The translations under genes and the position numbers were made by a program. Under the pieces are notes generated by a model. That model was not told the DNA's origin. It made no database searches and saw only the letters and a list, made by a program, of their open reading frames with translations. From contig CP060232.1 in NCBI GenBank assembly GCA_023898645.1, positions 180,001-212,000 of the forward strand: a DNA stretch of 32,000 bases, given 5' to 3'. This stretch comes from Candidatus Saccharimonadota bacterium. Its GTDB lineage: Bacteria > Patescibacteriota > Saccharimonadia > Saccharimonadales > Saccharimonadaceae. Below are positions 1-32,000 of the stretch, piece after piece. Positions within the stretch are counted from its first letter, which is position 1. Every line of letters begins with the position of its first letter.

Positions 1-1
1 G

Positions 2-127
2 GTCACAGAAGCTACCTCCAGCCTTTCTCAGCAGCAGTCAGCCGGGAACATGGTACGCCTTAATGTGACATCGGTCGGGGGCAATTCCGCTGCAACTGGA
101 GTTGCCGTAGACGTAGAGGTAGATTAA
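2..127 (+). CDS. 3' end of an upstream ORF entering the window (partial, hypothetical)
   Basis: Frame 2 is open from the window edge to TAA at 125-127 (...NMVRLNVTSVGGNSAATGVAVDVEVD*). Its stop overlaps the next start as TAATG (ATG at 127), a typical translational-coupling junction. Only 41 residues are visible, so no function is assignable. Confidence 0.4.
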   Translation, partial: VTEATSSLSQQQSAGNMVRLNVTSVGGNSAATGVAVDVEVD

Positions 128-2814
128 TGGCTAAGGCTAGCACGCTTAGTGAGACTTTTGATTCCTATAATACCCTGGTGTGGTATCGGTCGAACGCAAC
201 GAATGTCGCCTACACAGGTGGTCAGCTTAAGCTTACACCAACAACGTCCTACCATTATCTCGATACTTTTACTGGGTATGACTTGACCGAATCACACTAT
301 CAAGTTGAGTTTGTTCAAAACTGCAACGCGGGAAACCACGACTCGATAACGACTAATTTTACGGTTGTAGTAGACGGTAGTAATAGCTTTGAGTTTGAGA
401 TTGGCGGCGGTCCGACTGGCTCGGTGGTTATGCGCGAGCAAGTGGCTGGAGTTAATTCTGAAACAACGACGACATATGATGCTACCAATTTTCGATGGCT
501 ACGTTTGCGAGAGTCGGGAGGTACGATTTATTGGGAGACATCGCCAGATGGGTCGACATGGACTATCCAGCGGTCAAAAACCTCATCGCTAACACTGGCA
601 TCGACAAATGTGATGTTGTCATGCGGCCGTTGGACATCGGAAACATCGCCAGGTAACTCTTATTTTGACAACCTAAATCCCGGCTCGCCTACGGCAACTC
701 TGACTGACGATTTCAGTACAGAGGATACCATCAAGTGGACAGGATATGAAGGCAACGTCGCTTCCGTTGTCGATGGTCGCCTAGCGTTATCGGGCGCTAC
801 ATCGGACTACTACCCGCCTTTAGAATCGGTGAGTACCTATGTGTTTACGGGCTCCTACGTTGCGTGTCAGTTTGTTGAAAACTTCCCCGAGGGAAATGGT
901 AGTTACACATTGGAATTTTATGTAGGTAGCGATACGAACAACCGAATTGAATTTCAGATTAATGGCGGTAGTCTTGGTATTTCAATGAAAGAAAAGGTGG
1001 CAGGAGTAGTGTCTTCTAGTGATTTGATATACAACCCGCTGCGACACAAATGGTTACGCATGCGCGAGTCAGGCGGGACGGTATATTGGGAAACCTCGAT
1101 AGACAGCGCGACATGGGTCGAACGTTGGTCGAAAGCCACTACATTGAATCTCAATAACGTCACCATCGGCTTTAACGGTGGATATTACGGTACTGAAACA
1201 GGCAGTCCTGTCGCCTTGTTTGATAATTTCAATCTTATTGCCGGGACAAACATTGGCTACGATGAACCGCTACCTATCTCGCTGCTTACCGATGAATTTA
1301 CTACCCTTGATGGTTCAAAGTGGTATGCGCCGCCTGAATATAGTATTAGTGCAGTGGACAGTGTGTTATCTATACCTGTCGTGCCGAATGACTATCATTA
1401 CATAAATACCAATGACACTTGGAATTTAATTGGTGATTCCTTGTTGCTTGAATTGGTTCAGAACGCCAACCGTGGATCATCTCAGTATGGCACCATCACT
1501 ACTGAAATAGCCGTCATTGTAGATGCCACGAATCGGGTTCAATTCATGATTGGCGGTGGCAATGGATCGGAGATTAAGTTGCGCGAGGTCGTTGATGGCA
1601 CGCCGTCAGACACGACGATTATTTATGACCAAACTTTACATCGTTGGTTTCGAATTCGAGAAAATAGCGGAGCTGTTTACTGGGAGACTTCCAAGGACGG
1701 TGCAGTATGGAACATCCAACGGTCAAAATCCACCACGCTTGATTTGTCTAGTGTGAAAGTGCAGTTTACGGTGGGTTCGTATGAGAACGAAGTCGACCCA
1801 GGTACTGTACTGATTGACAATGTTAATCTTCCTAACACTGCTTTGCAAGCGCAGATAGGATGGTACGTTAATTCGCTTCCGCTAGGGGCGACTGATGGCG
1901 GTACGATACAGCCGAAAAATTTCTTTCAGCAAGCCGATTGGCTATGGAAACCAATTCCAGATAATCCGGTGCTCGATCCAATGTCGGCACTTTGGGGTGC
2001 GGAGCTAGAATCCGGTAGTCATAGCGTAGAAGTGTGGGATTTTGCTGATACGATTATCCTGCCAAATCAAATTGACGAGAATACGCCGCGATATACGTTC
2101 ACGCTATTAAATTATCCCGACTGGGGCGCGAATCCATTTGACGGATACACTATTCCGGTACCCCTTGGCACGCAAATACCACCTGGAAGCGATGGTCACT
2201 TGTGCGTAATGGACCCGACTACTGGGAAGGTGTTTTCATTTTGGCAAACAGTGTATGACCAGAATACTGATAGTTGGTCGGCTTCTTGGGGCGGCATAGC
2301 CGATCTCAACGGCGACGGAAGAGACTACGAGGGTGGCGCAACTGCGACTAATATATCCCGAGTCGCAGGAGTGGTGCTGGACAACGAAGTGTTGGCAAGA
2401 GAAATACCGCACGCACTCTTTGCTGCTAGCGGTAGCTCGGGGCCGGACTTTCGATATCCTGCGCAAAAAAGCGATGGCGTGAATATGGCGGGCGTAGATA
2501 ATCCCGTTCCTCAGGGCATACGAGTACAGCTTGATCCGACGATTAATCTCGCAGCGATTGTCGGCATCACACCCGGTGAACTGGCTGTCGGCAGGGCTAT
2601 GCAGAAATATGGTGTTTATATATTAGAGCAAAGTGGCGGCGGTCCTGGGTTTGGATGTCAGCTCCGGTTTTTGTGGGGCGATGGTTACAGCGGAAATTAT
2701 CTTGAGACACCTTTGGTGTATCGTCAGGCGGGTTTTCAGTGGGACTACTTTGACATGTCGCACATTCCTTGGGCGGGCAATCTCCGTGTATTGAATAGCT
2801 GGGACGGAAGTTAA
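127..2814 (+). CDS. Hypothetical large protein: three tandem ConA/LamG-like jelly-roll repeats plus an unassigned ~315-aa C-terminal domain; no signal peptide
   Basis: The 895-aa ORF has no competing frame. Three ~185-aa repeats share the block [RH][RK]W[LF]R[LMI]RE[SN][GS]G[TA][IV]YWETS.D[GS][SA].W....SK...L. The N-terminus (MAKASTLSETFDSYN...) has no hydrophobic signal. The C-terminal part carries the motif GSDGHLCVMDPTTGKVFSFWQ, which I cannot place in a family. Confidence 0.85.
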   Translation: MAKASTLSETFDSYNTLVWYRSNATNVAYTGGQLKLTPTTSYHYLDTFTGYDLTESHYQVEFVQNCNAGNHDSITTNFTVVVDGSNSFEFEIGGGPTGSVVMREQVAGVNSETTTTYDATNFRWLRLRESGGTIYWETSPDGSTWTIQRSKTSSLTLASTNVMLSCGRWTSETSPGNSYFDNLNPGSPTATLTDDFSTEDTIKWTGYEGNVASVVDGRLALSGATSDYYPPLESVSTYVFTGSYVACQFVENFPEGNGSYTLEFYVGSDTNNRIEFQINGGSLGISMKEKVAGVVSSSDLIYNPLRHKWLRMRESGGTVYWETSIDSATWVERWSKATTLNLNNVTIGFNGGYYGTETGSPVALFDNFNLIAGTNIGYDEPLPISLLTDEFTTLDGSKWYAPPEYSISAVDSVLSIPVVPNDYHYINTNDTWNLIGDSLLLELVQNANRGSSQYGTITTEIAVIVDATNRVQFMIGGGNGSEIKLREVVDGTPSDTTIIYDQTLHRWFRIRENSGAVYWETSKDGAVWNIQRSKSTTLDLSSVKVQFTVGSYENEVDPGTVLIDNVNLPNTALQAQIGWYVNSLPLGATDGGTIQPKNFFQQADWLWKPIPDNPVLDPMSALWGAELESGSHSVEVWDFADTIILPNQIDENTPRYTFTLLNYPDWGANPFDGYTIPVPLGTQIPPGSDGHLCVMDPTTGKVFSFWQTVYDQNTDSWSASWGGIADLNGDGRDYEGGATATNISRVAGVVLDNEVLAREIPHALFAASGSSGPDFRYPAQKSDGVNMAGVDNPVPQGIRVQLDPTINLAAIVGITPGELAVGRAMQKYGVYILEQSGGGPGFGCQLRFLWGDGYSGNYLETPLVYRQAGFQWDYFDMSHIPWAGNLRVLNSWDGS
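139..1822 (+). repeat. Three diverged protein-level tandem repeats (~185 aa each) inside the 127-2814 CDS
   Basis: Approximate repeat limits are 139-682, 694-1231 and 1279-1822. They are alignable by eye at protein level (RWLRLRESGGTIYWETSPDGSTWTIQRSK / KWLRMRESGGTVYWETSIDSATWVERWSK / RWFRIRENSGAVYWETSKDGAVWNIQRSK). They are not identical at DNA level. Confidence 0.8.
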
Positions 2815-2831
2815 GTCCGAACGGAACCTCA

Positions 2832-2860
2832 TTGCCGCTACCTCTGTTTTCTGGTATAAT
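2832..2860 (+). promoter_or_regulatory. Candidate sigma-70-type promoter of lepA (TTGCCG-N17-TGgTATAAT)
   Basis: The -35-like TTGCCG lies at 2832-2837, followed by a 17-nt spacer. An extended -10 TGgTATAAT lies at 2852-2860. The ATG at 2872 is only 11 nt after the -10, so the leader is very short and has no Shine-Dalgarno sequence. Confidence 0.4.
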
Positions 2861-2871
2861 TACCGAAGTTT

Positions 2872-4722
2872 ATGGACCAAAGTCACATCCGAAATTTCTG
2901 CATCATTGCTCATATTGACCACGGCAAGTCAACGCTTGCCGATCGTATGATGGAAATGACGCATACTGTCGAAAAGCGCGATATGAAATCGCAGCTGCTC
3001 GATAGTATGGATTTGGAGCGTGAAAAGGGTATCACGATCAAGCTCGCACCGGTGCGGATGGCGTATGCGCCTAGAGTAGATGGTAGTTTGTATGTAGTAG
3101 ATGGTGAGAAAAAAAATACCAAATACCAAATACCAAATACCACCTACCAACTAAATCTTATCGACACTCCCGGCCACGTGGACTTTAGCTACGAAGTAAG
3201 CCGTAGTTTGGAGGCATGCGAAGGTGCCGTGTTGGTGGTGGACGCTAGTCAGGGCATTCAGGCGCAGACACTCGCGAATGTATATTTGGCACTGGCTGCA
3301 GATTTGACGATTATTCCGGTGCTTAACAAGATTGATCTACCGGCTGCAGACGTGCCGCGTGTGAGTGCGGAAATTATCAATTTGCTTGGCTGTGACGAAT
3401 CAGACATTTTGAAAATTAGCGCAAAAACAGGCGAGGGTGTAATTGAGGTACTCGATGCAATCGTAGAGCGCATCGCTCCGCCAAAAGGCGACGAAAGCGC
3501 ACCGACGCGTTCGCTGATTTTTGACAGTTATTACGATGATTATCGCGGGGTGATTTTGTATACGCGGACGTTTGACGGAAGCATCAAAAAAGGCGATACA
3601 ATCGAAATGCTTGCCACTGGAGCCCACGGCCTGGCGCTTGAAGTTGGTGCTCTGAACCCAGTGATGAAACCGGGCGAAGCCATCGCAACTGGTGAGATCG
3701 GCTATATCGTGACCAACCTCAAGACCACTCGCGATGCCAAGGTAGGCGATACGGTCACGGTCAAGCGAGCACATGCCAGCGAGCCACTCCCAGGGTATCA
3801 GAACGTCAAGCCATTTGTATATGCTGGGTTCTTCCCAGTGAGTAATGAAGATTATAACGATCTCAAAGATGCTGTCGAAAAGCTCAGCCTGAGCGATAGC
3901 GCATTGCAATTCGAGCCCGAAAACTCTCCGGTACTTGGCTTTGGTGTGCGTATTGGGTTCCTCGGCCTACTGCATATGGATATTATTCGTGAGCGATTGG
4001 AACGTGAATATGACCTTGATTTGGTCGTCACTAATCCATCGACCGATTATCAGGTGACTTTGGCAAAAGGTGAGGAGATTGATATCAAATCCGCGAGCGA
4101 TTTACCAGATATGAGCAAAGTTGCAGAAATACGTGAACCATGGATCAACGGCGAAATCGTGGTGCCGCAAGATTACATTGGCAACGTGATTCAATTGATT
4201 GTGAGCAAACGCGGCAAGCAAAAGAACCTGAGCTACATAGACGAGCGAGCACTCATCAGTTTTGAAGCGCCACTTGCAAATCTGCTCACTGACTTTTACG
4301 ACCAACTCAAGAGTGTGACGAGCGGCTACGGTAGCTTTAACTACGAGTTGAGCGAATATCGTGCTGAAGATTTGGTACGCGTTGATTTCTATGTTGCTGG
4401 CGAAATTGTCGATTCGCTCAGTATTATGCTGCATCGGTCTGAGGCTGAATCTGTCGGTAGGGTAGTAGTCAAAAAGCTCAAAGACGTGATTCCGCGGCAA
4501 AATTTCCAAGTGGCGTTGCAGGCGGCAATTGGTGGTCGATTCATCGCGCGCGAAGATTTGAGTGCATATCGCAAAGACGTGACGACTGGGCTGTATGGTG
4601 GAGACGTAAGCCGCAAAAAGAAAGTCCTCGCCAAGCAGGCAAAAGGCAAAAAACGCATGAAGCGCTTCGGAAAGGTGGATATTCCGTCCGAAGCTTTCAC
4701 GGTGATGCTAAAGCGCGACTAG
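2872..4722 (+). CDS. lepA: Elongation factor 4 (LepA), translational GTPase
   Basis: The N-terminus IRNFCIIAHIDHGKSTLADR (G1), LIDTPGHVDFSYEVSRSL (G3), NKIDLP (G4) and the C-terminal LepA-specific region (...GGDVSRKKKVLAKQAKGKKRMK...) are unmistakable. The protein is 616 aa, with a ~19-aa insertion before G3. Confidence 0.97.
   Translation: MDQSHIRNFCIIAHIDHGKSTLADRMMEMTHTVEKRDMKSQLLDSMDLEREKGITIKLAPVRMAYAPRVDGSLYVVDGEKKNTKYQIPNTTYQLNLIDTPGHVDFSYEVSRSLEACEGAVLVVDASQGIQAQTLANVYLALAADLTIIPVLNKIDLPAADVPRVSAEIINLLGCDESDILKISAKTGEGVIEVLDAIVERIAPPKGDESAPTRSLIFDSYYDDYRGVILYTRTFDGSIKKGDTIEMLATGAHGLALEVGALNPVMKPGEAIATGEIGYIVTNLKTTRDAKVGDTVTVKRAHASEPLPGYQNVKPFVYAGFFPVSNEDYNDLKDAVEKLSLSDSALQFEPENSPVLGFGVRIGFLGLLHMDIIRERLEREYDLDLVVTNPSTDYQVTLAKGEEIDIKSASDLPDMSKVAEIREPWINGEIVVPQDYIGNVIQLIVSKRGKQKNLSYIDERALISFEAPLANLLTDFYDQLKSVTSGYGSFNYELSEYRAEDLVRVDFYVAGEIVDSLSIMLHRSEAESVGRVVVKKLKDVIPRQNFQVALQAAIGGRFIAREDLSAYRKDVTTGLYGGDVSRKKKVLAKQAKGKKRMKRFGKVDIPSEAFTVMLKRD
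3109..3148 (+). repeat. A8 homopolymer followed by heptanucleotide microsatellite (AAATACC x4 plus one degenerate unit) inside lepA
   Basis: The A-run is at 3109-3116. Perfect AAATACC units are at 3114-3120, 3121-3127, 3128-3134 and 3135-3141, and a degenerate ACCTACC is at 3142-3148. The stretch encodes EKKNTKYQIPNTTYQ. Confidence 0.9.
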
Positions 4723-4842
4723 CGAGCCCATTTCTCGCCCAAAATGCAACTGGGGTGGCTTATCTGTTGCATCCAAGCCATAACTATAATAAACTAAAAG
4801 ACACAAGATAACAGATAAAACCATAGGGGGTAGTATCCGCTC

Positions 4843-5061
4843 GTGTCGATCAATGAGTTGCTAGCATCTGTAAGCAATAAAGAGATGGATCGCAAGGACT
4901 TTTTGAAGTTCTCTCTGTTCGTGATTGCGGGAATGGTTGGTGTTAAGAACATGCTTTCACTGCTAGGGGGTGTTGACTTGCGCCCCGATATGACTCTTGA
5001 AAAAAAGCCGAGCAATACCGGCGGCGGGGTTGGCTATAACAGCGGAAGATACAATAGGTAG
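4843..5061 (+). CDS. Mini-protein P1 (72 aa) with Tat-like signal motif (DRKDFLKF) plus hydrophobic segment and Gly-rich tail
   Basis: GTG start at 4843, with AGGGGG 12 nt upstream. It has two paralogues in the window (25745-25954 and 30825-31028). All three share an N-terminal ~15-aa region, an M-[DT]-R-[KQ]-[DE]-F motif, an h-region and a G/Y/F-rich tail. The gene ends 6 nt before the giant gene. Confidence 0.7.
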   Translation: MSINELLASVSNKEMDRKDFLKFSLFVIAGMVGVKNMLSLLGGVDLRPDMTLEKKPSNTGGGVGYNSGRYNR

Positions 5062-5067
5062 CTTGTT

Positions 5068-8000
5068 GTGGTAGAGCAACGATTACCTGCTATTGATGGT
5101 GACGAAGGGCATTGGGGCGAGATCCTTAATCAATTTCTTTCTAAGGAGCACCACAATACTGGTCTGGACGACCCAACCAACGGTGGCCACCAAAAAATCA
5201 CCATTCAACCCGGTACCGCAGCTGCTGGCACTGCACCGCTCAAGTTCACCAGTGGCACACTCCTCACCGCTCCCGAAGCCGGAGCCATGGAATTCGCCGG
5301 AGACAATTACTACCTCACGCAAACGACTGGCACTACCCGCAAAAAGATCGCCGCTTACGACGATACCTCTGGCGCCACCGGCGACATCTACTACCGCAAT
5401 TCATCTGGCTACTTCACCCGACTCGGCGTTGGCTCTACTGGTAATGTCCTTACTGTTGCCGGAGGTATCCCTTCGTGGTCTTCTTCTATTAGCAACACGA
5501 GCACCATCACTCTCAAAGACACGAACTTCACTTTGCAAGATGACGGCAATACGACCAAGCAGCTCAAGTTTGAACTCAGTGGCATATCTGCAAGCACTAC
5601 GAGAACTCTTACAGTTCCAGACGCCAATACGACAATCGTGGGTACCGACGTCACGCAGACGTTGACGAATAAAACCATTACTAGTCCGACGATTGATGGC
5701 ACGCCAATTAGTACATTTGCTGATACGTCGGGCGGTTCTACGGTTGGGCGTAAATATCTCCTAGATATACCTATCGTTCCAGATCAAACAAGTGCTGGTG
5801 TGAGCGGCGGCGCAACTATTGTGGGCTTGCAAAATGATCTGGCGTATTTAACGGCACGAGGTGGTGCGATTACAGTTACCCAAAACAGTGTTGATATATC
5901 AAGTTCGGTGTTGCCTGAAAACTGGTTCATTCCAGGTAATTATGTCAATTTGCCTGTAGATGCAACAAGCGATGTATACGTCATCACGATCACTAGGCCA
6001 ACTAGTAATATATATAGTAATTATTGGGGGTGGGGCCAGATAGGGCTTAATTTTCGTAACGGATTCCACGCCAAAGACGTAAAGCTTGAGGTCAACTCAG
6101 GTGGCGTATGGACGACACTGCTTGATGTTACGAATGATTCATCATCTGCAAAATTTGCTCGTTATCAGACACTTAATCCGCCATACGCTGAGCAATTTCG
6201 AATTACTCTAACTAATCTAGCTTACGTCAATGTTACTGGTCTGCGAATACAGAATATTTGGGCGACGAGTTTATCGGCCAATCCGGCGGTAATGTCTAAC
6301 CTTACGTATTTACCTCGCGGAGGCGGCTCTATTATTGGTACGTCTGCGGCACCTCCAACATTTACAGCAGCAGGAAATGATTCAAATATTGGTATCAACT
6401 TGGTACCAAAGGGTACGGGAACTGTCACGGTAGGGGGAGTGGACGTCGTTACAACAACTGGTACCCAAACGCTGACGAATAAGACGCTGACAAATCCTAG
6501 AATTAATCAGATTAATGACACCAACGGAAACACCTCTATAGCACTAATTGCCACTGCTAGTGCTGTGAGCTATTTGCATGTAACCAATGCTGCCACCGGG
6601 TCGTTTGCCGTCGGAGGTGGTGTAGTACTGAGGCCAGAAAGCACCGATACAGACGTTAACTTACTCGCCAAGCCGAGAGGATCTGGGTATGTTGGTATTT
6701 CTGATTCTGCGTCTGGCTGGATCGCAAAGTTCGCACGAACCGCTGGCGCAAATGCTAATTATTGGAACATTCAAGGGAGTAGTGCAGGCGGCGCAGTGAC
6801 GCTTACTGCTGCGGGTACTGACAGCTCCATCAATGCCAATATTGTCTCCAAGGGTACGGGTACAGTCCAGGCAAATGGTGTCGATGTCGTCACGACCACC
6901 GGCACGCAAACTCTGACGAACAAAACTATCTCTGGCGCTTCTAATACCCTAAGTAATATTCCTCAATCGGCAATTACCAATCTAACTACTGACATCACCA
7001 CTGCTCAGACTACTGCCGACACTGCGCAGAAGTTCATCGATCTCAAGGCGTCCGGATTGCCTAATATAGCTTCCGATCCAAGCTGTTCGGTTCCTGAATT
7101 GTGGGCTACTAATGGTTTTGGCTCCAACTGGACGGGAGAAGTCAGCAATGAGCAGGCAGTTTCGGGTACCCAATCGCTGAAGATGACGATTACTGGATCG
7201 TCATACCCCACGCTAACCTTCCTACGTACTAAGGATGGCGATTATATTCCAGACATCGACTCGCTTCGGGTTCGCCCAGGCGACAAATTTTACATGGAAG
7301 TGTATATTCGAGCCCATGCTTCGAATGCTGTCACTAATACACTCTTTTATATTCAAGCGTGGTCTACTGACTCCACAGGGGTAAATGGCTACGCCTTCAT
7401 CAATAGTACCGGAGTCGCGCCAAGTACGAGTGGCTGGACGAAGCTAACTCATACCTATACAGTGCCTGCCGGTCGGGATCGATTGAACATAAGACTCGCC
7501 GGAAGCCTCAACAATGGGATTGGCGATATTTATTATGTCGACAATCTATTGTGGTTGAATGTTACCGATACTCAAGACATCATAGACAATGTTTATCAGG
7601 GTATAAACGGCGGATCTAGTACGTGGAATTCACTTGCTACTATGAAGACCGCTATCCAATCTCTAGTCACGCTCACAGGCACTCAGACTCTTACAAATAA
7701 GACGTTGACGTCGCCAAAGATTAATCAAATTCTCGACAGCAATGGCGTGGCTGTCCTTGGCCTTACTACTACTGCAAGTGCAGCAAACTATGTCAATATC
7801 CGCAACAAGGCTGCCGGTTCTGGTCCGTTTGTCGAGACAGCTGGTTCTGATACCGATATTCCTCTTAATTTAAGCACGAAGGGTACAGGCCTTATCCATC
7901 TTTCTCCTGGTGGTACTGCGGCGCTGCAGGTTGGATATACTGCATCATCTGTAAACTATTTTAGACTTACAGGAAGCGCAACTGGTTCTGGACCGACGCT

Positions 8001-11000
8001 TTTCGCGAATGGCACCGACACGAATGTCGACATGTTGCTGACGACTAAGGGCTCGGGTGTTGTTAAGGCAAATGGTGTTGAAGTGGTGACTGTAGACGGC
8101 ACCCAAACTTTGACGAACAAAACAATCACATCACCTGTGATTAATAGTGCTACTGGTATCTCTGTTGGTGCGGTGGTATCTCCTACTGGTTCATCGAATC
8201 CTCCTAAAATTACCTTTAATCTGACATACGGCACGAATTCGCCGGGTAGTAATGCCAACCAAAAGATTCAACTCTACGCGGGCTATGGTTTTGGCTTGTC
8301 TGCTTCTATGCTTGAATACCAAGTAGTTACTGGCGCTGTCCATCGCTTCTTCGTAGGTGGCAGCGAACGAATGTCGATAAGTGGATCTGATGTGACAATC
8401 GGTGGAGTATCCGCTGCAACTACAACAGGTACGCAAACCCTCACCAATAAAACACTGACATCACCTAAGGTAAATTCAATCTATGATACCAATGGCGCAA
8501 ACGCGCTGTATATGACACCTACAGCGAATGCAGTTAATTATACCGAGTTGCGAAACGCTCCGGCGGGAAGCGCTAATCAGATTCGAAGTATTGGAGCAGA
8601 CACGAATATTAGCATGATGTTGGTGCCTAAGGGTAGCGGAAACGTTCAAATCTATTCCAATACCGGCATTACTCCGACTATTACTGCTGTTGGTGCAGAT
8701 GCCAATCACAATCTAAACCTCGTTCCTAAAGGCACTGGCACAGTACAGGCAAATGGTGTCGATATCGTTACTATATCTGGTACACAAACTCTCGCCAACA
8801 AAACTCTGACGAGTCCAAAAATAAATGCAATACTGGATACGAATGGCGCCACATCTCTTTCGGTTGGTGCCACAGCAAGTGCTGTAAACTATCTGACGAT
8901 TAATAATTCAGCCACGTCTTTGGCACCTAATCTTACCGCGACCGGATCTGACGCGAATATCAATCTAGACCTTAATCCAAAGGGCTCGGGCAAGGTACGA
9001 ATTATCGGTGTTCCAGTAGTAACCGAAACTGGCGGAGCGACCCTTACCAATAAAACTATCTCTGCGTCGAGCAATACTATATCTAATATTGCTGTATCAA
9101 ATCTCGACGCCAGTGCAGTTGTGACGGCAGCAGAAACTATAGCAGCCAACAACAACGACACGACTATTCCAACTTCGGCGGCAGTAAAGAGTTACGTAGA
9201 TAGCACGGGTAGTGGAGATGCATCGACCAATACTGCAACGTCGGTAGATAGCGAAGTGGCTGTATTTTCTGGTACGACAGGCAAGTTACTCAAGCGCGCC
9301 ACAGGCAGCGGTGTAGCCATACTAACATCGGGTGTCCTGAGCACAGTTACGGCACCGAGTGGCACGATTGTTGGTACCACCGACGCGCAGACACTTACCA
9401 ACAAAACGCTCACAAGTCCGACGATTAATGGAGCGACAATTACTGGTACGGTTCAGCTTCCTGAGCCGAATCAACTTACTGTTTCCTCGGCAAGTTTGAC
9501 TAACAAGAATTACGCTATATCCAATGACGTTTCGATTGGTGCATATCCTGCTTTCAATGCTTTTAGTAAGTACTTGTGGCACGATATTCTCCGATTTGGT
9601 AGGTGGATTGGAACGGGCACCTATGAAACATATGCAAGCGGTTCTTGGTCGAGTGCTACTAATCCGACAATCGTTTTCGCCGGCAAGGAGTCTGGTGCGT
9701 ATACACTCGCCGACGGAGCAACAACTACTGCCGTACGATGGACGTGGAATTCCGGCAATTTGTCATATAGTGGCCTATCTTGGATAATGATTGGCTTCGG
9801 CTATGGTAGTCCGGCTCCAAGTAATGAAGTTACAGTTGAATCAGGTACAGACGGTACCAACTGGACGACCCGACATACCTCTACTACAACTGCCAATGCG
9901 ACGTTCGCGGCCTTTCCGTTGACGGGTGTGGGTGGTGATACGTATTTACGCTTGACTATCACTACTACAAACAGTCGGCCTATTTACCTCAATTCGATAA
10001 AGGGACTAACTAACAGGCCCGCAAATCAAGGTGGTGGTGCGGATACTGAGTATCCTTATGACTGGGATGCCAATCGAAATATCACTCTGGGATCAGGGAT
10101 TACTGCGCGCTCCGACGGTATTCTTAATATTGGCTCTACGACTACGACTACAGCTGCGGGCGGTATTTATTTTGGCAACGACACGAACTTATATCGCAGC
10201 GCAGCGAACACCCTCAAGACAGACGACAATCTAGCCATCGGTACATCCACTCAGACCGCCACAGCTACCCCCGCCAACATCAACCTCGGTGGTACGTATG
10301 GCAACAATACCGTTGGTACTCAGGGTAATCTCAAGTTGCGACTATACGACAATGGTAGTGGCAGCAACCATTTTGGTTTGGGTATTTCGGATTCCAAGCT
10401 GGAATATCAGGTACCGAATGGGTCTGGCCATCATTTTTATGTCAATGGCGTCGAGCGGCTCAAGATTACCAACTCTTTGGTGCAGGTTGCCGGTGCTGAT
10501 GTAGTCACCACTACTGGCACGCAGACATTGACCAACAAAACTCTGACGAGTCCAAAAATAAATGCAATACTGGATACGAATGGCGCCACATCTCTTTCGG
10601 TTGGTGCCACAGCAAGTGCTGTAAACTATCTGACGATTAATAATTCAGCCACGTCTTTGGCACCTAATCTTACCGCGACCGGATCTGACGCGAATATCAA
10701 TCTAGACCTTAATCCAAAGGGCTCGGGCAAGGTACGAATTATCGGTGTTCCAGTAGTAACCGAAACTGGCGGAGCGACCCTTACCAATAAAACTATCTCT
10801 GCGTCGAGCAATACTATATCTAATATTGCTGTATCAAATCTCGACGCCAGTGCAGTTGTGACGGCAGCAGAAACTATAGCAGCCAACAACAACGACACGA
10901 CTATTCCAACTTCGGCGGCAGTAAAGAGTTACGTAGATAGCACGGGTAGTGGAGATGCATCGACCAATACTGCAACGTCGGTAGATAGCGAAGTGGCTGT

Positions 11001-13230
11001 ATTTTCTGGTACGACAGGCAAGTTACTCAAGCGCGCCACAGGCAGCGGTGTAGCCATACTAACATCGGGTGTCCTGAGCACAGTTACGGCACCGAGTGGC
11101 ACGATTGTTGGTACCACCGACGCGCAGACACTTACCAACAAAACGCTCACAAGTCCGACGATTAATGGAGCGACAATTACTGGTACGGTTCAGCTTCCTG
11201 AGCCGAATCAACTTACTGTTTCCTCGGCAAGTTTGACTAACAAGAATTACGCTATATCCAATGACGTTTCGATTGGTGCATATCCTGCTTTCAATGCTTT
11301 TAGTAAGTACTTGTGGCACGATATTCTCCGATTTGGTAGGTGGATTGGAACGGGCACCTATGAAACATATGCAAGCGGTTCTTGGTCGAGTGCTACTAAT
11401 CCGACAATCGTTTTCGCCGGCAAGGAGTCTGGTGCGTATACACTCGCCGACGGAGCAACAACTACTGCCGTACGATGGACGTGGAATTCCGGCAATTTGT
11501 CATATAGTGACCTATCTTGGATAATGATTGGCTTCGGCTATGGTAGTCCGGCTCCAAGTAATGAAGTTACAGTTGAATCAGGTACAGACGGTACCAACTG
11601 GACGACCCGACATACCTCTACTACAACTGCCAATGCGACGTTCGCGGCCTTTCCGTTGACGGGTGTGGGTGGTGATACGTATTTACGCTTGACTATCACT
11701 ACTACAAACAGTCGGCCTATTTACCTCAATTCGATAAAGGGACTAACTAACAGGCCCGCAAATCAAGGTGGTGGTGCGGATACTGAGTATCCTTATGACT
11801 GGGATGCCAATCGAAATATCACTCTGGGATCAGGGATTACTGCGCGCTCCGACGGTATTCTTAATATTGGCTCTACGACTACGACTACAGCTGCGGGCGG
11901 TATTTATTTTGGCAACGACACGAACTTATATCGCAGCGCAGCGAACACCCTCAAGACAGACGACAATCTAGCCATCGGTACATCCACTCAGACCGCCACA
12001 GCTACCCCCGCCAACATCAACCTCGGTGGTACGTATGGCAACAATACCGTTGGTACTCAGGGTAATCTCAAGTTGCGACTATACGACAATGGTAGTGGCA
12101 GCAACCATTTTGGTTTGGGTATTTCGGATTCCAAGCTGGAATATCAGGTACCGAATGGGTCTGGCCATCATTTTTATGTCAATGGCGTCGAGCGGCTCAA
12201 GATTACCAACTCTTTGGTGCAGGTTGCCGGTGCTGATGTAGTCACCACTACTGGCACGCAGACATTGACCAACAAAACTCTGACGAGTCCAAAAATAAAT
12301 GCAATACTGGATACGAATGGCGCCACATCTCTTTCGGTTGGTGCCACAGCAAGTGCTGTAAACTATCTGACGATTAATAATTCAGCCACGTCTTTGGCAC
12401 CTAATCTTACCGCGACCGGATCTGACGCGAATATCAATCTAGACCTTAATCCAAAGGGCTCGGGCAAGGTACGAATTATCGGTGTTCCAGTAGTAACCGA
12501 AACTGGCGGAGCGACCCTTACCAATAAAACTATCTCTGCGTCGAGCAATACTATATCTAATATTGCTGTATCAAATCTCGACGCCAGTGCAGTTGTGACG
12601 GCAGCAGAAACTATAGCAGCCAACAACAACGACACGACTATTCCAACTTCGGCGGCAGTAAAGAGTTACGTAGATAGCACGGGTAGTGGAGATGCATCGA
12701 CCAATACTGCAACGTCGGTAGATAGCGAAGTGGCTGTATTTTCTGGTACGACAGGCAAGTTACTCAAGCGCGCCACAGGCAGCGGTGTAGCCATACTAAC
12801 ATCGGGTGTCCTGAGCACAGTCACGGCTCCAAGCGGTACGATTGTTGGCACCACGGACGCGCAAACGCTTACAAACAAGACTTTAACAAGCCCGACAGTC
12901 AATGGCTATACCGAGGGTGTTGTGGCTATCGGAACCGTGACAACGAGCTACACGCTTGCTATCACAAGCGGCACAGTACTCACGGCTACATTGACTGCCT
13001 CGACCGCATGTACGTTTACTATGCCTACGGCTACGGCGGGCAAATCATTTACGTTGATGCTTAAGCAAGCGGCAAGCACGGGCAACGGCACCGCAACATT
13101 CACAGGTGTGAAATGGAATGCGGCTGGCGCCCCTACGATCACGGCAACTGCAGGGAAGATGGATATACTTAGCTTCTTCTCAGACGGAACAAATTGGTAC
13201 GGATCATATACACAGGGGTATACGCCGTAA
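5068..13230 (+). CDS. Giant (2720 aa) modular surface/adhesin-like protein with tail-fibre-like modules; no signal peptide
   Basis: A single uninterrupted ORF with a GTG start. It contains many ~75-95-aa modules delimited by G-T-Q-T-L-T-N-K-T-[LI]-T-S-P. A CBM-like jelly-roll lies at ~7096-7563 (ELWATNGFGSNWTGE...YYVDNLLWLNV). Discoidin-like segments are also present (...VESGTDGTNWTT...). Motifs common in phage tail-fibre-like proteins occur (APLKFTSGTLLT.PEAGAMEFAGDNYYLT; DTNLYRSAANTLKTDDNL; TTIPTSAAVKSYVDS). The N-terminus MVEQRLPAIDGDEGHWGEILNQFL is not hydrophobic. Confidence 0.9.
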   Translation: MVEQRLPAIDGDEGHWGEILNQFLSKEHHNTGLDDPTNGGHQKITIQPGTAAAGTAPLKFTSGTLLTAPEAGAMEFAGDNYYLTQTTGTTRKKIAAYDDTSGATGDIYYRNSSGYFTRLGVGSTGNVLTVAGGIPSWSSSISNTSTITLKDTNFTLQDDGNTTKQLKFELSGISASTTRTLTVPDANTTIVGTDVTQTLTNKTITSPTIDGTPISTFADTSGGSTVGRKYLLDIPIVPDQTSAGVSGGATIVGLQNDLAYLTARGGAITVTQNSVDISSSVLPENWFIPGNYVNLPVDATSDVYVITITRPTSNIYSNYWGWGQIGLNFRNGFHAKDVKLEVNSGGVWTTLLDVTNDSSSAKFARYQTLNPPYAEQFRITLTNLAYVNVTGLRIQNIWATSLSANPAVMSNLTYLPRGGGSIIGTSAAPPTFTAAGNDSNIGINLVPKGTGTVTVGGVDVVTTTGTQTLTNKTLTNPRINQINDTNGNTSIALIATASAVSYLHVTNAATGSFAVGGGVVLRPESTDTDVNLLAKPRGSGYVGISDSASGWIAKFARTAGANANYWNIQGSSAGGAVTLTAAGTDSSINANIVSKGTGTVQANGVDVVTTTGTQTLTNKTISGASNTLSNIPQSAITNLTTDITTAQTTADTAQKFIDLKASGLPNIASDPSCSVPELWATNGFGSNWTGEVSNEQAVSGTQSLKMTITGSSYPTLTFLRTKDGDYIPDIDSLRVRPGDKFYMEVYIRAHASNAVTNTLFYIQAWSTDSTGVNGYAFINSTGVAPSTSGWTKLTHTYTVPAGRDRLNIRLAGSLNNGIGDIYYVDNLLWLNVTDTQDIIDNVYQGINGGSSTWNSLATMKTAIQSLVTLTGTQTLTNKTLTSPKINQILDSNGVAVLGLTTTASAANYVNIRNKAAGSGPFVETAGSDTDIPLNLSTKGTGLIHLSPGGTAALQVGYTASSVNYFRLTGSATGSGPTLFANGTDTNVDMLLTTKGSGVVKANGVEVVTVDGTQTLTNKTITSPVINSATGISVGAVVSPTGSSNPPKITFNLTYGTNSPGSNANQKIQLYAGYGFGLSASMLEYQVVTGAVHRFFVGGSERMSISGSDVTIGGVSAATTTGTQTLTNKTLTSPKVNSIYDTNGANALYMTPTANAVNYTELRNAPAGSANQIRSIGADTNISMMLVPKGSGNVQIYSNTGITPTITAVGADANHNLNLVPKGTGTVQANGVDIVTISGTQTLANKTLTSPKINAILDTNGATSLSVGATASAVNYLTINNSATSLAPNLTATGSDANINLDLNPKGSGKVRIIGVPVVTETGGATLTNKTISASSNTISNIAVSNLDASAVVTAAETIAANNNDTTIPTSAAVKSYVDSTGSGDASTNTATSVDSEVAVFSGTTGKLLKRATGSGVAILTSGVLSTVTAPSGTIVGTTDAQTLTNKTLTSPTINGATITGTVQLPEPNQLTVSSASLTNKNYAISNDVSIGAYPAFNAFSKYLWHDILRFGRWIGTGTYETYASGSWSSATNPTIVFAGKESGAYTLADGATTTAVRWTWNSGNLSYSGLSWIMIGFGYGSPAPSNEVTVESGTDGTNWTTRHTSTTTANATFAAFPLTGVGGDTYLRLTITTTNSRPIYLNSIKGLTNRPANQGGGADTEYPYDWDANRNITLGSGITARSDGILNIGSTTTTTAAGGIYFGNDTNLYRSAANTLKTDDNLAIGTSTQTATATPANINLGGTYGNNTVGTQGNLKLRLYDNGSGSNHFGLGISDSKLEYQVPNGSGHHFYVNGVERLKITNSLVQVAGADVVTTTGTQTLTNKTLTSPKINAILDTNGATSLSVGATASAVNYLTINNSATSLAPNLTATGSDANINLDLNPKGSGKVRIIGVPVVTETGGATLTNKTISASSNTISNIAVSNLDASAVVTAAETIAANNNDTTIPTSAAVKSYVDSTGSGDASTNTATSVDSEVAVFSGTTGKLLKRATGSGVAILTSGVLSTVTAPSGTIVGTTDAQTLTNKTLTSPTINGATITGTVQLPEPNQLTVSSASLTNKNYAISNDVSIGAYPAFNAFSKYLWHDILRFGRWIGTGTYETYASGSWSSATNPTIVFAGKESGAYTLADGATTTAVRWTWNSGNLSYSDLSWIMIGFGYGSPAPSNEVTVESGTDGTNWTTRHTSTTTANATFAAFPLTGVGGDTYLRLTITTTNSRPIYLNSIKGLTNRPANQGGGADTEYPYDWDANRNITLGSGITARSDGILNIGSTTTTTAAGGIYFGNDTNLYRSAANTLKTDDNLAIGTSTQTATATPANINLGGTYGNNTVGTQGNLKLRLYDNGSGSNHFGLGISDSKLEYQVPNGSGHHFYVNGVERLKITNSLVQVAGADVVTTTGTQTLTNKTLTSPKINAILDTNGATSLSVGATASAVNYLTINNSATSLAPNLTATGSDANINLDLNPKGSGKVRIIGVPVVTETGGATLTNKTISASSNTISNIAVSNLDASAVVTAAETIAANNNDTTIPTSAAVKSYVDSTGSGDASTNTATSVDSEVAVFSGTTGKLLKRATGSGVAILTSGVLSTVTAPSGTIVGTTDAQTLTNKTLTSPTVNGYTEGVVAIGTVTTSYTLAITSGTVLTATLTASTACTFTMPTATAGKSFTLMLKQAASTGNGTATFTGVKWNAAGAPTITATAGKMDILSFFSDGTNWYGSYTQGYTP
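8795..12831 (+). repeat. 1737-bp (579-codon) in-frame tandem repeat, ~2.3 copies, essentially identical
   Basis: The copies span 8795-10531, 10532-12268 and 12269-12831 (partial). Antisense shadow ORFs recur at exactly +1737 (8889/10626/12363; 9192/10929; 9322/11059; 9524/11261). The one copy1/copy2 difference I located is G9773 vs A11510 (SYSGLSW vs SYSDLSW). Confidence 0.97.
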
Positions 13231-13877
13231 TGTTTGCTGCTACGAGTGCCTTTTTTACTGCATCTGCAGCCTTGGTGACAGGCTATCTGTCTACAGGAGC
13301 TGGAGATAGTTCTGCTACATCTAGGACAACCGCCACGTGGAATCATATTGTGGATGACACAACCAACGGTTACTTAGTTGTCTATGTAATGCACTATAAT
13401 AGCGCTTACACAATCTCCTCCGTTACTTGTAATGGTACGAATATGACTGCGATTAGTGCTCAAGTAAATTGGTCTGACGGAGGTAGTTATGGCTTGAGGG
13501 CATACGGTATTGCAAATCCTACGGTAGGAACAAATACAATTGTAGCTACACTTTCGTCAAGTACGTACATAACTGGTCAGTCGGTATTCTACTCTAATGT
13601 AGATGGTTCTAATGTATCTACGAGTACTACTTTCTCGAATGCTTCTATTCCTTGGTCTGACTCTGTAACTGTACCGGCGAGTGGTATGGTTTCTCATGCC
13701 TTCGGTTCGCTTGGCGCACCAGCGGACACTCCAACTGGCGGAACGATTCGATATAATTACGGTACGCATTATAACTGGCTTACTATACAAGATACGGACA
13801 CATCAGATACCTTTGCTACAGTAAGTGGCAATGGCCGCGGCTGGGGGGCTATTAGTGTATCTCTTCCCCGTGCCTGA
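13230..13877 (+). CDS. Hypothetical protein (215 aa from ATG 13230), paralogue of the next gene
   Basis: The ORF track opens at 13194, but the ATG at 13230 overlaps the giant gene's stop as TAATG. The protein shares the pattern T.TW.H....G..V...........V..V.Y.G.......L......Y.........YG......G...... with the following ORF. Confidence 0.7.
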   Translation: MFAATSAFFTASAALVTGYLSTGAGDSSATSRTTATWNHIVDDTTNGYLVVYVMHYNSAYTISSVTCNGTNMTAISAQVNWSDGGSYGLRAYGIANPTVGTNTIVATLSSSTYITGQSVFYSNVDGSNVSTSTTFSNASIPWSDSVTVPASGMVSHAFGSLGAPADTPTGGTIRYNYGTHYNWLTIQDTDTSDTFATVSGNGRGWGAISVSLPRA

Positions 13878-14520
13878 TTCTGGGTATAGTCCTCCGCCAC
13901 CTCCTACGTTAGACTTTCTTGCCGCTGGCGATACTGCAGATAATAACTCATTAAAGACTCTCACCTGGTCGCACACTACCACTGCTGGTGCATGGGTGTT
14001 TTTATGGTTGGCACATTTCGCCCAGACTGGTGGTCCGAATACTGTTACTTATGACGGGAATGATATTACTGGAAACTTATTAGCATCTACAGCTTATACC
14101 GATAGTACCTATCTTAAGTTATATGGTTTTCAGGATGTCACAGGTGGTACAAAAACTTTTGCGATAACTCAAGGTGGCGGTAACACAATGAGGTATGCCG
14201 TAGCTAATTCTGTATCTTATACGGGCATAGCATCGGTGGGTACGCCAGCAACTGCTACTGGTACGCTCACGGAAACGATTAATTGTGTCTCGAATCAATA
14301 TATCTTGCAGTCTTTTGCACGATACTCAGGTACTGCTACAGGTACTATGAATGCTGCTTTCAGCGGCGGTGCGGCTGGAATAAACATTTTTGACAATGTA
14401 GTGCGCGCGACAGGAGGTCGAGGTGGTATATTGATTAACTTTGCCGATGCTAGTACTACATTTTCACTTTCCGATAGTCTCGTAGCGCATAGTATAGGGG
14501 TTGTACTAACGAGAACGTAG
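13825..14520 (+). CDS. Hypothetical protein (231 aa), paralogue of 13230-13877; start uncertain
   Basis: The ORF overlaps the previous gene by 53 nt in the +1 frame. The alternative start is GTG at 13870. It contains a PPPPP stretch and the paralogous core LTWSHTTTAGAWVFLWLAHF...VTYDGNDIT...LKLYGFQDVTGGTKTF. Confidence 0.65.
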   Translation: MAMAAAGGLLVYLFPVPDSGYSPPPPPTLDFLAAGDTADNNSLKTLTWSHTTTAGAWVFLWLAHFAQTGGPNTVTYDGNDITGNLLASTAYTDSTYLKLYGFQDVTGGTKTFAITQGGGNTMRYAVANSVSYTGIASVGTPATATGTLTETINCVSNQYILQSFARYSGTATGTMNAAFSGGAAGINIFDNVVRATGGRGGILINFADASTTFSLSDSLVAHSIGVVLTRT

Positions 14521-14521
14521 T

Positions 14522-14539
14522 TAAGGATTTTTATCCTTA
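14522..14539 (+). terminator. Weak hairpin after the giant-gene operon (TAAGGAT-TTTT-ATCCTTA)
   Basis: A perfect 7-bp stem (14522-14528 / 14533-14539) with a TTTT loop lies 2 nt after the stop at 14520. It is AT-rich and has no downstream U-tract, so this is a low-confidence terminator. Confidence 0.3.
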
Positions 14540-14622
14540 TGAAGTAACTGCTGTCTCTGGAACGATATATCTTGGTACAGATAGAGCCCTCAATATGTTT
14601 GGATTACATACCTGCTGGCCGC

Positions 14623-14631
14623 TGGTATACT
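14623..14631 (+). promoter_or_regulatory. Candidate extended -10 element (TGgTATACT) upstream of cassette A
   Basis: It has the same TGgTATA[AC]T form as the lepA element. A weak -35-like ATTACA lies at 14603-14608 with a 17-nt spacer. The element is ~120 nt upstream of the first cassette gene. Confidence 0.3.
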
Positions 14632-14753
14632 TACATTTATATGGTGAATGAACGAATCAATAAATAAATCTCATATTATGATAGTGCATAAAGCTATAGT
14701 GGGGTAAGCTTGTATGTGTGGCGGACCAATATGATGCTGATATGTGCGAAATT

Positions 14754-15653
14754 ATGAAGAGAACAAAGCTCATGGCTGCTACATTGGTGACAATTCTATG
14801 TTTTTTACTTGCTCCTGCCCAGACGGTATGCGCCATAAGAGATATAAAGGGTCTAGCGCTCGCTCCCTTACGAACAGAATTGTCAGTTTCGCCGAGTGAG
14901 ACAATCAGTCGCAAACTCCAACTTACAAATTATTCAGATACGCAAATGACCGTGCGCTTGGACGCCGAAGAGTTTGGGGTGGTGAATCAGCAATACGATT
15001 ATTCGTTTGACGCGCAGTCTGATGTGTCGAAGTGGGTGTCGTTTGATTCTCCTGAGGTAGATATTGATCCTGGTAAGACTCATGTGGTGTCGTATGTTGT
15101 AGACGTGCCGCAAAATGCCGAACCGGGCGGGCGATATATAAGTCTCTTTGCATCGAGCGATGTACAAACTGCACCGGGCGAAATCCACACCGAGCAACGA
15201 ATCGCGTCGCTGCTATATTTGACCGTAAGGGGCGACGTAACGCGAATTGGCAGCCTGAAATCACTCAAAAGCCCGGTCGTGTTTGACGGTTATGAACCAT
15301 GGAAGTTGGTTGTCGCGAATACCGGCACGGCGCATTTTCGTAGTAAATACACAGTCAGTGTGAGGAGCATATTTGATAATAGCGAGGTTGCCTCGCGGAG
15401 TGGTGATTCGCTCGTACTGCCGCACACCACGCGAGCTATCTCGGCGCAGATGCCAGTATTGAAATATGTAGGCGTGTATCGAGCCGTATATACCGTTGGG
15501 CTGGGCGATGCGCCTGCGGCTAAGAGGGAATTTATAATCTACTTTTTGCCCAAGCAATCGTATGTGCCGCTTGCTTCGCTAACTGTCATAGTCATTGCGG
15601 GAATATCGTATGTAGTCTGGAAACTGCGACAACGAACGAAAAAGACTGCCTAA
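14754..15653 (+). CDS. Cassette A, type-1 anchor protein: signal peptide, beta-rich ectodomain, C-terminal TM helix plus basic tail (DUF916/DUF3324-like layout)
   Basis: The ORF track opens at GTG 14718. The ATG at 14754 gives a textbook signal peptide (MKRTKLMAATLVTILCFLLAPAQTVCA). The motif NAEPGGRYISLFASS is present. The C-terminus is PLASLTVIVIAGISYVVWKLRQRTKKTA. Paralogue of 26037-26936. Confidence 0.8.
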   Translation: MKRTKLMAATLVTILCFLLAPAQTVCAIRDIKGLALAPLRTELSVSPSETISRKLQLTNYSDTQMTVRLDAEEFGVVNQQYDYSFDAQSDVSKWVSFDSPEVDIDPGKTHVVSYVVDVPQNAEPGGRYISLFASSDVQTAPGEIHTEQRIASLLYLTVRGDVTRIGSLKSLKSPVVFDGYEPWKLVVANTGTAHFRSKYTVSVRSIFDNSEVASRSGDSLVLPHTTRAISAQMPVLKYVGVYRAVYTVGLGDAPAAKREFIIYFLPKQSYVPLASLTVIVIAGISYVVWKLRQRTKKTA

Positions 15654-16189
15654 TCAATATCTGGCACGGCAGTGTATACGATCGATGTGGTGTAATTGCC
15701 CGCTGGTTTTGCAAGGTCGACCTTGACACCGTAAGTGATAGTAGTGATATCGCCATACATTGCTGGGCCAGTGAGCGAGCGGATGAGTGTGTCGGTGAGC
15801 GAAGAGCCAACGAAATTGTTGGAACCATCGGTGTTGTACCCCCATGTATTTATTGCCAAAGGGGCAGGAGAGACATTGCCGGAAGTTGGTAAAACATCGC
15901 CAAGGTTGTCCATGTCGGTACTTGGTTCGGAACGCAGATAGAGTTTGTGACCAACTACGTCGGTAGAAGTAACGGTGACAGTGCTCGTGCCAGTCACTTG
16001 TGAACCCGATGAGGTGGGTGTGACGGCAAGCGAAACGTCGCCGTCGGTGCTAATGGCGATGTAGGTGGCGGACCCATACGGCACGTTTTCGTTGTATTTG
16101 CCTTGGTTGTATGAAGACGCATGCACTAGAGGTACGAATACAAATACCGCAACAACGCTCACTCCGATAAAGGCTATGGTTTTCTTCAT
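15650..16189 (-). CDS. Cassette A, small secreted protein (179 aa), WxL-like C-terminal strand pattern
   Basis: The signal peptide is MKKTIAFIGVSVVAVFVFVPLVHA. The mature part contains ...TVTVTSTDVVGHKLYL...NTWGYNTDGSNNFVG...AGNYTTSIVYTAVPDID. Paralogue of 26939-27496. Its stop overlaps the convergent upstream gene's stop by 4 nt. Confidence 0.85.
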   Translation of the reverse strand: MKKTIAFIGVSVVAVFVFVPLVHASSYNQGKYNENVPYGSATYIAISTDGDVSLAVTPTSSGSQVTGTSTVTVTSTDVVGHKLYLRSEPSTDMDNLGDVLPTSGNVSPAPLAINTWGYNTDGSNNFVGSSLTDTLIRSLTGPAMYGDITTITYGVKVDLAKPAGNYTTSIVYTAVPDID

Positions 16190-16234
16190 GCTTGTGGTAT
16201 CATTGTATCATCTGATAAACCGTAGTAATACCAA

Positions 16235-17308
16235 ATGAAATATAGCAAGGGTAAACATTCGCGTAGGCAGACCATCCGAGGGTTGGTTTTTGCGTTTGTA
16301 CTTACGGTTACCCCCTTCTTGCAAGCGCCGTTTGCAAATGCCGGTACTATTACGAATCGTAAAATCACGCTTTCTACCTCTGTAGGGGATGCTTCTGGGG
16401 TTACGTATACATTAACGAGCGACGCCCTTCCGACTACTGGTACAGCTATCAAGTCTGTCGGTGTGCAGTTTTGTACGTCACTAGAGGGCGCTTGTTCTAC
16501 GCCTGCTGGTTTTTCTGCTTCTGCATCGACACTCGCTGTACAGCCTAGTGGTGTCGGCGCCGGGTCTGGATGGACAGTCAATACTGCCTCGGCCGGCTCT
16601 CTTCGTATTGTTAATGCAGCCAACGCTACCAATCCATCTGGCTCAGTCAGTATACAGTGGGGTGGAGTGCACAACCCTACCGCAACCAATACGACGTTTT
16701 ATGCCAAAATCACTACGTACTCTGATGCTGCGTGGACAACAGCAGTAGACTCATCGGACACTGCACTTAGTACCTCTGCTCAAATTCAAGTCGTGCTAGA
16801 TGTCAACGAGGCTCTTACATTTTGTACCGGCACTAGTATCACAGGCCAAAACTGCGCTACTGTCGCAGGGTCTACTGTGGATCTCGGTACTGCATCGACT
16901 ACTGCTACCGCAACAGGTACCTCGGTATTTGCGGCATCGACAAATGGCGAGCATGGGTATACTGTCACGGTAACCGGCCCGACACTAACTTCAGGAAGTA
17001 ACACTATTACGGCTATGGCTGCGAACGCTGCATCTTCGGTTGGTACAAGTCAGTTCGGTATCAATCTTGTGAGCAATGCTACTCCGTCTGTAGGATCTAA
17101 CGTCAGTGGCACAGGTACGGCCGCGGCTACTGCAAATTATAATACGGCTAACTCATTTCGATTTGCTTCAGGAGATGCGGTGGCTAGTGTAAGTGTTCCT
17201 ACCAACGCCAACGCGTTTACAGTCAGCTATATTGCGAACATTGCGGGTGTAACTCCTCCGGGCATTTACACGACAAATCTGCATTATGACGCCACTGCGA
17301 ATTACTAG
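16235..17308 (+). CDS. Cassette A, 357-aa secreted Thr/Ser/Ala-rich protein (putative fibre/surface subunit)
   Basis: The signal is MKYSKGKHSRRQTIRGLVFAFVLTVTPFLQAPFANA. The protein is T/S/A/G-rich and ends ...VTPPGIYTTNLHYDATANY. Paralogue of 28580-29653, which is also 357 aa in the ORF track. Confidence 0.85.
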   Translation: MKYSKGKHSRRQTIRGLVFAFVLTVTPFLQAPFANAGTITNRKITLSTSVGDASGVTYTLTSDALPTTGTAIKSVGVQFCTSLEGACSTPAGFSASASTLAVQPSGVGAGSGWTVNTASAGSLRIVNAANATNPSGSVSIQWGGVHNPTATNTTFYAKITTYSDAAWTTAVDSSDTALSTSAQIQVVLDVNEALTFCTGTSITGQNCATVAGSTVDLGTASTTATATGTSVFAASTNGEHGYTVTVTGPTLTSGSNTITAMAANAASSVGTSQFGINLVSNATPSVGSNVSGTGTAAATANYNTANSFRFASGDAVASVSVPTNANAFTVSYIANIAGVTPPGIYTTNLHYDATANY

Positions 17309-17395
17309 CTGCGCATAGGTAGTGTCCGATAATAACATGCATTCTGTTTTGATATTTTGGAATATCTCATAATCTGATTAGAGAGTGTAAAATAG

Positions 17396-18400
17396 GTGAG
17401 AATGAAGAGAATATTTAATCGAGCAACGATTTTGATTATCGCTATGCTTGTTTCCGTGTCGTTGCTCCCAGCGGATTTGTATGCGCAATCGGCAGGAGCT
17501 GCACAAGGTGTCCAACTAAGTCCATCGATAATCGAGTTGAATGCTGAGCGCGGGGGTATTTACACCCTTACTGTAGAGGTGACAAATGTTACGGCTGGGG
17601 ATTTAGACTACGCAGTTTCAGTAAATGATTTTACTTCTAAGGATGAAACAGGCTCGCCAAAGGTGTTACGTAATTCTCAACTGCCTAAGCAGATTTCAAT
17701 TCGTACATGGACCACGCCATCCGTATCTTCTTTTCACCTTAATACACGCAAAAGTAGTACGGTTGAGTTTAAGGTAATCGTACCAGCAGATGCCGAACCG
17801 GGTGGCCACTACGGTGTACTGGATTTTTCCGGATCTAATACAAACATAAAGCAAACAGGTGTTGGGCTGACGGCAAGCGCAGGCACGCTGCTGCTTGTGA
17901 AGGTCGACGGCGCTATCAAGGAGAATGCTTCGATTGCTTCGTTTTACACTGTGAATAATGGCAAAGAGTCGAACTTTTTTGAAAATAGTCCGGTGAGTTT
18001 TATTACCCGGGTTCAAAATACCGGCAACATTCATATCAAGCCGTTTGGCGCCATTGAGCTAAAAAATATGTTTGGATCGATTGTGGCTACACTGCCGGTA
18101 AACAAAGTGCAGTCTAATGTTTTGCCTAAGAGTATTCGGCGTTTTGACAGTACCTATGGTGAGTATATGATCGGTTTTTATACTGCAACGGTAACACTCG
18201 GCTATGGATCGCAGGGGCAAGCGATTATTGCAAGTACGTCGTTTTGGGTCATACCATACAAATTGATAGCGACCATTCTACTCGTGATCGCGCTGGTTAT
18301 CTTTATTCTCAGAAGGATACAGATAGCGTACAATAGGAGAGTAATCAAAAAATACAAAAACGCACAACAAAAAGATGATTCGAAAGAAAGCAAAAACTAA
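17396..18400 (+). CDS. Cassette A, type-2 anchor protein: signal peptide, ectodomain, C-terminal TM helix plus basic tail
   Basis: The start is GTG 17396 or ATG 17402. The signal is MKRIFNRATILIIAMLVSVSLLPADLYA. Internal motifs are ADAEPGGHYGVLDF and NTGNIHIKPFGAIELKNMFG. The C-terminus is FWVIPYKLIATILLVIALVIFILRRIQIAYNRRVIKKYK. Paralogue of 29672-30769. Confidence 0.85.
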   Translation: MRMKRIFNRATILIIAMLVSVSLLPADLYAQSAGAAQGVQLSPSIIELNAERGGIYTLTVEVTNVTAGDLDYAVSVNDFTSKDETGSPKVLRNSQLPKQISIRTWTTPSVSSFHLNTRKSSTVEFKVIVPADAEPGGHYGVLDFSGSNTNIKQTGVGLTASAGTLLLVKVDGAIKENASIASFYTVNNGKESNFFENSPVSFITRVQNTGNIHIKPFGAIELKNMFGSIVATLPVNKVQSNVLPKSIRRFDSTYGEYMIGFYTATVTLGYGSQGQAIIASTSFWVIPYKLIATILLVIALVIFILRRIQIAYNRRVIKKYKNAQQKDDSKESKN

Positions 18401-19517
18401 AACTACTCGGTATAAAGTCAAAAAGGTTGCGCATCCGATAGCTACCAAGTTAAAGCTTTTGCAACATGCCCATACCGGGCGTATTGTTCATCGTCACCAT
18501 ACGTCGTATCCAGTTCTATTAATACTTCTTGTTATTACGGGATTTTTTGTGTTCGTTGGGTATGATATTTCGGCGGCCGATACAAATGTGACCGTCGGTC
18601 TTACCGTGCCTGCGGAGCCACCTACCGAAGGTGCGGTAATCACATCGCCCAAAAATGGTACCGTTTCTAAAAAGGCAATAATCGATGTTAAAGGAACATG
18701 TTCTATTACGTCTGAAGTCGTTGTGTATAGTAATAACACGCTTGTTGGTTCGACATTATGCACGACAGAATCGACATTTCAGCTGAAAATTCAGCTATTT
18801 GGTGGCATTAATAAACTGACAGCATTGAACTATAATGGCATGAACCAAGCTGGGCCGATTACGCCTAGCGTGAAAGTGATATACGTGGCACCTCCAAATA
18901 CAGGAGCCACAGAGGTACCGGTGTACCCAATCGTGGTTCCGGGCGTAACGCCAACGTCGCCTGAATCTTGTACGCAAAAAGCAACGTCTGATGCGTGTAA
19001 CAAAACATATGTGGTGTCGTGCAACGACTACAGCTCAAACAAGGGCATTCCGGTATCAAAAGAAGTTCGCGCAGCAATCATTTGCCTGCAACGTCATGTG
19101 AGTACCGCAGGAGAAACGATAATCGGCATATTGGTGTGGGGCGGCAGCCCGCCATATGCCGTCACGATTAACTGGGGCGATGGTTCTGCGGACTTGGTAA
19201 AGAGTATAAGTAAGCCGGGGTATTTTACGGTCTCAAAAAAGTACACTGAAAAAGGCCAATACACCATTGAGGTGCAGTCTTTTGATAGTAATGGTAAGCA
19301 GGCATTTATGCAGGCGACAATTGATGTTTCCGGACCAGAAAAGCCAAAAGATTTTATTGGCTATGTAGGTAATAGCATGAATCTATCTTGGTTTGATTCG
19401 CCCGTTCCAACGTATTTTCTTGCTGTCGCAATCGTGATTGGATTTTGGGCTGGTGATTATTTTGAGCGGGCGATTCTTGCAACTCGCAAGGTACGCGGAC
19501 GTCGTCGGCATGCGTAG
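18375..19517 (+). CDS. Cassette A, doubly anchored protein: His-rich N-terminal motif, TM, Ig-like and PKD-like domains, C-terminal TM plus Arg tail
   Basis: The N-terminus is ...KLKLLQHAHTGRIVHRHHTSYPVLLILLVITGFFVF. The PKD-like signature is VTINWGDGSA...KKYTEKGQYTIEVQSFDSNGKQA. The C-terminus is PTYFLAVAIVIGFWAG...RKVRGRRRHA. It overlaps the previous gene by 26 nt. Paralogue of 27530-28516. Confidence 0.85.
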   Translation: MIRKKAKTKTTRYKVKKVAHPIATKLKLLQHAHTGRIVHRHHTSYPVLLILLVITGFFVFVGYDISAADTNVTVGLTVPAEPPTEGAVITSPKNGTVSKKAIIDVKGTCSITSEVVVYSNNTLVGSTLCTTESTFQLKIQLFGGINKLTALNYNGMNQAGPITPSVKVIYVAPPNTGATEVPVYPIVVPGVTPTSPESCTQKATSDACNKTYVVSCNDYSSNKGIPVSKEVRAAIICLQRHVSTAGETIIGILVWGGSPPYAVTINWGDGSADLVKSISKPGYFTVSKKYTEKGQYTIEVQSFDSNGKQAFMQATIDVSGPEKPKDFIGYVGNSMNLSWFDSPVPTYFLAVAIVIGFWAGDYFERAILATRKVRGRRRHA

Positions 19518-19602
19518 CGAAATATACGTTTTGCTGCAAATATGAAGTAATACGAATAACGGAGTATACTAACACATAACGGGTGGCAGAAAGAGGAGCA
19601 AT

Positions 19603-20790
19603 ATGACTGAAAAATGGTCCGCGAATAACTATCATGAATTAAATGATATTGCGCTTGAATATGGAGAACGCACATGGGTGCGAGATGTCGAAGGTACGTG
19701 GTATCTCGATTGCTTGGCTGGTTATTCTGCCAATAACTTTGGTCATCGAAATCCCGCTCTTGTTGAAGCCGCTAAAAACCAGCTCAATAAGTTGACACTG
19801 ACTGCGCGCGCATATAAGCAAGATCAGTTGGAGCCGTTTTGTCGGGAGCTTGGTGAACTAACTAGCAAAGAGGCGGTATTGCCAATGAATACCGGTGCCG
19901 AGGCAGTTGAGACTGCTATCAAACTTTCACGTAAGTGGGGGTATGAAGTAAAAGGAATTCCAAAAAACAAGGCGAATATCATCGTCATGCATGATAATTT
20001 TCATGGTCGCACAACTTCGATTGTTGGATTTTCTGACGATAACTCTGCAAGGGGCGGGTTTGGTCCATTTGCTCCCGGTTTTCGGCGTGTCGCGTATGGA
20101 GATTCTCGGGCTATTGAAAACGCTATAGATGAAAATACAGCTGCTATTTTGTTTGAACCTATTCAAGGAGAAGCGGGGGTTATTATCCCGCCAAATGGTT
20201 ATTTACGAGAAATTCGTGACATATGTAATCGTGAAAACGTGTTGATGATGGCAGACGAAATTCAGTCTGGTTTTGGCCGTACAGGCGAGGATTTTGTATG
20301 CGAACATGAGGGCGTGGAACCGGATGTATATATATTGGGAAAGGCGCTCGGAGGAGGTATTGTACCTGTTTCGGCAGTATGCGCGAATCGCGATATCATG
20401 GATGTGATCAAGGCGGGTGAGCATGGCAGTACATTTGGCGGCAATCCTTTGGCTTGTGCTGTTGGTCGAGCAGCGATAGGGCTTCTTAATACTGGCCGAT
20501 ATCAAAAAAATGCTCGTGATCGTGGACGAGAAATGCAAGCAGGACTCGAAGAATTAATAGGTCATGGCGTGACCGAAGTACGCAGCAGGGGTTTGTGGTT
20601 TGGTGTCGACATTGACCCTGCGCTAATGACTGGTCGCAGGGCTTGCGAGCGATTATTGCAACGCAATGTTCTTGCCAAGGATACGCATGGATCCACGATT
20701 CGTTTTTCGCCACCACTCAATATCTTTCCGGAAGAGGTTGACTTTGCGGTACGGCAGCTGCGCGACACGTTGTACGCCGCAAGGAGGTAA
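19603..20790 (+). CDS. rocD: Ornithine aminotransferase (ornithine--oxo-acid transaminase), class-III PLP enzyme
   Basis: It aligns by eye along its whole length with RocD/OAT: LPMNTGAEAVETAIK, FHGRT, EPIQGEAGVIIPP, ADEIQSGFGRTG, ILGKALGGG (PLP lysine), HGSTFGGNPLACAV and IRFSPPL. SD AGAGGAG lies upstream of the ATG. Confidence 0.92.
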   Translation: MTEKWSANNYHELNDIALEYGERTWVRDVEGTWYLDCLAGYSANNFGHRNPALVEAAKNQLNKLTLTARAYKQDQLEPFCRELGELTSKEAVLPMNTGAEAVETAIKLSRKWGYEVKGIPKNKANIIVMHDNFHGRTTSIVGFSDDNSARGGFGPFAPGFRRVAYGDSRAIENAIDENTAAILFEPIQGEAGVIIPPNGYLREIRDICNRENVLMMADEIQSGFGRTGEDFVCEHEGVEPDVYILGKALGGGIVPVSAVCANRDIMDVIKAGEHGSTFGGNPLACAVGRAAIGLLNTGRYQKNARDRGREMQAGLEELIGHGVTEVRSRGLWFGVDIDPALMTGRRACERLLQRNVLAKDTHGSTIRFSPPLNIFPEEVDFAVRQLRDTLYAARR

Positions 20791-21702
20791 ATGATGGCAG
20801 GAGCAATTATTAACCGCACTGTTTTATTGTCCGACACCAAAAACTATAGGGGTGTTGTAGAGCTCAATGTCTATAGTGACAAGGATATTCAGCCCGATAA
20901 TGAAGTGGCAAAGATCGAGCACGATTCTGTTGTGGAGGCACTCGGCATTATTGGCGCTCGGGTAGTACGGTGTGCGTCTGCGAAGAATTGGCAGGATAGT
21001 GTTTACACGGCCAATTGGGCTTTTTGTCGTCGCGACGTTGCCCTAATGGCAAGATTACCAAATGCTCGCAAAGGCGAAGTAAAACACGCCGAGCGTATAT
21101 TACGAGGTTTGGGCAAGCAGATTATTCATCCACCACGTAGCATAGAGCGCTATAGCGGCCAGGGGGACACATTGGCATGTGGAAACGTTCTTTTCGTTGG
21201 TTCAGGGTATAGAACAGATTCAGGCATGGCTGATTATTTGCAACACCTTTGGCCAGATTATACTGTCGTGCCTGTTCAGACTATTCCGAAGCTCGATGAA
21301 AACGGCGGGGTAATGATCAACAAAGTATCTGGCTGGGAAGATAGTGAGTTTTACGACATTGACTTAGCTATGGCTATACTGAGACCACCTACAGAGAAAA
21401 ACCACGGGCTTATAGCTGTATGTAACGAAGCATTTTCAAGCGAAAGTTTACAAAGAATTGAACTTGCCTGCGCCACTAATCGCATTAAAATGTTAGATGT
21501 TGATTACAATGAGGCTGTTAACGCATTCGCCTGCAACCTCATAAGCAATGGTGTTGATAAGGTAGTAATGAGCACGGGGGCGCCAACATTCGCACAAAAA
21601 TTGCGAGAAAACAAATTCGAAGCTATCGAGCGGAATTTGAAAGAACTCAACAAAGCTGGCGGCGGCGGTCGCTGTATTGGATTGACACTAGATAACGACT
21701 AA
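20791..21702 (+). CDS. Pentein / amidinotransferase-fold (guanidino-group-modifying enzyme) family protein; substrate unknown
   Basis: The ATG immediately follows the rocD stop (AGGAGGTAAATG). The C-terminus ...KAGGGGRCIGLTL resembles the G-G-G-x-x-C catalytic-Cys motif of arginine deiminase/DDAH/amidinotransferases. The central SGQGDTLACGNVLFVGSGYRTD resembles the EGGD...G.S.RT block. Confidence 0.7.
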   Translation: MMAGAIINRTVLLSDTKNYRGVVELNVYSDKDIQPDNEVAKIEHDSVVEALGIIGARVVRCASAKNWQDSVYTANWAFCRRDVALMARLPNARKGEVKHAERILRGLGKQIIHPPRSIERYSGQGDTLACGNVLFVGSGYRTDSGMADYLQHLWPDYTVVPVQTIPKLDENGGVMINKVSGWEDSEFYDIDLAMAILRPPTEKNHGLIAVCNEAFSSESLQRIELACATNRIKMLDVDYNEAVNAFACNLISNGVDKVVMSTGAPTFAQKLRENKFEAIERNLKELNKAGGGGRCIGLTLDND

Positions 21703-22379
21703 GATTCTTTAGAGGATGCCAGCATAAATAGGCGAGCGAGGATAGACTTGAGCACTTCTTCTTTGCTTGCATCGCTATCTACTTCGATAACAAGACCACG
21801 CTTGCGGTACTCTTCTATGACTGGAATTGTTTTGTTATTAAATTCATCTATACGAGTTTTCAGTATATGCACGGCGTCTTCGGGGCGGTCGCCGCGGTCT
21901 CCTGCCTCTTGGGATACGGCTTGTCGTTCATAAACGGTAGCCTGCTTGAGGTGTAGGTACACGACGGCCTTTATGGGGTGACCTGATTCCTCGGCGGCTT
22001 TCATAATTTCTTGCTCTTCGCCGATCCACCTCCCGACAGAGCTTAAAATAAGCGGCTGACCGTTAAACTCTTCGCGACTAAAATAGGGCTCGAAAAGCGA
22101 AAGAAACACATCGGATGGCGGTAACCCGCCTGAGTCAAGAATTTCTCTTACTTCCGGACTAAGACTATCTTTGCTATCACGAAAAACCTTTCCTGAGCTT
22201 AATAGTGGTGCATCAAAGAGCTGAGCCAGTTCATGGCCATGGGTATCTTTGCCGGCAAAGGGAAGCCCAAAGATATTAATCGCGCCTGCGCCGAGCCATT
22301 TTTTTATTTTATCGAGATGATCGGTAGATATTGGTAGTTTTTCCATATGTATAGTATATAGAACCTTTTTCGACCACAC
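21699..22379 (-). CDS. Adenylate kinase family (nucleoside monophosphate kinase), short lid-less type
   Basis: A P-loop-like GLPFAGKDT is present, and the protein is collinear with Adk (...SSGKVFRD...GGLPPSDV...LSSVGRWIGEEQ...NNKTIPVIEEYRKRGLVIEVDSDASKEEV). The maximal ORF starts at GTG 22379. The ATG at 22346, preceded by TATACT-N6, is a more likely start. It overlaps the convergent pentein gene end by 4 nt. Confidence 0.8.
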   Translation of the reverse strand: MWSKKVLYTIHMEKLPISTDHLDKIKKWLGAGAINIFGLPFAGKDTHGHELAQLFDAPLLSSGKVFRDSKDSLSPEVREILDSGGLPPSDVFLSLFEPYFSREEFNGQPLILSSVGRWIGEEQEIMKAAEESGHPIKAVVYLHLKQATVYERQAVSQEAGDRGDRPEDAVHILKTRIDEFNNKTIPVIEEYRKRGLVIEVDSDASKEEVLKSILARLFMLASSKES

Positions 22380-22382
22380 AAA

Positions 22383-22634
22383 CTACTGATTTTTTGGAGT
22401 AGACGGTTCGCTAGTTGTTTCTTGCACGGTTTCAAGTTGTCCTGTTTGTTGAAGTGTTGATTTGATTTCATTCGCTGATGATTTTAGCTCAGTGGCTGTG
22501 TCTCCAACGGTTTTTTTGACTTCGCTTGCGCTCGATGTGATATCTTTAACGACGCCATCTCCGATGTCGGTTAATTCGTTTTTGATTGATTTTATTTCGC
22601 CTACAAAATCAGTAAATTCATCAAAAAATCCCAT
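22383..22634 (-). CDS. Small hypothetical protein (83 aa), amphipathic/low-complexity
   Basis: The sequence is MGFFDEFTDFVGEIKSIKNELTDIG...SEVKKTVGDTATELKSSANEIKSTLQQTG.... It is divergent from hrcA. TATAGT (minus strand, 22648-22643) lies 8 nt before the ATG. No family is recognised. Confidence 0.55.
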   Translation of the reverse strand: MGFFDEFTDFVGEIKSIKNELTDIGDGVVKDITSSASEVKKTVGDTATELKSSANEIKSTLQQTGQLETVQETTSEPSTPKNQ

Positions 22635-22702
22635 ATAACTTTACTATAGCATGTACGCAAAGTGTCATGGGTAGCGTACTTGAGTATAGTGCACAGCCAT
22701 GA

Positions 22703-22729
22703 TTGGCACTCTGGTTGCACGAGTGCTAA
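22703..22729. promoter_or_regulatory. CIRCE operator (HrcA binding site): TTGGCACTC-N9-GAGTGCTAA
   Basis: It matches the CIRCE consensus TTAGCACTC-N9-GAGTGCTAA at 17 of 18 arm positions and lies directly upstream of hrcA-grpE. Confidence 0.92.
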
Positions 22730-22743
22730 ACATACGCTATAAT
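22715..22743 (+). promoter_or_regulatory. hrcA promoter TTGCAC-N17-TATAAT overlapping CIRCE; predicts a leaderless mRNA
   Basis: The -35 is at 22715-22720, inside the CIRCE spacer. The -10 TATAAT is at 22738-22743. The ATG at 22750 lies 6 nt after the -10, where transcription would be expected to start. Confidence 0.6.
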
Positions 22744-22749
22744 TACAGC

Positions 22750-23457
22750 ATGACAGAGCGTCAAATGCAGATACTTGCAGCGATCATAGAACAGTATGCC
22801 GAGGTGGCTTCACCGGTCGGCAGCGTGACGCTAGCTAAGCTTTTTGGTGTTTCCAGCGCGACTATTCGTTCCGAAATGGCAAAGCTAGAGGAATTCGGGT
22901 TTATCACACAGCCGCACACAAGTGCAGGTCGTATACCGACAGACAAAGGTTATCGATTTTACGTGAATACTATTAATGAAGCGCAGATTAATGAAGTGCC
23001 GCAGCTCGATCGCAGTGCGAGAGCGATTGAGGCGCGAGTGAATACGCACAGTGACCGTGCTGATCGCGCAATCCGCAGTGCCGTTGATAGTCTTGTTGAA
23101 CTAACGCAAAATCTTGGACTTGCCACCATTGGTGACGAGCTTTATTTGAGTGGTATAGGCAATCTTTTTAGTCAGCCGGAATTTATGCAGGGCGACCATG
23201 TGCAGGCCGTCGCTCGCTTGCTCGACAATTTGGAACCATGGCTACGCGAGGCTGCGCCAAACGAGCCACTGAATGTATACATAGGAAGCGAAAACCCAAT
23301 AGGAAAGACAAGCGGAGCTTCTCTAATTATCAGCCGTTTTCGTTCACCGTATAGCGACAATAGTTATATAGGTGTTTTAGGGCCAACGCGCCAAAGCTAC
23401 GGCAAAGTAATGCGGCTGGTGCGGCATGCAGGCGCCATGCTAGAAGAAGTTTTGTAA
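22750..23457 (+). CDS. hrcA: Heat-inducible transcription repressor HrcA (short, 235 aa)
   Basis: The sequence MTERQMQILAAIIEQYAEVASPVGSVTLAKLFGVSSATIRSEMAKLEEFGFITQPHTSAGRIPTDKGYRFYV is the canonical HrcA wHTH region. The C-terminus is ...GVLGPTRQSYGKVMRLV. The ORF-track start at 22699 would place CIRCE and the promoter inside the CDS, so I use 22750. Confidence 0.92.
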   Translation: MTERQMQILAAIIEQYAEVASPVGSVTLAKLFGVSSATIRSEMAKLEEFGFITQPHTSAGRIPTDKGYRFYVNTINEAQINEVPQLDRSARAIEARVNTHSDRADRAIRSAVDSLVELTQNLGLATIGDELYLSGIGNLFSQPEFMQGDHVQAVARLLDNLEPWLREAAPNEPLNVYIGSENPIGKTSGASLIISRFRSPYSDNSYIGVLGPTRQSYGKVMRLVRHAGAMLEEVL

Positions 23458-23472
23458 GTTAGGAGATGGTAG

Positions 23473-23979
23473 ATGGTAAAAGGTAAAAAACAGCAGCAGT
23501 CGGACGATAACTCGCAAGACGATGTGAATATCCACGAAGAATTAGCTCAGGAAGTTGCTGAACTTACGATGGATCTGCAACGAACTCGAGCAGATTTTGA
23601 AAATTACCGCAAACGAGTGGAGCAAGAAAAACAAATGGCTCGTATGTCTGGCGAAGCCTCGGCTGTATTGCGACTGCTCCCGGTTATCGACAACATCGAA
23701 CGCGCTATCGTACATATTCCAGCTGAACTTACTGATAACAAATGGGCTCAGGGTGTTGCGGGACTCGCAAAAAATCTTGATAAGTCGCTCGAAAGCATGA
23801 ACTTAAAACGTATCGAGGCAAAGCCTGGTACTCCATTTGATCCGGAGCTTCACGAAGCTATCCAGTTTGATGAAGAAGCCGAAGGTGAGCAAGAAATCAT
23901 AGCCGAAGAGCTTCAGGCAGGCTATTTACTCAATGGCCAACCGATTCGTCATGCAATGGTAAAAGTCACCCGCAGGTGA
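23473..23979 (+). CDS. grpE: Nucleotide exchange factor GrpE
   Basis: The RTRADFENYRKRVEQEK motif is present, together with LLPVIDNIERA and a C-terminal beta domain (...HEAIQ...GYLLNGQPIRHAMVKV). SD AGGAG lies 7 nt upstream. Confidence 0.95.
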   Translation: MVKGKKQQQSDDNSQDDVNIHEELAQEVAELTMDLQRTRADFENYRKRVEQEKQMARMSGEASAVLRLLPVIDNIERAIVHIPAELTDNKWAQGVAGLAKNLDKSLESMNLKRIEAKPGTPFDPELHEAIQFDEEAEGEQEIIAEELQAGYLLNGQPIRHAMVKVTRR

Positions 23980-23986
23980 CTTTTAT
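23961..23986. terminator. Bidirectional intrinsic terminator overlapping the grpE stop codon
   Basis: AAAAGTCACC (23961-23970), loop CGCA, then GGTGACTTTT (23975-23984). The GC core is flanked by an A-tract and a T-tract, so either strand reads as stem plus U-run. It sits between convergent grpE and the 75-aa gene. Confidence 0.6.
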
Positions 23987-24023
23987 AAATCAAAGCGCCT
24001 ACAGTGTAAGCTTTTTGCCGGCT

Positions 24024-24251
24024 CTATGATTCTGTTTCTTGTTTTTTGCGAAACTTTACGGTTACCGATGCTATAACCACAACGACGATTGCTATCGCCA
24101 AAGGAACTATGATAGTAAAGCTTGCGCTATCGATTGATTGCATAAATAACCCTGTATTCGGTGCTCCGACAGTTTGGCCGTTACATAGACCAAAATCGCC
24201 GGCGCCGTATGCGCTGTTGTCGCTTCCGATACAGTTATATGATGTTGCCAT
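24024..24251 (-). CDS. Small tail-anchored membrane protein (75 aa), hypothetical
   Basis: SD AGGAGAG lies ~9 nt upstream of the ATG. The C-terminus is FTIIVPLAIAIVVVVIASVTV followed by KFRKKQETES. There is no N-terminal signal. I prefer it over the overlapping + strand ORF 24046-24261, which lacks an SD and protein-like features. Confidence 0.6.
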   Translation of the reverse strand: MATSYNCIGSDNSAYGAGDFGLCNGQTVGAPNTGLFMQSIDSASFTIIVPLAIAIVVVVIASVTVKFRKKQETES

Positions 24252-24337
24252 ATTTTTTTGACTCTCCTATTGCCATACTATCATAAACAATATACTATGG
24301 AAGAGTTAAAACAATAAGTGAGGGAGTGTAGGGAGCC

Positions 24338-24523
24338 ATGTTTGGAATAGGGACACCTGAATTAATCATTATCCTGCTGATCGTCCTGTTGTTGGTCGGT
24401 GGAAAAAAACTGCCAGAACTAGCACGTAGCGTAGGCCAGTCAATGCAAGAACTGCGCAAGGGCATGAGTGATGGGTCAAAGAAAACAACAACACGATCTA
24501 GCGAAGAAGCAGAAGAAGCCTAG
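24338..24523 (+). CDS. tatA: Twin-arginine translocase subunit TatA/E
   Basis: MFGIGTPELIIILLIVLLLVGGKKLPELARSVGQSMQELRKG is the canonical TatA TM plus amphipathic helix. SD GGGAG lies upstream. Confidence 0.93.
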   Translation: MFGIGTPELIIILLIVLLLVGGKKLPELARSVGQSMQELRKGMSDGSKKTTTRSSEEAEEA

Positions 24524-25661
24524 TACGCCTAACAAAAACCTGACGTTTTTGGAGCATATTTACGAGCTTCGAACACGTTTGTTTTGGGTGGTATTTGCGC
24601 TTGTTGTCGCATCGGCAATAGGCTTCCAGTTTAAGGATCAATTGATTAGTTTGGTCATGGCACCGCTCCATGGCCAAAAGCTAATTTATTTGACTCCTGG
24701 TGGTGGGTTTAGCTTTATTTTCACCATTAGCATTTATTTCGGTGCTCTTTTGTGTATTCCGATCGCTGTTTATCATATGTATCGCTTTATGGAGCCGTTA
24801 TTGGGTGGTACTTCGCGAAAAGTCGTTGCGGCATTTATAATTATTTCTGCTTTTCTGGCGACAGCAGGCGCTTCGTTTGGCTATTTTGTAACCGTTCCTG
24901 CGGCCATAGATTTTTTGGCAACATTTGCCGGCAATGCCGTGGTGCCAAGCCTTACGGCGGAGTCGTATCTTAGTTTTGTGGTTACATACATATTCGGCCT
25001 TGCAGCATTATTCCAAATTCCGCTGCTTCTCTTTATTTTCGATTATGTACGACCATTGCCGCCAAAGGCACTACTGTCGGCTCAGAGATACGTTATTATA
25101 GCCGCTACAGTTTTGGCGGCGATCATCACGCCTACCCCAGATGCTTTGAATATGGCCATTGTTGCCATACCTATTATTGCCGTGTATGAAGTAGGCGCAA
25201 TCGCTGTGTATATTCGACACCGCGTAGGAGGAAAACGCTATGTTGTTGGGCGGAATACTTTGGATGGCGACGAACCACTAACCGCCATTATTGAAGAGCT
25301 CGAACGATCACATTCCGAAAAAGAGCAGGTGAGGCAGCCGGACTTTGAGGAAGACATGGAATTTGCTTTTGACGATGAACTTGATGTATTTGCCGACGAA
25401 GCGTACGAACCAGTTGCACCCGCCGCTGAATTAAACGAAACGAAGCCAGTGGTGGCTACTGCAAACGTTGCGCCAGTGCAAATAGTATCTTCGCCTGTTC
25501 GTCGCAGCGCGATGGATGGCATGGTGCGTGGCCGAGCTCAACCTGTCGCAATTCGGCCCCCTGCAAGAAACGTACAACCTGCGCGCATGCCGCAGCGACC
25601 AACCATACAGTCTCGACCTATGCGTTCTGTGGACGGTTTTTCGATGATGAGTCGGGCGTAA
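24468..25661 (+). CDS. tatC: Twin-arginine translocase subunit TatC with ~145-aa C-terminal extension
   Basis: LTFLEHIYELRTRLFWV matches the TatC N-terminal HL.ELR.R motif, followed by six hydrophobic segments. The ATG at 24468 overlaps tatA by 56 nt, and there is no in-frame ATG or GTG after the tatA stop. The residues after ~250 are acidic and then Pro/Arg-rich. Confidence 0.88.
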   Translation: MMGQRKQQHDLAKKQKKPSTPNKNLTFLEHIYELRTRLFWVVFALVVASAIGFQFKDQLISLVMAPLHGQKLIYLTPGGGFSFIFTISIYFGALLCIPIAVYHMYRFMEPLLGGTSRKVVAAFIIISAFLATAGASFGYFVTVPAAIDFLATFAGNAVVPSLTAESYLSFVVTYIFGLAALFQIPLLLFIFDYVRPLPPKALLSAQRYVIIAATVLAAIITPTPDALNMAIVAIPIIAVYEVGAIAVYIRHRVGGKRYVVGRNTLDGDEPLTAIIEELERSHSEKEQVRQPDFEEDMEFAFDDELDVFADEAYEPVAPAAELNETKPVVATANVAPVQIVSSPVRRSAMDGMVRGRAQPVAIRPPARNVQPARMPQRPTIQSRPMRSVDGFSMMSRA

Positions 25662-25744
25662 ATTATTGACAGTCAAACATGAGCGTGATTGAATAAGCTT
25701 ATACATTAAACAAAAATAAAAGTATCAACGAATAAAGGAAAGCA

Positions 25745-25954
25745 ATGCAACCGATAAAGACGCAAGTGAGTGATTTGCTAAACAAGCAAATGGACCGACA
25801 GGATTTTTTGAAACATGTCGGAATTGGCTTAATTGCGATTACTGGGCTAAGCAGCGCACTTCGTTTTCTGTCTATTCAACAGCACAAAGTTGAAGGTGGG
25901 TACGGTAGCGCCGCATACGGTGGCAGCGAAGACGGCAACTCGAGTCGTTTGTAA
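25745..25954 (+). CDS. Mini-protein P2 (69 aa) with Tat-like motif (DRQDFLKH), paralogue of P1/P3
   Basis: The sequence is MQPIKTQVSDLLNKQMDRQDFLKHVGIGLIAITGLSSALRFLS...EGGYGSAAYGGSEDG.... SD AAGGAAA lies upstream, and a strong terminator follows. Confidence 0.7.
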   Translation: MQPIKTQVSDLLNKQMDRQDFLKHVGIGLIAITGLSSALRFLSIQQHKVEGGYGSAAYGGSEDGNSSRL

Positions 25955-25974
25955 TACGGTTTCGTACAATAAGC

Positions 25975-26010
25975 ACAGCTGCCAAAGCGAATATTGGCAG
26001 CTGTTTGATT
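25975..26010 (+). terminator. Intrinsic terminator after P2
   Basis: A perfect 10-bp stem pairs ACAGCTGCCA (25975-25984) with TGGCAGCTGT (25995-26004). The loop is 10 nt, followed by TTGATT. Confidence 0.65.
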
Positions 26011-26036
26011 CGTGCACGTAAAAGCTCTACACTGAA

Positions 26037-26936
26037 ATGCAATGTTTGGAGACAATGTTTAAAATGACGATACAAAAAATAGCGGTTGCACTTATCTTTT
26101 CTGTTGCGTCGACGCTTGCGTCGGTGCCATCAGTCGCCACCGCTGCAGGTGTGGGATACGGACTCTCGGTTTCGCCGCCGCGACAAACACTTGATTTGGC
26201 TGCAGGGTCGACGAAAACGGCGTTTTTTACCGTTAAAAACGCTACCGACAAGTCAATGGTAGTAGATTTGAGCGTAAAAGAATTTTCGGTGAGTGATAAA
26301 ACGTACGACTACGTTTTTAGCAAACCCGAACACGAATGGGTAAAGACGCGGCTCGAGCAACTAACATTGCAACCAAATCATGCCGCGAAAATCATCTATG
26401 ACGTAACAGTCCCTGAAAGAGCAAAACCGGGCGGGTACTATTTTGCACTTTTTGCGAGCACAAAAGTCAATGGCGCCGCCTTGCCCGGTACGGAACAAGT
26501 AGCAACGTTGCTCTATGTTACTGTCGACGGCAAGCTTGTGCGCACGAGTGTATTGCAAAATGATTCCGTGCCGTGGTTTGTTATGGGAGACGAAATTCCG
26601 TATAAATTTAGCGTGAAAGACACGGGCAACGTGTATTTCACGGCGTATTTTTACGGAAAGGTGAACGGACTTTTTGTCGACCAGCCTGCCTCTGGCACGA
26701 GCCATATAGTAATGCCCGGCGCAACGCGAACGATATCTGGTTCGGTACCCACGCCCTTTTTGCCGGGAGTCTATACGATGACCTATGGATACAAAGTAGA
26801 CTTCGCAAACATTGAAATCGTTAAAACGACCTTGGTAATATTTATTCCTCCGTGGTCAATTGCCGCGTCTGTGTTCGTGCTGCTTCTTGCCTTGTGGTTG
26901 AGGCAAAGGCGATATATAAAGAAAGAGCAATCTTAG
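26037..26936 (+). CDS. Cassette B, type-1 anchor protein (paralogue of 14754-15653)
   Basis: Possible starts are 26037, 26055 and 26064. The signal is ...MTIQKIAVALIFSVASTLASVPSVATA. Internal motifs are KEFSVSDKTYDYVF, RAKPGGYYFALFAST and LLYVTVDGK. The C-terminus is WSIAASVFVLLLALWLRQRRYIKKEQS. Confidence 0.85.
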   Translation: MQCLETMFKMTIQKIAVALIFSVASTLASVPSVATAAGVGYGLSVSPPRQTLDLAAGSTKTAFFTVKNATDKSMVVDLSVKEFSVSDKTYDYVFSKPEHEWVKTRLEQLTLQPNHAAKIIYDVTVPERAKPGGYYFALFASTKVNGAALPGTEQVATLLYVTVDGKLVRTSVLQNDSVPWFVMGDEIPYKFSVKDTGNVYFTAYFYGKVNGLFVDQPASGTSHIVMPGATRTISGSVPTPFLPGVYTMTYGYKVDFANIEIVKTTLVIFIPPWSIAASVFVLLLALWLRQRRYIKKEQS

Positions 26937-26938
26937 AA

Positions 26939-27496
26939 TTAAAGATTTTTTGCGGCGACCGTGTATACAACTCCCATCGTGTAGCTGCCGGCGCCTTTTG
27001 TGATGTCGGTCAAAACACCATATGTTACATTTGTGGCATCGCCACTTGTGTAGGGGCCATTGGCATCTTTGATAAGCGCAGGAGTGGTGAGCATTCCCAC
27101 GTAGTTCGATGAACCGTCGGTATTGTAGCCCCAAGTATTTACTGTTAACGCGCTCGGACTGCCATTGTTGCTCGTTGGTATTACGTAGGTTCCGTTTGTC
27201 ATGTCTGTACTGTTTGGACAATACACGTATAGTCGATACCCAACAACGTCGTTGGTAGTGACTGTTACTGTATGCGATGCCGAACCGGAATATTGGGATC
27301 CTCCGGGCGTGAGGTTCATCGACACGTTACCTCCAAGGGAAATCGTTAAACTCGTTAATGAGCCAAAAGGAGCATTTGCGTCGAATACACCTTGGCCAAA
27401 TGGTGAAGCGTGTACGGGGAATTGCATCATGATACTGCCGGCTGTCATGAGCCCTGCCAAAAAGATGTGAGTTTTAGTTACCGTAAAGCGCATCAT
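26939..27496 (-). CDS. Cassette B, small secreted protein (185 aa; paralogue of 15650-16189)
   Basis: The signal is MMRFTVTKTHIFLAGLMTAGSIMMQFPVHA. The mature part contains ...HTVTVTTNDVVGYRLYV...NTWGYNTDGSSNYVG...AGSYTMGVVYTVAAKNL. It is convergent with the previous gene, with a 2-nt gap. Confidence 0.85.
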   Translation of the reverse strand: MMRFTVTKTHIFLAGLMTAGSIMMQFPVHASPFGQGVFDANAPFGSLTSLTISLGGNVSMNLTPGGSQYSGSASHTVTVTTNDVVGYRLYVYCPNSTDMTNGTYVIPTSNNGSPSALTVNTWGYNTDGSSNYVGMLTTPALIKDANGPYTSGDATNVTYGVLTDITKGAGSYTMGVVYTVAAKNL

Positions 27497-27529
27497 TACT
27501 AGTAACTATACTATATCTGTACTATACTT

Positions 27530-28516
27530 ATGCTTGTGAAGCGCGTCCACAAGGCGCTCAAACTGCGCCACCACAAACACACAGGAAAATTTCTCCATCA
27601 CCGCCACACGTCTTATCGGGTATTGTTTTTTTTGATGCTTATGCCCATTGGTATGTTGGCGCTGGTTGGGCAATTGGTGAGAGCAAGCGACTATGAAGTC
27701 ACGGCATCTGTGCCTGCCACAATTCCAAGAATCGCCCCAGTCATTACTTCTCCGGCGAGCGGGCTAACAACGACAAACAGTCAGATCACCGTGCGAGGTA
27801 CGTGCCCATTGGGGCACGTCGCAGGAATCGTAGCAATATACGAAGGAAAGAAATTATTAGGCGCACAGCCATGTACTGCAGACGGCACGTTCTCGGTACC
27901 AATTACATTGTCTTACGGTCATCATGTGCTTGTCGCTACCGTAATGGCAATTACAAAAGAAGTTGGTTTGAGTAGTAGCCCTCTGATTGTTACGCGCGAA
28001 CATCCTTTTTCACTTACTATCAATACCCCACTTGAGCCAACGCCAATAATAATAAAAACTGACGATCCGTTTATCATTATCGGATCAGATGGTAACGCAA
28101 CGTGGAAGGGAAGTTTCAAAGGGGGTACTCGTCCTTATGAAGTCACGGTGGACTGGGGAGACGGCAGTACGAGTAAATATATTGGGGCGGATACGTCTGA
28201 GCAGGTGTTTAGCCATCACTATGCAAAGCAACAGGCATATACTGTCATTATTAAAGCCAGCGACGCTAAGCACAACTCAGTCACCCTATATAGCGTTGCG
28301 TTAACACAAGGTTTGCAGCAGGTAGCAGTGGTAGAGGGCGGCATGTGGACAATTTCGCCATCGCTAGAAACTGTGCAGCGGTATCTTATCTATACGTATG
28401 TCATTACCTTATCGAGCCTGATGTTTATGTGGTATTTGCAGCATGGTCGATTGCTGGTGTGGTCGGTGGTCCGCAACAAAAGACACGTCCGGCATCGTCG
28501 ACCTCGGTCACACTAA
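27530..28516 (+). CDS. Cassette B, doubly anchored His-motif / Ig-like / PKD-like protein (paralogue of 18375-19517)
   Basis: The N-terminus is ALKLRHHKHTGKFLHHRHTSYRVLFFLMLMPIGMLAL. The PKD-like signature is EVTVDWGDGSTS...HHYAKQQAYTVIIKASDAKHNSV. The C-terminus is a TM segment followed by RNKRHVRHRRPRSH. Confidence 0.85.
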   Translation: MLVKRVHKALKLRHHKHTGKFLHHRHTSYRVLFFLMLMPIGMLALVGQLVRASDYEVTASVPATIPRIAPVITSPASGLTTTNSQITVRGTCPLGHVAGIVAIYEGKKLLGAQPCTADGTFSVPITLSYGHHVLVATVMAITKEVGLSSSPLIVTREHPFSLTINTPLEPTPIIIKTDDPFIIIGSDGNATWKGSFKGGTRPYEVTVDWGDGSTSKYIGADTSEQVFSHHYAKQQAYTVIIKASDAKHNSVTLYSVALTQGLQQVAVVEGGMWTISPSLETVQRYLIYTYVITLSSLMFMWYLQHGRLLVWSVVRNKRHVRHRRPRSH

Positions 28517-28579
28517 TGCATTGTGCTTGTGTTATGACACCGCTTACGTTATACTGGCACCAAAGTTATATGTACATTC

Positions 28580-29653
28580 ATGCTGAAAGAGAAAACCGGG
28601 CGTATCTCGATGAGAATTAACCTGCATAGCATCAAAAAAATACACGTCGCAGTAGCTGCGTTGTTTGTTTTTAGTGTCGTAGTTTCTCCACTTGTTGCGC
28701 GCAATGTCTTTGCAGCAGCCACGCAATCATTCGTACGGTTTGATCGTATGAAAATAAGCACGGCTACCACTGGTACTGTGTGCTTTATGTCGGCAACCAC
28801 GGCAACTGAAGCAACCGTAAAAGTAACGTTCCCTACAGGATATACGCTGAGCGGTACTTTAGGAGATTGGACTGTCGATACGACCAACCTCGCGTGGCCA
28901 GCTGGCGGTACGGCATGGCCGAGTATCAATACCGCCACAAATGTTACTGGCCAAGTGGTTACATTCCCGAGTGGCGATTTGACTGTCGGCACCCTCTACT
29001 GCTTTAACTGGACAAACTCCGCTGCGGTACAAACCAAGTCGAGTGCTACAAGCTCGAACACTGGCCAGATCGACACATACGATAGCGGCCCAGCTCTTAT
29101 TGACACGGCGCCTTATTCTACGGCAACGATTACCGACGATCAGATTGTCGTTACCGCGACCATCCCGACTACGTTTTCGTTTGCTTTGAGCGGAAACACC
29201 GATGCCCTCGGTACCATTACGACTGCCGCTGTTGCATCGAGCCCAACTCCTCGCACGGTGACAATTGACACGAATGCATTTAACGGCTGGATGGTATGGG
29301 CAAAAGATTCGAACGCCGGCCTAAAATCAGTGAACGCCGGCAACTATCTTATTGGGTCTACAACCCCAGGTTCGAATAGTACGCTGTCGGCTGGCACTGA
29401 GGGCTACAACACAGGTGTCACTCAATCACAGGTTGGCGGTGCCGGTACAATTAGTGTGGCAGCTGCCTTTGTGGGCGGTCTTGCTGGTAAGGGTGGTGGG
29501 CTCGACACATCACTACGTACATTGGCATCATCAGACGGTACTGCCGATACTGCAGTTTTGACTCTTACGAACAACGCAGCTATCAAGGGAACTACTCCAG
29601 CAGCTTCAGACTACACCGATACGATTACCGTTATCGGTGCAGGATTGTTCTAA
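28580..29653 (+). CDS. Cassette B, 357-aa secreted Thr/Ser/Ala-rich protein (paralogue of 16235-17308)
   Basis: The start is 28580 or ATG 28610 (MRINLHSIKKIHVAVAALFVFSVVVSPLVARNVFA). Internal segments are ...DDQIVVTATIPTTFSFALSG...NGWMVWAKDSNAGL.... It ends AASDYTDTITVIGAGLF. Confidence 0.85.
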   Translation: MLKEKTGRISMRINLHSIKKIHVAVAALFVFSVVVSPLVARNVFAAATQSFVRFDRMKISTATTGTVCFMSATTATEATVKVTFPTGYTLSGTLGDWTVDTTNLAWPAGGTAWPSINTATNVTGQVVTFPSGDLTVGTLYCFNWTNSAAVQTKSSATSSNTGQIDTYDSGPALIDTAPYSTATITDDQIVVTATIPTTFSFALSGNTDALGTITTAAVASSPTPRTVTIDTNAFNGWMVWAKDSNAGLKSVNAGNYLIGSTTPGSNSTLSAGTEGYNTGVTQSQVGGAGTISVAAAFVGGLAGKGGGLDTSLRTLASSDGTADTAVLTLTNNAAIKGTTPAASDYTDTITVIGAGLF

Positions 29654-29695
29654 AAGTTTACGGTTTCTAGCTTGTGTACATTGGCTAGATGTATA

Positions 29696-30769
29696 ATGAG
29701 ATTAATGATTTTAAAGAGGGGTAGCAGATTGTATTTTCTGATTGGCTTGTTGCCAGTCATGATTGGTGTGCTCGCCATGGCTCCACTCAGTGTATATGCC
29801 GCCAAAACACCTTCCGATTTTTCACTGTTGGTGACGCCGTCTCCGATTGTGGCAACTTTGAAGCCCGGCGAATCGAGAGATCTAGAGCTCAAAATACGCA
29901 ATGGCTCTACAGGCACCGAGGCATTAAAGATAGTGCCTCGAAGGTTCACTATAAATGACAAAACTGGGCAGGTATTAATAGACGACAAAACTGCTCCAGA
30001 TATTGCACAGTGGATACGTTTTAGCAAACCGACATTCACTGTAGAGTCAGGGGAGTGGATGACCGAAAAAATCCATATTGCGTTACCCAAAAACACAGGA
30101 TTCAGCTACTCATTCGTGTTGCTTATTCAAAGAGCGCAGGATACAACTGTCATAGAATCGGGCCGATTAATTAAAGGTTCGGTCGCGGTGTTTACTCTTA
30201 TAAATGTAGATCGTCCTGGCGCTGTGCGTAGCCTGACGGTAGAGAAATTCGTGGCGTCGCAATCAATGTACGAATATTTGCCTGCCTCGCTAACAATGCA
30301 GTTTAGGAATAACGGTAACACGATCATTCAACCGTTTGGCAATATTTTTATTCAACGAGGCAGCAATGATGCGTCGCCGATTGCAACCCTCCCAGTCAAT
30401 AACCAAGCCGGATATATTTTGCCAGGGAGTAATCGAGTGCTAACGGCCCAATGGTCAGGCGGTTTTCCTTTATTTAAAGCAACAACCGCTTCCGATGGTA
30501 GTCAAAAAACGAGCGAAGAGTGGGACTGGTCAAAATTGTCTCAATTTCGTATAGGTGCTTACACGGCAAAGCTAGTGGCAGTATACAACGATGGGTTGCG
30601 CGACGTTGCTATTCAAAAAGAAACCTCATTTTGGGTGTTGCCATGGAAAATATTGTTAGGAGCGGTGGCCGTAATAGCAATTCTTTTATTGGGAGTGTGG
30701 AGTATTATCCGCAGGATATTCAAACTATTTAGGCGACCCAAACGCAGCGAGCAAAAACCAGAAGAGTAA
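29696..30769 (+). CDS. Cassette B, type-2 anchor protein (paralogue of 17396-18400)
   Basis: The ORF track opens at TTG 29672, and ATGs follow at 29696 and 29705. The signal is MRLMILKRGSRLYFLIGLLPVMIGVLAMAPLSVYA. An internal motif is NNGNTIIQPFGNIFIQ. The C-terminus is FWVLPWKILLGAVAVIAILLLGVWSIIRRIFKLFRRPKR. Confidence 0.82.
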   Translation: MRLMILKRGSRLYFLIGLLPVMIGVLAMAPLSVYAAKTPSDFSLLVTPSPIVATLKPGESRDLELKIRNGSTGTEALKIVPRRFTINDKTGQVLIDDKTAPDIAQWIRFSKPTFTVESGEWMTEKIHIALPKNTGFSYSFVLLIQRAQDTTVIESGRLIKGSVAVFTLINVDRPGAVRSLTVEKFVASQSMYEYLPASLTMQFRNNGNTIIQPFGNIFIQRGSNDASPIATLPVNNQAGYILPGSNRVLTAQWSGGFPLFKATTASDGSQKTSEEWDWSKLSQFRIGAYTAKLVAVYNDGLRDVAIQKETSFWVLPWKILLGAVAVIAILLLGVWSIIRRIFKLFRRPKRSEQKPEE

Positions 30770-30824
30770 CATTGTGATACCGCTAATGCTCTGCTATACT
30801 AGTAAGCACTAGGGGATTAATGGT

Positions 30825-31028
30825 GTGAAAGAAACAAAAGAACTGACAAGTGAGCTGTTTGCAAAGGAAATGACCCGCAAGGAATTCGTGCAGCTTGCAG
30901 GTATGGCAATCATCGCTTTGTTTGGCGTTAATAATTTTCTTTCGTTTCTTCTTAAGAGCGGTGGCAAGGCTATGCATTCCAATGCACAAGCCGGTCGTGG
31001 CTTTGGTTCGAGCAAATTCGGGGTATAA
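30825..31028 (+). CDS. Mini-protein P3 (67 aa) with Tat-like motif (TRKEFVQL), paralogue of P1/P2
   Basis: GTG start, with AGGGGA 8 nt upstream. The sequence is MKETKELTSELFAKEMTRKEFVQLAGMAIIALFGVNNFLSFLLKSGG...GRGFGSSKFGV. Confidence 0.68.
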   Translation: MKETKELTSELFAKEMTRKEFVQLAGMAIIALFGVNNFLSFLLKSGGKAMHSNAQAGRGFGSSKFGV

Positions 31029-31043
31029 AACCGTAATTACACA

Positions 31044-31072
31044 TTGCTCTCACGCTTTCGCGAGGGTATACT
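31044..31072 (+). promoter_or_regulatory. Candidate promoter TTGCTC-N17-TATACT driving a long leader of the second giant gene
   Basis: The -35-like hexamer is at 31044-31049 and the -10 at 31067-31072, with an exact 17-nt spacer. The architecture matches the lepA and hrcA candidates. Confidence 0.4.
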
Positions 31073-31078
31073 AAACAC

Positions 31079-31367
31079 AGACCTTCGAATAGGGGGTCAA
31101 TTCACGTATCAATAACTGAACAAAGGGGTTAATGAAACAGCGTACACCACTGTTTTACATTAAGCGTACCCGTACAGCTTCTCTGTGCACCCCTGTTCAA
31201 ACGATCTGGCCGATTGCAATCGGTCTTGCTCAGTTTGGCTACGGGTTAGGAGCTAGGAGTTGGGAGTTAGGAGTTAGTGGGGTCATCTCTTGGCTCGTTG
31301 CTATTATTTACCAAATCCCAATCACTATTTCCCATCTCCCAATTGACCTCCAAAGGAGGGCACCGTA
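31079..31367 (+). ncRNA. Putative structured 5' leader (cis-regulatory RNA candidate) of the second giant gene
   Basis: The interval contains a 14-bp perfect palindrome, CCGATTGCAATCGG, at 31210-31223. SD-like heptad repeats (TTAGGAGC TAGGAGT TGGGAGT TAGGAGT TAGTGGGG) span 31246-31282. They can pair with a C-rich tract at 31317-31344 for about 20 bp. CCTCC-AAA-GGAGG (31347-31359) folds the real SD into a hairpin. Confidence 0.35.
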
Positions 31368-32000
31368 ATGCCTACTCCGCAACGCCTCCCCATAGTCAAC
31401 TCCGACGACGGTGTTTGGGGTGATATTCTTCGCCAATACCTTGCGAAGGAGCACTTCAACGACGATACCGACAATGCCATCAACGGCGGTCACCAAAAAA
31501 TCACCATCCAGCCGGGCACCGCAGCGGCAGGTACCGCTCCGCTCAAGTTCACCAGCGGTACCCTGCTCACCACTCCCGAAGCCGGAGCCATGGAGTTTGC
31601 CGGCGATAACTACTACCTTACGGACACGTCTGGCCCGACTCGCCGCAAGATTGCCGCCTACGACGACACCTCTGGTGCCACCGGCGATATCTACTACCGC
31701 AATTCGTCTGGCTACTTCACACGACTCGGCATTGGTTCTACTGGCAACGTTCTTACTGTTGCCGGAGGTATCCCATCGTGGTCTTCTTCTATTAGCAACA
31801 CGAGTACCATCACTCTCAAAGACACAAACTTCACCCTGCAAGATGACGGCGATACCACAAAGCAGCTCAAGTTTGAACTCACTGGCATCGCTACTGGCAC
31901 TACTCGAACGTGGTCATTCCCCAACGCCGACTCGGCCTTTGTTGGTACCAATACGGCGCAGACGCTGACAAATAAGACGATCCAGGCCCCGACAATCACC
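31368..32000 (+). CDS. Second giant tail-fibre-like surface protein, N-terminal 211 codons (partial, continues past window)
   Basis: This ORF is not in the supplied track because it has no stop in the window. The ATG at 31368 is preceded by AAAGGAGGG. My translation is MPTPQRLPIVNSDDGVWGDILRQYLAKEH...GGHQKITIQPGTAAAGTAPLKFTSGTLLTTPEAGAMEFAGDNYYLT...TAQTLTNKTIQAPTIT. It is collinear with, and mostly identical to, the first ~210 aa of the 5068 gene. Confidence 0.9.
   Translation, partial: MPTPQRLPIVNSDDGVWGDILRQYLAKEHFNDDTDNAINGGHQKITIQPGTAAAGTAPLKFTSGTLLTTPEAGAMEFAGDNYYLTDTSGPTRRKIAAYDDTSGATGDIYYRNSSGYFTRLGIGSTGNVLTVAGGIPSWSSSISNTSTITLKDTNFTLQDDGDTTKQLKFELTGIATGTTRTWSFPNADSAFVGTNTAQTLTNKTIQAPTIT

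Follow-up and report, generated by a model that had tools for sequence, protein, structure and literature searches.

The window, that is, the whole stretch of 32,000 nt that was analysed, comes from Candidatus Saccharimonadota bacterium (GCA_023898645.1, CP060232.1, positions 180,001–212,000, forward strand). It carries the gene for P1, a 72-residue mini-protein of a Tat-associated family, directly 5′ of a giant fibre-like gene. Just upstream of P1, lepA is closed by a TAG (4720–4722); the features located from there on all lie on the + strand. A candidate −10 box, TATAAT (4785–4790), is placed from the sequence 52 nt 5′ of the P1 start; it has no good −35 box, and a consensus scan of the + strand found no full sigma-70 site. 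A Shine-Dalgarno-like box, AGGGGG (4825–4830), lies 12 nt 5′ of the P1 GTG, and the relative L071 has an AGGGGG box at identical spacing before its P start. The GTG and the residues VSINELL are identical in the two closest relatives, L009 and L071. P1 (4843–5061) encodes, in order, the Tat-type motif K-E-M-D-R-K-D-F-L-K (residues 13–22; 4879–4908), a moderately hydrophobic h-region or membrane helix interrupted by Lys35 (residues 23–42; 4909–4968; hydropathy and AlphaFold2) and a Gly/aromatic tail (4969–5058), which AlphaFold2 predicts to be disordered and whose end, GYNSGRYNR, corresponds to the family C-terminus GFGSGKYG(A/V).

The junction with the next gene (5056–5067) consists of a Shine-Dalgarno-like AGG 9 nt before the GTG of the fibre gene, the TAG stop of P1 (5059–5061) and the spacer CTT GTT (5062–5067). 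The giant fibre-like protein (5068–13230; 2720 residues) starts with a GTG, has no signal peptide and begins with the N-terminal tag VVEQRLPAIDGDEGHWGEILNQFLSKEH (5068–5151). Its TAA overlaps the ATG of the next gene of the operon (TAATG), the product of which resembles phage minor tail proteins (13230–13877). Further downstream, the window holds the sole tatA (24338–24523; PF02416, 50.2 bits) and the sole tatC of the genome (24468–25661; start codon uncertain, C-terminal extension of ∼140 residues), followed directly 3′ by P2 (25745–25954; motif MDRQDFLK; NF038009 E 1.6e-17) in the order tatA–tatC–P2. No tatB is present in the genome. P3 (30825–31028) is separated by 339 nt from the second class I fibre gene downstream; of fibre gene 3, which carries the tag MPTPQRLPIVNSDDGVWGDILRQYLAKEH, the 5′ part spans 31368–32000. 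With a further copy, P0, located 5 kb upstream of the window, this Saccharimonadales genome encodes four P paralogues.

The initial annotation had described P1 as laid out like a Tat signal peptide, and this description holds; P2 and P3 are true paralogues of P1. A 14-residue n-region is followed by K-E-M-D-R-K-D-F-L-K, a hydrophobic stretch and a Gly/Tyr-rich tail; the h-region FSLFVIAGMVGVKNMLSLL, which comes after D16-R17-K18-D19-F20-L21-K22, has a Kyte-Doolittle value of 1.77 over 19 residues. In the alignment of the four P paralogues, K13, M15, R17 and F20 are invariant, and the motif consensus of the family is KEMDR[K/R/Q][DE]FLKY. P1 has the capping residue, first Arg, x, F, L and K of the Tat signal motif as well as the h-region, everything apart from the second Arg. 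The twin arginine (S/T-R-R-x-F-L-K) is absent from all four paralogues, P0, P1 and P3 having R-K and P2 R-Q, and across the family the second position is occupied by K in 37 cases, R in 5, Q in 2, and S and L in 1 each. No A-x-A or small-x-small signal-peptidase site is conserved after the h-region in alignments A1, A2 and A4, which is consistent with an uncleaved anchor. AlphaFold2 predicted a helix over residues 17–42 of P1 (pLDDT 70–84).

None of the P paralogues matched a Tat-signal model of Pfam (even at E ≤ 10) or NCBIfam; the Tat signal region of NF007382 gave a weak match to P2, and the QcrA_N match of P1 was not significant (E 0.22). NF038009 scored 25.3 bits for P1, 63.5 for P2 and 38.8 for P3, and 53.3 for P0 in a genome search, with E-values for the four of 4e-5 to 5e-17. 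These E-values are significant, but all the scores stay below the curated 100 bits, and by NCBI's rule the P proteins are therefore distant relatives of this family, not members. A phage origin of P was rejected, as PHROG, a tblastn search of 50,697 phage records and a narrow-pattern search of viral contigs returned no P match. A literature search found no paper on the P family or linking Tat of Saccharibacteria to fibres.

The giant protein had been annotated as lacking a signal peptide, which was confirmed by a maximum hydropathy of 0.69 (15 residues) within its first 60 positions. Over its whole length, no segment exceeds 1.33 and no LPXTG motif occurs. The start codon homologous to its GTG is an ATG in L009 and L071 (MVEQRLPAIDGDEGHWG). 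In this genome, three of the four P genes (P0, P1 and P3) each lie 5′ of a signal-less fibre gene with the common N-terminal tag, and each of the two class I fibres has its own class I P. The pairing between P and tag is not one to one, since tag genes outnumber P genes by 9 to 4 here and by up to 7 to 1 in other genomes. The class II tag is also found at the head of Streptomyces phage proteins without P; in these phages it cannot serve as an export tag.

P1 and the giant gene lie in one frame, separated by TAG and CTT GTT, at the positions reported initially; for a single gene pair, a shared frame is a 1-in-3 chance event. At 54 tight P–tag junctions in relatives the gap ranged from −1 to 7 nt, 3 nt being the commonest. 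Spacers that are a multiple of 3 were over-represented (0, 3 or 6 nt in 41/54), to which shared ancestry may contribute, and 13/54 junctions were out of frame. Of the closest relatives, L009 has a spacer of 5 nt (out of frame) and L071 one of 6 nt (in frame). Another 16 P–tag pairs, including P0 and P3 of this genome, are 56–476 nt apart. Since relatives keep the short distance and not the frame, the shared frame is read as a by-product of the short spacer. Translational coupling of the ordinary kind explains the in-frame TAG junction and, judging from these sequence comparisons, the conserved feature is tight coupling rather than the reading frame. The Shine-Dalgarno box of the fibre gene sits within the last codons of P. 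A 13-bp hairpin over 5056–5088 spans the stop and start codons; it folds no better than shuffled sequences (z −0.69), and junction RNA structure was rejected as a signal on this ground.

These comparisons bear directly on a further proposal of the initial annotation, that TAG read-through or an ancestral fusion attaches the signal to the giant protein. The frame is broken in L009 and at the 13 out-of-frame junctions, orthologous pairs lie in other frames or far apart, and fused orthologues are practically absent. A profile of the natural read-through sequence, run against 1.84e9 representative proteins, gave 893 relatives at E ≤ 1e-3, either P-type proteins of ∼52–137 residues or fibre proteins starting at the tag, with a best score of 87 bits, where a true fusion should reach ∼130 or more. 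Matches were P-only or tag-only with the sole exception of P0101, a weak singleton fusion of 153 residues that spans both halves, has neither Gly/aromatic tail nor fibre body, and lies on a 1698-bp JGI contig with a transposase adjoining. Long open frames around P in G106, G005, G138 and G062 proved to be open upstream sequence, not fusions. The genome encodes RF1 (prfA, 465 bits), none of its 44 tRNAs has a CUA anticodon, and TAG is in ordinary use, closing 209 of 570 long frames, lepA included; read-through and an alternative genetic code were rejected accordingly. A version in which rare read-through of the P stop yields a small fraction of P–fibre fusions with a covalent anchor, the 3n spacing being under selection, would draw on the excess of in-frame spacers, the C that follows TAG in the window, P0101 and the mildly codon-like 3-nt spacer (GCN in 13/34; entropy 1.50 bits at position 1, 1.58 at position 2 and 1.86 at position 3). 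We regard it as very unlikely given RF1 without a suppressor tRNA, the 5-nt spacer of one of the two closest relatives, the out-of-frame and distant pairs and the missing tail and fibre body of P0101. In addition, TGA is never the stop, and stop codons as spacers (TAG-TAA-GTG in L016, TAA-TAG-ATG in L099) are as frequent as chance predicts (2/34 observed, 1.6 expected). It is likewise highly doubtful that a small fixed fusion fraction might provide one covalent Tat signal-anchor per trimeric fibre and thereby keep the 3n spacing. An origin of P and fibre from one ancestral gene, the signal peptide of which was severed by a stop codon, would account for the very short in-frame spacing in most lineages and for the one fused ORF known. 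It appears extremely improbable, however, because the tag lies at protein residue 1–5 in every tag-only match, the class II tag heads Streptomyces phage proteins without P, and P is absent from the phage records and viral contigs searched.

The association of P with the Tat exporter extends well beyond this locus, the P family being spread across Saccharibacteria wherever this exporter occurs. Among 151 Saccharimonadia genomes, P was found in 45, TatC in 48 and the tag in 47; all 45 P-positive genomes contain both TatC and a tag gene, and TatC is present in 46 of the 47 tag-positive ones. The distribution of P is patchy and covers at least 10 families. Exporter, mini-protein and tagged fibres are gained and lost together. 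In 25 of 38 loci, tatC is located within 3 kb of P. P genes are directly 5′ of tag-bearing fibre genes in most of 90 related loci, and in many cases no tag gene lies within 700 nt of P. By a post-hoc classification, the type of the P tail agrees with that of the tag in 39/44 pairs. Inheritance as one cassette may account for part of both this agreement and the co-occurrence. A regex scan, not of predictor grade, found ∼2–3 plausible N-termini with classical RR signals in the genome.

In the structure of E. coli TatBC with a bound signal, the first arginine contacts E15 and F94, the second contacts E103 and Y100, and the phenylalanine pocket is formed by F94, L9, H12 and L13; the signal is that of MdoD, D-R-R-R-F-I-K, the layout of which is matched by P1 (PMC13323110). 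The TatC of the window keeps H30, E33 and F107, equivalent to H12, E15 and F94 of E. coli, and has G113 and S116 at the positions of Y100 and E103. The same holds for the 32 TatCs encoded beside P genes: H12 is kept in 32/32, E15 in 31/32 and F94, as F or Y, in 31/32, whereas Y100 and an acidic residue at 103 are found in 0/32 each. A TatC that has lost the residues holding the second arginine and kept those holding the first arginine and the phenylalanine fits the D-R-K-x-F-L-K motif of P. E103 is also missing in TatCs beside RR-type P proteins, which means that this covariation is clade-wide and not pair-specific.

Taken together, P1 is a real, separately made protein that resembles a free-standing Tat export signal. 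On balance, we lean towards P1 being a separately translated membrane mini-protein, coupled to the fibre, that gives it an export signal or anchor in trans. A ribosome ending on P1 would restart at the fibre gene, so that both proteins would be made together. The motif K-E-M-D-R-K-D-F-L-K would dock in the signal-peptide groove of TatC, and P1, inserted N-in/C-out, would serve as an uncleaved signal anchor. Its Gly/aromatic tail would bind the conserved tag at the N-terminus of the fibre, which has no signal. In this way P1 could supply the fibre in trans with an export signal, a membrane anchor, or both. Export of the giant protein by a Tat escort had been among the proposals of the initial annotation. 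The gene pairing, the co-occurrence of P, TatC and tag, and the fit of the TatC site to the RK motif speak for it, and the giant protein combines the lack of its own signal with predicted co-expression with a partner (6-nt gap, distance conserved), as a hitchhiker does. AlphaFold2 on the natural read-through constructs A2 (P1, the read-through and 44 residues) and A4 (P and a 165-residue tag protein) gave pLDDT values of 57 and 52, with the tail disordered and no tail–tag contact information. Escort or anchor is, on comparative sequence evidence, the best-supported functional reading, and it is unproven. P has no second arginine and is unmatched by the Tat-signal models of Pfam and NCBIfam, its pairing with the tag is not one to one, the covariation at E103 is not pair-specific, the class II tag also heads Streptomyces phage proteins, and the co-occurrence and the tail–tag agreement may stem in part from inheritance as one cassette; these points count against the model. 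To our knowledge, a 2720-residue, probably trimeric fibre also far exceeds any known Tat cargo in size, which counts against escort.

Two other roles for P have to be set against this one. P could belong to the Tat translocon as an accessory subunit, acting like TatB as a receptor or adaptor; it would then stay with TatC and not travel with the cargo, and those paralogues that neighbour fibre genes would tune the exporter to particular tag classes. The name of the nearest NCBIfam model ('TatB_1 / Tat system-associated protein'), a genome with tatA and tatC and no tatB, the position of P2 within the tatA–tatC–P2 cluster, the single P beside several tag genes in most genomes, and the strict co-occurrence of P with TatC all point this way. 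We nevertheless consider such a role, tuning included, unlikely: no P matches PF02416 (TatA/TatB/TatE), the order of elements in P (n-region, motif, helix) is the reverse of that in TatA/B (helix first, then amphipathic helix), the translational coupling of P to particular fibre genes suggests that P and cargo are made in stoichiometric amounts, and the P motif mimics the substrate side of the TatC–signal interface. Alternatively, P1 might act independently, as a small peptide that is exported or sits in the membrane and takes no part in fibre export, its position reflecting a shared island and regulation. The initial annotation had listed an independent small membrane protein as one of its readings, and its gene structure stands, P being a conserved small gene, complete with a Shine-Dalgarno box and a stop of its own; the many P genes distant from any tag gene also agree with independence. 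We read the function otherwise, and independence seems improbable to us, because in dozens of divergent genomes a tag gene follows P directly at coupling distance, P shows a three-way co-occurrence with TatC and the tag, and the class of the P tail follows that of the tag.

The escort or anchor reading can be compared with several known systems. The family of NF038009 (TatB_1, twin-arginine translocation system-associated protein; a 70-position subfamily model) resembles P in size, layout and tatC neighbourhood, but the P paralogues (24–63 bits) fall outside the named subfamily with its cut-off of 100 bits. A literature search found no published function for this named family. In its arrangement, the junction matches termination–reinitiation coupling (ATGA, TAATG, gaps of a few nt), with the P1 stop 6 nt before the fibre start, a Shine-Dalgarno box inside the end of P1 and TAATG at the next junction of the operon; it differs only in the excess of spacers of exactly 3 nt among P relatives. 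Phages make minor read-through or frameshift products of structural genes, such as A1 of Q-beta and G/GT of lambda. In these, as at P1, a short ORF precedes a structural gene in one frame, with a single stop between them, but P1 has no conserved frame, recoding signal or suppressor tRNA, and its relatives sometimes carry tandem stops.

Membrane retention of a Tat signal has precedents in the uncleaved signal anchors of the Rieske Fe-S proteins PetA/QcrA (PMC3623810) and in tail-anchored proteins inserted by Tat (PMC10924467). In both, as in P1, a Tat-type motif is followed by a membrane-retained helix that forms an N-in/C-out anchor; in Rieske proteins, however, the anchor is within the exported protein, whereas that of P1 would be a separate polypeptide.

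A functional parallel is offered by the Tat hitchhiker pairs, in which a signal-less protein is encoded beside a small partner that bears a Tat-type signal and is needed solely for export and assembly. In the known pairs the carrier is a folded subunit whose true RR signal is usually cleaved off, whereas P is scarcely more than the signal itself, has RK instead of RR and lacks a conserved cleavage site. Their cargos are cofactor enzymes that reach ∼150 kDa at most; the P-linked cargos are phage-fibre-like and up to 2720 residues long, and their recognition, if any, would occur through a common N-terminal tag. Saccharibacteria, which are ultrasmall and live attached to other bacteria, display large surface proteins that resemble phage fibres and have no signal. 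If the escort or anchor reading is true, a Tat export signal would reside on its own polypeptide and be common to a whole family of cargos via one tag, and the hitchhiker principle would extend well beyond redox enzymes, to cargos that test the size limits of Tat.

P1 and the giant fibre-like gene are separate, tightly coupled genes, the fibre is signal-less, and the P family of mini-proteins is tied to TatC and to genes for tag-headed proteins. The initial annotation had described a mini-protein of Tat-like layout sharing a frame with a signal-less giant, and this was borne out by reading of the ORFs and a scan of the giant sequence. In this complete, 1.13-Mb Saccharimonadales genome, of which the window covers G000:C1:180001-212000, P1 (4843-5061, forward strand, 72 aa) starts with GTG and ends with TAG (5059-5061). 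The spacer CTT GTT separates it from the giant ORF, which begins with GTG at 5068, on the same strand and in the same frame, and encodes 2720 aa. P1 runs from a 14-residue n-region through the motif K-E-M-D-R-K-D-F-L-K and a moderately hydrophobic helix to a Gly/Tyr tail, and the scanned 2720-aa sequence contains no hydrophobic N-terminus, membrane segment or LPXTG. The closest relatives, L071 and L009, back both start codons: they share the AGGGGG box, GTG and residues VSINELL of P1, and their fibre starts with an ATG aligned with GTG 5068. Two paralogous genes of ~215-230 aa (13230-13877 and 13825-14520) lie downstream of the giant. Their products have hydrophobic N-termini and match the phage 'minor tail protein' families phrog_553 and phrog_2106.

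The genome encodes four P paralogues (P0, P1, P2 and P3). Each scores significantly, though below the 100-bit cut-off, against NCBIfam NF038009 ('twin-arginine translocation system-associated protein'). Judged by profile match, this is the closest named entity to P; no published function for it, a named family only, was found in the literature searched. P2 follows tatA and tatC, each the sole copy in the genome, and the other three, P0, P1 and P3, are each followed by a fibre gene with the N-terminal tag RLPx(V/P)xxDxGxWGxILxx(F/Y)L. Seven of the nine tag genes lie at 155-217 kb, around tatAC; this ~60-kb region (G000:C1:155000-217000) also holds all four P genes and pilus-like cassettes, and looks like a surface-structure island. 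The tag form 'QRLPxV...KEH' is confined to the giant and fibre 3 (encoded after P3), the same two that have a P with a 'basic-aromatic-Gly-x' tail directly upstream. Tail type agrees with tag type in 39 of 44 pairs, the classes having been defined post hoc, after the data were seen, and co-inheritance of the genes may explain the agreement. In loci L010-L025 and L072-L100 (alignment A4; for example L011:3190-3687), the gene just after P encodes only ~165 aa, equivalent to the fibre N-terminal module (tag plus ~150 residues) with the conserved end peptide GLSQQQVMAISSMRI; this product may represent a stub or a basal part in the fibre system.

The common frame had raised the reading that TAG read-through, or an ancestral fusion, attaches the P1 signal to the giant. 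TAG terminates 209 of 570 long frames in the genome, and lepA, 120 nt upstream of P1, ends with TAG at its normal C-terminus; RF1 is present (465 bits), and none of the 44 tRNAs is a suppressor with a CUA anticodon. P-to-fibre junctions were collected from 38 species-representative genome loci, 18 loci from 151 Saccharimonadia genomes and 49 metagenome loci. Among the 70 with a tag gene downstream, 16 have the two genes 56-476 nt apart; the other 54 are tight, with a gap of -1 to 7 nt. Spacers of 3 nt (38 junctions), 6 nt (2) and 0 nt (1) keep the frame; those of -1 nt (6), 2, 5 and 7 nt (2 each) and 1 nt (1) do not. Within the P1 sub-clade the spacer is 6 nt in the window and in L071 (CATACG) and 5 nt in L009. 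The spacer codon is itself a stop in L016 (TAA) and L099 (TAG), and stop codons are not avoided among distinct 3-nt spacers (2/34 versus 1.6 expected). The fibre Shine-Dalgarno box (GGNG) sits inside the last P codons (K-Y-G-A; R-Y-N-R in P1), and the giant is coupled to the next gene of the same operon (13230-13877) by TAATG. The conserved feature of the junction is coupling distance. P0 and P3 stand 137 and 339 nt before their respective fibre genes. The latter interval (31029-31367) includes a 78-aa ORF (31132-31368) with no family match, and 230-290 nt are also present at the corresponding position in G098 and G083, of the same genus.

A profile of natural read-through translations (alignment A2), searched against 1.84 billion representative proteins, retrieved 893 relatives (top score 87 bits). 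Apart from P0101 and a few proteins with internal tag repeats, these were either P-type (~52-137 aa) or had the tag beginning at residue 1-5. The single P-fibre fusion, P0101, is a singleton of 153 aa, encoded beside a transposase on a contig of 1698 bp; it has an RR motif and neither Gly/aromatic tail nor fibre body. Four metagenomic proteins (P0041, P0047, P0079 and P0123) carry the tag 2-3 times internally (TRLPxxxxDxxxWGxILNNFLC...), followed by a ~100-residue repeated module; the tag is thus not always N-terminal. Given the unconserved frame, the stop-codon spacers and P0101 as sole fusion, neither read-through nor ancestral fusion is supported, and this disposal of read-through by junction analysis is new here. 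The 3-nt spacers are strongly over-represented (38/54 tight junctions) and mildly codon-like (GCN in 13/34), and the P stop of in-frame cases is TAG in ~70% and never TGA. Shared ancestry, termination context, Shine-Dalgarno spacing and frame selection are all candidate causes of this excess; since they are not separable here, we leave a slim chance that rare read-through of the P stop matters.

The separate P genes track the Tat system. Of 38 loci, 25 have tatC no more than 3 kb from P, often in divergent orientation. Among 151 Saccharimonadia genomes, 45 carry P, 48 TatC and 47 the tag, counts given without a P-value because related genomes are not independent, and each of the 45 genomes with P also encodes TatC and the tag. 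TatC is present but P absent in three genomes, one of them tag-positive, and a single genome has the tag but no TatC. Inside at least 10 families the distribution is patchy.

A 2026 cryo-EM structure of signal-peptide-bound E. coli TatBC (PMC13323110) shows the first motif residue capping the helix and Arg1 stacked on F94 while reaching TatC E15 via water. Arg2 is salt-bridged to E103 and packed against Y100, and Phe occupies a pocket of F94, L9, H12 and L13. Alignment of the window TatC with that of E. coli gave H30=H12, E33=E15, F107=F94, P110=P97, G113=Y100 and S116=E103. Across 32 TatCs encoded beside P genes (E. coli numbering), H12 and P97 are kept in 32/32 and E15 and F94 (F or Y) in 31/32; Y100 and an acidic residue at 103 are kept in 0/32. 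The P residue expected opposite Y100/E103 is relaxed (K 37, R 5, Q 2, S 1, L 1), in a tally whose filter required Arg and Phe, making them invariant there by construction; both are independently invariant in A1 (paralogues), A2 and A4. Kept and lost contacts thus match on both sides, the strongest argument that the P motif would bind TatC as a signal peptide does. The mapping of TatC changes onto this structure is new. E103 is likewise absent from TatCs beside RR-type P proteins; the change is clade-wide rather than pair-specific. True twin-arginine mini-proteins occur in G061, G097 and G058 (L065-L067) and as P0101, with motifs such as EVDRREFLAH and PMNRREFLAH; TatC of these lineages has N or K, no Glu, at the E103 position. 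The window TatC also has a C-terminal extension of ~140 residues (25230-25661, residues ~255-397), an acidic stretch and then a Pro/Arg/Val-rich tail, that E. coli TatC lacks; relatives' open frames of 280-397 aa suggest that it is common in the class.

We propose that P docks on TatC and would be inserted as an uncleaved anchor, N-in/C-out (P has no conserved A-x-A site), and that its tail would bind the tag, so that the fibre is exported, anchored, or both. AlphaFold2 gave pLDDT 57 and 52 for two read-through constructs, with a disordered tail, too low a confidence to inform on tail-tag contact. Weak points of the proposal are the size of the cargo (2720 aa, very large by Tat standards), the excess of tag genes over P genes, and the occurrence of the class II tag (MARLPxPGGDxGxWGxILNxFL) at the N-terminus of proteins of the Streptomyces phages LuckySocke, Alone3 (gene 41), BRock and GiJojo. 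These matches (identity up to 62% over 34 residues) link the class II tag to actinophage fibres; searches of phage families and phage sequences found no P relative. In these phages the tag is probably what fastens fibre to virion, and the P tail might therefore be a site for docking instead of an adaptor in export.

Two known mechanisms come closest to the proposed role of P: Tat hitchhiking (PMC4273604, PMC6719666), and Tat signal anchors that stay uncleaved (PMC3623810, PMC10924467). A carrier consisting of little more than a one-arginine signal, and serving phage-type fibres through a common tag, would be a novel variant of them.

Follow-up and report, generated by a model that had tools for sequence, protein, structure and literature searches.

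The window, that is, the whole stretch of 32,000 nt analysed here, derives from the genome of a tiny, parasitic member of the Saccharimonadia (CPR/Patescibacteria) and carries a conserved gene module in two copies. The left part comprises a mini-gene (P1), a giant fibre gene (giant-1), two small genes (sm1 and sm2), a five-gene cassette (A), rocD, a pentein gene and, on the minus strand, an adk-like gene, and is followed by hrcA, grpE, tatA, tatC, P2, cassette B, P3 and giant-2 (from position 31368). The module copies are inserted at both edges of a conserved core, lepA / adk-hrcA-grpE-tatA-tatC-P, where P stands for the mini-gene. An earlier sequence-only reading had given the block order as P1, giant-1, the small pair, cassette A, core, P2, cassette B, P3 and giant-2, which is confirmed with corrections. 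The islands had been described as mirrored with an inverted block order; however, the island blocks all lie on the plus strand, inverted repeats between the islands were not found within the window, and the blocks are permuted relative to each other. Each left component had also been assigned a right paralogue, which holds for the mini-proteins, the giants and the cassette genes, but not for sm1 and sm2, which have no partner in the right island as far as the window extends. P2 is flanked by tatC and cassette B, with no giant beside it, and similarity between the islands at the DNA level is limited to the 5' ends of the giant genes (78%).

The core genes rocD (19603-20790, +), a pentein/DDAH-like gene (20791-21702, +), the adk-like gene (21699-22379, -), hrcA (22699-23457, +) and grpE (23473-23979, +) were assigned with Pfam and NCBIfam models. 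The order adk-hrcA-grpE-tatA-tatC-P also occurs with the islands absent (locus L014). TatA is encoded at 24338..24523 (+; 61 aa) and exceeds the cut-off of TIGR01411 (56.1 versus 53.9 bits). The ORF at 24046-24261, previously called tatA, was rejected, as it merely reads antisense to a conserved gene on the minus strand (24024..24251), which is stop-free in 10 loci by tblastn, while the plus frame is interrupted by stops. Its product, a mini-protein of 75 aa, contains two Cys and a YGAG motif as well as GAPNTG, a TM helix and KFRKK, and resembles a sortase sorting signal. The tatC ORF (24468..25661, +; PF00902 E 5.6e-49; TIGR00945 159 bits) overlaps tatA, hence its start codon is uncertain. 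TatC has a C-terminal tail of about 150 aa with repeated R-x-[IVM]-D-G-[FM] motifs, and tails of 99-196 aa are present in 44 of 50 related TatC proteins.

With E values from 1e-15 to 1e-23, a family HMM picks out three mini-proteins and no more in the window, namely P1 (4843..5061, +; 72 aa), P2 (25745..25954, +; 69 aa; identical to H6797_00955) and P3 (30825..31028, +; 67 aa), with BLASTP identities of 32% for P1 and P3 and 37% for P1 and P2. Profile matching places them in the family that NCBIfam NF038009 calls "Tat system-associated protein", a name with no function attached (P1, E 1.3e-5 and family HMM E 1.5e-15; P2, E 1.6e-17 and 63.5 bits; P3, E 8.1e-10 and family HMM E 9.8e-20). Like the "twin-arginine translocation system-associated protein" that this model describes, they have about 70 aa, are fold-free and combine K-x-M-D-R-K-D-F-L-K with a hydrophobic stretch and a GYG..YGG tail, and P2, like the founding members, directly follows tatC. 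In contrast to NF038009 proper, P1, P2 and P3 reach 25-64 bits and thereby miss the cut-off of 100, which a family member from L018, a locus of the tat-only type described below (type I), exceeds with 139.5; P1 and P3 form a fibre-coupled sub-branch outside the reach of the model. The family has 1079 cluster representatives, and the best 150 of these 1079 all measure 48-104 aa, so that it is always a mini-protein. Its plan is R-K/Q/R-x-F-L-K, 12-16 uncharged residues, a basic residue and a short tail with a terminal G-[FY]-G...[FY]-G motif. P1 carries ...EMDRKDFLK, the hydrophobic stretch and a terminal GYNSGRYNR, P2, as a Tat-adjacent copy, MDRQDFLKH ... GYGSAAYGG and a tail beyond it, and P3, fibre-coupled like P1, ends in GRGFGSSKFGV. 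In fibre-coupled mini-proteins, ...G[FY]G.GKYG[AV] is the exact end, whereas those adjacent to Tat have an additional tail. The twin position reads RK in 150 of 181 members, RR in 17 and RQ in 14 (RQ in P2), the uncharged run has 12 or 16 residues, and the first charge after it is basic in 167 of the 181.

Judged from this layout, the mini-protein resembles a stand-alone Tat signal peptide without passenger. In locus L058, the same string of MDRKDFLKH plus h-region is found as the signal at the N-terminus of an actinobacterial lipoprotein-like ORF of 474 aa. The Tat-signal models of Pfam and TIGRFAM do not match the mini-proteins, and the hydrophobic stretch has a mean Kyte-Doolittle value of 1.68, high enough for it to be simply a membrane anchor that Sec or YidC inserts. 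AlphaFold models were uninformative, with pLDDT values of 41 and 59.

Giant-1 (5068..13230, +; 2720 aa) starts 6 nt after the P1 stop codon in the same frame and consists of a GN/RLP head (about aa 1-140), an interior of tail-fibre-like repeat units (TQTLTNKT) and a C-terminal knob. It contains a 1737-bp tandem repeat in about 2.6 copies (about 8755-13000), and the fibre of this window reached its giant size through internal tandem duplication. Pfam and NCBIfam gave no family match to giant-1, a phrog tail fibre family matched weakly, and its interior domains match minor tail proteins of Gordonia and Mycobacterium phages (E 1e-9 to 7e-11). Downstream lie sm1 (13194..13877, +; phrog_553 E 5.7e-17, phrog_2106 E 5.4e-16), an actinophage minor-tail-like protein whose start is probably downstream of 13194 and 82% of which aligns by tblastn with minor tail proteins of Mycobacterium phages at 33% identity, and sm2 (13825..14520, +; phrog_553 E 1.4e-15, phrog_2106 E 3.8e-9), which is its paralogue, since both match the same two phage minor-tail families. 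The N-terminus of giant-2 (31368..32000, +) also carries the GN/RLP head, is 80% identical to that of giant-1 over 206 aa (BLASTP) and continues beyond the window end; in loci L061 and L065 this protein extends over at least 874 aa. A family HMM search found exactly two RLP-headed ORFs in the window. Giant-2 is separated from P3 by a 339-nt spacer, which is missing in most relatives; L002 instead has the usual 3-nt junction. The 78-aa "leader" ORF inside the spacer (31132..31368, +), formerly listed as a gene, is doubtful, as family searches gave no match and a tblastn match was obtained in L001 only; it is seen in very close relatives alone.

Both giants are enlarged members of a large family (793 homologues of the head were found) with a conserved, lineage-specific N-terminal motif, M-x-x-Q-R-L-P-x-V-x-G-D-D-G-x-W-G-D-I-L-N-Q-F-L..., and no phage homologue of the head domain was found. 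Between species the head is 60-73% identical, much more than the rest of the fibre protein. It is the head that is conserved, and not the giant size by which the family had been named: the mini-gene is followed in most genomes by a gene for a 160-300-aa protein with the head alone, and then by separate variable proteins. No signal peptide was found in the giants, sm1 or sm2, and the variable proteins whose genes separate the head gene from pam likewise lack hydrophobic leaders at their N-termini. The RLP motif begins no later than residue 10 in 111 of 120 homologues (it was not found in the other nine), and the space 5' of the head is taken up by the mini-gene, both of which support a fibre without signal peptide.

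Cassette A (14718-19517) has the order chaperone, small pilin (minus strand), pilin, chaperone, PamR. A1 (14718..15653, +), a PamC/PamD-like chaperone, has a signal peptide, two Ig-like domains, a C-terminal TM helix and a weak fn3_5 match; A2 (15650..16189, -) is a small single-domain, PamT-like pilin (NF058581 E 0.005; hhalign to the pilin C-terminal domain 84%, E 7.6e-6); A3 (16235..17308, +) is a Pam pilin (NF058581, Pam pilin C-terminal domain, E 2e-49, 167 bits versus a cut-off of 55); A4 (17396..18400, +) is the other chaperone-like protein, has its TM helix at the C-terminus and matches WxLIP_PGBD weakly (E 0.004); and A5 (18375..19517, +; identical to H6797_00905) is a PamR-like anchor (NF058578 E 1.3e-49; 169 bits, below the equivalog cut-off of 300). 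Cassette B (26037..30769) is ordered differently, namely chaperone-like B1 (26037-26936, +), small pilin B2 (26939-27496, -), PamR-like B3 (27530-28516, +; E 1.6e-31), the diverged pilin B4 (28580-29653, +; hhalign to the pilin family 93%) and chaperone-like B5 (29672-30769, +). BLASTP identities are 33% for A1 and B1, 47% for A2 and B2, 24% for A4 and B5 and 39% for A5 and B3, while the pilin pair A3/B4 is detected by profile comparison only (hhalign 93%, E 2.8e-7). Both orders are found in other genomes, that of cassette B in L001, L002, L079, L081 and L086.

From its gene content and profile matches, the cassette is identified as the recently described CPR "Pam" pilus operon (bioRxiv 2026; NCBIfam NF058578/NF058581). 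This system was reported in Candidatus Mycosynbacter amalyticus and is represented by NF058578 (PamR), NF058579 (PamT) and NF058581 (Pam pilin C-terminal domain) (Troman et al., bioRxiv 10.64898/2026.03.03.709456). In the Pam model, two membrane-anchored chaperones polymerise pilins by donor-strand exchange, with the small pilin as tip and PamR as base anchor (Troman et al., bioRxiv 10.64898/2026.03.03.709456). The content of the window cassettes (two membrane-anchored chaperone-like proteins, each with signal peptide and C-terminal TM helix, a small single-domain tip-like pilin, a pilin with the Pam C-terminal domain and a PamR-like anchor) agrees with that description, as do the restriction to CPR bacteria and the co-located tail-fibre-like gene. 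Unlike the M. amalyticus system with its PamA, PamB and PamE, the window cassettes are minimal, with five genes and one major pilin each, and represent two diverged operon types that differ in gene order; moreover, their PamR matches stay below the equivalog cut-off and pilin B4 is recognised by profile comparison only. The preprint makes no mention of the mini-protein or of Tat links. The idea that the cassette helps to export the giant is not supported, as the cassette appears to be a self-contained, Sec-dependent donor-strand-exchange pilus operon.

WxL loci of Firmicutes encode WxL proteins, a WxL-interacting protein (DUF916/WxLIP) and a small LPXTG protein. The chaperone-like proteins of the window share with these loci the signal peptide, Ig-like domain and C-terminal TM helix, as well as a small protein with a sortase-like signal close by. 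However, WxLIP_PGBD was matched by 7 of 15 chaperone-like proteins with a best E of 2.5e-6, all below the Pfam threshold, the PDB profile search was not significant (EfmWxLIP1, E 0.4), and a search for a WxL domain in the pilins detected none.

The proposal that mini-protein, fibre and cassette belong together is supported by a co-occurrence and neighbourhood analysis, in which the association recurs across Saccharimonadia genomes and metagenomes in several arrangements. In genome loci found via the mini-protein, tatC adjoins the mini-gene in 43 of 59, hence the Tat proximity, which had been noted as possibly part of the system, is conserved, in line with the NCBIfam family name. Among metagenome loci found independently via the head, the mini-gene lies directly 5' of the fibre head in 29 of 36 (gap of 2-8 nt in 25, usually 3 nt), seven heads having no upstream mini-gene; at genome loci, the junction is stop codon, 3 nt, ATG in 13 of 18. 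The mini-gene is translationally coupled to the fibre gene. RLP-headed ORFs lie within 1 kb of a mini-gene in 26 of 33 cases, pam-free loci included, and of 15 loci of at least 5 kb found via the fibre, 12 have pam genes at most 10 kb from the head. At least four arrangements exist (P-fibre-pamA; pamB-P-fibre; pam on the minus strand, divergent from the fibre; lepA-fibre-pamA-P). In type-II loci, tatCA and P-fibre are divergently transcribed from a shared spacer of about 200 nt; these loci form one clade (LepA identity 77-89%), so that their synteny could be partly inherited. Type-I loci (lepA-tatA-tatC-P-hrcA-grpE), present in many genomes, have no fibre or pam genes within 10 kb, and in Microsaccharimonas a mini-gene stands on its own beside yebC and ruvCAB, hence the mini-protein must also have a fibre-independent role. 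As the association recurs in loci found from either end, and a related second species carries the same two-island layout, the co-occurrence is conserved across Saccharimonadia and does not reflect a local segmental duplication.

We infer that pilus, fibre and mini-protein act as one machine, and a linked attachment module of these three parts is likely. The Pam pilins, with their signal peptides, would cross the membrane via Sec and be assembled there into pili. The mini-protein tail may bind the fibre head as both emerge from the same ribosome, and its Tat-like N-region would then deliver the fibre, folded and probably oligomeric, to TatAC in hitchhiker fashion; after export, the mini-protein would remain in the membrane as fibre anchor. 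Pili would give reach, and phage-like fibre tips host specificity. Tat hitchhiker export is exemplified by HybO/HybC hydrogenase and DmsA/DmsB of E. coli. The likeness proposed here, which is not one of membership, is that a signal-less, pre-folded partner would be exported via a carrier with a Tat signal, the genes being adjacent and co-translated. In contrast to those cases, the carrier would be hardly more than a signal peptide, its twin position is mostly R-K, with R-Q in P2, rather than R-R, which speaks against a Tat step, and the cargo would be a very large fibre, the 2720-aa form of which is probably trimeric and, to our knowledge, far bigger than every known Tat cargo. The hitchhiker step for the fibre is doubtful, and for the complete statement, two copies of a three-part host-attachment module including this step, the chances appear evenly balanced.

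The mini-protein might instead be a general accessory or substrate of TatAC in Saccharimonadia, with the tat-P locus (lepA/hrcA) as a favoured insertion site for variable surface islands. This would account for the type-I loci, from which NCBIfam named NF038009, for the island-free core of L014 and for the orphan mini-genes, yet P1 and P3 accompany fibre genes at a distance from tat, 81% of the independently found heads have a mini-gene directly upstream, fibre-coupled copies have a precise C-terminal end peculiar to them, and the pairing persists through several arrangements, which makes a role without fibre specificity unlikely. It is quite unlikely that the fibre is a pilus-associated adhesin exported by a non-Tat route, with its head docking on the Pam pilus (tip, shaft or PamR base) and the mini-protein as a small docking membrane factor: the frequent proximity of pam genes, the central position of a "tail fibre-like protein" in the pam neighbourhood network (Troman et al., bioRxiv 10.64898/2026.03.03.709456) and a conserved head beside a variable rest, as expected for a docking domain, would fit, but RLP-headed proteins and mini-genes cluster with tat also in pam-free loci, the fibre lacks the signal peptide that every Pam component has, and the filaments resolved by cryo-EM contain PamA and PamB and no other component (Troman et al., bioRxiv 10.64898/2026.03.03.709456).

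Two further explanations attribute the locus to its history. That the neighbourhood is merely the inherited gene order of small streamlined genomes, with three functionally unlinked families, has been weakened and is improbable; all hits are confined to the single class Saccharimonadia, and LepA identities of 63-91% indicate a limited evolutionary span, but the adjacency survives at least four rearranged layouts as well as duplication, and the 3-nt junction was kept although identity among the mini-proteins has fallen to about 30-45%. A prophage or tailocin tail remnant comprising the giant, sm1, sm2 and an 895-aa upstream protein, with the right island as a segmental duplicate of the left, is largely refuted and very improbable. 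The PHROG and actinophage matches and the 80% identity of the giant N-termini speak for this view, and modules of the fibres are indeed 33-74% identical over 55-180 aa to tail fibres or minor tail proteins encoded by Gordonia, Mycobacterium and Arthrobacter phages (PHROG 553, 2106 and 38058), with which they share a modular architecture, hypervariable C-terminal parts and the absence of a signal peptide. However, capsid, terminase, portal, tube and sheath genes are all absent and no other virion genes lie nearby; the fibre genes are chromosomal, at a fixed position between housekeeping genes in many genomes; the conserved N-terminal head has no phage counterpart; the fibre genes are coupled to a membrane mini-protein and to pilus operons; and the cassette paralogues are just 24-47% identical and differ in order, each type occurring in other genomes.

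The known hosts of Saccharibacteria are Actinobacteria. The linked module of pilus, fibre and mini-protein probably builds the surface with which these cells grab their hosts, and a fibre without signal peptide, coupled to a Tat-associated mini-protein, hints at an unusual export route.

The pam operons of the window are part of a conserved module that has two further components, namely fibres in which receptor-binding-like portions of actinophage tails occur and a mini-protein, coupled to these fibres, that resembles a Tat signal. According to the ORF listing and family scans, an 895-aa phage-like protein with PHROG matches (127-2814, + strand) is followed by lepA (2872-4722), the mini-protein gene P1 (4843-5061), the tail-fibre-like giant-1 (2720 aa, 5068-13230), two minor-tail-like genes termed sm1 and sm2 (13194-14520) and the five-gene cassette A (14718-19517). 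Then come rocD, a pentein/DDAH-like gene, an adk-like gene (- strand), hrcA, grpE, a 75-aa gene (24024-24251, - strand), tatA (24338-24523), tatC (24468-25661), P2 (25745-25954), cassette B (26037-30769), P3 (30825-31028), a 339-nt spacer with a doubtful 78-aa ORF inside it (31029-31367) and giant-2, which runs from 31368 past the window end. The tatA ORF chosen in the sequence-only reading turned out to be only the antisense counterpart of a conserved gene on the minus strand, the real tatA being the one at 24338-24523. P2 is identical to H6797_00955 and the last gene of cassette A to H6797_00905, both from a 1.13-Mb MAG that carries the NCBI label 'Candidatus Nomurabacteria' and has a LepA with 85-88% identity to Saccharimonadales MAGs.

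The sequence-only reading had described two mirrored islands (mini-gene, giant and cassette) around a housekeeping core with Tat, and had assigned every left-hand part a paralogue on the right. By pairwise identities and profiles, paralogy holds for the mini-proteins (P1 shares 37% identity with P2 and 32% with P3), the N-termini of the giants (80% over 206 aa) and the cassette genes (A1/B1 33%, A2/B2 47%, A4/B5 24%, A5/B3 39%), the kinship of A3 with B4, both 357 aa long, being detectable at profile level only (hhalign 93%, E 2.8e-7). Paralogy between the islands does not extend to sm1 and sm2, which have matches to identical phage families and lack a right-hand partner inside the window. Exactly three mini-proteins are found in the window with the family HMM, and a motif search finds exactly two ORFs with the N-terminal RLP head. 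The mirror symmetry itself was not borne out, as the genes concerned lie on the plus strand except for the two small pilin genes and adk. No inverted repeats between the islands were found in the window, for which reason a mirrored or inverted duplication was rejected. Similarity at the DNA level is confined to the 5' ends of the giants, and the internal gene order differs between cassette A (chaperone-like, small pilin, pilin, chaperone-like, PamR-like; A1-A5) and cassette B (chaperone-like, small pilin, PamR-like, pilin, chaperone-like; B1-B5).

The cassette is a Pam pilus operon and a new addition to the recently described Pam system. The operon of this system was reported in 2026 for Ca. 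Mycosynbacter amalyticus, and in the published model its filaments assemble by donor-strand exchange (bioRxiv 10.64898/2026.03.03.709456). With 167 bits against NF058581, the model of the Pam pilin C-terminal domain, A3 passes the curated threshold (cut-off 55), and the profile alignment of B4 with the A3 family spans the linker and the start of this domain. A5 (E 1.3e-49, 169 bits) and B3 (E 1.6e-31, 109 bits) match NF058578, the model of the RbmA-like anchor PamR, at nearly full length, both below the equivalog cut-off of 300, and judging from these matches they are clear PamR relatives and candidate anchors; hydrophobic helices are seen at their C-termini. A1, A4, B1 and B5 have a signal peptide, a C-terminal TM helix and a two-domain length, and the combination of signal peptide and C-terminal TM helix is the preprint's description of PamC and PamD (bioRxiv 10.64898/2026.03.03.709456). 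The family matches of these four are weak ones to fn3_5 and WxLIP_PGBD only, and profile searches against the PDB gave no match of the chaperone-like proteins to PapD/FimC, returning noise and EfmWxLIP1 at E 0.4 only. The small pilins A2 and B2 show alignment only with the C-terminal domain of the pilin, as in the proposed tip pilin (hhalign 84%, E 7.6e-6 for the family; a weak E 0.005 for A2 against NF058581), and neither matches the PamT equivalog model. Chaperone-usher pili (Pap/Fim) have an outer-membrane usher, whereas Pfam and NCBIfam scans found no usher-like protein among the window ORFs; this agrees with the preprint's model, in which Pam is assembled in a cell without an outer membrane (bioRxiv 10.64898/2026.03.03.709456). 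Separately, sub-threshold matches to WxLIP_PGBD (DUF916) were seen in 7 of 15 Pam chaperone-like proteins of the window and the other loci (best E 2.5e-6), the window genes giving this comparison lying at 14718-15653, 17396-18400, 26037-26936 and 29672-30769. This may hint at a distant relationship between CPR Pam operons and Firmicutes WxL loci, a kinship absent from the Pam preprint (bioRxiv 10.64898/2026.03.03.709456).

The mini-protein family is already present in NCBIfam, under a name that is based on its neighbourhood only (NF038009, 'twin-arginine translocation system-associated protein'). P2, P3 and P1 score 63.5, 38.8 and 25.3 bits against this model, below its curated cut-off of 100, and are by sequence similarity homologous to it (E 1e-5 to 1e-17) but outside its narrow subfamily. 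A relative from the recurrent type I layout, lepA-tatA-tatC-P-hrcA-grpE, scores 139.5 against the same cut-off, and judging by this score NF038009 evidently has its origin in Saccharibacteria proteins whose genes directly follow tatC. An exhaustive profile search returned 1079 cluster representatives of the family, the best 150 of which are all 48-104 aa long. In the window, P2 starts 84 nt past the end of tatC; neither P1 nor P3 adjoins tat. The consensus spacing of Tat signals is R-R-x-F-L-K, and the corresponding motif of the mini-proteins, [M]-D-R-[K/R/Q]-D-F-L-K, is found in 181 family members with R-K (150), R-R (17) or R-Q (14). P1 and P3 carry R-K and P2 carries R-Q, so that the x-F-L-K spacing is retained but the consecutive arginines of S/T-R-R-x-F-L-K are absent; in this they differ from Tat signal peptides, the motif not being a true twin arginine, and the Tat-signal models of Pfam and TIGRFAM gave no match to the mini-proteins. 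What the family does have in common with Tat signals is a moderately hydrophobic h-region and a basic residue in the c-region, the uncharged run comprising 12 or 16 residues in 134 of the 181 members and the first charged residue past it being K/R in 167 (92%). In an actinobacterial ORF of 474 aa, the identical motif string serves at the start as a normal N-terminal signal. Fibre-coupled mini-proteins terminate exactly with ...G-[FY]-G-x-G-K-Y-G-[AV], and Tat-adjacent ones have G-Y-G-S-S-A-Y-G-G plus an extra tail. The 75-aa protein encoded between grpE and tatA (24024-24251, - strand) was noted as well: with two Cys, S-A-Y-G-A-G-D-F-G, G-A-P-N-T-G, a hydrophobic helix and K-F-R-K-K, its layout resembles a sortase sorting signal, a signal peptide being absent. 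It is conserved at the identical position in 10 related loci, and its motif, rich in YG, is reminiscent of the tail seen in the Tat-associated mini-proteins.

Where mini-gene and fibre gene meet, 13 of 18 genome pairs have exactly 3 nt from the stop codon of the mini-gene (TAA/TAG) to the ATG of the head gene and two of the 18 have 1-2 nt, and the junction is one of classic translational coupling. Readthrough or fusion into a joint mini-protein and fibre product was rejected: most pairs are in frame, which is a by-product of the fixed 3-nt spacing, but the stops are TAA/TAG and two pairs are out of frame. No fused mini-protein-fibre occurs in the 120 head homologues or in the 150 top-ranked mini-protein representatives, nor did these sets, with head fusion in 0 of 120 and lengths of 48-104 aa, reveal any covalent passenger. 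In the window, 6 nt separate the stop of P1 from the GTG start of giant-1. Between P3 and giant-2 lies the 339-nt spacer (31029-31367), common only to the closest relative, locus L001, most relatives having 3 nt. Scans for Rfam families, promoters and terminators, this spacer included, gave nothing exceeding background, and no Rfam match was obtained for the spacer; its 78-aa ORF would encode two hydrophobic stretches.

Neither Pfam nor NCBIfam has a family that matches the giants. At the N-terminus, some 140 residues make up a head of strong conservation, for which there are 793 homologues; the top 120 among these are short proteins (137-343 aa) that start with an M-x-x-Q-R-L-P...G-x-W-G-D-I-L-N motif. 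A phage homologue of the head domain was not found. The interior of giant-1 matches minor tail proteins of Gordonia and Mycobacterium phages, and together with sm1 and related RLP-headed proteins the matches take in those of Arthrobacter, Rhodococcus and Streptomyces phages, while E-values of 1e-15 to 1e-17 link sm1 and sm2 to phrog_553 and phrog_2106. By sequence, these window proteins are homologous to virion tail proteins. Phage tail genes lie in virion structural modules, however, whereas those of the window adjoin lepA, pam, rocD, hrcA, grpE and tat, and the position of the fibre genes is conserved across genomes. AlphaFold models for P1 joined to the head and for the head domain by itself (33-sequence alignment) were uninformative (pLDDT 41 and 59), and Foldseek searches with AlphaFold models gave no match at E <= 0.001.

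Several further features of the phage-like proteins were observed. Giant-1 contains a 1737-bp (579-aa) tandem repeat (about 8755-13000) in ~2.6 copies, the 95-100% identity of which indicates a recent expansion. Public contigs with P2 or P3 break within giant-2, and public short-read contigs with P2, P3 and cassette genes end inside the giants probably because of such repeats. The 895-aa protein upstream of lepA (127-2814, +) has three tandem repeats of ~190 aa, no signal peptide, a strong phage match (phrog_14065, E 4e-51) and a match to a minor tail protein family (E 3e-9); as a related domain lies between head gene and pam operon in locus L079, it may share the phage-like adhesin class. In many genomes (loci L037, L040, L034, L042, L060 and L022), one or two ~450-aa proteins lie between a short head protein of 160-170 aa and pam. 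These ~450-aa proteins start with M-I-I-L-K-A-T-T-E-T-L...I-D-Y-S-V-S-Y-A-D-I-T, have no signal peptide and represent a family absent from the window.

The systematic neighbourhood check of the three families suggested by the sequence-only reading was run, and their co-occurrence recurs across loci by both routes of ascertainment. A pattern scan based on the mini-protein, with one genome per species, yielded 60 loci, 59 of which encode a mini-protein of 61-90 aa, almost all of them from Saccharimonadales MAGs. Near it lie tatC in 43 loci (adjacent in 43/59), tatA in 40, lepA in 33, hrcA in 28, grpE in 27, a fibre head in 22 and pam genes in about 14. Next to type I, a type II layout is recurrent, lepA-(tatC, tatA other strand)-P-head gene-variable proteins-pam operon-(adk)-hrcA-grpE, and the right island of the window is repeated in L001 and in a further locus, L002. 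A metagenome scan based on the fibre head, which constitutes an independent ascertainment, gave 36 loci in which the start of the head is complete and is preceded by upstream sequence. The mini-gene is directly upstream of the head in 29 of these, with a gap of 2-8 nt in 25, and pam genes are found in 12 of the 15 fibre-head loci of at least 5 kb, arranged downstream in A-order, upstream in B-order or as divergent operons. Even without a pam operon, RLP-headed, signal-less tail-fibre-like proteins cluster <1 kb from mini-genes and near tat. The adjacency might instead have reflected nothing beyond a local segmental duplication; since the three families travel together in other genomes, this explanation is ruled out. 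The relative HKST-UBA63 has the two-island layout on two contigs and locus L014 has the same core with zero islands, which together identify the islands as accessory insertions at both core edges. On this evidence, Pam pilus, phage-like fibre and mini-protein probably form an attachment module whose parts are functionally linked. The interval from cassette A to adk also holds the pair of rocD (ornithine aminotransferase-like) and the pentein/DDAH-like gene (19603-21702). Neither has a match in the 60 loci found via the mini-protein, and elsewhere the pair was seen only on contigs from the organism of the window or a near-identical one and from HKST-UBA63, the closest species-level relative; it has the look of an insertion that is specific to this lineage and connected with arginine/ornithine metabolism.

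The proteins of the fibre sub-module all lack hydrophobic leaders, whereas the Pam proteins all have them. Tat is a pathway for folded complexes in which one subunit bears the signal. The window TatC has a C-terminal extension of ~150 aa (residues ~246-397) with two copies of R-x-[IVM]-D-G-[FM], and tails of 99-196 aa are found in 44 of 50 related TatC proteins, with that motif or, in the type-II clade, with M-D-I ... F-S-D-I; such long tails with repeated motifs point to lineage-specific interactions. Taken together, the Tat-like motif, the clustering with tat, the leaderless fibres, the role of Tat in the transport of folded complexes and the TatC tail suggest a route in which the mini-protein would pilot or anchor the fibres via TatAC. 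Many genomes have tat and the mini-gene but no fibres, and to our knowledge a giant protein as Tat cargo would be unprecedented. This hitchhiking step, possible as it is, is rather doubtful. Canonical RR-x-FLK substrates in ~1.1 Mb of related loci, a sample too small to judge other Tat exports, were limited to the first helix of TatC itself. A further form of the proposal is that of a 'split Tat signal' in Saccharimonadia: the ~70-aa protein would essentially consist of a Tat signal peptide and a short tail for docking, and as a free-standing signal it would carry the co-translated, signal-less fibres, built from actinophage tail modules, via the long-tailed TatC/TatA and then hold them on the surface. 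We consider this unlikely to be the case.

In the Pam preprint, a co-located 'tail fibre-like protein' is mentioned in one sentence, and Tat and the mini-protein are unmentioned (bioRxiv 10.64898/2026.03.03.709456). Apart from this sentence, nothing that links Saccharibacteria to Tat-associated mini-proteins or phage-like fibres was found in the searchable literature. As far as that literature shows, it is new that mini-gene and head gene form a coupled pair, that actinophage-like modules share the RLP head as an N-terminal tag, that pam operons come in two conserved orders and that mini-gene, fibre and pam are recurrently linked to tatAC. The CPR account for a large share of bacterial diversity, and host recognition and attachment by CPR/Saccharibacteria is a central open question. 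The module offers hypotheses that can be tested in genetically tractable Saccharibacteria, concerning host-range genes, the route of signal-less fibres to the surface and the reason why reduced genomes retain Tat with an unusual TatC tail. If a split signal were to exist, it would represent a new mode of export and anchoring for large adhesins, would extend the known capabilities of Tat and would mean that an epibiont reuses receptor-binding parts from the phages of its own host.

Follow-up and report, generated by a model that had tools for sequence, protein, structure and literature searches.

In the chromosome of a Saccharibacteria (CPR) bacterium, a cassette of three modules (A-B-C, 579 aa) has probably been amplified in frame, genuinely and very recently, within a giant gene encoding a phage-tail-fibre-like protein. 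The gene lies at 5068..13230 (+) of the window, i.e., the whole stretch of 32,000 nt analysed here (positions 180,001 to 212,000 of contig CP060232.1, Candidatus Saccharimonadota), and all features given below are on this same + strand. It begins with a GTG start, called alike in Logan contigs, and encodes 2720 aa with 15 TL(T/A)NKT joints, the protein being a chain of modules linked by the peptide TQTLTNKT.

Direct base-by-base comparison shows that positions 8795-11084 are repeated at 10532-12821 with a period of 1737 nt, 2289 of 2290 positions matching at this offset, an agreement that cannot be due to chance. The same spacing was recovered by a separate repeat search; Tandem Repeats Finder missed the array because its maximum period of 500 is shorter than 1737. 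In the given assembly the array spans 8795-12821 (4027 nt, or 2.318 copies of a 579-codon unit), entirely in frame within the giant ORF, and consists of two full copies of 1737 nt (8795..10531 and 10532..12268), the first comprising modules A, B and C in motif-to-motif register, followed by a partial third copy (12269..12821; 553 nt, module A and most of B) that is 100% identical to the other two. The three A-B segments of 553 nt show no differences among them, and identity from copy to copy is 99.94-100%. The sole difference between the full copies is nonsynonymous (G at 9773, codon GGC, Gly1569; A at 11510, codon GAC, Asp2148), and falls within a CBM32-like domain at a residue that is variable across homologues. 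An earlier note on this DNA had described a tandem in-frame 1737-bp repeat with this single Gly/Asp mismatch and a unit of exactly 579 codons that keeps the frame, and both points are confirmed. It had also followed the identity up to 12831, which is too far, as the repeat ends at 12821 and positions 12822, 12828 and 12831 already differ. The 70 nt that begin at 12822 contain 15 differences, of which 14 lie at third codon positions, and the encoded 25-aa peptide is unchanged; the changes being nearly all synonymous, this stretch represents an old paralogous similarity outside the young repeat. The proposed number of about 2.3 copies is close to the 2.32 found, but the third copy is more than a truncation, since its end was formed by a further recombination, with the paralogous module B'.

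In its first copy, the unit consists of module A (8806-9057, 84 aa), module B (9058-9408, 117 aa) and module C (9409-10542, 378 aa), i.e., three motif-delimited modules and not the two first described, whereas the discoidin-fold (CBM32-like) domain attributed to it is indeed present. Downstream of the array, 12822..13230 holds the end of B', the last joint (12865) and a conserved 135-aa C-terminal domain of tail-fibre type (PHROG 9017/7760, tail fiber), and this region is identical or nearly so in strains L015 and L005. Both termini of the giant protein match PHROG tail-fibre families (692/38058/9017/7760); no PHROG family matched the repeat unit, no Pfam or NCBIfam family matched the unit or the giant protein, and PDB sequence searches with the unit and the C-terminal domain returned nothing meaningful. 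By simple sequence criteria the giant protein has no signal peptide, TM segment or LPXTG motif (maximum Kyte-Doolittle 19-residue mean 1.33). A literature search returned nothing on the motif 'TLTNKT' nor on Saccharibacteria together with minor tail protein.

The CBM32/discoidin-fold beta-sandwich of module C occupies 9571..10116 (core 9604-10011), with its second copy at 11308-11853. It corresponds to residues ~270-405 of an AF2 model of the unit, where pLDDT reaches 70-87, the monomer model being poor outside the beta-sandwich (pLDDT 55). The best Foldseek match in the PDB is the CBM32 domain 4a42_A (TMt 0.68), and Pfam F5_F8_type_C is matched weakly (E 0.034). In BFVD the best match is a minor tail protein of Gordonia phage OneUp (E 3e-13), other top matches also being minor tail proteins of Gordonia phages, and tblastn matched gp40 of phage Bantam at E 3e-16, 12 of 14 phage records belonging to Gordonia or Mycobacterium phages. 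The neighbouring genes point the same way: an 895-aa protein with three lectin-like repeats (127..2814) matches phage records that are all from actinophages (53 of 53) and belongs to the same tail-like neighbourhood, and two small overlapping ORFs (13230-13877 and 13825-14520, together 13230..14520) resemble minor tail proteins of actinophages, whereas no similarity was detectable for the ORF at this position in L005. The resemblance of fibre domains and neighbouring genes to minor tail proteins of Gordonia and Mycobacterium phages suggests a host-attachment fibre, and, to judge by its likeness to phage tail proteins (30-36% identity), the giant protein is probably one that binds actinobacterial host cells.

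The repeat starts inside the joint motif, as had been proposed, position 8795 falling on base 2 of codon 3 of T-L-(A/T)-N-K-T. The tandem C-to-A junction falls within an 11-nt microhomology (CCAACAAAACT, at 10532..10542 and also at 8795-8805 and 12269-12279) that encodes part of (T/A)-N-K-T inside this motif, and the ancestral C-end joint is present in the relative L005 (4583-4663). Other rearrangements map to joints as well: homology blocks in L005 and L006 start or stop at 8453, 8805, 9040 and 10542, all motif edges, and strain L021 (99.3% identity) departs from the window just after the motif at 6469-6486 (after 6485). The suggestion that the motif provides the homology for crossing-over is thus borne out as to place, but the motif is conserved as protein and not as DNA—when different joints are compared in register, exact DNA matches are 7 nt long at the median and 13 nt at most—and the tandem junction used only 11 nt. 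With so short a microhomology, the junction is better matched by a rare event of microhomology or homeologous type than by ordinary unequal crossing-over between homologous sequences; the real homology for exchange is the 1.7-kb perfect repeats, which became available only after the first duplication. One junction is an exception to breakage at joints: comparison with the close strain L015, together with the end of the internal repeat, places the crossover that joins copy 3, within its module B, to the paralogous B' (which precedes the C-terminal domain) at 12818..12821, 44-47 nt upstream of a joint, the window being 100% identical to L015 from 12818 on and differing at ~30% of positions before.

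Comparison with relatives dates the array. The nearest genome, Ca. Saccharibacteria MAG HKST-UBA63, is syntenic at 86-96% nucleotide identity and carries B-C once, followed by different modules; more closely, relatives with 94-98% identical DNA have either the B-C cassette once or other modules at that place, and where the window has the right end of its array, next to the C-terminal domain, relatives have ~3.2 kb of other modules. A related strain is also present in SRR7638747. Modules are therefore shown to be gained, lost and reordered among close relatives, with breaks on joint-encoding DNA, as is also seen in a 1096-aa orthologue whose modules are in a different order. That the expansion is very recent, as first supposed, is upheld by copies that are 99.94-100% identical to one another, compared with 94.5% for the cassette of a relative that has it in single copy. 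The cassette may have been amplified once or twice, and B and B' may have undergone a deletion or gene conversion between them, all of which would postdate the split from the 94-98% identical strains.

With 1.7 kb of perfect homology in the array, frequent RecA-dependent unequal exchange is to be expected, and it could add or remove steps of 579 aa at high frequency, each of which would add one CBM32-like lectin domain and a stretch of fibre shaft, so that the reach and valency of an attachment fibre would change with each step. Among the relatives compared, no strain has another copy number of this array, and in JGI metagenome contigs and IMG/VR, scanned with the unit, no close relative was found. 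The duplication may instead be neutral and transient, having arisen incidentally in a modular gene prone to recombination and being due to disappear again, as tandem duplications in bacteria often arise and often collapse and the array is known from one genome; we regard this as somewhat unlikely, although it is the alternative that survives best. The frame and the module boundaries have been kept, the pervasive turnover of modules in the family is typical of selected receptor-binding proteins, and the left and right junction signatures of the window recur at 100% identity in runs of several SRA accession series, which suggests an established allele and not a rare variant. Public runs in which this strain is present at 100% identity are SRR14493015, SRR12358675/6, SRR14234112/4/5 and SRR28385526-9.

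An old array held identical by concerted evolution, i.e., by continuous gene conversion instead of recent duplication, is improbable. Gene conversion does homogenise tandem repeats, modules B and B' are older paralogues within the gene, and internal repeats recur across the family (16 of 120 members have exact ones of at least 25 aa), but L005 and L015, at 94-98% nucleotide identity, lack the array and have different modules in the same place, so that the array must be younger than those splits. Variation of the diversity-generating-retroelement (DGR) type or by simple-sequence phase variation was rejected, no reverse transcriptase being found among the scanned ORFs and the unit measuring 1737 nt.

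Assemblies classically go wrong at perfect repeats of 1.7 kb, and an array inflated or mis-joined over a true gene of one unit (or 1.3) has to be weighed, the more so as an error in polishing or a SNP between strains could account for the lone G/A difference and the C-to-A junction was retrieved in no independent contig. Short-read assemblies do fail here, as the earlier note anticipated: four Logan contigs from four independent runs, 100% identical to the window, all stop at 8824, which is 30 nt into the repeat. Logan uses k=31, so that 30 nt is k-1, the length at which a second in-edge (C-to-A) makes an assembly end. A further Logan contig, L016, has its first base at exactly 12269 and matches the window at 100% up to 14643, confirming the junction between A-B and B' with the C-terminus. 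Four assemblies breaking at the same point and one contig spanning the right junction make a junction artefact unlikely. L016 also runs unbroken through the B-to-C branch point, which a graph of 2.3 copies does not predict and which may be due to tip clipping or low coverage; in two runs the break lies at 8807 and not at 8824, implying an extra variant, contigs also break at 13140, and no Logan contig on record starts at the right-hand branch (12793-13230). Finally, a layout of 2.3 copies with one SNP is beyond a short-read-only assembler, so that long reads probably underlie the window. Taken as a whole, an assembly artefact is distinctly unlikely, and a real array is preferred.

That this is a phage or prophage gene encoding a true virion tail fibre is very unlikely and is rejected on gene context: PHROG and tblastn do give tail-fibre and minor-tail matches for ORF1, the giant gene and the small ORFs downstream of it, but a Pfam or PHROGs scan of 30 ORFs of the window detected no phage hallmark gene (capsid, portal, terminase, tape-measure or integrase), LepA separates the giant gene from the tail-like gene at 127..2814 with housekeeping genes on the flanks (the cellular context comprising LepA, an aminotransferase, Adk, HrcA, GrpE and TatC), synteny is shared with a Saccharibacteria MAG, G+C agrees with the genome, a scan of IMG/VR found no close relative, and according to a preprint (10.64898/2026.03.03.709456) a 'tail fibre-like protein' is conserved in CPR chromosomes.

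A cellular fibre gene under amplification bears on how ultrasmall CPR epibionts find their hosts. Only pili are known to have been implicated so far in host recognition by these epibionts, and the locus adds a concrete candidate that can be put to the test. Saccharibacteria in culture generally grow on Actinobacteria, and Gordonia is the host of one cultivated relative, Ca. Mycosynbacter amalyticus, whose GII36_05060 is among the homologues and is named 'Minor tail protein' in UniRef. It is possible, though we hold it only tentatively, that Saccharibacteria epibionts capture actinobacterial hosts of Gordonia/Mycobacterium type with chromosomal, domesticated actinophage-type fibres and accessory tail-like proteins, recombination at TQTLTNKT, a dedicated in-frame joint, serving populations to switch their host range or avidity, in part through rapid amplification and contraction of lectin-bearing cassettes. 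If so, a bacterial predator or parasite would be re-using a phage solution to the same recognition problem. Module content varies among near-identical strains, and the young cassette indicates that remodelling is under way now. As short-read assemblies break at such arrays, MAGs will systematically contain truncated versions of giant fibre genes. The protein-database search listed homologues of about 1000 aa or less, a ceiling that need not reflect the lengths found in the family.

Among known systems, a 'tail fibre-like protein' conserved in CPR near the pam pilus operon (bioRxiv 10.64898/2026.03.03.709456) is likewise a chromosomal tail-fibre-like gene in Saccharimonadia, the likeness being one of description as the preprint text gives no sequence; its setting differs, as the window contains neither ATP synthase genes nor any recognised pam genes. 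Actinophage minor tail proteins (Gordonia phages Bantam gp40, OneUp gp52 and BrutonGaster gp47; Mycobacterium phage Dori gp27) share 31-36% identity with the globular domains (E 3e-16 to 2e-10), are the best structural matches as well, and come from the phage group matched by the neighbouring ORFs. However, this likeness is confined to single domains, the protein described here is 2-3 times longer, no phage structural module surrounds it, and its G+C is 47-50% compared with the high G+C of actinophages.

The closest parallels for the duplication itself come from T-even phages and bacterial stalk proteins. Domain duplications in T4 gp37 expand host range, and conserved motifs are where T-even adhesins recombine (Tetart et al. 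1996, 1998, as cited in PMC3157838). Both share with the window a receptor-binding segment of a tail-fibre protein duplicated in tandem, as in gp37, and breakpoints at conserved motifs, as in gp37/gp38 shuffling (here 8453, 8805, 9040, 10542 and after 6485, at TL(T/A)NKT joints), while the gene described here lies in a cellular CPR chromosome, its motif TQTLTNKT and its modules are unrelated in sequence to those of T-even phages, and its unit is much larger. Periscope proteins, i.e., bacterial surface stalk proteins of variable length such as SasG, Rib/Alp and Bap-like proteins (PMC9704523), also have near-100% identical in-frame DNA repeats inside a very long fibre-like protein, where gain or loss of units alters length and keeps the frame, and their arrays are likewise collapsed or broken in short-read assemblies. 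In contrast, the periscope unit is a single domain of 70-130 aa, while the unit here is a cassette of 579 aa and three modules that includes a lectin domain, the array here has 2.3 copies only, neither signal peptide nor wall anchor was detected in the giant protein, and a periscope protein is a monomeric rod, whereas the giant protein is probably a trimeric fibre of phage type. In-frame tandem duplication is thus a known phenomenon, in periscope proteins as in T4 gp37, and it is the setting that is new.

Aligned to a copy of itself shifted by 1737 nt, the window shows a tandem array at 8795-12821, which in this assembly comprises 4027 nt, or 2.318 copies of a 1737-nt (579-codon) unit, and lies in frame within a single forward-strand ORF (5068-13230, GTG start, 2720 aa). 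Three modules make up the unit: A with 84 aa, B with 117 aa, in which the AETIAANNNDTTIPTSAAVKSYVDS segment lies, and C with 378 aa. Bases 8795-11084 are the same as those 1737 nt downstream with the sole exception of G9773, which is A at 11510 (Gly1569 to Asp2148), and the three A-B segments, of 553 nt each, are identical to one another. An in-frame repeat of this period with this single mismatch, as claimed in the earlier note, is confirmed by the self-comparison, while the end point proposed there, 12831, lies 10 nt too far. From 12822 onward, 15 of 70 successive positions differ between repeat copies, 14 of them at third codon positions, and the 25-aa peptide encoded there is unchanged despite the nucleotide differences; the stretch is old paralogous similarity under purifying selection, outside the young repeat. 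Tandem Repeats Finder handles periods of at most 500 and for that reason did not report the array; the 1737 spacing was recovered by a separate repeat search of the window.

The encoded protein is a chain of modules in which the peptide T-L-(T/A)-N-K-T (the joint), mostly as TQTLTNKT, occurs 15 times as a separator. No Pfam or NCBIfam model matches it, and a sequence check found no signal peptide, hydrophobic segment or LPXTG motif; among PHROGs, its N-terminal region matches virion structural and tail-fibre families and its last 135 aa match tail-fibre families 9017 and 7760. The AlphaFold2 monomer of the repeat unit is poor overall (pLDDT 55), with a predicted beta-sandwich at residues ~270-405 (pLDDT 70-87) for which the top PDB hits are CBM32 modules (4a42_A, TM 0.68; 7d2a_A), proteins of the discoidin or F5/8 type C fold. 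The discoidin-like domain proposed earlier from sequence thus finds support at the level of predicted fold, with Pfam F5_F8_type_C reaching only E 0.034.

In the nearest GTDB genome, the syntenic MAG Ca. Saccharibacteria bacterium HKST-UBA63 (L005; 86-96% DNA identity), the corresponding ORF is at least 2747 aa long. It shares its early modules (147-259-140-110 aa) with the window, continues with other modules and then has B-C once (94.5% identical to window 9040-10542); next are ~3.2 kb of modules that the window lacks, followed by B', a diverged paralogue of B, and the same C-terminal domain. No near-identical internal repeat was found in L005. In a closer strain, represented by a Logan contig (a short-read assembly of a public SRA run; L015, SRR7638747), the flanks are 97.8-98.6% identical and L005-type modules precede the C-terminus. 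A more distant orthologue of only 1096 aa has B-C ahead of a module that comes after B-C in the order of the window. Homology blocks end at 8453, 8805, 9040 and 10542, all edges of the joint motif, and a 99.3% identical strain (L021) diverges right after the joint at 6469-6486; the joint is thus the site of module exchange. The motif is nevertheless conserved at the protein, not the DNA, level: between different joints, the median length of in-register exact DNA runs is 7 nt and the longest run is 13 nt. Downstream of the fibre gene, two small forward-strand ORFs (13230-14520) are related to actinophage minor tail proteins, and their counterpart in L005 (8398-9081) is a single ORF of no detectable similarity, so that this slot appears hypervariable and accessory. 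A further strain-variable spot is the ~200-nt stretch 14644-14844 between these small ORFs and a 311-aa gene, where similarity to the window is lost in Logan contigs of four runs (L015-L018).

The edges of the array bear on its history. Copy 1 has unique sequence upstream of it, whereas copies 2 and 3 have the terminal part of module C there; 8794/10531 is the last base that tells these left edges apart. In L005, module C gives way to a different module from the equivalent of 10543 onward. These comparisons place the formation of the C-to-A tandem junction within the 11-nt CCAACAAAACT. At the right edge, ~30% of positions differ between the window and L015 and L005 up to 12817, 12818 and all that follows match L015 at 100%, and identity to copies 1 and 2 stops at 12821. 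The right end of the array is thus a crossover of B with B' located in the interval 12818-12821, and the next joint follows 44-47 nt downstream. The third copy, described as partial in the earlier note, ends at this separate recombination junction. The simplest histories would require two or three events: either the cassette was amplified via the joint and a B x B' deletion came afterwards, or an older A-B' pair underwent conversion, which produced identical 553-nt segments that then took part in unequal exchange. Under either history, the events appear to postdate the split from 94-98% identical strains, which speaks for a recent expansion more than for lasting concerted evolution. Of the interpretation in the earlier note, the young age of the repeat and the part played by the joint hold, while the homology offered by the joint is only microhomology (11 nt). 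We hypothesize that the array varies in length at the population level.

Checked for assembly artefacts, the array junctions are well supported. Logan contigs from several runs are 100% identical to the window, and four of them (SRR14493015, SRR12358676, SRR14234112 and SRR14234114) end at exactly 8824, 30 nt inside the unit. Such an end is expected in a de Bruijn graph of k=31, the value used by Logan, if the unit's first 30-mer, present within the window at the three unit starts only, has two predecessors (the unique left flank and the C-to-A junction). One contig (L016, SRR28385528) begins exactly at 12269 and is 100% identical across the B/B' junction to 14643, its lack of a break at the B-to-C branch being unexplained. 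Equally unexplained, contigs of SRR28385526 and SRR28385528 stop at 8807, as opposed to 8824 in the four others, implying a co-existing variant (8807/8808) with another third base in the first Leu codon past the joint. Contigs of three runs (L017-L019) all start exactly at 13140, inside the conserved C-terminal domain, which is unexplained and implies a recurrent graph branch, through either polymorphism at 13139 or sharing with a paralogous gene.

This paralogue is a second fibre gene on the forward strand, with its start codon ATG at 31369 (RBS AAAGGAGGG, product start MPTPQRLPIVNSDDGVWGDILRQYLAKEH), and it continues beyond the window end (32000); its bases 31481-31888 are 87% identical to 5178-5585, and a degenerate heptamer repeat (GTTAGGA x4.7, 31245-31277) lies ~90-125 nt upstream of its start. 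The giant fibre gene neighbours LepA (2872-4722), whose coding sequence contains a 7-nt tandem repeat (AAATACC x5.3, 3114-3150), and other cellular genes (class III aminotransferase, amidinotransferase-like protein, adenylate kinase, HrcA, GrpE and TatC); no phage hallmark genes were found among the 30 window ORFs scanned with Pfam or PHROGs, and at the protein level the unit has its homologues in Patescibacteria and Saccharibacteria. A prophage gene is rejected on these grounds and on the synteny with the Saccharibacteria MAG; the fibre gene is chromosomal and belongs to a Saccharibacteria-type CPR bacterium. Directly upstream of it, a 72-aa ORF (4843-5061, forward strand), 100% conserved in 12 Logan contigs, encodes a single hydrophobic helix together with DRKDFLKFS, a Tat-signal-like motif, and its product could be a candidate membrane partner or anchor of the fibre; TatC (24468-25661) and a TatA-like gene are encoded within the same window. 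Two forward-strand series of 330-380-aa ORFs without significant family match (16235-19517 and 27530-30769) might be surface or pilus components; ORF 27530-28516 and the nearby 14718-15653 give only a weak, below-threshold Ig/Fn3-like hint.

A tblastn search of the whole fibre protein against 50,697 phage records, among which actinophages are well represented though a minority, matched 14 records, 12 of them Gordonia or Mycobacterium phages, within genes annotated as minor tail proteins. The duplicated CBM32-like domain is 33% identical to Gordonia phage Bantam gp40 (E 3e-16), two further globular domains have their matches in BrutonGaster gp47 (a Gordonia phage) and Dori gp27 (a Mycobacterium phage), and minor tail proteins of Gordonia phages again rank first in a structural search of viral models (OneUp, E 3e-13). 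A neighbouring 895-aa ORF (127-2814, forward strand), whose product combines three lectin-like repeats (WLRLRESGGTIYWETSPDGSTW...) with a C-terminal domain, matched 53 phage records, all from phages of Mycobacterium, Gordonia or Streptomyces and with minor tail protein or glycoside hydrolase as annotation, and a 215-aa ORF downstream of the fibre gene has phage matches in Mycobacterium phages only. A sequence binned as Gordonia sp. (CAZVVS010000083.1, 5018-7526; G+C 68.8%) encodes a collagen-like tail-fibre protein containing VTAAETIAANNNDTTIPTSAAVKAYAD, a near-match to the module B peptide. Actinobacteria are the hosts of cultivated Saccharibacteria (PMC10633639), Gordonia amarae is the prey of Ca. 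Mycosynbacter amalyticus, and CPR genomes carry a conserved, uncharacterised 'tail fibre-like protein' (both bioRxiv 10.64898/2026.03.03.709456). The protein is a putative host-attachment fibre of actinophage-type receptor-binding modules, to which an extra unit would contribute one lectin domain and a longer shaft.

A search of the available literature found no paper linking CPR fibre-like proteins with actinophage tail proteins and none describing the TLTNKT joint. Periscope proteins vary in length via near-identical tandem repeats (PMC9704523), and the array works alike; T-even tail-fibre adhesins, in the account of Tetart 1996 and 1998 given in PMC3157838, undergo domain duplications and motif-mediated shuffling, and the array works like these too. 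It is a clean member of neither group, because it has no anchor or signal, is not a phage gene, has a 579-aa multi-module unit and is without demonstrated repeat-number polymorphism. As an event, the repeat is of a familiar kind, and the greater interest lies in its setting, the remodelling of an actinophage-like fibre locus in a CPR epibiont.

Follow-up and report, generated by a model that had tools for sequence, protein, structure and literature searches.

What do five adjacent genes build on the surface of a Saccharimonadia bacterium when all of them encode exported or membrane-anchored proteins? The genes (P1 to P5, here cassette A) lie in a 32,000-nucleotide stretch of contig CP060232.1, the whole of which is called the window. 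We conclude that cassette A is very probably an operon for a pam-type pilus in this Saccharimonadia (CPR) cell. Directly shown are the families to which P3 and P5 belong, the fold and topology found for P4, a pilin-like fold for P2, the paralogy of P1 and P4, and conserved synteny. The five open reading frames of the first-pass annotation are present where it had placed them (Table 1), as are all the peptides that it cited (NAEPGGRYISLFASS, AGNYTTSIVYTAVPDID, PPGIYTTNLHYDATANY and ADAEPGGHYGVLDF). Its description of five adjacent proteins that begin with a signal or anchor and lack an NTPase motif was confirmed, as Kyte-Doolittle scans found an N-terminal hydrophobic segment in 5/5 products and a motif scan found no Walker A or NTPase motif in P1-P5. 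The motif scan also bore out the remark that W-x-L motifs and an LPXTG partner are missing, since none of the five has a dual W-x-L motif or a C-terminal LPXTG signal, and LPxTG-like strings occur only internally (LPTTG in P3, LPTSG in P2). Hydropathy placed a C-terminal transmembrane (TM) segment at residues 283-301 of P1 and 290-308 of P4, with a basic tail after it in both. P5 has an N-terminal TM segment (47-65) and, towards its C-terminus, a less marked hydrophobic stretch with RKVRGRRRHA after it; beside P1 and P4, it is probably the third member whose C-terminal TM helix carries a basic tail. Translation of P1 probably begins at an internal ATG (MKRTKL...) at about 14754, and the stop of P4 is overlapped by the start of P5 by 26 nt. 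A curated Pfam assignment above threshold was absent for 4/5 proteins; Pfam gave no SLH or S-layer domain in P1-P5 and no sequence-level match of cassette A proteins to PapD or fimbrial families, and the called genes downstream of the cassette include no sortase.

Table 1. Genes of cassette A, the related cassette B and the large upstream gene (window positions)
Feature	Position	Strand	Length	Assignment or evidence
Giant protein	5068-13230	+	2720 aa	Thr/Ser/Gly-rich repeat protein upstream of cassette A
P1	14718-15653	+	311 aa	membrane-anchored chaperone-like, PamC/PamD-like, WxLIP homologue
P2	15650-16189	-	179 aa	small secreted single-domain pilin-like subunit
P3	16235-17308	+	357 aa	major Pam pilin, PamB-like size
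P4	17396-18400	+	334 aa	second membrane-anchored chaperone-like, PamC/PamD-like, WxLIP homologue
P5	18375-19517	+	380 aa	PamR-like (RbmA-like), hydrophobic anchors at N-terminus and C-terminus
Cassette B	26037-30769	mixed		related second set, ~6.5 kb from cassette A
B, P1-like chaperone	26037-26936	+		
B, P2-like small subunit	26939-27496	-		
B, PamR-like	27530-28516	+		PamR model, E 1.6e-31
B, Pam pilin	28580-29653	+		against alignment A7, hhalign 99.2%, E 8.7e-20
B, P4-like chaperone	29672-30769	+		

The Pam pilus is a surface fibre that ultra-small CPR bacteria build without a motor. It was first reported in a 2026 preprint, for which peer review is pending and which gives filament structures of PamA and PamB by cryo-EM (bioRxiv 10.64898/2026.03.03.709456). 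According to the same preprint, it comprises two-domain pilins linked by donor-strand exchange, the TM-anchored PapD-like chaperones PamC and PamD, and an RbmA-like anchor, PamR; a tail-fibre-like neighbour is conserved, ATP synthase genes are typically found nearby, and the homologues of Ca. Mycosynbacter amalyticus form filaments implicated in host contact. Using the Pam models of NCBIfam release 20 (NF058578, NF058579 and NF058581), we found that P3 matches NF058581 CPR_Pam_pilin_C over residues 210-357 with 167.4 bits (cutoff 55; E 2e-49), and by this sequence match it is a member of the Pam pilin family. Every one of its 905 homologues is from CPR or metagenomic sources. A signal peptide and an N-terminal domain are followed in P3 by a strand at about residues 183-197 (QIQVVLDVNEALTFC) and by the C-terminal Pam pilin domain; conservation is highest in this linker strand and the C-terminal domain, a pattern also described for PamA and PamB (bioRxiv 10.64898/2026.03.03.709456), and residues I184, V186, L188, V190, E192, F196 and C197 are invariant in alignment A1. 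The conserved strand is our candidate for the donor or linker strand.

P1 and P4 are paralogues (BLASTP E 6e-10 over 281 aa; P4-family HMM against P1, E 8.5e-20). Each has a signal peptide, two beta-sandwich domains, Ig-like in P4 (about 39-170 and 178-285), a C-terminal TM helix, which begins at 288 in P4, and a basic tail, and the AF2 model of P4 (pLDDT 86.6) contains both sandwiches and the helix. In Foldseek, the best PDB folds for this model were the E. faecium WxL-interacting proteins (WxLIPs) 9i1y and 9i25 (E 1e-11), and the next matches were mostly chaperones, namely CfaA, CsuC, Caf1M, CupB2, DraB and FimC (E 1e-8 to 1e-7). The analogy with Csc/WxL loci drawn in the first-pass annotation, in which DUF916/DUF3324-type anchors accompany WxL-domain proteins, was half right. 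The anchors fit, since hhalign as well as Foldseek relates P1/P4 to WxLIPs: alignment A4, to which P1 belongs, matched Firmicutes WxLIPs at 98.9% (E 2e-17), and Pfam WxLIP_PGBD matched 35/41 P4 relatives, 105/136 family representatives, and P1 itself at E 0.015 (model positions 21-111 of 121). We conclude that P1 and P4 are genuine homologues of WxLIPs (DUF916/DUF3324, CscA-type) over both domains. The secreted proteins, on the other hand, have no detectable WxL homology: Pfam gave zero WxL-domain matches in P2, P3 and 166 aligned family members, hhalign of their families against WxL domains was insignificant, and the solved WxL chain 9i25_A was missed by the Pam pilin profiles but found at E 1.8e-8 by a WxL control profile. 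The likeness suggested for the last strand is seen as a pattern, G-x-Y-T-T-x-L/I-x-Y in P2/P3 beside Y-T-T-T-L-T-W-x-L in WxL proteins, but without detectable homology of the domain; at the two W-x-L positions that a comparison by eye suggests, the Pam proteins have Tyr or His for Trp. Because PamC and PamD have no curated model, P1 and P4 were assigned as PamC/PamD-like by fold, topology and context, and we regard them as putative chaperones of that kind.

P2, for which there are about 793 database homologues, gave an AF2 model (pLDDT 81) that resembles chaperone-usher pilins instead of a WxL-type fold, with CsuA/B, CfaE, CS20, FocH and PapE as best PDB matches; FimH pilin domains matched too. 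Weak matches to CPR_Pam_pilin_C were present in 29/41 P2 family members (best E 2e-4), and in 34/34 loci having P1, P2, pilin and P4 the gene is antisense and lies between the P1 and pilin genes. P2 is probably a minor subunit, most likely a tip or adaptor. As a PamT equivalog it was rejected, no cassette A protein having reached the PamT cutoff in NCBIfam. True PamT equivalogs (283-303 bits; cutoff 240) do occur in sister loci whose chaperone and PamR-like genes are the same. P5, which the first-pass annotation had set apart as an extra PKD protein, proved to be a PamR-like member of the system, matching NF058578 CPR_pilus_PamR at E 1.3e-49 with 168.7 bits, under the equivalog cutoff of 300, and giving weak Pfam matches to Glucodextran_B and PKD_4. 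At locus L026, the PamR-like protein beside a bona fide PamT is also under this cutoff (199.8 bits).

The same families recur together across dozens of other species, as a neighbourhood survey of 79 species loci, all retrieved from MAGs and 56 of them with enough flank, revealed. The pilin adjoins a P4-like gene in 73/79 loci; among the 56 sufficiently flanked ones, pilin, P4-like and PamR-like genes are kept in 53, the PamR-like gene follows the P4-like gene in 53, and all five families are kept in 32. Because families, order and orientation are the same in dozens of species, the grouping is far beyond chance. Relatives of the giant protein stand upstream of P1 in 25/56 loci; it has no match in Pfam or NCBIfam and is likely the 'tail fibre-like protein' neighbour of the Pam preprint, an associated gene rather than a proven part. 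Cassette B matched by HMM and phmmer at E 5e-18 to 9e-58.

We infer from the homologues that the chaperones donate a strand, that the subunits polymerise and in what order they do so, and that the fibre binds a host; the filament, the subunit order and the host-binding role have been shown, or just modelled, in M. amalyticus. Sec would export all five products, and P1 and P4 would be held in the cytoplasmic membrane via their C-terminal helix, with two Ig-like domains facing outside. By analogy with PapD/FimC, PamC/PamD and the WxLIP-WxL pair, they would lend a beta-strand completing the otherwise incomplete Ig-like C-terminal domain of freshly exported subunits. P3 would polymerise head-to-tail by donor-strand exchange, its interdomain strand filling the groove of the neighbour subunit; P2 would add a single-domain minor subunit, and P5, our proposed fibre terminator and membrane tether, would stop growth and hold the fibre to the membrane. 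An usher, an ATPase and a sortase would all be unnecessary, and the fibre would most likely extend toward the host bacterium carrying the epibiont. An ATPase-less, Sec-dependent, self-assembling surface fibre module of a CPR-like cell is what the first-pass annotation had envisaged, and the Pam homologues support this; its possible host-attachment role is consistent with the host-contact filaments implicated in M. amalyticus. The proposed mechanism, chaperone-assisted donor-strand exchange, went unnamed in it.

A static surface complex of the WxL/Csc type, in which P1/P4 hold P2 and P3 on the envelope as an adhesive platform without polymerisation, would accord with the true WxLIP homology of the anchors, with a layout of small secreted, larger secreted and TM-anchored two-domain proteins that fits the WxL cluster definition (PMC10599100), and with the last strand of P2/P3. 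We consider it unlikely, however, since members of the P3 family have been seen as cryo-EM filaments, P2 has the fold of donor-strand pilins, neither protein has detectable WxL homology though the control profile works, and both an LPXTG partner and, among the called downstream genes, a sortase are absent. That secreted adhesins or envelope proteins with no relation to each other simply lie together, forming no single machine, could be argued from the 4/5 proteins lacking a curated Pfam assignment and from P2 being on the opposite strand, but order and orientation are conserved across dozens of species, several components match models of one described system, and P4 and P5 overlap; this very improbable reading is effectively refuted already by the synteny. 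We give hardly any credence to a sortase-assembled Gram-positive-type pilus, an S-layer or another characterised envelope system: the LPTTG and LPTSG strings and the Thr/Ser/Ala-rich proteins that might suggest one are set against the missing C-terminal sorting signal, the lack of a sortase among the called downstream genes, the lack of SLH or S-layer domains in Pfam, and best folds that are those of WxLIPs, chaperone-usher chaperones and chaperone-usher pilins.

The pam-type pilus that we favour is already covered by the 2026 preprint and the NCBIfam models, and hence is not an undescribed system. Judged by these models and the preprint's description, cassette A, with its predicted fibre, shares with the Pam of M. 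amalyticus the Pam pilin C-terminal domain (P3), the PamR-like anchor (P5), a pair of chaperone-like, TM-anchored proteins that each have two Ig-like domains (P1, P4), Sec signals throughout, the absence of usher, ATPase and sortase, an adjoining giant tail-fibre-like gene and a Saccharimonadia-type CPR host. It differs in having one two-domain pilin only and no large pilin of PamA size, in lacking a PamT equivalog and carrying the antisense 179-aa P2 instead (the M. amalyticus pilins are PamA/B/E/T), and in a P5 under the PamR equivalog cutoff; moreover, the window divides the genes over two cassettes, and no ATP synthase neighbours were found among the genes checked in it. With chaperone-usher pili (Pap/Fim, Csu, CFA/I, Caf1), cassette A shares the fold of P4 (CfaA, CsuC, Caf1M, FimC chaperones), that of P2 (CsuA/B, CfaE, PapE, FimH pilin domains) and, by analogy, a presumed ATP-free assembly via donor-strand complementation and exchange. 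In contrast to those systems, it has neither an outer-membrane usher nor an outer membrane, its chaperones are membrane-anchored rather than soluble, and its major pilin has two domains, with an internal linker as the putative donor strand in place of an N-terminal extension.

In the WxL/Csc systems of Lactobacillales and Listeria (PMC10599100, PMC9772566), a WxLIP made of DUF916, DUF3324 and a TM helix accompanies small and large WxL proteins. P1 and P4 share both WxLIP domains and the C-terminal TM helix, both kinds of cluster combine an anchor protein with a small and a larger secreted partner, and for WxL/Csc as for Pam the prediction is that a strand from the anchor protein completes the partner's incomplete beta-sandwich. 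Cassette A differs in having no WxL domain in P2/P3 by Pfam, hhalign and PDB sequence search, no LPXTG partner or sortase, and in belonging to another phylum; published accounts treat WxL proteins as platforms bound to peptidoglycan rather than as filaments. The Pam preprint (bioRxiv 10.64898/2026.03.03.709456) makes no mention of WxL or DUF916, and in the literature we found no paper connecting WxL clusters with donor-strand assembly. The sole new point is this kinship: the membrane-anchored chaperones of this pilus and the WxL-interacting proteins known from Gram-positive gut bacteria are truly related.

Hydropathy scanning of the five proteins of cassette A, P1 to P5, revealed an N-terminal hydrophobic segment in all of them (5/5), and in P1 and P4 also a C-terminal transmembrane (TM) segment followed by a basic tail. 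In P5 the TM segment lies at the N-terminus, and a weaker C-terminal hydrophobic stretch precedes RKVRGRRRHA. In a motif search, P1-P5 proved to lack Walker A, dual W-x-L and C-terminal LPXTG motifs, and coordinates, hydropathy and motifs all agree with the first-pass annotation, which had described co-located exported or anchored proteins without an NTPase motif and without these two signatures. The Pfam scan of P1-P5 yielded sub-threshold matches only, to WxLIP_PGBD (DUF916) and fn3_5 in P1 and P4 and to Glucodextran_B and PKD_4 in P5, with none to PapD, usher, fimbrial, WxL or SLH models. The DUF3324 model was absent among the Pfam matches listed for P1/P4.

Coordinates of cassette A, cassette B and the giant upstream ORF in the window
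Feature	Position	Strand	Length	Remark
Giant ORF	5068-13230		2720 aa	Thr/Ser/Gly-rich; upstream of cassette A
P1	14718-15653	+	311 aa	
P2	15650-16189	-	179 aa	
P3	16235-17308	+	357 aa	
P4	17396-18400	+	334 aa	
P5	18375-19517	+	380 aa	
Cassette B P1-like chaperone	26037-26936	+		
Cassette B P2-like small subunit	26939-27496	-		
Cassette B PamR-like protein	27530-28516	+		NCBIfam E 1.6e-31
Cassette B Pam pilin	28580-29653	+		hhalign 99.2% vs pilin family
Cassette B P4-like chaperone	29672-30769	+		

The decisive matches for identifying cassette A came from NCBIfam release 20, which holds models of the usher-less Pam pilus of CPR bacteria (cutoffs of 55 bits for CPR_Pam_pilin_C, 300 for the PamR equivalog and 240 for the PamT equivalog). 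The preprint describing Pam reports the cryo-EM of two filaments of Ca. Mycosynbacter amalyticus, built of the two-domain pilins PamA and PamB joined by donor-strand exchange, and an operon that adds the pilins PamE and PamT, the TM-anchored PapD/FimC-like chaperones PamC and PamD and the RbmA-like anchor PamR, frequently next to a tail-fibre-like gene and ATP synthase genes; it regards the Pam components as exclusive to CPR (bioRxiv 10.64898/2026.03.03.709456). P3 scored 167.4 bits against CPR_Pam_pilin_C (NF058581), with residues 210-357 spanning the full model (1-148). Cassette A is a fresh instance of a kind of system described in 2026 and not a new one, and the novelty claimed for it at first is not upheld.

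P3, in which Thr, Ser, Ala and Gly make up 53% of the residues, is identical to GenBank USN96743.1 (locus tag H6797_00895, annotated as 'hypothetical protein') and belongs to a family with 905 matches, whose typical Saccharimonadia orthologues are 60-67% identical to it. Conservation peaks in the C-terminal domain and is also high in a strand-like segment at about residues 183-197, where I184, V186, L188, V190, E192, F196 and C197 are invariant. [quoted passage not shown] A sequence search of the PDB with P3 and three pilin-family profiles (A1, A3 and A7) retrieved nothing relevant, the copy searched apparently being without the PamA/PamB structures. Internal LPxTG-like strings occur in P3 (LPTTG, residues 65-69, of which L65 and P66 are conserved across orthologues) and in P2 (LPTSG, residues 100-104); they are unlikely to be sorting signals, since no hydrophobic segment and basic tail follow them and there is no sortase among the neighbouring called genes.

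P5 matched the PamR model (NF058578 CPR_pilus_PamR) with E 1.3e-49 and 168.7 bits, which indicates clear homology to PamR at a score below the equivalog cutoff. This shortfall would say little against orthology, because the PamR-like neighbour of a bona fide PamT likewise scores only 199.8 bits. As for PamT itself (NF058579), no protein of cassette A reaches the cutoff: the 114.8 bits of P3 come from its C domain alone, and no match was obtained for P2. P2 represents a separate family of about 180 aa with 793 matches, and it matches the Pam pilin C domain weakly (E 0.005 in NCBIfam), as do 29 of 41 family members. In hhalign, the P2 and P3 families aligned over the last 54 columns only, at 21% probability, so that any relationship between P2 and the pilin C domain would have to be very remote. 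The closest Foldseek matches of the P2 model (pLDDT 81) were CsuA/B, the CfaE pilin domain, CS20, FocH and PapE, with probabilities of 0.96-1.00 and E values of 3e-3 to 3e-2. P2 is not a PamT equivalog but a member of another small, pilin-like family.

BLASTP (E 6e-10 over 281 residues) and HMM comparison (E 8.5e-20) identify P1 and P4 as paralogues, and both have the signal peptide, two Ig-like domains and C-terminal TM helix of a Pam chaperone; PamC and PamD lack a curated orthology model. The AlphaFold2 model of P4, made with 41 homologues (mean pLDDT 86.6), consists of beta-sandwiches at about 39-170 and 178-285 and a long helix from 288, a predicted fold that fits the PapD/FimC-like PamC/PamD with their C-terminal TM helix. 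The top PDB matches of this model in Foldseek were WxLIPs, the proteins of DUF916, DUF3324 and a TM helix found in Firmicutes WxL/Csc clusters: the WxLIP of Enterococcus faecium (9i1y, E 1.3e-11) and WxLIP bound to a long WxL protein (9i25_C, E 8.5e-11). These were followed mostly by the chaperone-usher chaperones CfaA, CsuC, Caf1M, CupB2, DraB and FimC (E 1e-8 to 1e-7), in whose range RbmA and other PapD-like domains (CEP192) also score. At the sequence level, P1 (15.8 bits) and P4 (17.5 bits) stay under the gathering score of Pfam WxLIP_PGBD (27.3), which nevertheless matches 35 of 41 close P4 homologues and 105 of the 136 sequences in an alignment that comprises P1, P4 and 134 representatives (50% identity), with a best E of 4e-11. 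The best PDB sequence matches of the P4-family profile are to EfmWxLIP1 (E 0.0055). Moreover, hhalign of the P4/P1 family against seven Firmicutes WxLIPs, annotated 'DUF916 and DUF3324 domain-containing' on plasmids of Enterococcus, Lactococcus, Listeria and Lactiplantibacillus, gave 98.9% and E 2.1e-17 over 235 columns across both domains. The relation between P1/P4 and WxLIP is therefore one of true homology, which goes further than the analogy to DUF916/DUF3324 anchors drawn in the first-pass annotation.

The same annotation had likened the secreted proteins P2 and P3 to WxL-domain proteins, and this part was not upheld. The Pfam WxL model had no match (0) in P2, P3 or 166 aligned family members (35 + 41 + 90). 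When the pilin and P2 families were aligned by hhalign with 13 WxL domains from annotated Firmicutes plasmids, taken from the clusters that supplied the WxLIPs, only the final strand was covered, with E 0.018-0.08 and a probability below 3%. Profiles of the Pam pilins did not find the WxL chain 9i25_A at E up to 10, whereas a WxL control profile recovered it with E 1.8e-8, and 9i25_A was not among the best 50 fold matches listed for P2, whose predicted structure is chaperone-usher pilin-like. There is no W-x-L in P2, and P3 has W-T-V only. What the two groups share is a motif-level likeness of the last strand, (A/P)-G-x-Y-T-T-x-L-x-Y in Pam and A-x-x-Y-T-T-T-L-T-W-x-L in WxL, and a correspondence of the internal Pam G-Y-x-[IV]-x-V with the WxL G-W-x-L-x-V; the cassette B pilin has G-W-M-V at this internal position. 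One relative 67% identical to P3 (UniRef100_A0A4Q0AGY3) is named 'WxL domain-containing protein' in UniRef, a label that is irreproducible with the current Pfam WxL model, which matches neither this protein nor the other family members scanned. Given the null Pfam result and the insignificant hhalign scores, we rejected WxL homology of P2 and P3 as unsupported, despite the UniRef name.

To survey related loci we took one genome per GTDB species and mapped ORFs by HMM and phmmer, which resulted in 79 loci, all from MAGs and none labelled M. amalyticus. A P4-like gene adjoins a pilin in 73 of the 79. In 53 of the 56 loci whose flanks were long enough, a pilin gene is accompanied by P4-like and P5-like genes, and 32 of the 56 have all five families in the window's order (P1+, P2-, one to five tandem pilins, P4, P5), showing that the five families occur together beyond this genome. 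In the other common layout, P1 and P2 are replaced at the start by a pilin of 245-262 aa, which is a bona fide PamT (283-303 bits vs the cutoff of 240). The P2 gene stands antisense amid a co-directional row, with a 4-nt convergent overlap with the P1 stop and, divergently, 45 nt from the P3 start; every one of the 34 loci with P1, P2, pilin and P4 shares this placement. P4 and P5 overlap by 26 nt (18375-18400), and such overlaps of chaperone and PamR-like genes, present in many related loci (e.g. L005, L006 and L017), suggest translational coupling. A promoter and terminator scan of 13000-20000 returned fewer sites than shuffled sequence. Tandem PamB-like pilin copies separating P2 from the P4-like gene number one in the window, two or three in loci L003-L016 and five in L011 and L017; this variable number suggests rapid paralogue expansion, possibly as antigenic or host-range variation. 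Two loci encode giant proteins that end in the Pam pilin C-terminal domain (L076, 4149-8435, 1428 aa; L077, 5532-8378, 948 aa), possible adhesin-tipped subunits reminiscent of 'large WxL' proteins, in which the assembly domain is likewise C-terminal.

The window itself carries cassette B in addition, amounting in total to four chaperone-like proteins, two two-domain pilins, two small subunits and two PamR-like proteins. The giant ORF, with relatives in 25 of the 56 loci with enough flank, contains a tandem repeat at 8781-12857 whose period is 1737 nt (579 aa), the copies 8781-11120 and 10518-12857 differing at 15 of 2340 positions. Tandem Repeats Finder reported none in this ORF, the period exceeding 500 nt, and Pfam and NCBIfam gave no match to it; it probably represents the 'tail fibre-like' gene that neighbours pam operons. 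The window genes checked include no ATP synthase genes. Between the giant ORF and P1 lie two overlapping ORFs of uncertain coding status (13194-14520; 227 and 231 aa), which have no family match and no relatives in the 79 loci. The 1.13-Mb contig that carries the window is labelled Candidatus Nomurabacteria; its close relatives are all Saccharibacteria/Saccharimonadales MAGs, and the organism is thus a Saccharimonadia-type CPR bacterium. Operon contigs also occur in MAGs labelled Bathyarchaeia archaeon, Magnetospirillaceae, Candidatus Acidoferrum and Candidatus Methylomirabilis (P0010/P0137/P0251; L036; L054 and L064; L076), and these non-CPR labels most likely reflect binning contamination.

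CPR bacteria, which may account for much of bacterial diversity, spend their lives attached to host cells, and how they reach and hold their hosts is a central open question. For cassette A, the best-supported account is the Pam model, transferred by analogy. All parts are exported by Sec; P1 and P4, tethered to the membrane as chaperones, would cover the subunits' open C-terminal domain; P3 would polymerise via its linker strand, with P2 as a minor subunit, tip or adaptor; and P5 would terminate the fibre and tether it to the membrane, leaving the fibre to touch the host bacterium. The main rival, in which the same proteins form a static WxL-like surface platform, is disfavoured, since members of the P3 family have been seen as filaments. 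Chance clustering of the genes, sortase pili and S-layers are excluded by the synteny, the motifs and the fold matches. The original idea of a motor-less, Sec-dependent, self-assembling host-attachment fibre in a CPR cell is essentially right. In Saccharimonadia genomes this machinery is conserved, duplicated and variable in layout, with and without PamT.

The homology of PamC/PamD with WxLIP is the sole point here that goes beyond the literature found. WxL, DUF916 and DUF3324 go unmentioned in the Pam preprint (bioRxiv 10.64898/2026.03.03.709456), and within the library searched we found no paper behind PDB 9i1y/9i25 and no link of WxL to donor-strand assembly. Strand completion of the WxL partner, as predicted for WxLIP, is donor-strand complementation in all but name. 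This homology opens the possibility of a common origin for Pam and WxL/Csc, and suggests a shared assembly principle for systems studied by two separate research communities. We tentatively propose, at somewhat less than even confidence, that the Pam pili of CPR and the Firmicutes WxL/Csc clusters represent two branches of a single ancient system, usher-less and belonging to single-membrane bacteria. In it, incomplete beta-sandwich subunits would be completed and passed on by a membrane-anchored protein with two Ig domains (WxLIP = PamC/PamD). Of this proposal, the chaperone half is strongly supported; the half relating pilins to WxL domains draws on the shared last-strand pattern only and is not statistically supported. 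If the proposal is true, Pam components are not CPR-exclusive, contrary to the preprint, WxL proteins of Enterococcus, Listeria and Lactobacillus may assemble, perhaps polymerise, by donor-strand complementation, and the 'peptidoglycan-binding' and 'host-membrane-inserting' proposals for WxLIP would need revision. In practical terms, 9i25, as WxLIP with a WxL protein, provides a solved template for modelling Pam chaperone-subunit complexes, and thousands of 'hypothetical' CPR proteins can be better annotated, the P4-family profile alone matching 9212 clusters (50% identity) with E no higher than 1e-3 in a set of 1.84 billion representatives.

Compared with known systems, sortase pili consist of pilins with a C-terminal LPXTG and a pilus-specific sortase; cassette A has no such signal, and the neighbouring called genes include no sortase. 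Chaperone-usher systems employ an outer-membrane usher and a soluble, periplasmic PapD-family chaperone, whereas cassette A has no usher-sized beta-barrel gene and its chaperones are TM-anchored; the similarity is at the fold level only. In WxL/Csc clusters, two or more WxL-domain proteins are encoded no further than four genes from the WxLIP, whereas cassette A showed none, and the examples from E. innesii and L. plantarum include a small LPXTG-anchored partner (CscD type) and/or a sortase, from which cassette A also differs (compare loci L081 and L088). What cassette A has in common with WxL/Csc is the WxLIP itself, defined by DUF916/PGBD, DUF3324/HBD and a TM helix, an architecture found in the P1/P4 family.

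Follow-up and report, generated by a model that had tools for sequence, protein, structure and literature searches.

The 32,000-nucleotide stretch of a Candidatus Saccharimonadota genome analyzed here (contig CP060232.1, positions 180,001 to 212,000; hereafter the window) carries two cassettes, A and B, of five genes each, and the question it raises is what their products build and whether one cassette is a copy of the other. The first-pass annotation took B to be the same five families as A with one gene permuted. All ten genes were located in the ORF lists (Table 1), which confirmed its coordinates, strands and both gene orders; the peptide strings it quoted were all found in the translations, and transmembrane prediction agreed with its placing of signal peptides and C-terminal membrane helices, with a C-terminal hydrophobic helix in each of A1, B1 and A4. 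B2 is convergent with B1 across a gap of 2 nt, A2 is convergent with A1 with an overlap of 4 nt, and A5 overlaps A4 by 26 nt. Translation of B5 probably starts at the ATG at 29705, which yields the 354-aa protein found in public records. Housekeeping genes (rocD-like, DDAH-like, adk-like, hrcA, grpE and tatC) lie between the cassettes. No extra members of four cassette families were found elsewhere in the window, and the ORF lists hold no usher-sized gene in or adjoining either cassette.

Table 1. Genes of cassettes A and B and neighboring small genes, in window coordinates, with assigned features.
Feature	Position	Strand	Assignment and features
A1	14718..15653	+	Type-1 membrane-anchored chaperone-like protein
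A2	15650..16189	-	Small single-domain pilin-like subunit
A3	16235..17308	+	Pam pilin, probably two-domain, PamA/PamE class; linker QIQVVLDVNEALTFC
A4	17396..18400	+	Type-2 membrane-anchored chaperone, in the clade of chaperones adjoining PamR in canonical pam operons; PamD-like by position
A5	18375..19517	+	PamR-like tether, long form; His motif and putative donor strand DTNVTVGLTVPAEPP
TatB_1-like, 69 aa	25745..25954	+	Small protein gene between tatC and cassette B; NF038009 E 1.6e-17
B1	26037..26936	+	Type-1 membrane-anchored chaperone-like protein; signal peptide; a pair of beta domains, predicted from homologues; TM helix at the C-terminus, residues 266-284
B2	26939..27496	-	Small secreted pilin-like subunit of a single domain; homology to Pam pilins confined to their C-terminal domain
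B3	27530..28516	+	PamR-like tether/terminator; N-terminal His-rich motif, TM/signal segment, putative donor strand DYEVTASVPATIP, Ig/PKD-like domains, C-terminal TM helix
B4	28580..29653	+	Putative two-domain pilin, B (probably PamB) class; DDQIVVTATIPTTFSF as linker/donor strand, near residues 186-201
B5	29672..30769	+	Type-2 membrane-anchored chaperone
TatB_1-like, 52 aa	30870..31028	+	Small protein gene directly 3' of cassette B; NF038009 E 4e-7

The Pam pilus was recently described in ultrasmall CPR bacteria as a thread whose subunits are joined by strand exchange, with chaperones anchored in the membrane and without an usher; the operon of Candidatus Mycosynbacter amalyticus (M. amalyticus) encodes PamA/B/E/T pilins, PamC/D chaperones and PamR in the published order T-A-E-D-R-B-(C), and its filaments were solved by cryo-EM (Troman et al., bioRxiv 10.64898/2026.03.03.709456). 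Going by the M. amalyticus accession numbers, the genes run PamB-PamR-PamD-PamE-PamA-PamT, and a 36.5-kDa protein precedes PamB. In the preprint the roles of the chaperones, the tip and PamR are AlphaFold-based proposals, PamR being an RbmA-like protein that has a strand at its N-terminus and a TM helix at its C-terminus (bioRxiv 10.64898/2026.03.03.709456). Pam-type pili have so far come only from CPR/Patescibacteria. Those homologues of the cassette proteins that are named by source likewise belong to Saccharibacteria or Patescibacteria. Judged from the sequences, the pili encoded by cassettes A and B are likely of the Pam type, assembled by donor-strand exchange and without an usher. The proposal that the five products work as one module is very probably right, since they match the Pam components (pilins, anchored chaperones and a PamR tether). 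The NCBIfam models used for comparison were NF058578 (PamR), NF058579 (PamT) and NF058581 (Pam pilin C-terminal domain).

Of these models, NF058581 (CPR_Pam_pilin_C) is passed by A3 (E 2e-49, 167 bits, with the cut-off at 55), which has 1006 clusters of homologues, and A3 also matches the PamT model NF058579, by its C-terminal domain only (115 bits, cut-off 240). B4 has 1524 homologues, the best 120 at 65-88% identity, and has no NCBIfam match; its AF2 model was poor (pLDDT 47.6, with 60-70 for the N-terminal sandwich alone and <40 for the C-terminal domain) and returned generic Ig-like matches. A linker motif is conserved at the domain boundary in both the A3 and B4 families, is kept across B-type loci, and is absent from PamT-like 250-aa proteins; one of the linker-less pilin-like proteins of about 250 aa in other species (locus L014) passes the PamT equivalog cut-off with 296 vs 240 bits. 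A3 and B4 are assigned as putative two-domain pilins of two different classes, B4 probably being of the PamB class by gene order, size and family behavior.

The small opposite-strand proteins appear to be single-domain pilin-like subunits consisting of the C-terminal domain only. B2 has 410 homologues of about 185 aa, and the small-protein family aligned with the C-terminal domain of the A3 family at 89% probability (hhalign, E 2e-6), scoring 48.6 against a maximum of 23.4 in shuffle controls. A2 gives a weak match to NF058581 (E 0.0049), below the threshold of that pilin C-terminal-domain model, and neither A2 nor B2 matches the PamT model NF058579. The small proteins may nevertheless take the PamT role, and a tip position and a pairing with the type-1 chaperone are suggested for them. 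A2 is 43-54% identical to all 111 members of the B2-type family, and is therefore an out-paralogue.

The AF2 model of B5 (pLDDT 85.4) has a signal helix, two beta-sandwich domains and a TM helix at 314-342, and its best PDB matches in Foldseek are the WxLIP structures 9i25/9i1y (E 1e-9), followed by the CsuC, CfaA, FimC and DraB chaperones, with YadV also high. A1, B1 and A4 are homologous to B5, B1 matches A4 at E 1e-10 (BLASTP), and the B1 orthologue in locus L001 is 52% identical. The anchors are classed, from the predicted model for B5 and from homology for A1, B1 and A4, as PapD/WxLIP-like chaperones that carry a membrane helix at the C-terminus. In a chaperone tree of 86 sequences with 50 bootstraps, the type-1 anchors A1 and B1 formed a clade in 50/50 replicates, A4 fell inside the large clade of canonical pam-operon chaperones, and the B5-type clade was separate from A4 in 50/50, the two never being sisters. 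B5 is called PamC-like and A4 PamD-like by gene order, size and family behavior.

A5 and B3, described at first as PKD/His proteins, are, by profile similarity, putative PamR tethers. They match NF058578 (CPR_pilus_PamR) at E 1.3e-49 (169 bits) and E 1.6e-31 (109 bits), respectively, both under the equivalog cut-off of 300, and B3 also has sub-threshold Pfam matches to Glucodextran_B, Big_3_5 and PKD. Both proteins have the C-terminal TM helix and a strand-like mature N-terminus. It was further found that mature PamR N-termini resemble the linkers of their cognate pilins, and that the two co-vary between lineages: DYEVTASVPA in PamR vs QIVVTATIPT in the pilin linker of window cassette B, DYLVTATVPA vs QISVTATVPA in L001, and Y.V.AVVPGP vs QIVVSAVVPP in L005-L018.

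The mechanism reported for M. amalyticus in the preprint would, by homology, run as follows here. All cassette products would be exported by Sec, and anchors of both types, fixed in the membrane through their C-terminal helix, would cap every subunit at its incomplete Ig-like C-terminal domain. The 357-aa proteins would then polymerize through an N-terminal beta-sandwich, the linker as donor strand and a C-terminal acceptor domain. The small opposite-strand protein would most likely sit at the tip, because it has the C-terminal domain only and no recognizable donor-strand linker. The N-terminal strand of PamR would mimic the donor strand of its cognate pilin and so end the fiber, which the PamR C-terminal helix would tie to the membrane. 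Filament formation has been shown for M. amalyticus; for the cassette products of the present organism it is predicted by homology.

The likeness to the M. amalyticus operon extends to the pilin C-terminal domain, anchored two-domain chaperones with a C-terminal TM helix, a PamR-like protein with C-terminal TM helix and N-terminal strand, the lack of an usher, a giant tail-fiber-like gene alongside, and the same Saccharibacteria lineage. The window differs in having two cassettes 6.5 kb apart, each with its own PamR, in lacking a PamT-size (about 250 aa) or PamA-size (>400 aa) pilin in either cassette, with no protein in the window passing the PamT equivalog NF058579 (~241 aa), and in PamR and PamT model scores that fall under the equivalog cut-offs. 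Each cassette also has a type-1 anchored chaperone paired with a convergent 180-aa subunit, a pair that is not described in the preprint; overall, the locus is a variant layout of an already known system. The layout of cassette A corresponds to one half of the M. amalyticus operon (PamE-class pilin, PamD-like chaperone, PamR) and that of B to the other half (PamR, PamB-class pilin, PamC-like chaperone), so that A and B look like two halves of the published single operon and not like one block-copied module. The difference in order noted at the outset is real, A ending pilin-chaperone-PamR and B running PamR-pilin-chaperone, but the apparent permutation arises because, in the published operon, PamR separates the two halves. 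Since each half has its own PamR and its own pair of type-1 chaperone and small subunit, two separate fiber types are probably built, not one mixed fiber.

Whether the cassettes nonetheless descend from a single five-gene surface module, whose duplication as a whole would have left two diverged specificities of the same machine, was evaluated by all-against-all BLASTP (database size set to 1e6). The five families do occur twice, including the opposite-strand small gene tail-to-tail with the type-1 anchor, and the A2/B2 small proteins (47% identity over 174 aa, E 8e-39) and A1/B1 type-1 anchors (33% over 267 aa, E 2e-29), the latter with their fully supported clade, are what such a duplication would leave. 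However, divergence is very uneven (47%, 33%, 30-39%, 24%, undetectable): the A5/B3 proteins share 39% over 129 aa of their N-terminal part (E 1e-18) with a weaker C-terminal segment, the A4/B5 type-2 anchors 24% over 354 aa (E 6e-17), and the 357-aa proteins A3 and B4 have no BLASTP match at E <= 10. Of the A-to-B correspondences first seen for every gene, four of the five are significant by BLASTP. A3 and B4 are related, by profile comparison, over the linker and C-terminal domain only: residues 170-357 of A3 align with 173-357 of B4 at 81% probability (hhalign of family profiles, E 1.2e-5; score 46.8 vs a maximum of 21.9 in 30 column-shuffled controls and 16.5 for the reversed alignment), with no similarity detectable between the N-terminal halves. 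Their equal ORF length, noted earlier, is a coincidence, because homologues span ~344 to 380 aa.

Gene neighborhoods in other Saccharibacteria also tell against block duplication, which on balance is improbable. Across 80 loci surveyed, the commonest layout is PamT-like, PamA-like in varying number, a 350-aa pilin, an A4-type chaperone and PamR, and a second layout runs PamR, B4-like genes in varying number, then chaperones. The pilins to which A3 is 49-55% identical lie in operons of other species that lack the anchor1/small pair; L001 has cassette B without cassette A, between lepA and hrcA; small-protein HMM matches are confined to L001-L003 among 82 loci; and the well-supported, different clades of A4 and B5 each have orthologues in many species. 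For the pilins, type-2 chaperones and PamR proteins, A and B represent distinct, old lineages, each having its own orthologues elsewhere in Saccharibacteria, and only the pair of type-1 anchor and small protein looks duplicated, as a sub-module. The families were therefore largely assembled independently, and the reading of the whole set as a block duplicate kept for two specificities is not supported.

The structural matches of B5 raise a further possibility, that the cassettes are CPR counterparts of the Firmicutes WxL/Csc clusters, in which a WxLIP-like anchor holds a small and a large surface protein for non-filamentous adhesion. WxLIP consists of DUF916, DUF3324 and a TM helix, and AlphaFold predicts a WxLIP strand inserting into WxL (PMC10599100). 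The chaperone architecture is shared (signal peptide, two Ig-like domains, C-terminal TM helix, 300-365 aa; PMC10599100; 9i1y, 9i25), the B5 model having E. faecium WxLIP as its top two PDB matches, one of them bound to a long WxL protein, and the cluster logic is the same, with an anchored WxLIP, a small protein of the C-terminal domain only and a large protein with extra N-terminal domains. Three of the four window anchors (A4, E 0.0042; A1, E 0.015; B1, E 0.043) and 15 of 35 B5-family members also match Pfam WxLIP_PGBD weakly in the N-terminal domain (PF06030, only E 0.004-0.04 and 14-18 bits vs a cut-off of 27.3), but all these matches are under the Pfam cut-off, fn3_5 matches are stronger, and PF11797 has no match in the anchors. 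No WxL-domain family was matched by the window proteins or 44 A3-family members (E <= 1), nor was a WxL domain found in a profile search against PDB sequences, which should include the 9i25 chains. The window differs further in its two anchored chaperones per cassette and PamR tether, Pam subunits polymerize, the M. amalyticus homologues form filaments, and the pilin linker and PamR strand are conserved as expected for polymerization; a WxL/Csc counterpart is thus very improbable. In Foldseek, the chaperones of chaperone-usher systems score about as well as WxLIP, and with chaperone-usher pili (Pap/Fim, Csu, CFA/I) the cassettes share the PapD-like two-domain chaperone fold and a donor-strand logic of strand-bearing subunit and strandless tip subunit. 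Such a system was rejected: there is no usher-sized gene, the chaperones are membrane-anchored, no window protein matches Pfam PapD_N/PapD_C or fimbrial families, and only the fold is shared; there is also no outer membrane, an internal linker joining two domains serves as donor strand in place of an N-terminal extension, and a PamR tether is present. Sortase-assembled Gram-positive pili were rejected as well, the pilins having no C-terminal LPXTG sorting signal; the only such strings are an internal LPTTG (A3) and LPTSG (A2), far from the C-terminus and with no hydrophobic tail after them.

With the Pam-type assignment retained, a broader and rather doubtful idea is that Pam anchored chaperones and Firmicutes WxLIP form one ancient family, with the type-1 anchor and 180-aa subunit as its minimal unit. 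If so, an anchored chaperone with two subunits, one small and one large, that have an incomplete Ig-like C-terminal domain in common would constitute a monoderm-wide, usher-less surface-assembly pathway, and the type-1 anchor with its convergent subunit would be a dedicated chaperone and priming/tip subunit, movable between pilus operons.

Two TatB_1-like genes flank cassette B (Table 1). A gene of equal size to the 69-aa one lies at the matching position in L001, and in L002 a 69-aa gene lies inside the cluster.

The two surface cassettes of the window, A and B, are a real and coherent pair of gene sets for a Pam-type pilus; their architecture is a variant of that of a system made known in 2026, and they do not form a kind of system of their own. 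They belong to it by their pilin domain, their anchored chaperones and their PamR-like tether. The gene orders reported in the first-pass annotation are correct, as judged from ORF coordinates and strands, and all of the peptide strings quoted there were found in the translations.

Genes of the two cassettes and of their immediate surroundings (positions in the window)
Feature	Positions	Strand	Remark
2720-aa giant protein gene	5068-13230		upstream of cassette A
227-aa ORF	13194-13877	+	between giant gene and cassette A
231-aa ORF	13825-14520	+	between giant gene and cassette A
A1, type-1 anchor	14718-15653	+
A2, small protein	15650-16189	-
A3, 357-aa protein	16235-17308	+
A4, type-2 anchor	17396-18400	+
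A5, PKD/His protein	18375-19517	+
tatC	24468-25661		between the cassettes
69-aa TatB_1-like ORF	25745-25954	+	flanks cassette B
B1, type-1 anchor	26037-26936	+
B2, small protein	26939-27496	-
B3, PKD/His protein	27530-28516	+
B4, 357-aa protein	28580-29653	+
B5, type-2 anchor	29672-30769	+
52-aa TatB_1-like ORF	30870-31028	+	flanks cassette B
Second giant gene, partial	31368-32000	+	begins right behind cassette B and leaves the window

Pam pili were first described in 2026, in one organism (bioRxiv 10.64898/2026.03.03.709456). According to that preprint the system has no usher, and the two-domain Pam pilins polymerise via an inter-domain linker strand donated to the incomplete Ig-like C-terminal domain of a neighbour. 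On the basis of models it was also proposed there that PamC and PamD, which are PapD/FimC-like with a C-terminal membrane helix, prime the subunits, that the single-domain, strandless PamT forms the tip, and that PamR, an RbmA-like protein with a strand at its N-terminus and a helix at its C-terminus, both ends and tethers the fibre. NCBIfam models that stem from this pilus of Candidatus Mycosynbacter amalyticus place A3 in NF058581, the family of the Pam pilin C-terminal domain (167 bits, cut-off 55), and match the PKD/His proteins to PamR NF058578 (A5, E 1e-49; B3, E 2e-31), both under the equivalog cut-off. The AF2 model of B5 (pLDDT 85.4) consists of a signal helix, a pair of beta-sandwich domains and a helix at the C-terminus; in the PDB it is closest to the E. 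faecium WxLIP entries 9i25 and 9i1y (E 1e-9), then to CsuC, CfaA, FimC, DraB and YadV, and the A1, B1 and A4 anchors are homologous to B5, with the same end helices. The small-protein family (410 homologues of ~185 aa) aligned by hhalign with the pilin C-terminal domain (89%, E 2e-6; score 48.6 against a shuffle maximum of 23.4) and with no other part of the pilin, and its match to the B4 family was not significant (22% probability). The small protein and the type-1 anchor have putative roles as a mini-subunit and a chaperone. The source of the window is a Saccharibacteria-type MAG, and B4 is identical to H6797_00975, which lies on a 1.13-Mb contig. The AF2 model of B4, built on a 32-sequence alignment, was poor (pLDDT 47.6), and Foldseek with this low-confidence model retrieved generic Ig-like domains only. 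Sequence and profile searches with the A3, B4, small-protein and B5 families gave nothing meaningful in a copy of the PDB that apparently lacks the PamA and PamB entries 25PZ and 25QA. Among the 44 A3-family pilins, six matched Pfam DUF2808 (best E 2.3e-6) and one matched SCPU, the spore-coat-U/archaic pilin domain (E 0.058).

One gene seems permuted between A and B because PamR is central in the order published for M. amalyticus. The proteomics table of the preprint lists consecutive accessions for an unnamed 36.5-kDa protein (QHN43268), PamB (QHN43269), PamR (QHN43270), PamD (QHN43271), PamE (QHN43272), PamA (QHN43273) and PamT (QHN43274), which reversed read T-A-E-D-R-B-(C). The pilin-chaperone-PamR end of cassette A is the E-D-R half of this order, and the PamR-pilin-chaperone series of cassette B is the R-B-C half. 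Judged from gene order, size and conservation rather than from M. amalyticus sequences, B4 would belong to the PamB class and B5 would have a PamC-like role. In Supplementary Table S1 of the same preprint, 'pamC' is QHN42421.1, a 119-kDa protein encoded beside pilM, and QHN43268.1 (36.5 kDa), adjoining pamB, carries no name; the labels of rows 38 and 39 may have been swapped.

A scan of species-representative genomes seeded with a PamR alignment yielded 80 loci, M. amalyticus not among them (L-numbers below denote compared loci), which were annotated with the window proteins and family HMMs, copy number being judged within 20-kb neighbourhoods. Nearly all are titled Saccharibacteria, Saccharimonadia or Patescibacteria, and a few carry other bin labels. 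Three recurrent layouts were distinguished. Layout 1 has a PamT-like protein (~250 aa), PamA-size pilins (400-460 aa, 1-4 copies), a 350-aa pilin, an A4-type chaperone and PamR; its ~250-aa proteins are missing the linker, and one of them scores above the PamT equivalog cut-off. Layout 2 consists of PamR, 2-4 B4-like pilins, a B5-type chaperone and then another chaperone. Layout 3 is the arrangement of cassette B, found in L001, where it follows hrcA-grpE-tatA-tatC as in the window, with two tandem B4 pilins and a giant gene behind; L001 has no cassette A between lepA and hrcA. The complete five-gene cassette A turned up in just one of the loci compared, L003, from a close relative. L002 (11497-15248) carries a modified cassette B: two B5-type chaperones are present together with the type-1 chaperone and the small protein, and four unrelated genes (209, 242, 525 and 237 aa), none having an NCBIfam match, take the place of PamR and pilin. 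In L014 a second, long PamR-like gene (376 aa, 10004-11134) stands alone amid housekeeping genes, with mnmA and alaS on its upstream side and an ftsA-like gene and mltG on its downstream side; it is 3.4 kb away from a canonical pam operon that has a PamR too. L011, L015, L042, L046, L062 and L066 likewise have a second PamR gene of this sort.

The proposal that each gene of A has a paralogue in B held for four pairs in all-against-all BLASTP: the type-1 anchors A1/B1 (33% identity, E 2e-29), the small proteins A2/B2 (47%, E 8e-39), the type-2 anchors A4/B5 (24%, E 6e-17) and the PKD/His proteins A5/B3 (39%, E 1e-18, in an N-terminal stretch of 129 residues). The 357-aa proteins A3 and B4 gave no BLASTP match, and their kinship is limited to the linker and C-terminal domain, to which the hhalign match between the A3 (44 sequences) and B4 (32 sequences) families is confined (81% probability, E 1.2e-5; score 46.8, where 30 column-shuffled controls never exceeded 21.9 and a reversed alignment reached 16.5); their equal length is a coincidence. 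At 24-47% A/B protein identity, synonymous sites are saturated. The chaperone tree and the pilin identities speak against a simple duplication of the five genes as a block. In a neighbor-joining tree of 86 chaperones, computed from score-based distances (Kimura distances were saturated), A1, B1 and their orthologues form one clade in 50/50 bootstraps, B5 falls in a separate 14-member clade, also in 50/50, A4 is nested in a large clade of layout-1 chaperones, and an A4/B5 sister pairing was never seen. Layout-1-like operons of L047, L056, L065, L080 and L082, in which PamT is present and the small protein is absent, encode pilins with 49-55% identity to A3, and A2 is 43-54% identical to each of 111 B2-type proteins, which are at least 52% identical among themselves (median 68%). 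The tree and these A3 and A2 identities indicate that for pilin, type-2 chaperone and PamR alike the A and B versions represent distinct lineages of old standing, that only the pair of type-1 chaperone and small subunit behaves as a duplicated unit, and that cassette A is best read as a mosaic.

In both cassettes the PamR strand that follows the N-terminal hydrophobic segment resembles the linker of the cognate pilin: DYEVTASVPATIP in B3 against DDQIVVTATIPTTF in the B4 linker, and TNVTVGLTVPAEPP in A5 against the A3-family pattern I.V...VPP. The likeness co-varies across lineages, PamR DYLVTATVPA occurring with pilin QISVTATVPA in L001, and PamR Y.V.AVVPGP with pilin QIVVSAVVPP in L005-L018. 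PamR would end the fibre by giving its N-terminal strand, which the likeness fits, and the alignments suggest that the tether of each cassette is matched to its own pilin; such matching, with two PamR genes in one genome, argues for two separately terminated fibres. A conserved His-rich motif, H.HTG....H..HTSY, lies on the cytoplasmic side just ahead of the hydrophobic segment in long-form PamR (window 18465-18510 and 27569-27615; also L001, L003, L010, L019, L024, L027, L046 and L062) and is missing from the short PamRs (~300 aa) that canonical operons encode; it may serve in sorting or in metal binding.

Compared with the published operon, the gene set here is split in two and PamR is duplicated, PamT-size and PamA-size pilins are absent from both cassettes, and each cassette has an extra chaperone/small-subunit pair. 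The working principle is like that of chaperone-usher pili, but the cassettes lack the defining features of those systems, since neither an usher nor PapD Pfam matches were found in them. With the WxL/WxLIP clusters of Firmicutes they have the anchored two-domain protein in common; WxL clusters also encode a large multi-domain protein along with a small one that consists of the C-terminal domain only, and strand insertion is predicted for them (PMC10599100). The cassette proteins fall short of the Pfam criteria for the WxL domain and WxLIP, and homology with these clusters is therefore hypothetical; WxL is unmentioned in the Pam preprint. Given the structural match to E. faecium WxLIP, related chemistry may also be at work in the WxL surface clusters of Gram-positive bacteria, which are poorly understood. 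Pam pili are thought to mediate the first contact of ultrasmall parasitic CPR bacteria with their hosts, and the window shows the system to be modular: two pilin classes can occupy separate cassettes, each with its own tether whose N-terminal strand tracks the donor strand of its own pilin, and each accompanied by a previously undescribed pair of chaperone and mini-subunit. Testable predictions follow as to which chaperone serves which subunit and how fibre termination stays specific.

In both cassettes the small gene and the type-1 chaperone gene converge, overlapping by 4 nt in A and standing 2 nt apart in B. The start of the small gene lies only 45 bp (A) or 33 bp (B) from that of the next plus-strand gene (sites 15650-16235 and 26936-27530), in AT-rich gaps with TATACT-like boxes. 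Either transcription of the operon continues across the small gene in antisense direction, or the 33-45 bp gap houses two divergent, possibly leaderless, promoters. An invertible element was rejected, as the flanking inverted repeats are just short and imperfect and the small gene keeps one orientation throughout A, B and L001-L003. Scans for promoters and for terminators yielded no more than chance (30 sites where 27 were expected, and 23 where 18 were). Behind the 69-aa ORF and ahead of B1, a strong hairpin of 11 pairs at 25975-26004 is followed by T-rich sequence; near the cassettes it is the sole convincing terminator-like site, and it leaves ~30 bp for a cassette B promoter.

The interval from A to B encodes a class-III aminotransferase, DDAH/arginine-dihydrolase-like and adenylate-kinase-like proteins, hrcA, grpE and tatC. 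The small ORFs on either side of cassette B matched the NCBIfam model TatB_1 ('twin-arginine translocation system-associated protein') below its cut-off, with E 1.6e-17 for 69 aa and 4e-7 for 52 aa, and both carry an R-x-x-F-[LV] motif ahead of a hydrophobic stretch. In L001 the matching positions are taken by genes of 69 and 59 aa, and a twin-arginine signal is absent from every Pam protein. The overlapping 227-aa and 231-aa ORFs share weak similarity (29% over 86 aa, E 8e-4) and had no family matches. Neither giant, tail-fibre-like protein has a signal peptide. Three direct repeats at 1737-bp (579-aa) spacing occupy 8755-12528 of the gene for the 2720-aa protein, a spacing beyond the longest TRF period of 500 and so not picked up by that program; they are 95% identical over a 300-nt segment of each, and these segments point to a recent internal triplication. 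Within the first ~200 residues of the second giant protein, long stretches are near-identical to the N-terminal part of the 2720-aa protein, so that each cassette has a giant neighbour of its own, an arrangement also seen for cassette B in L001.
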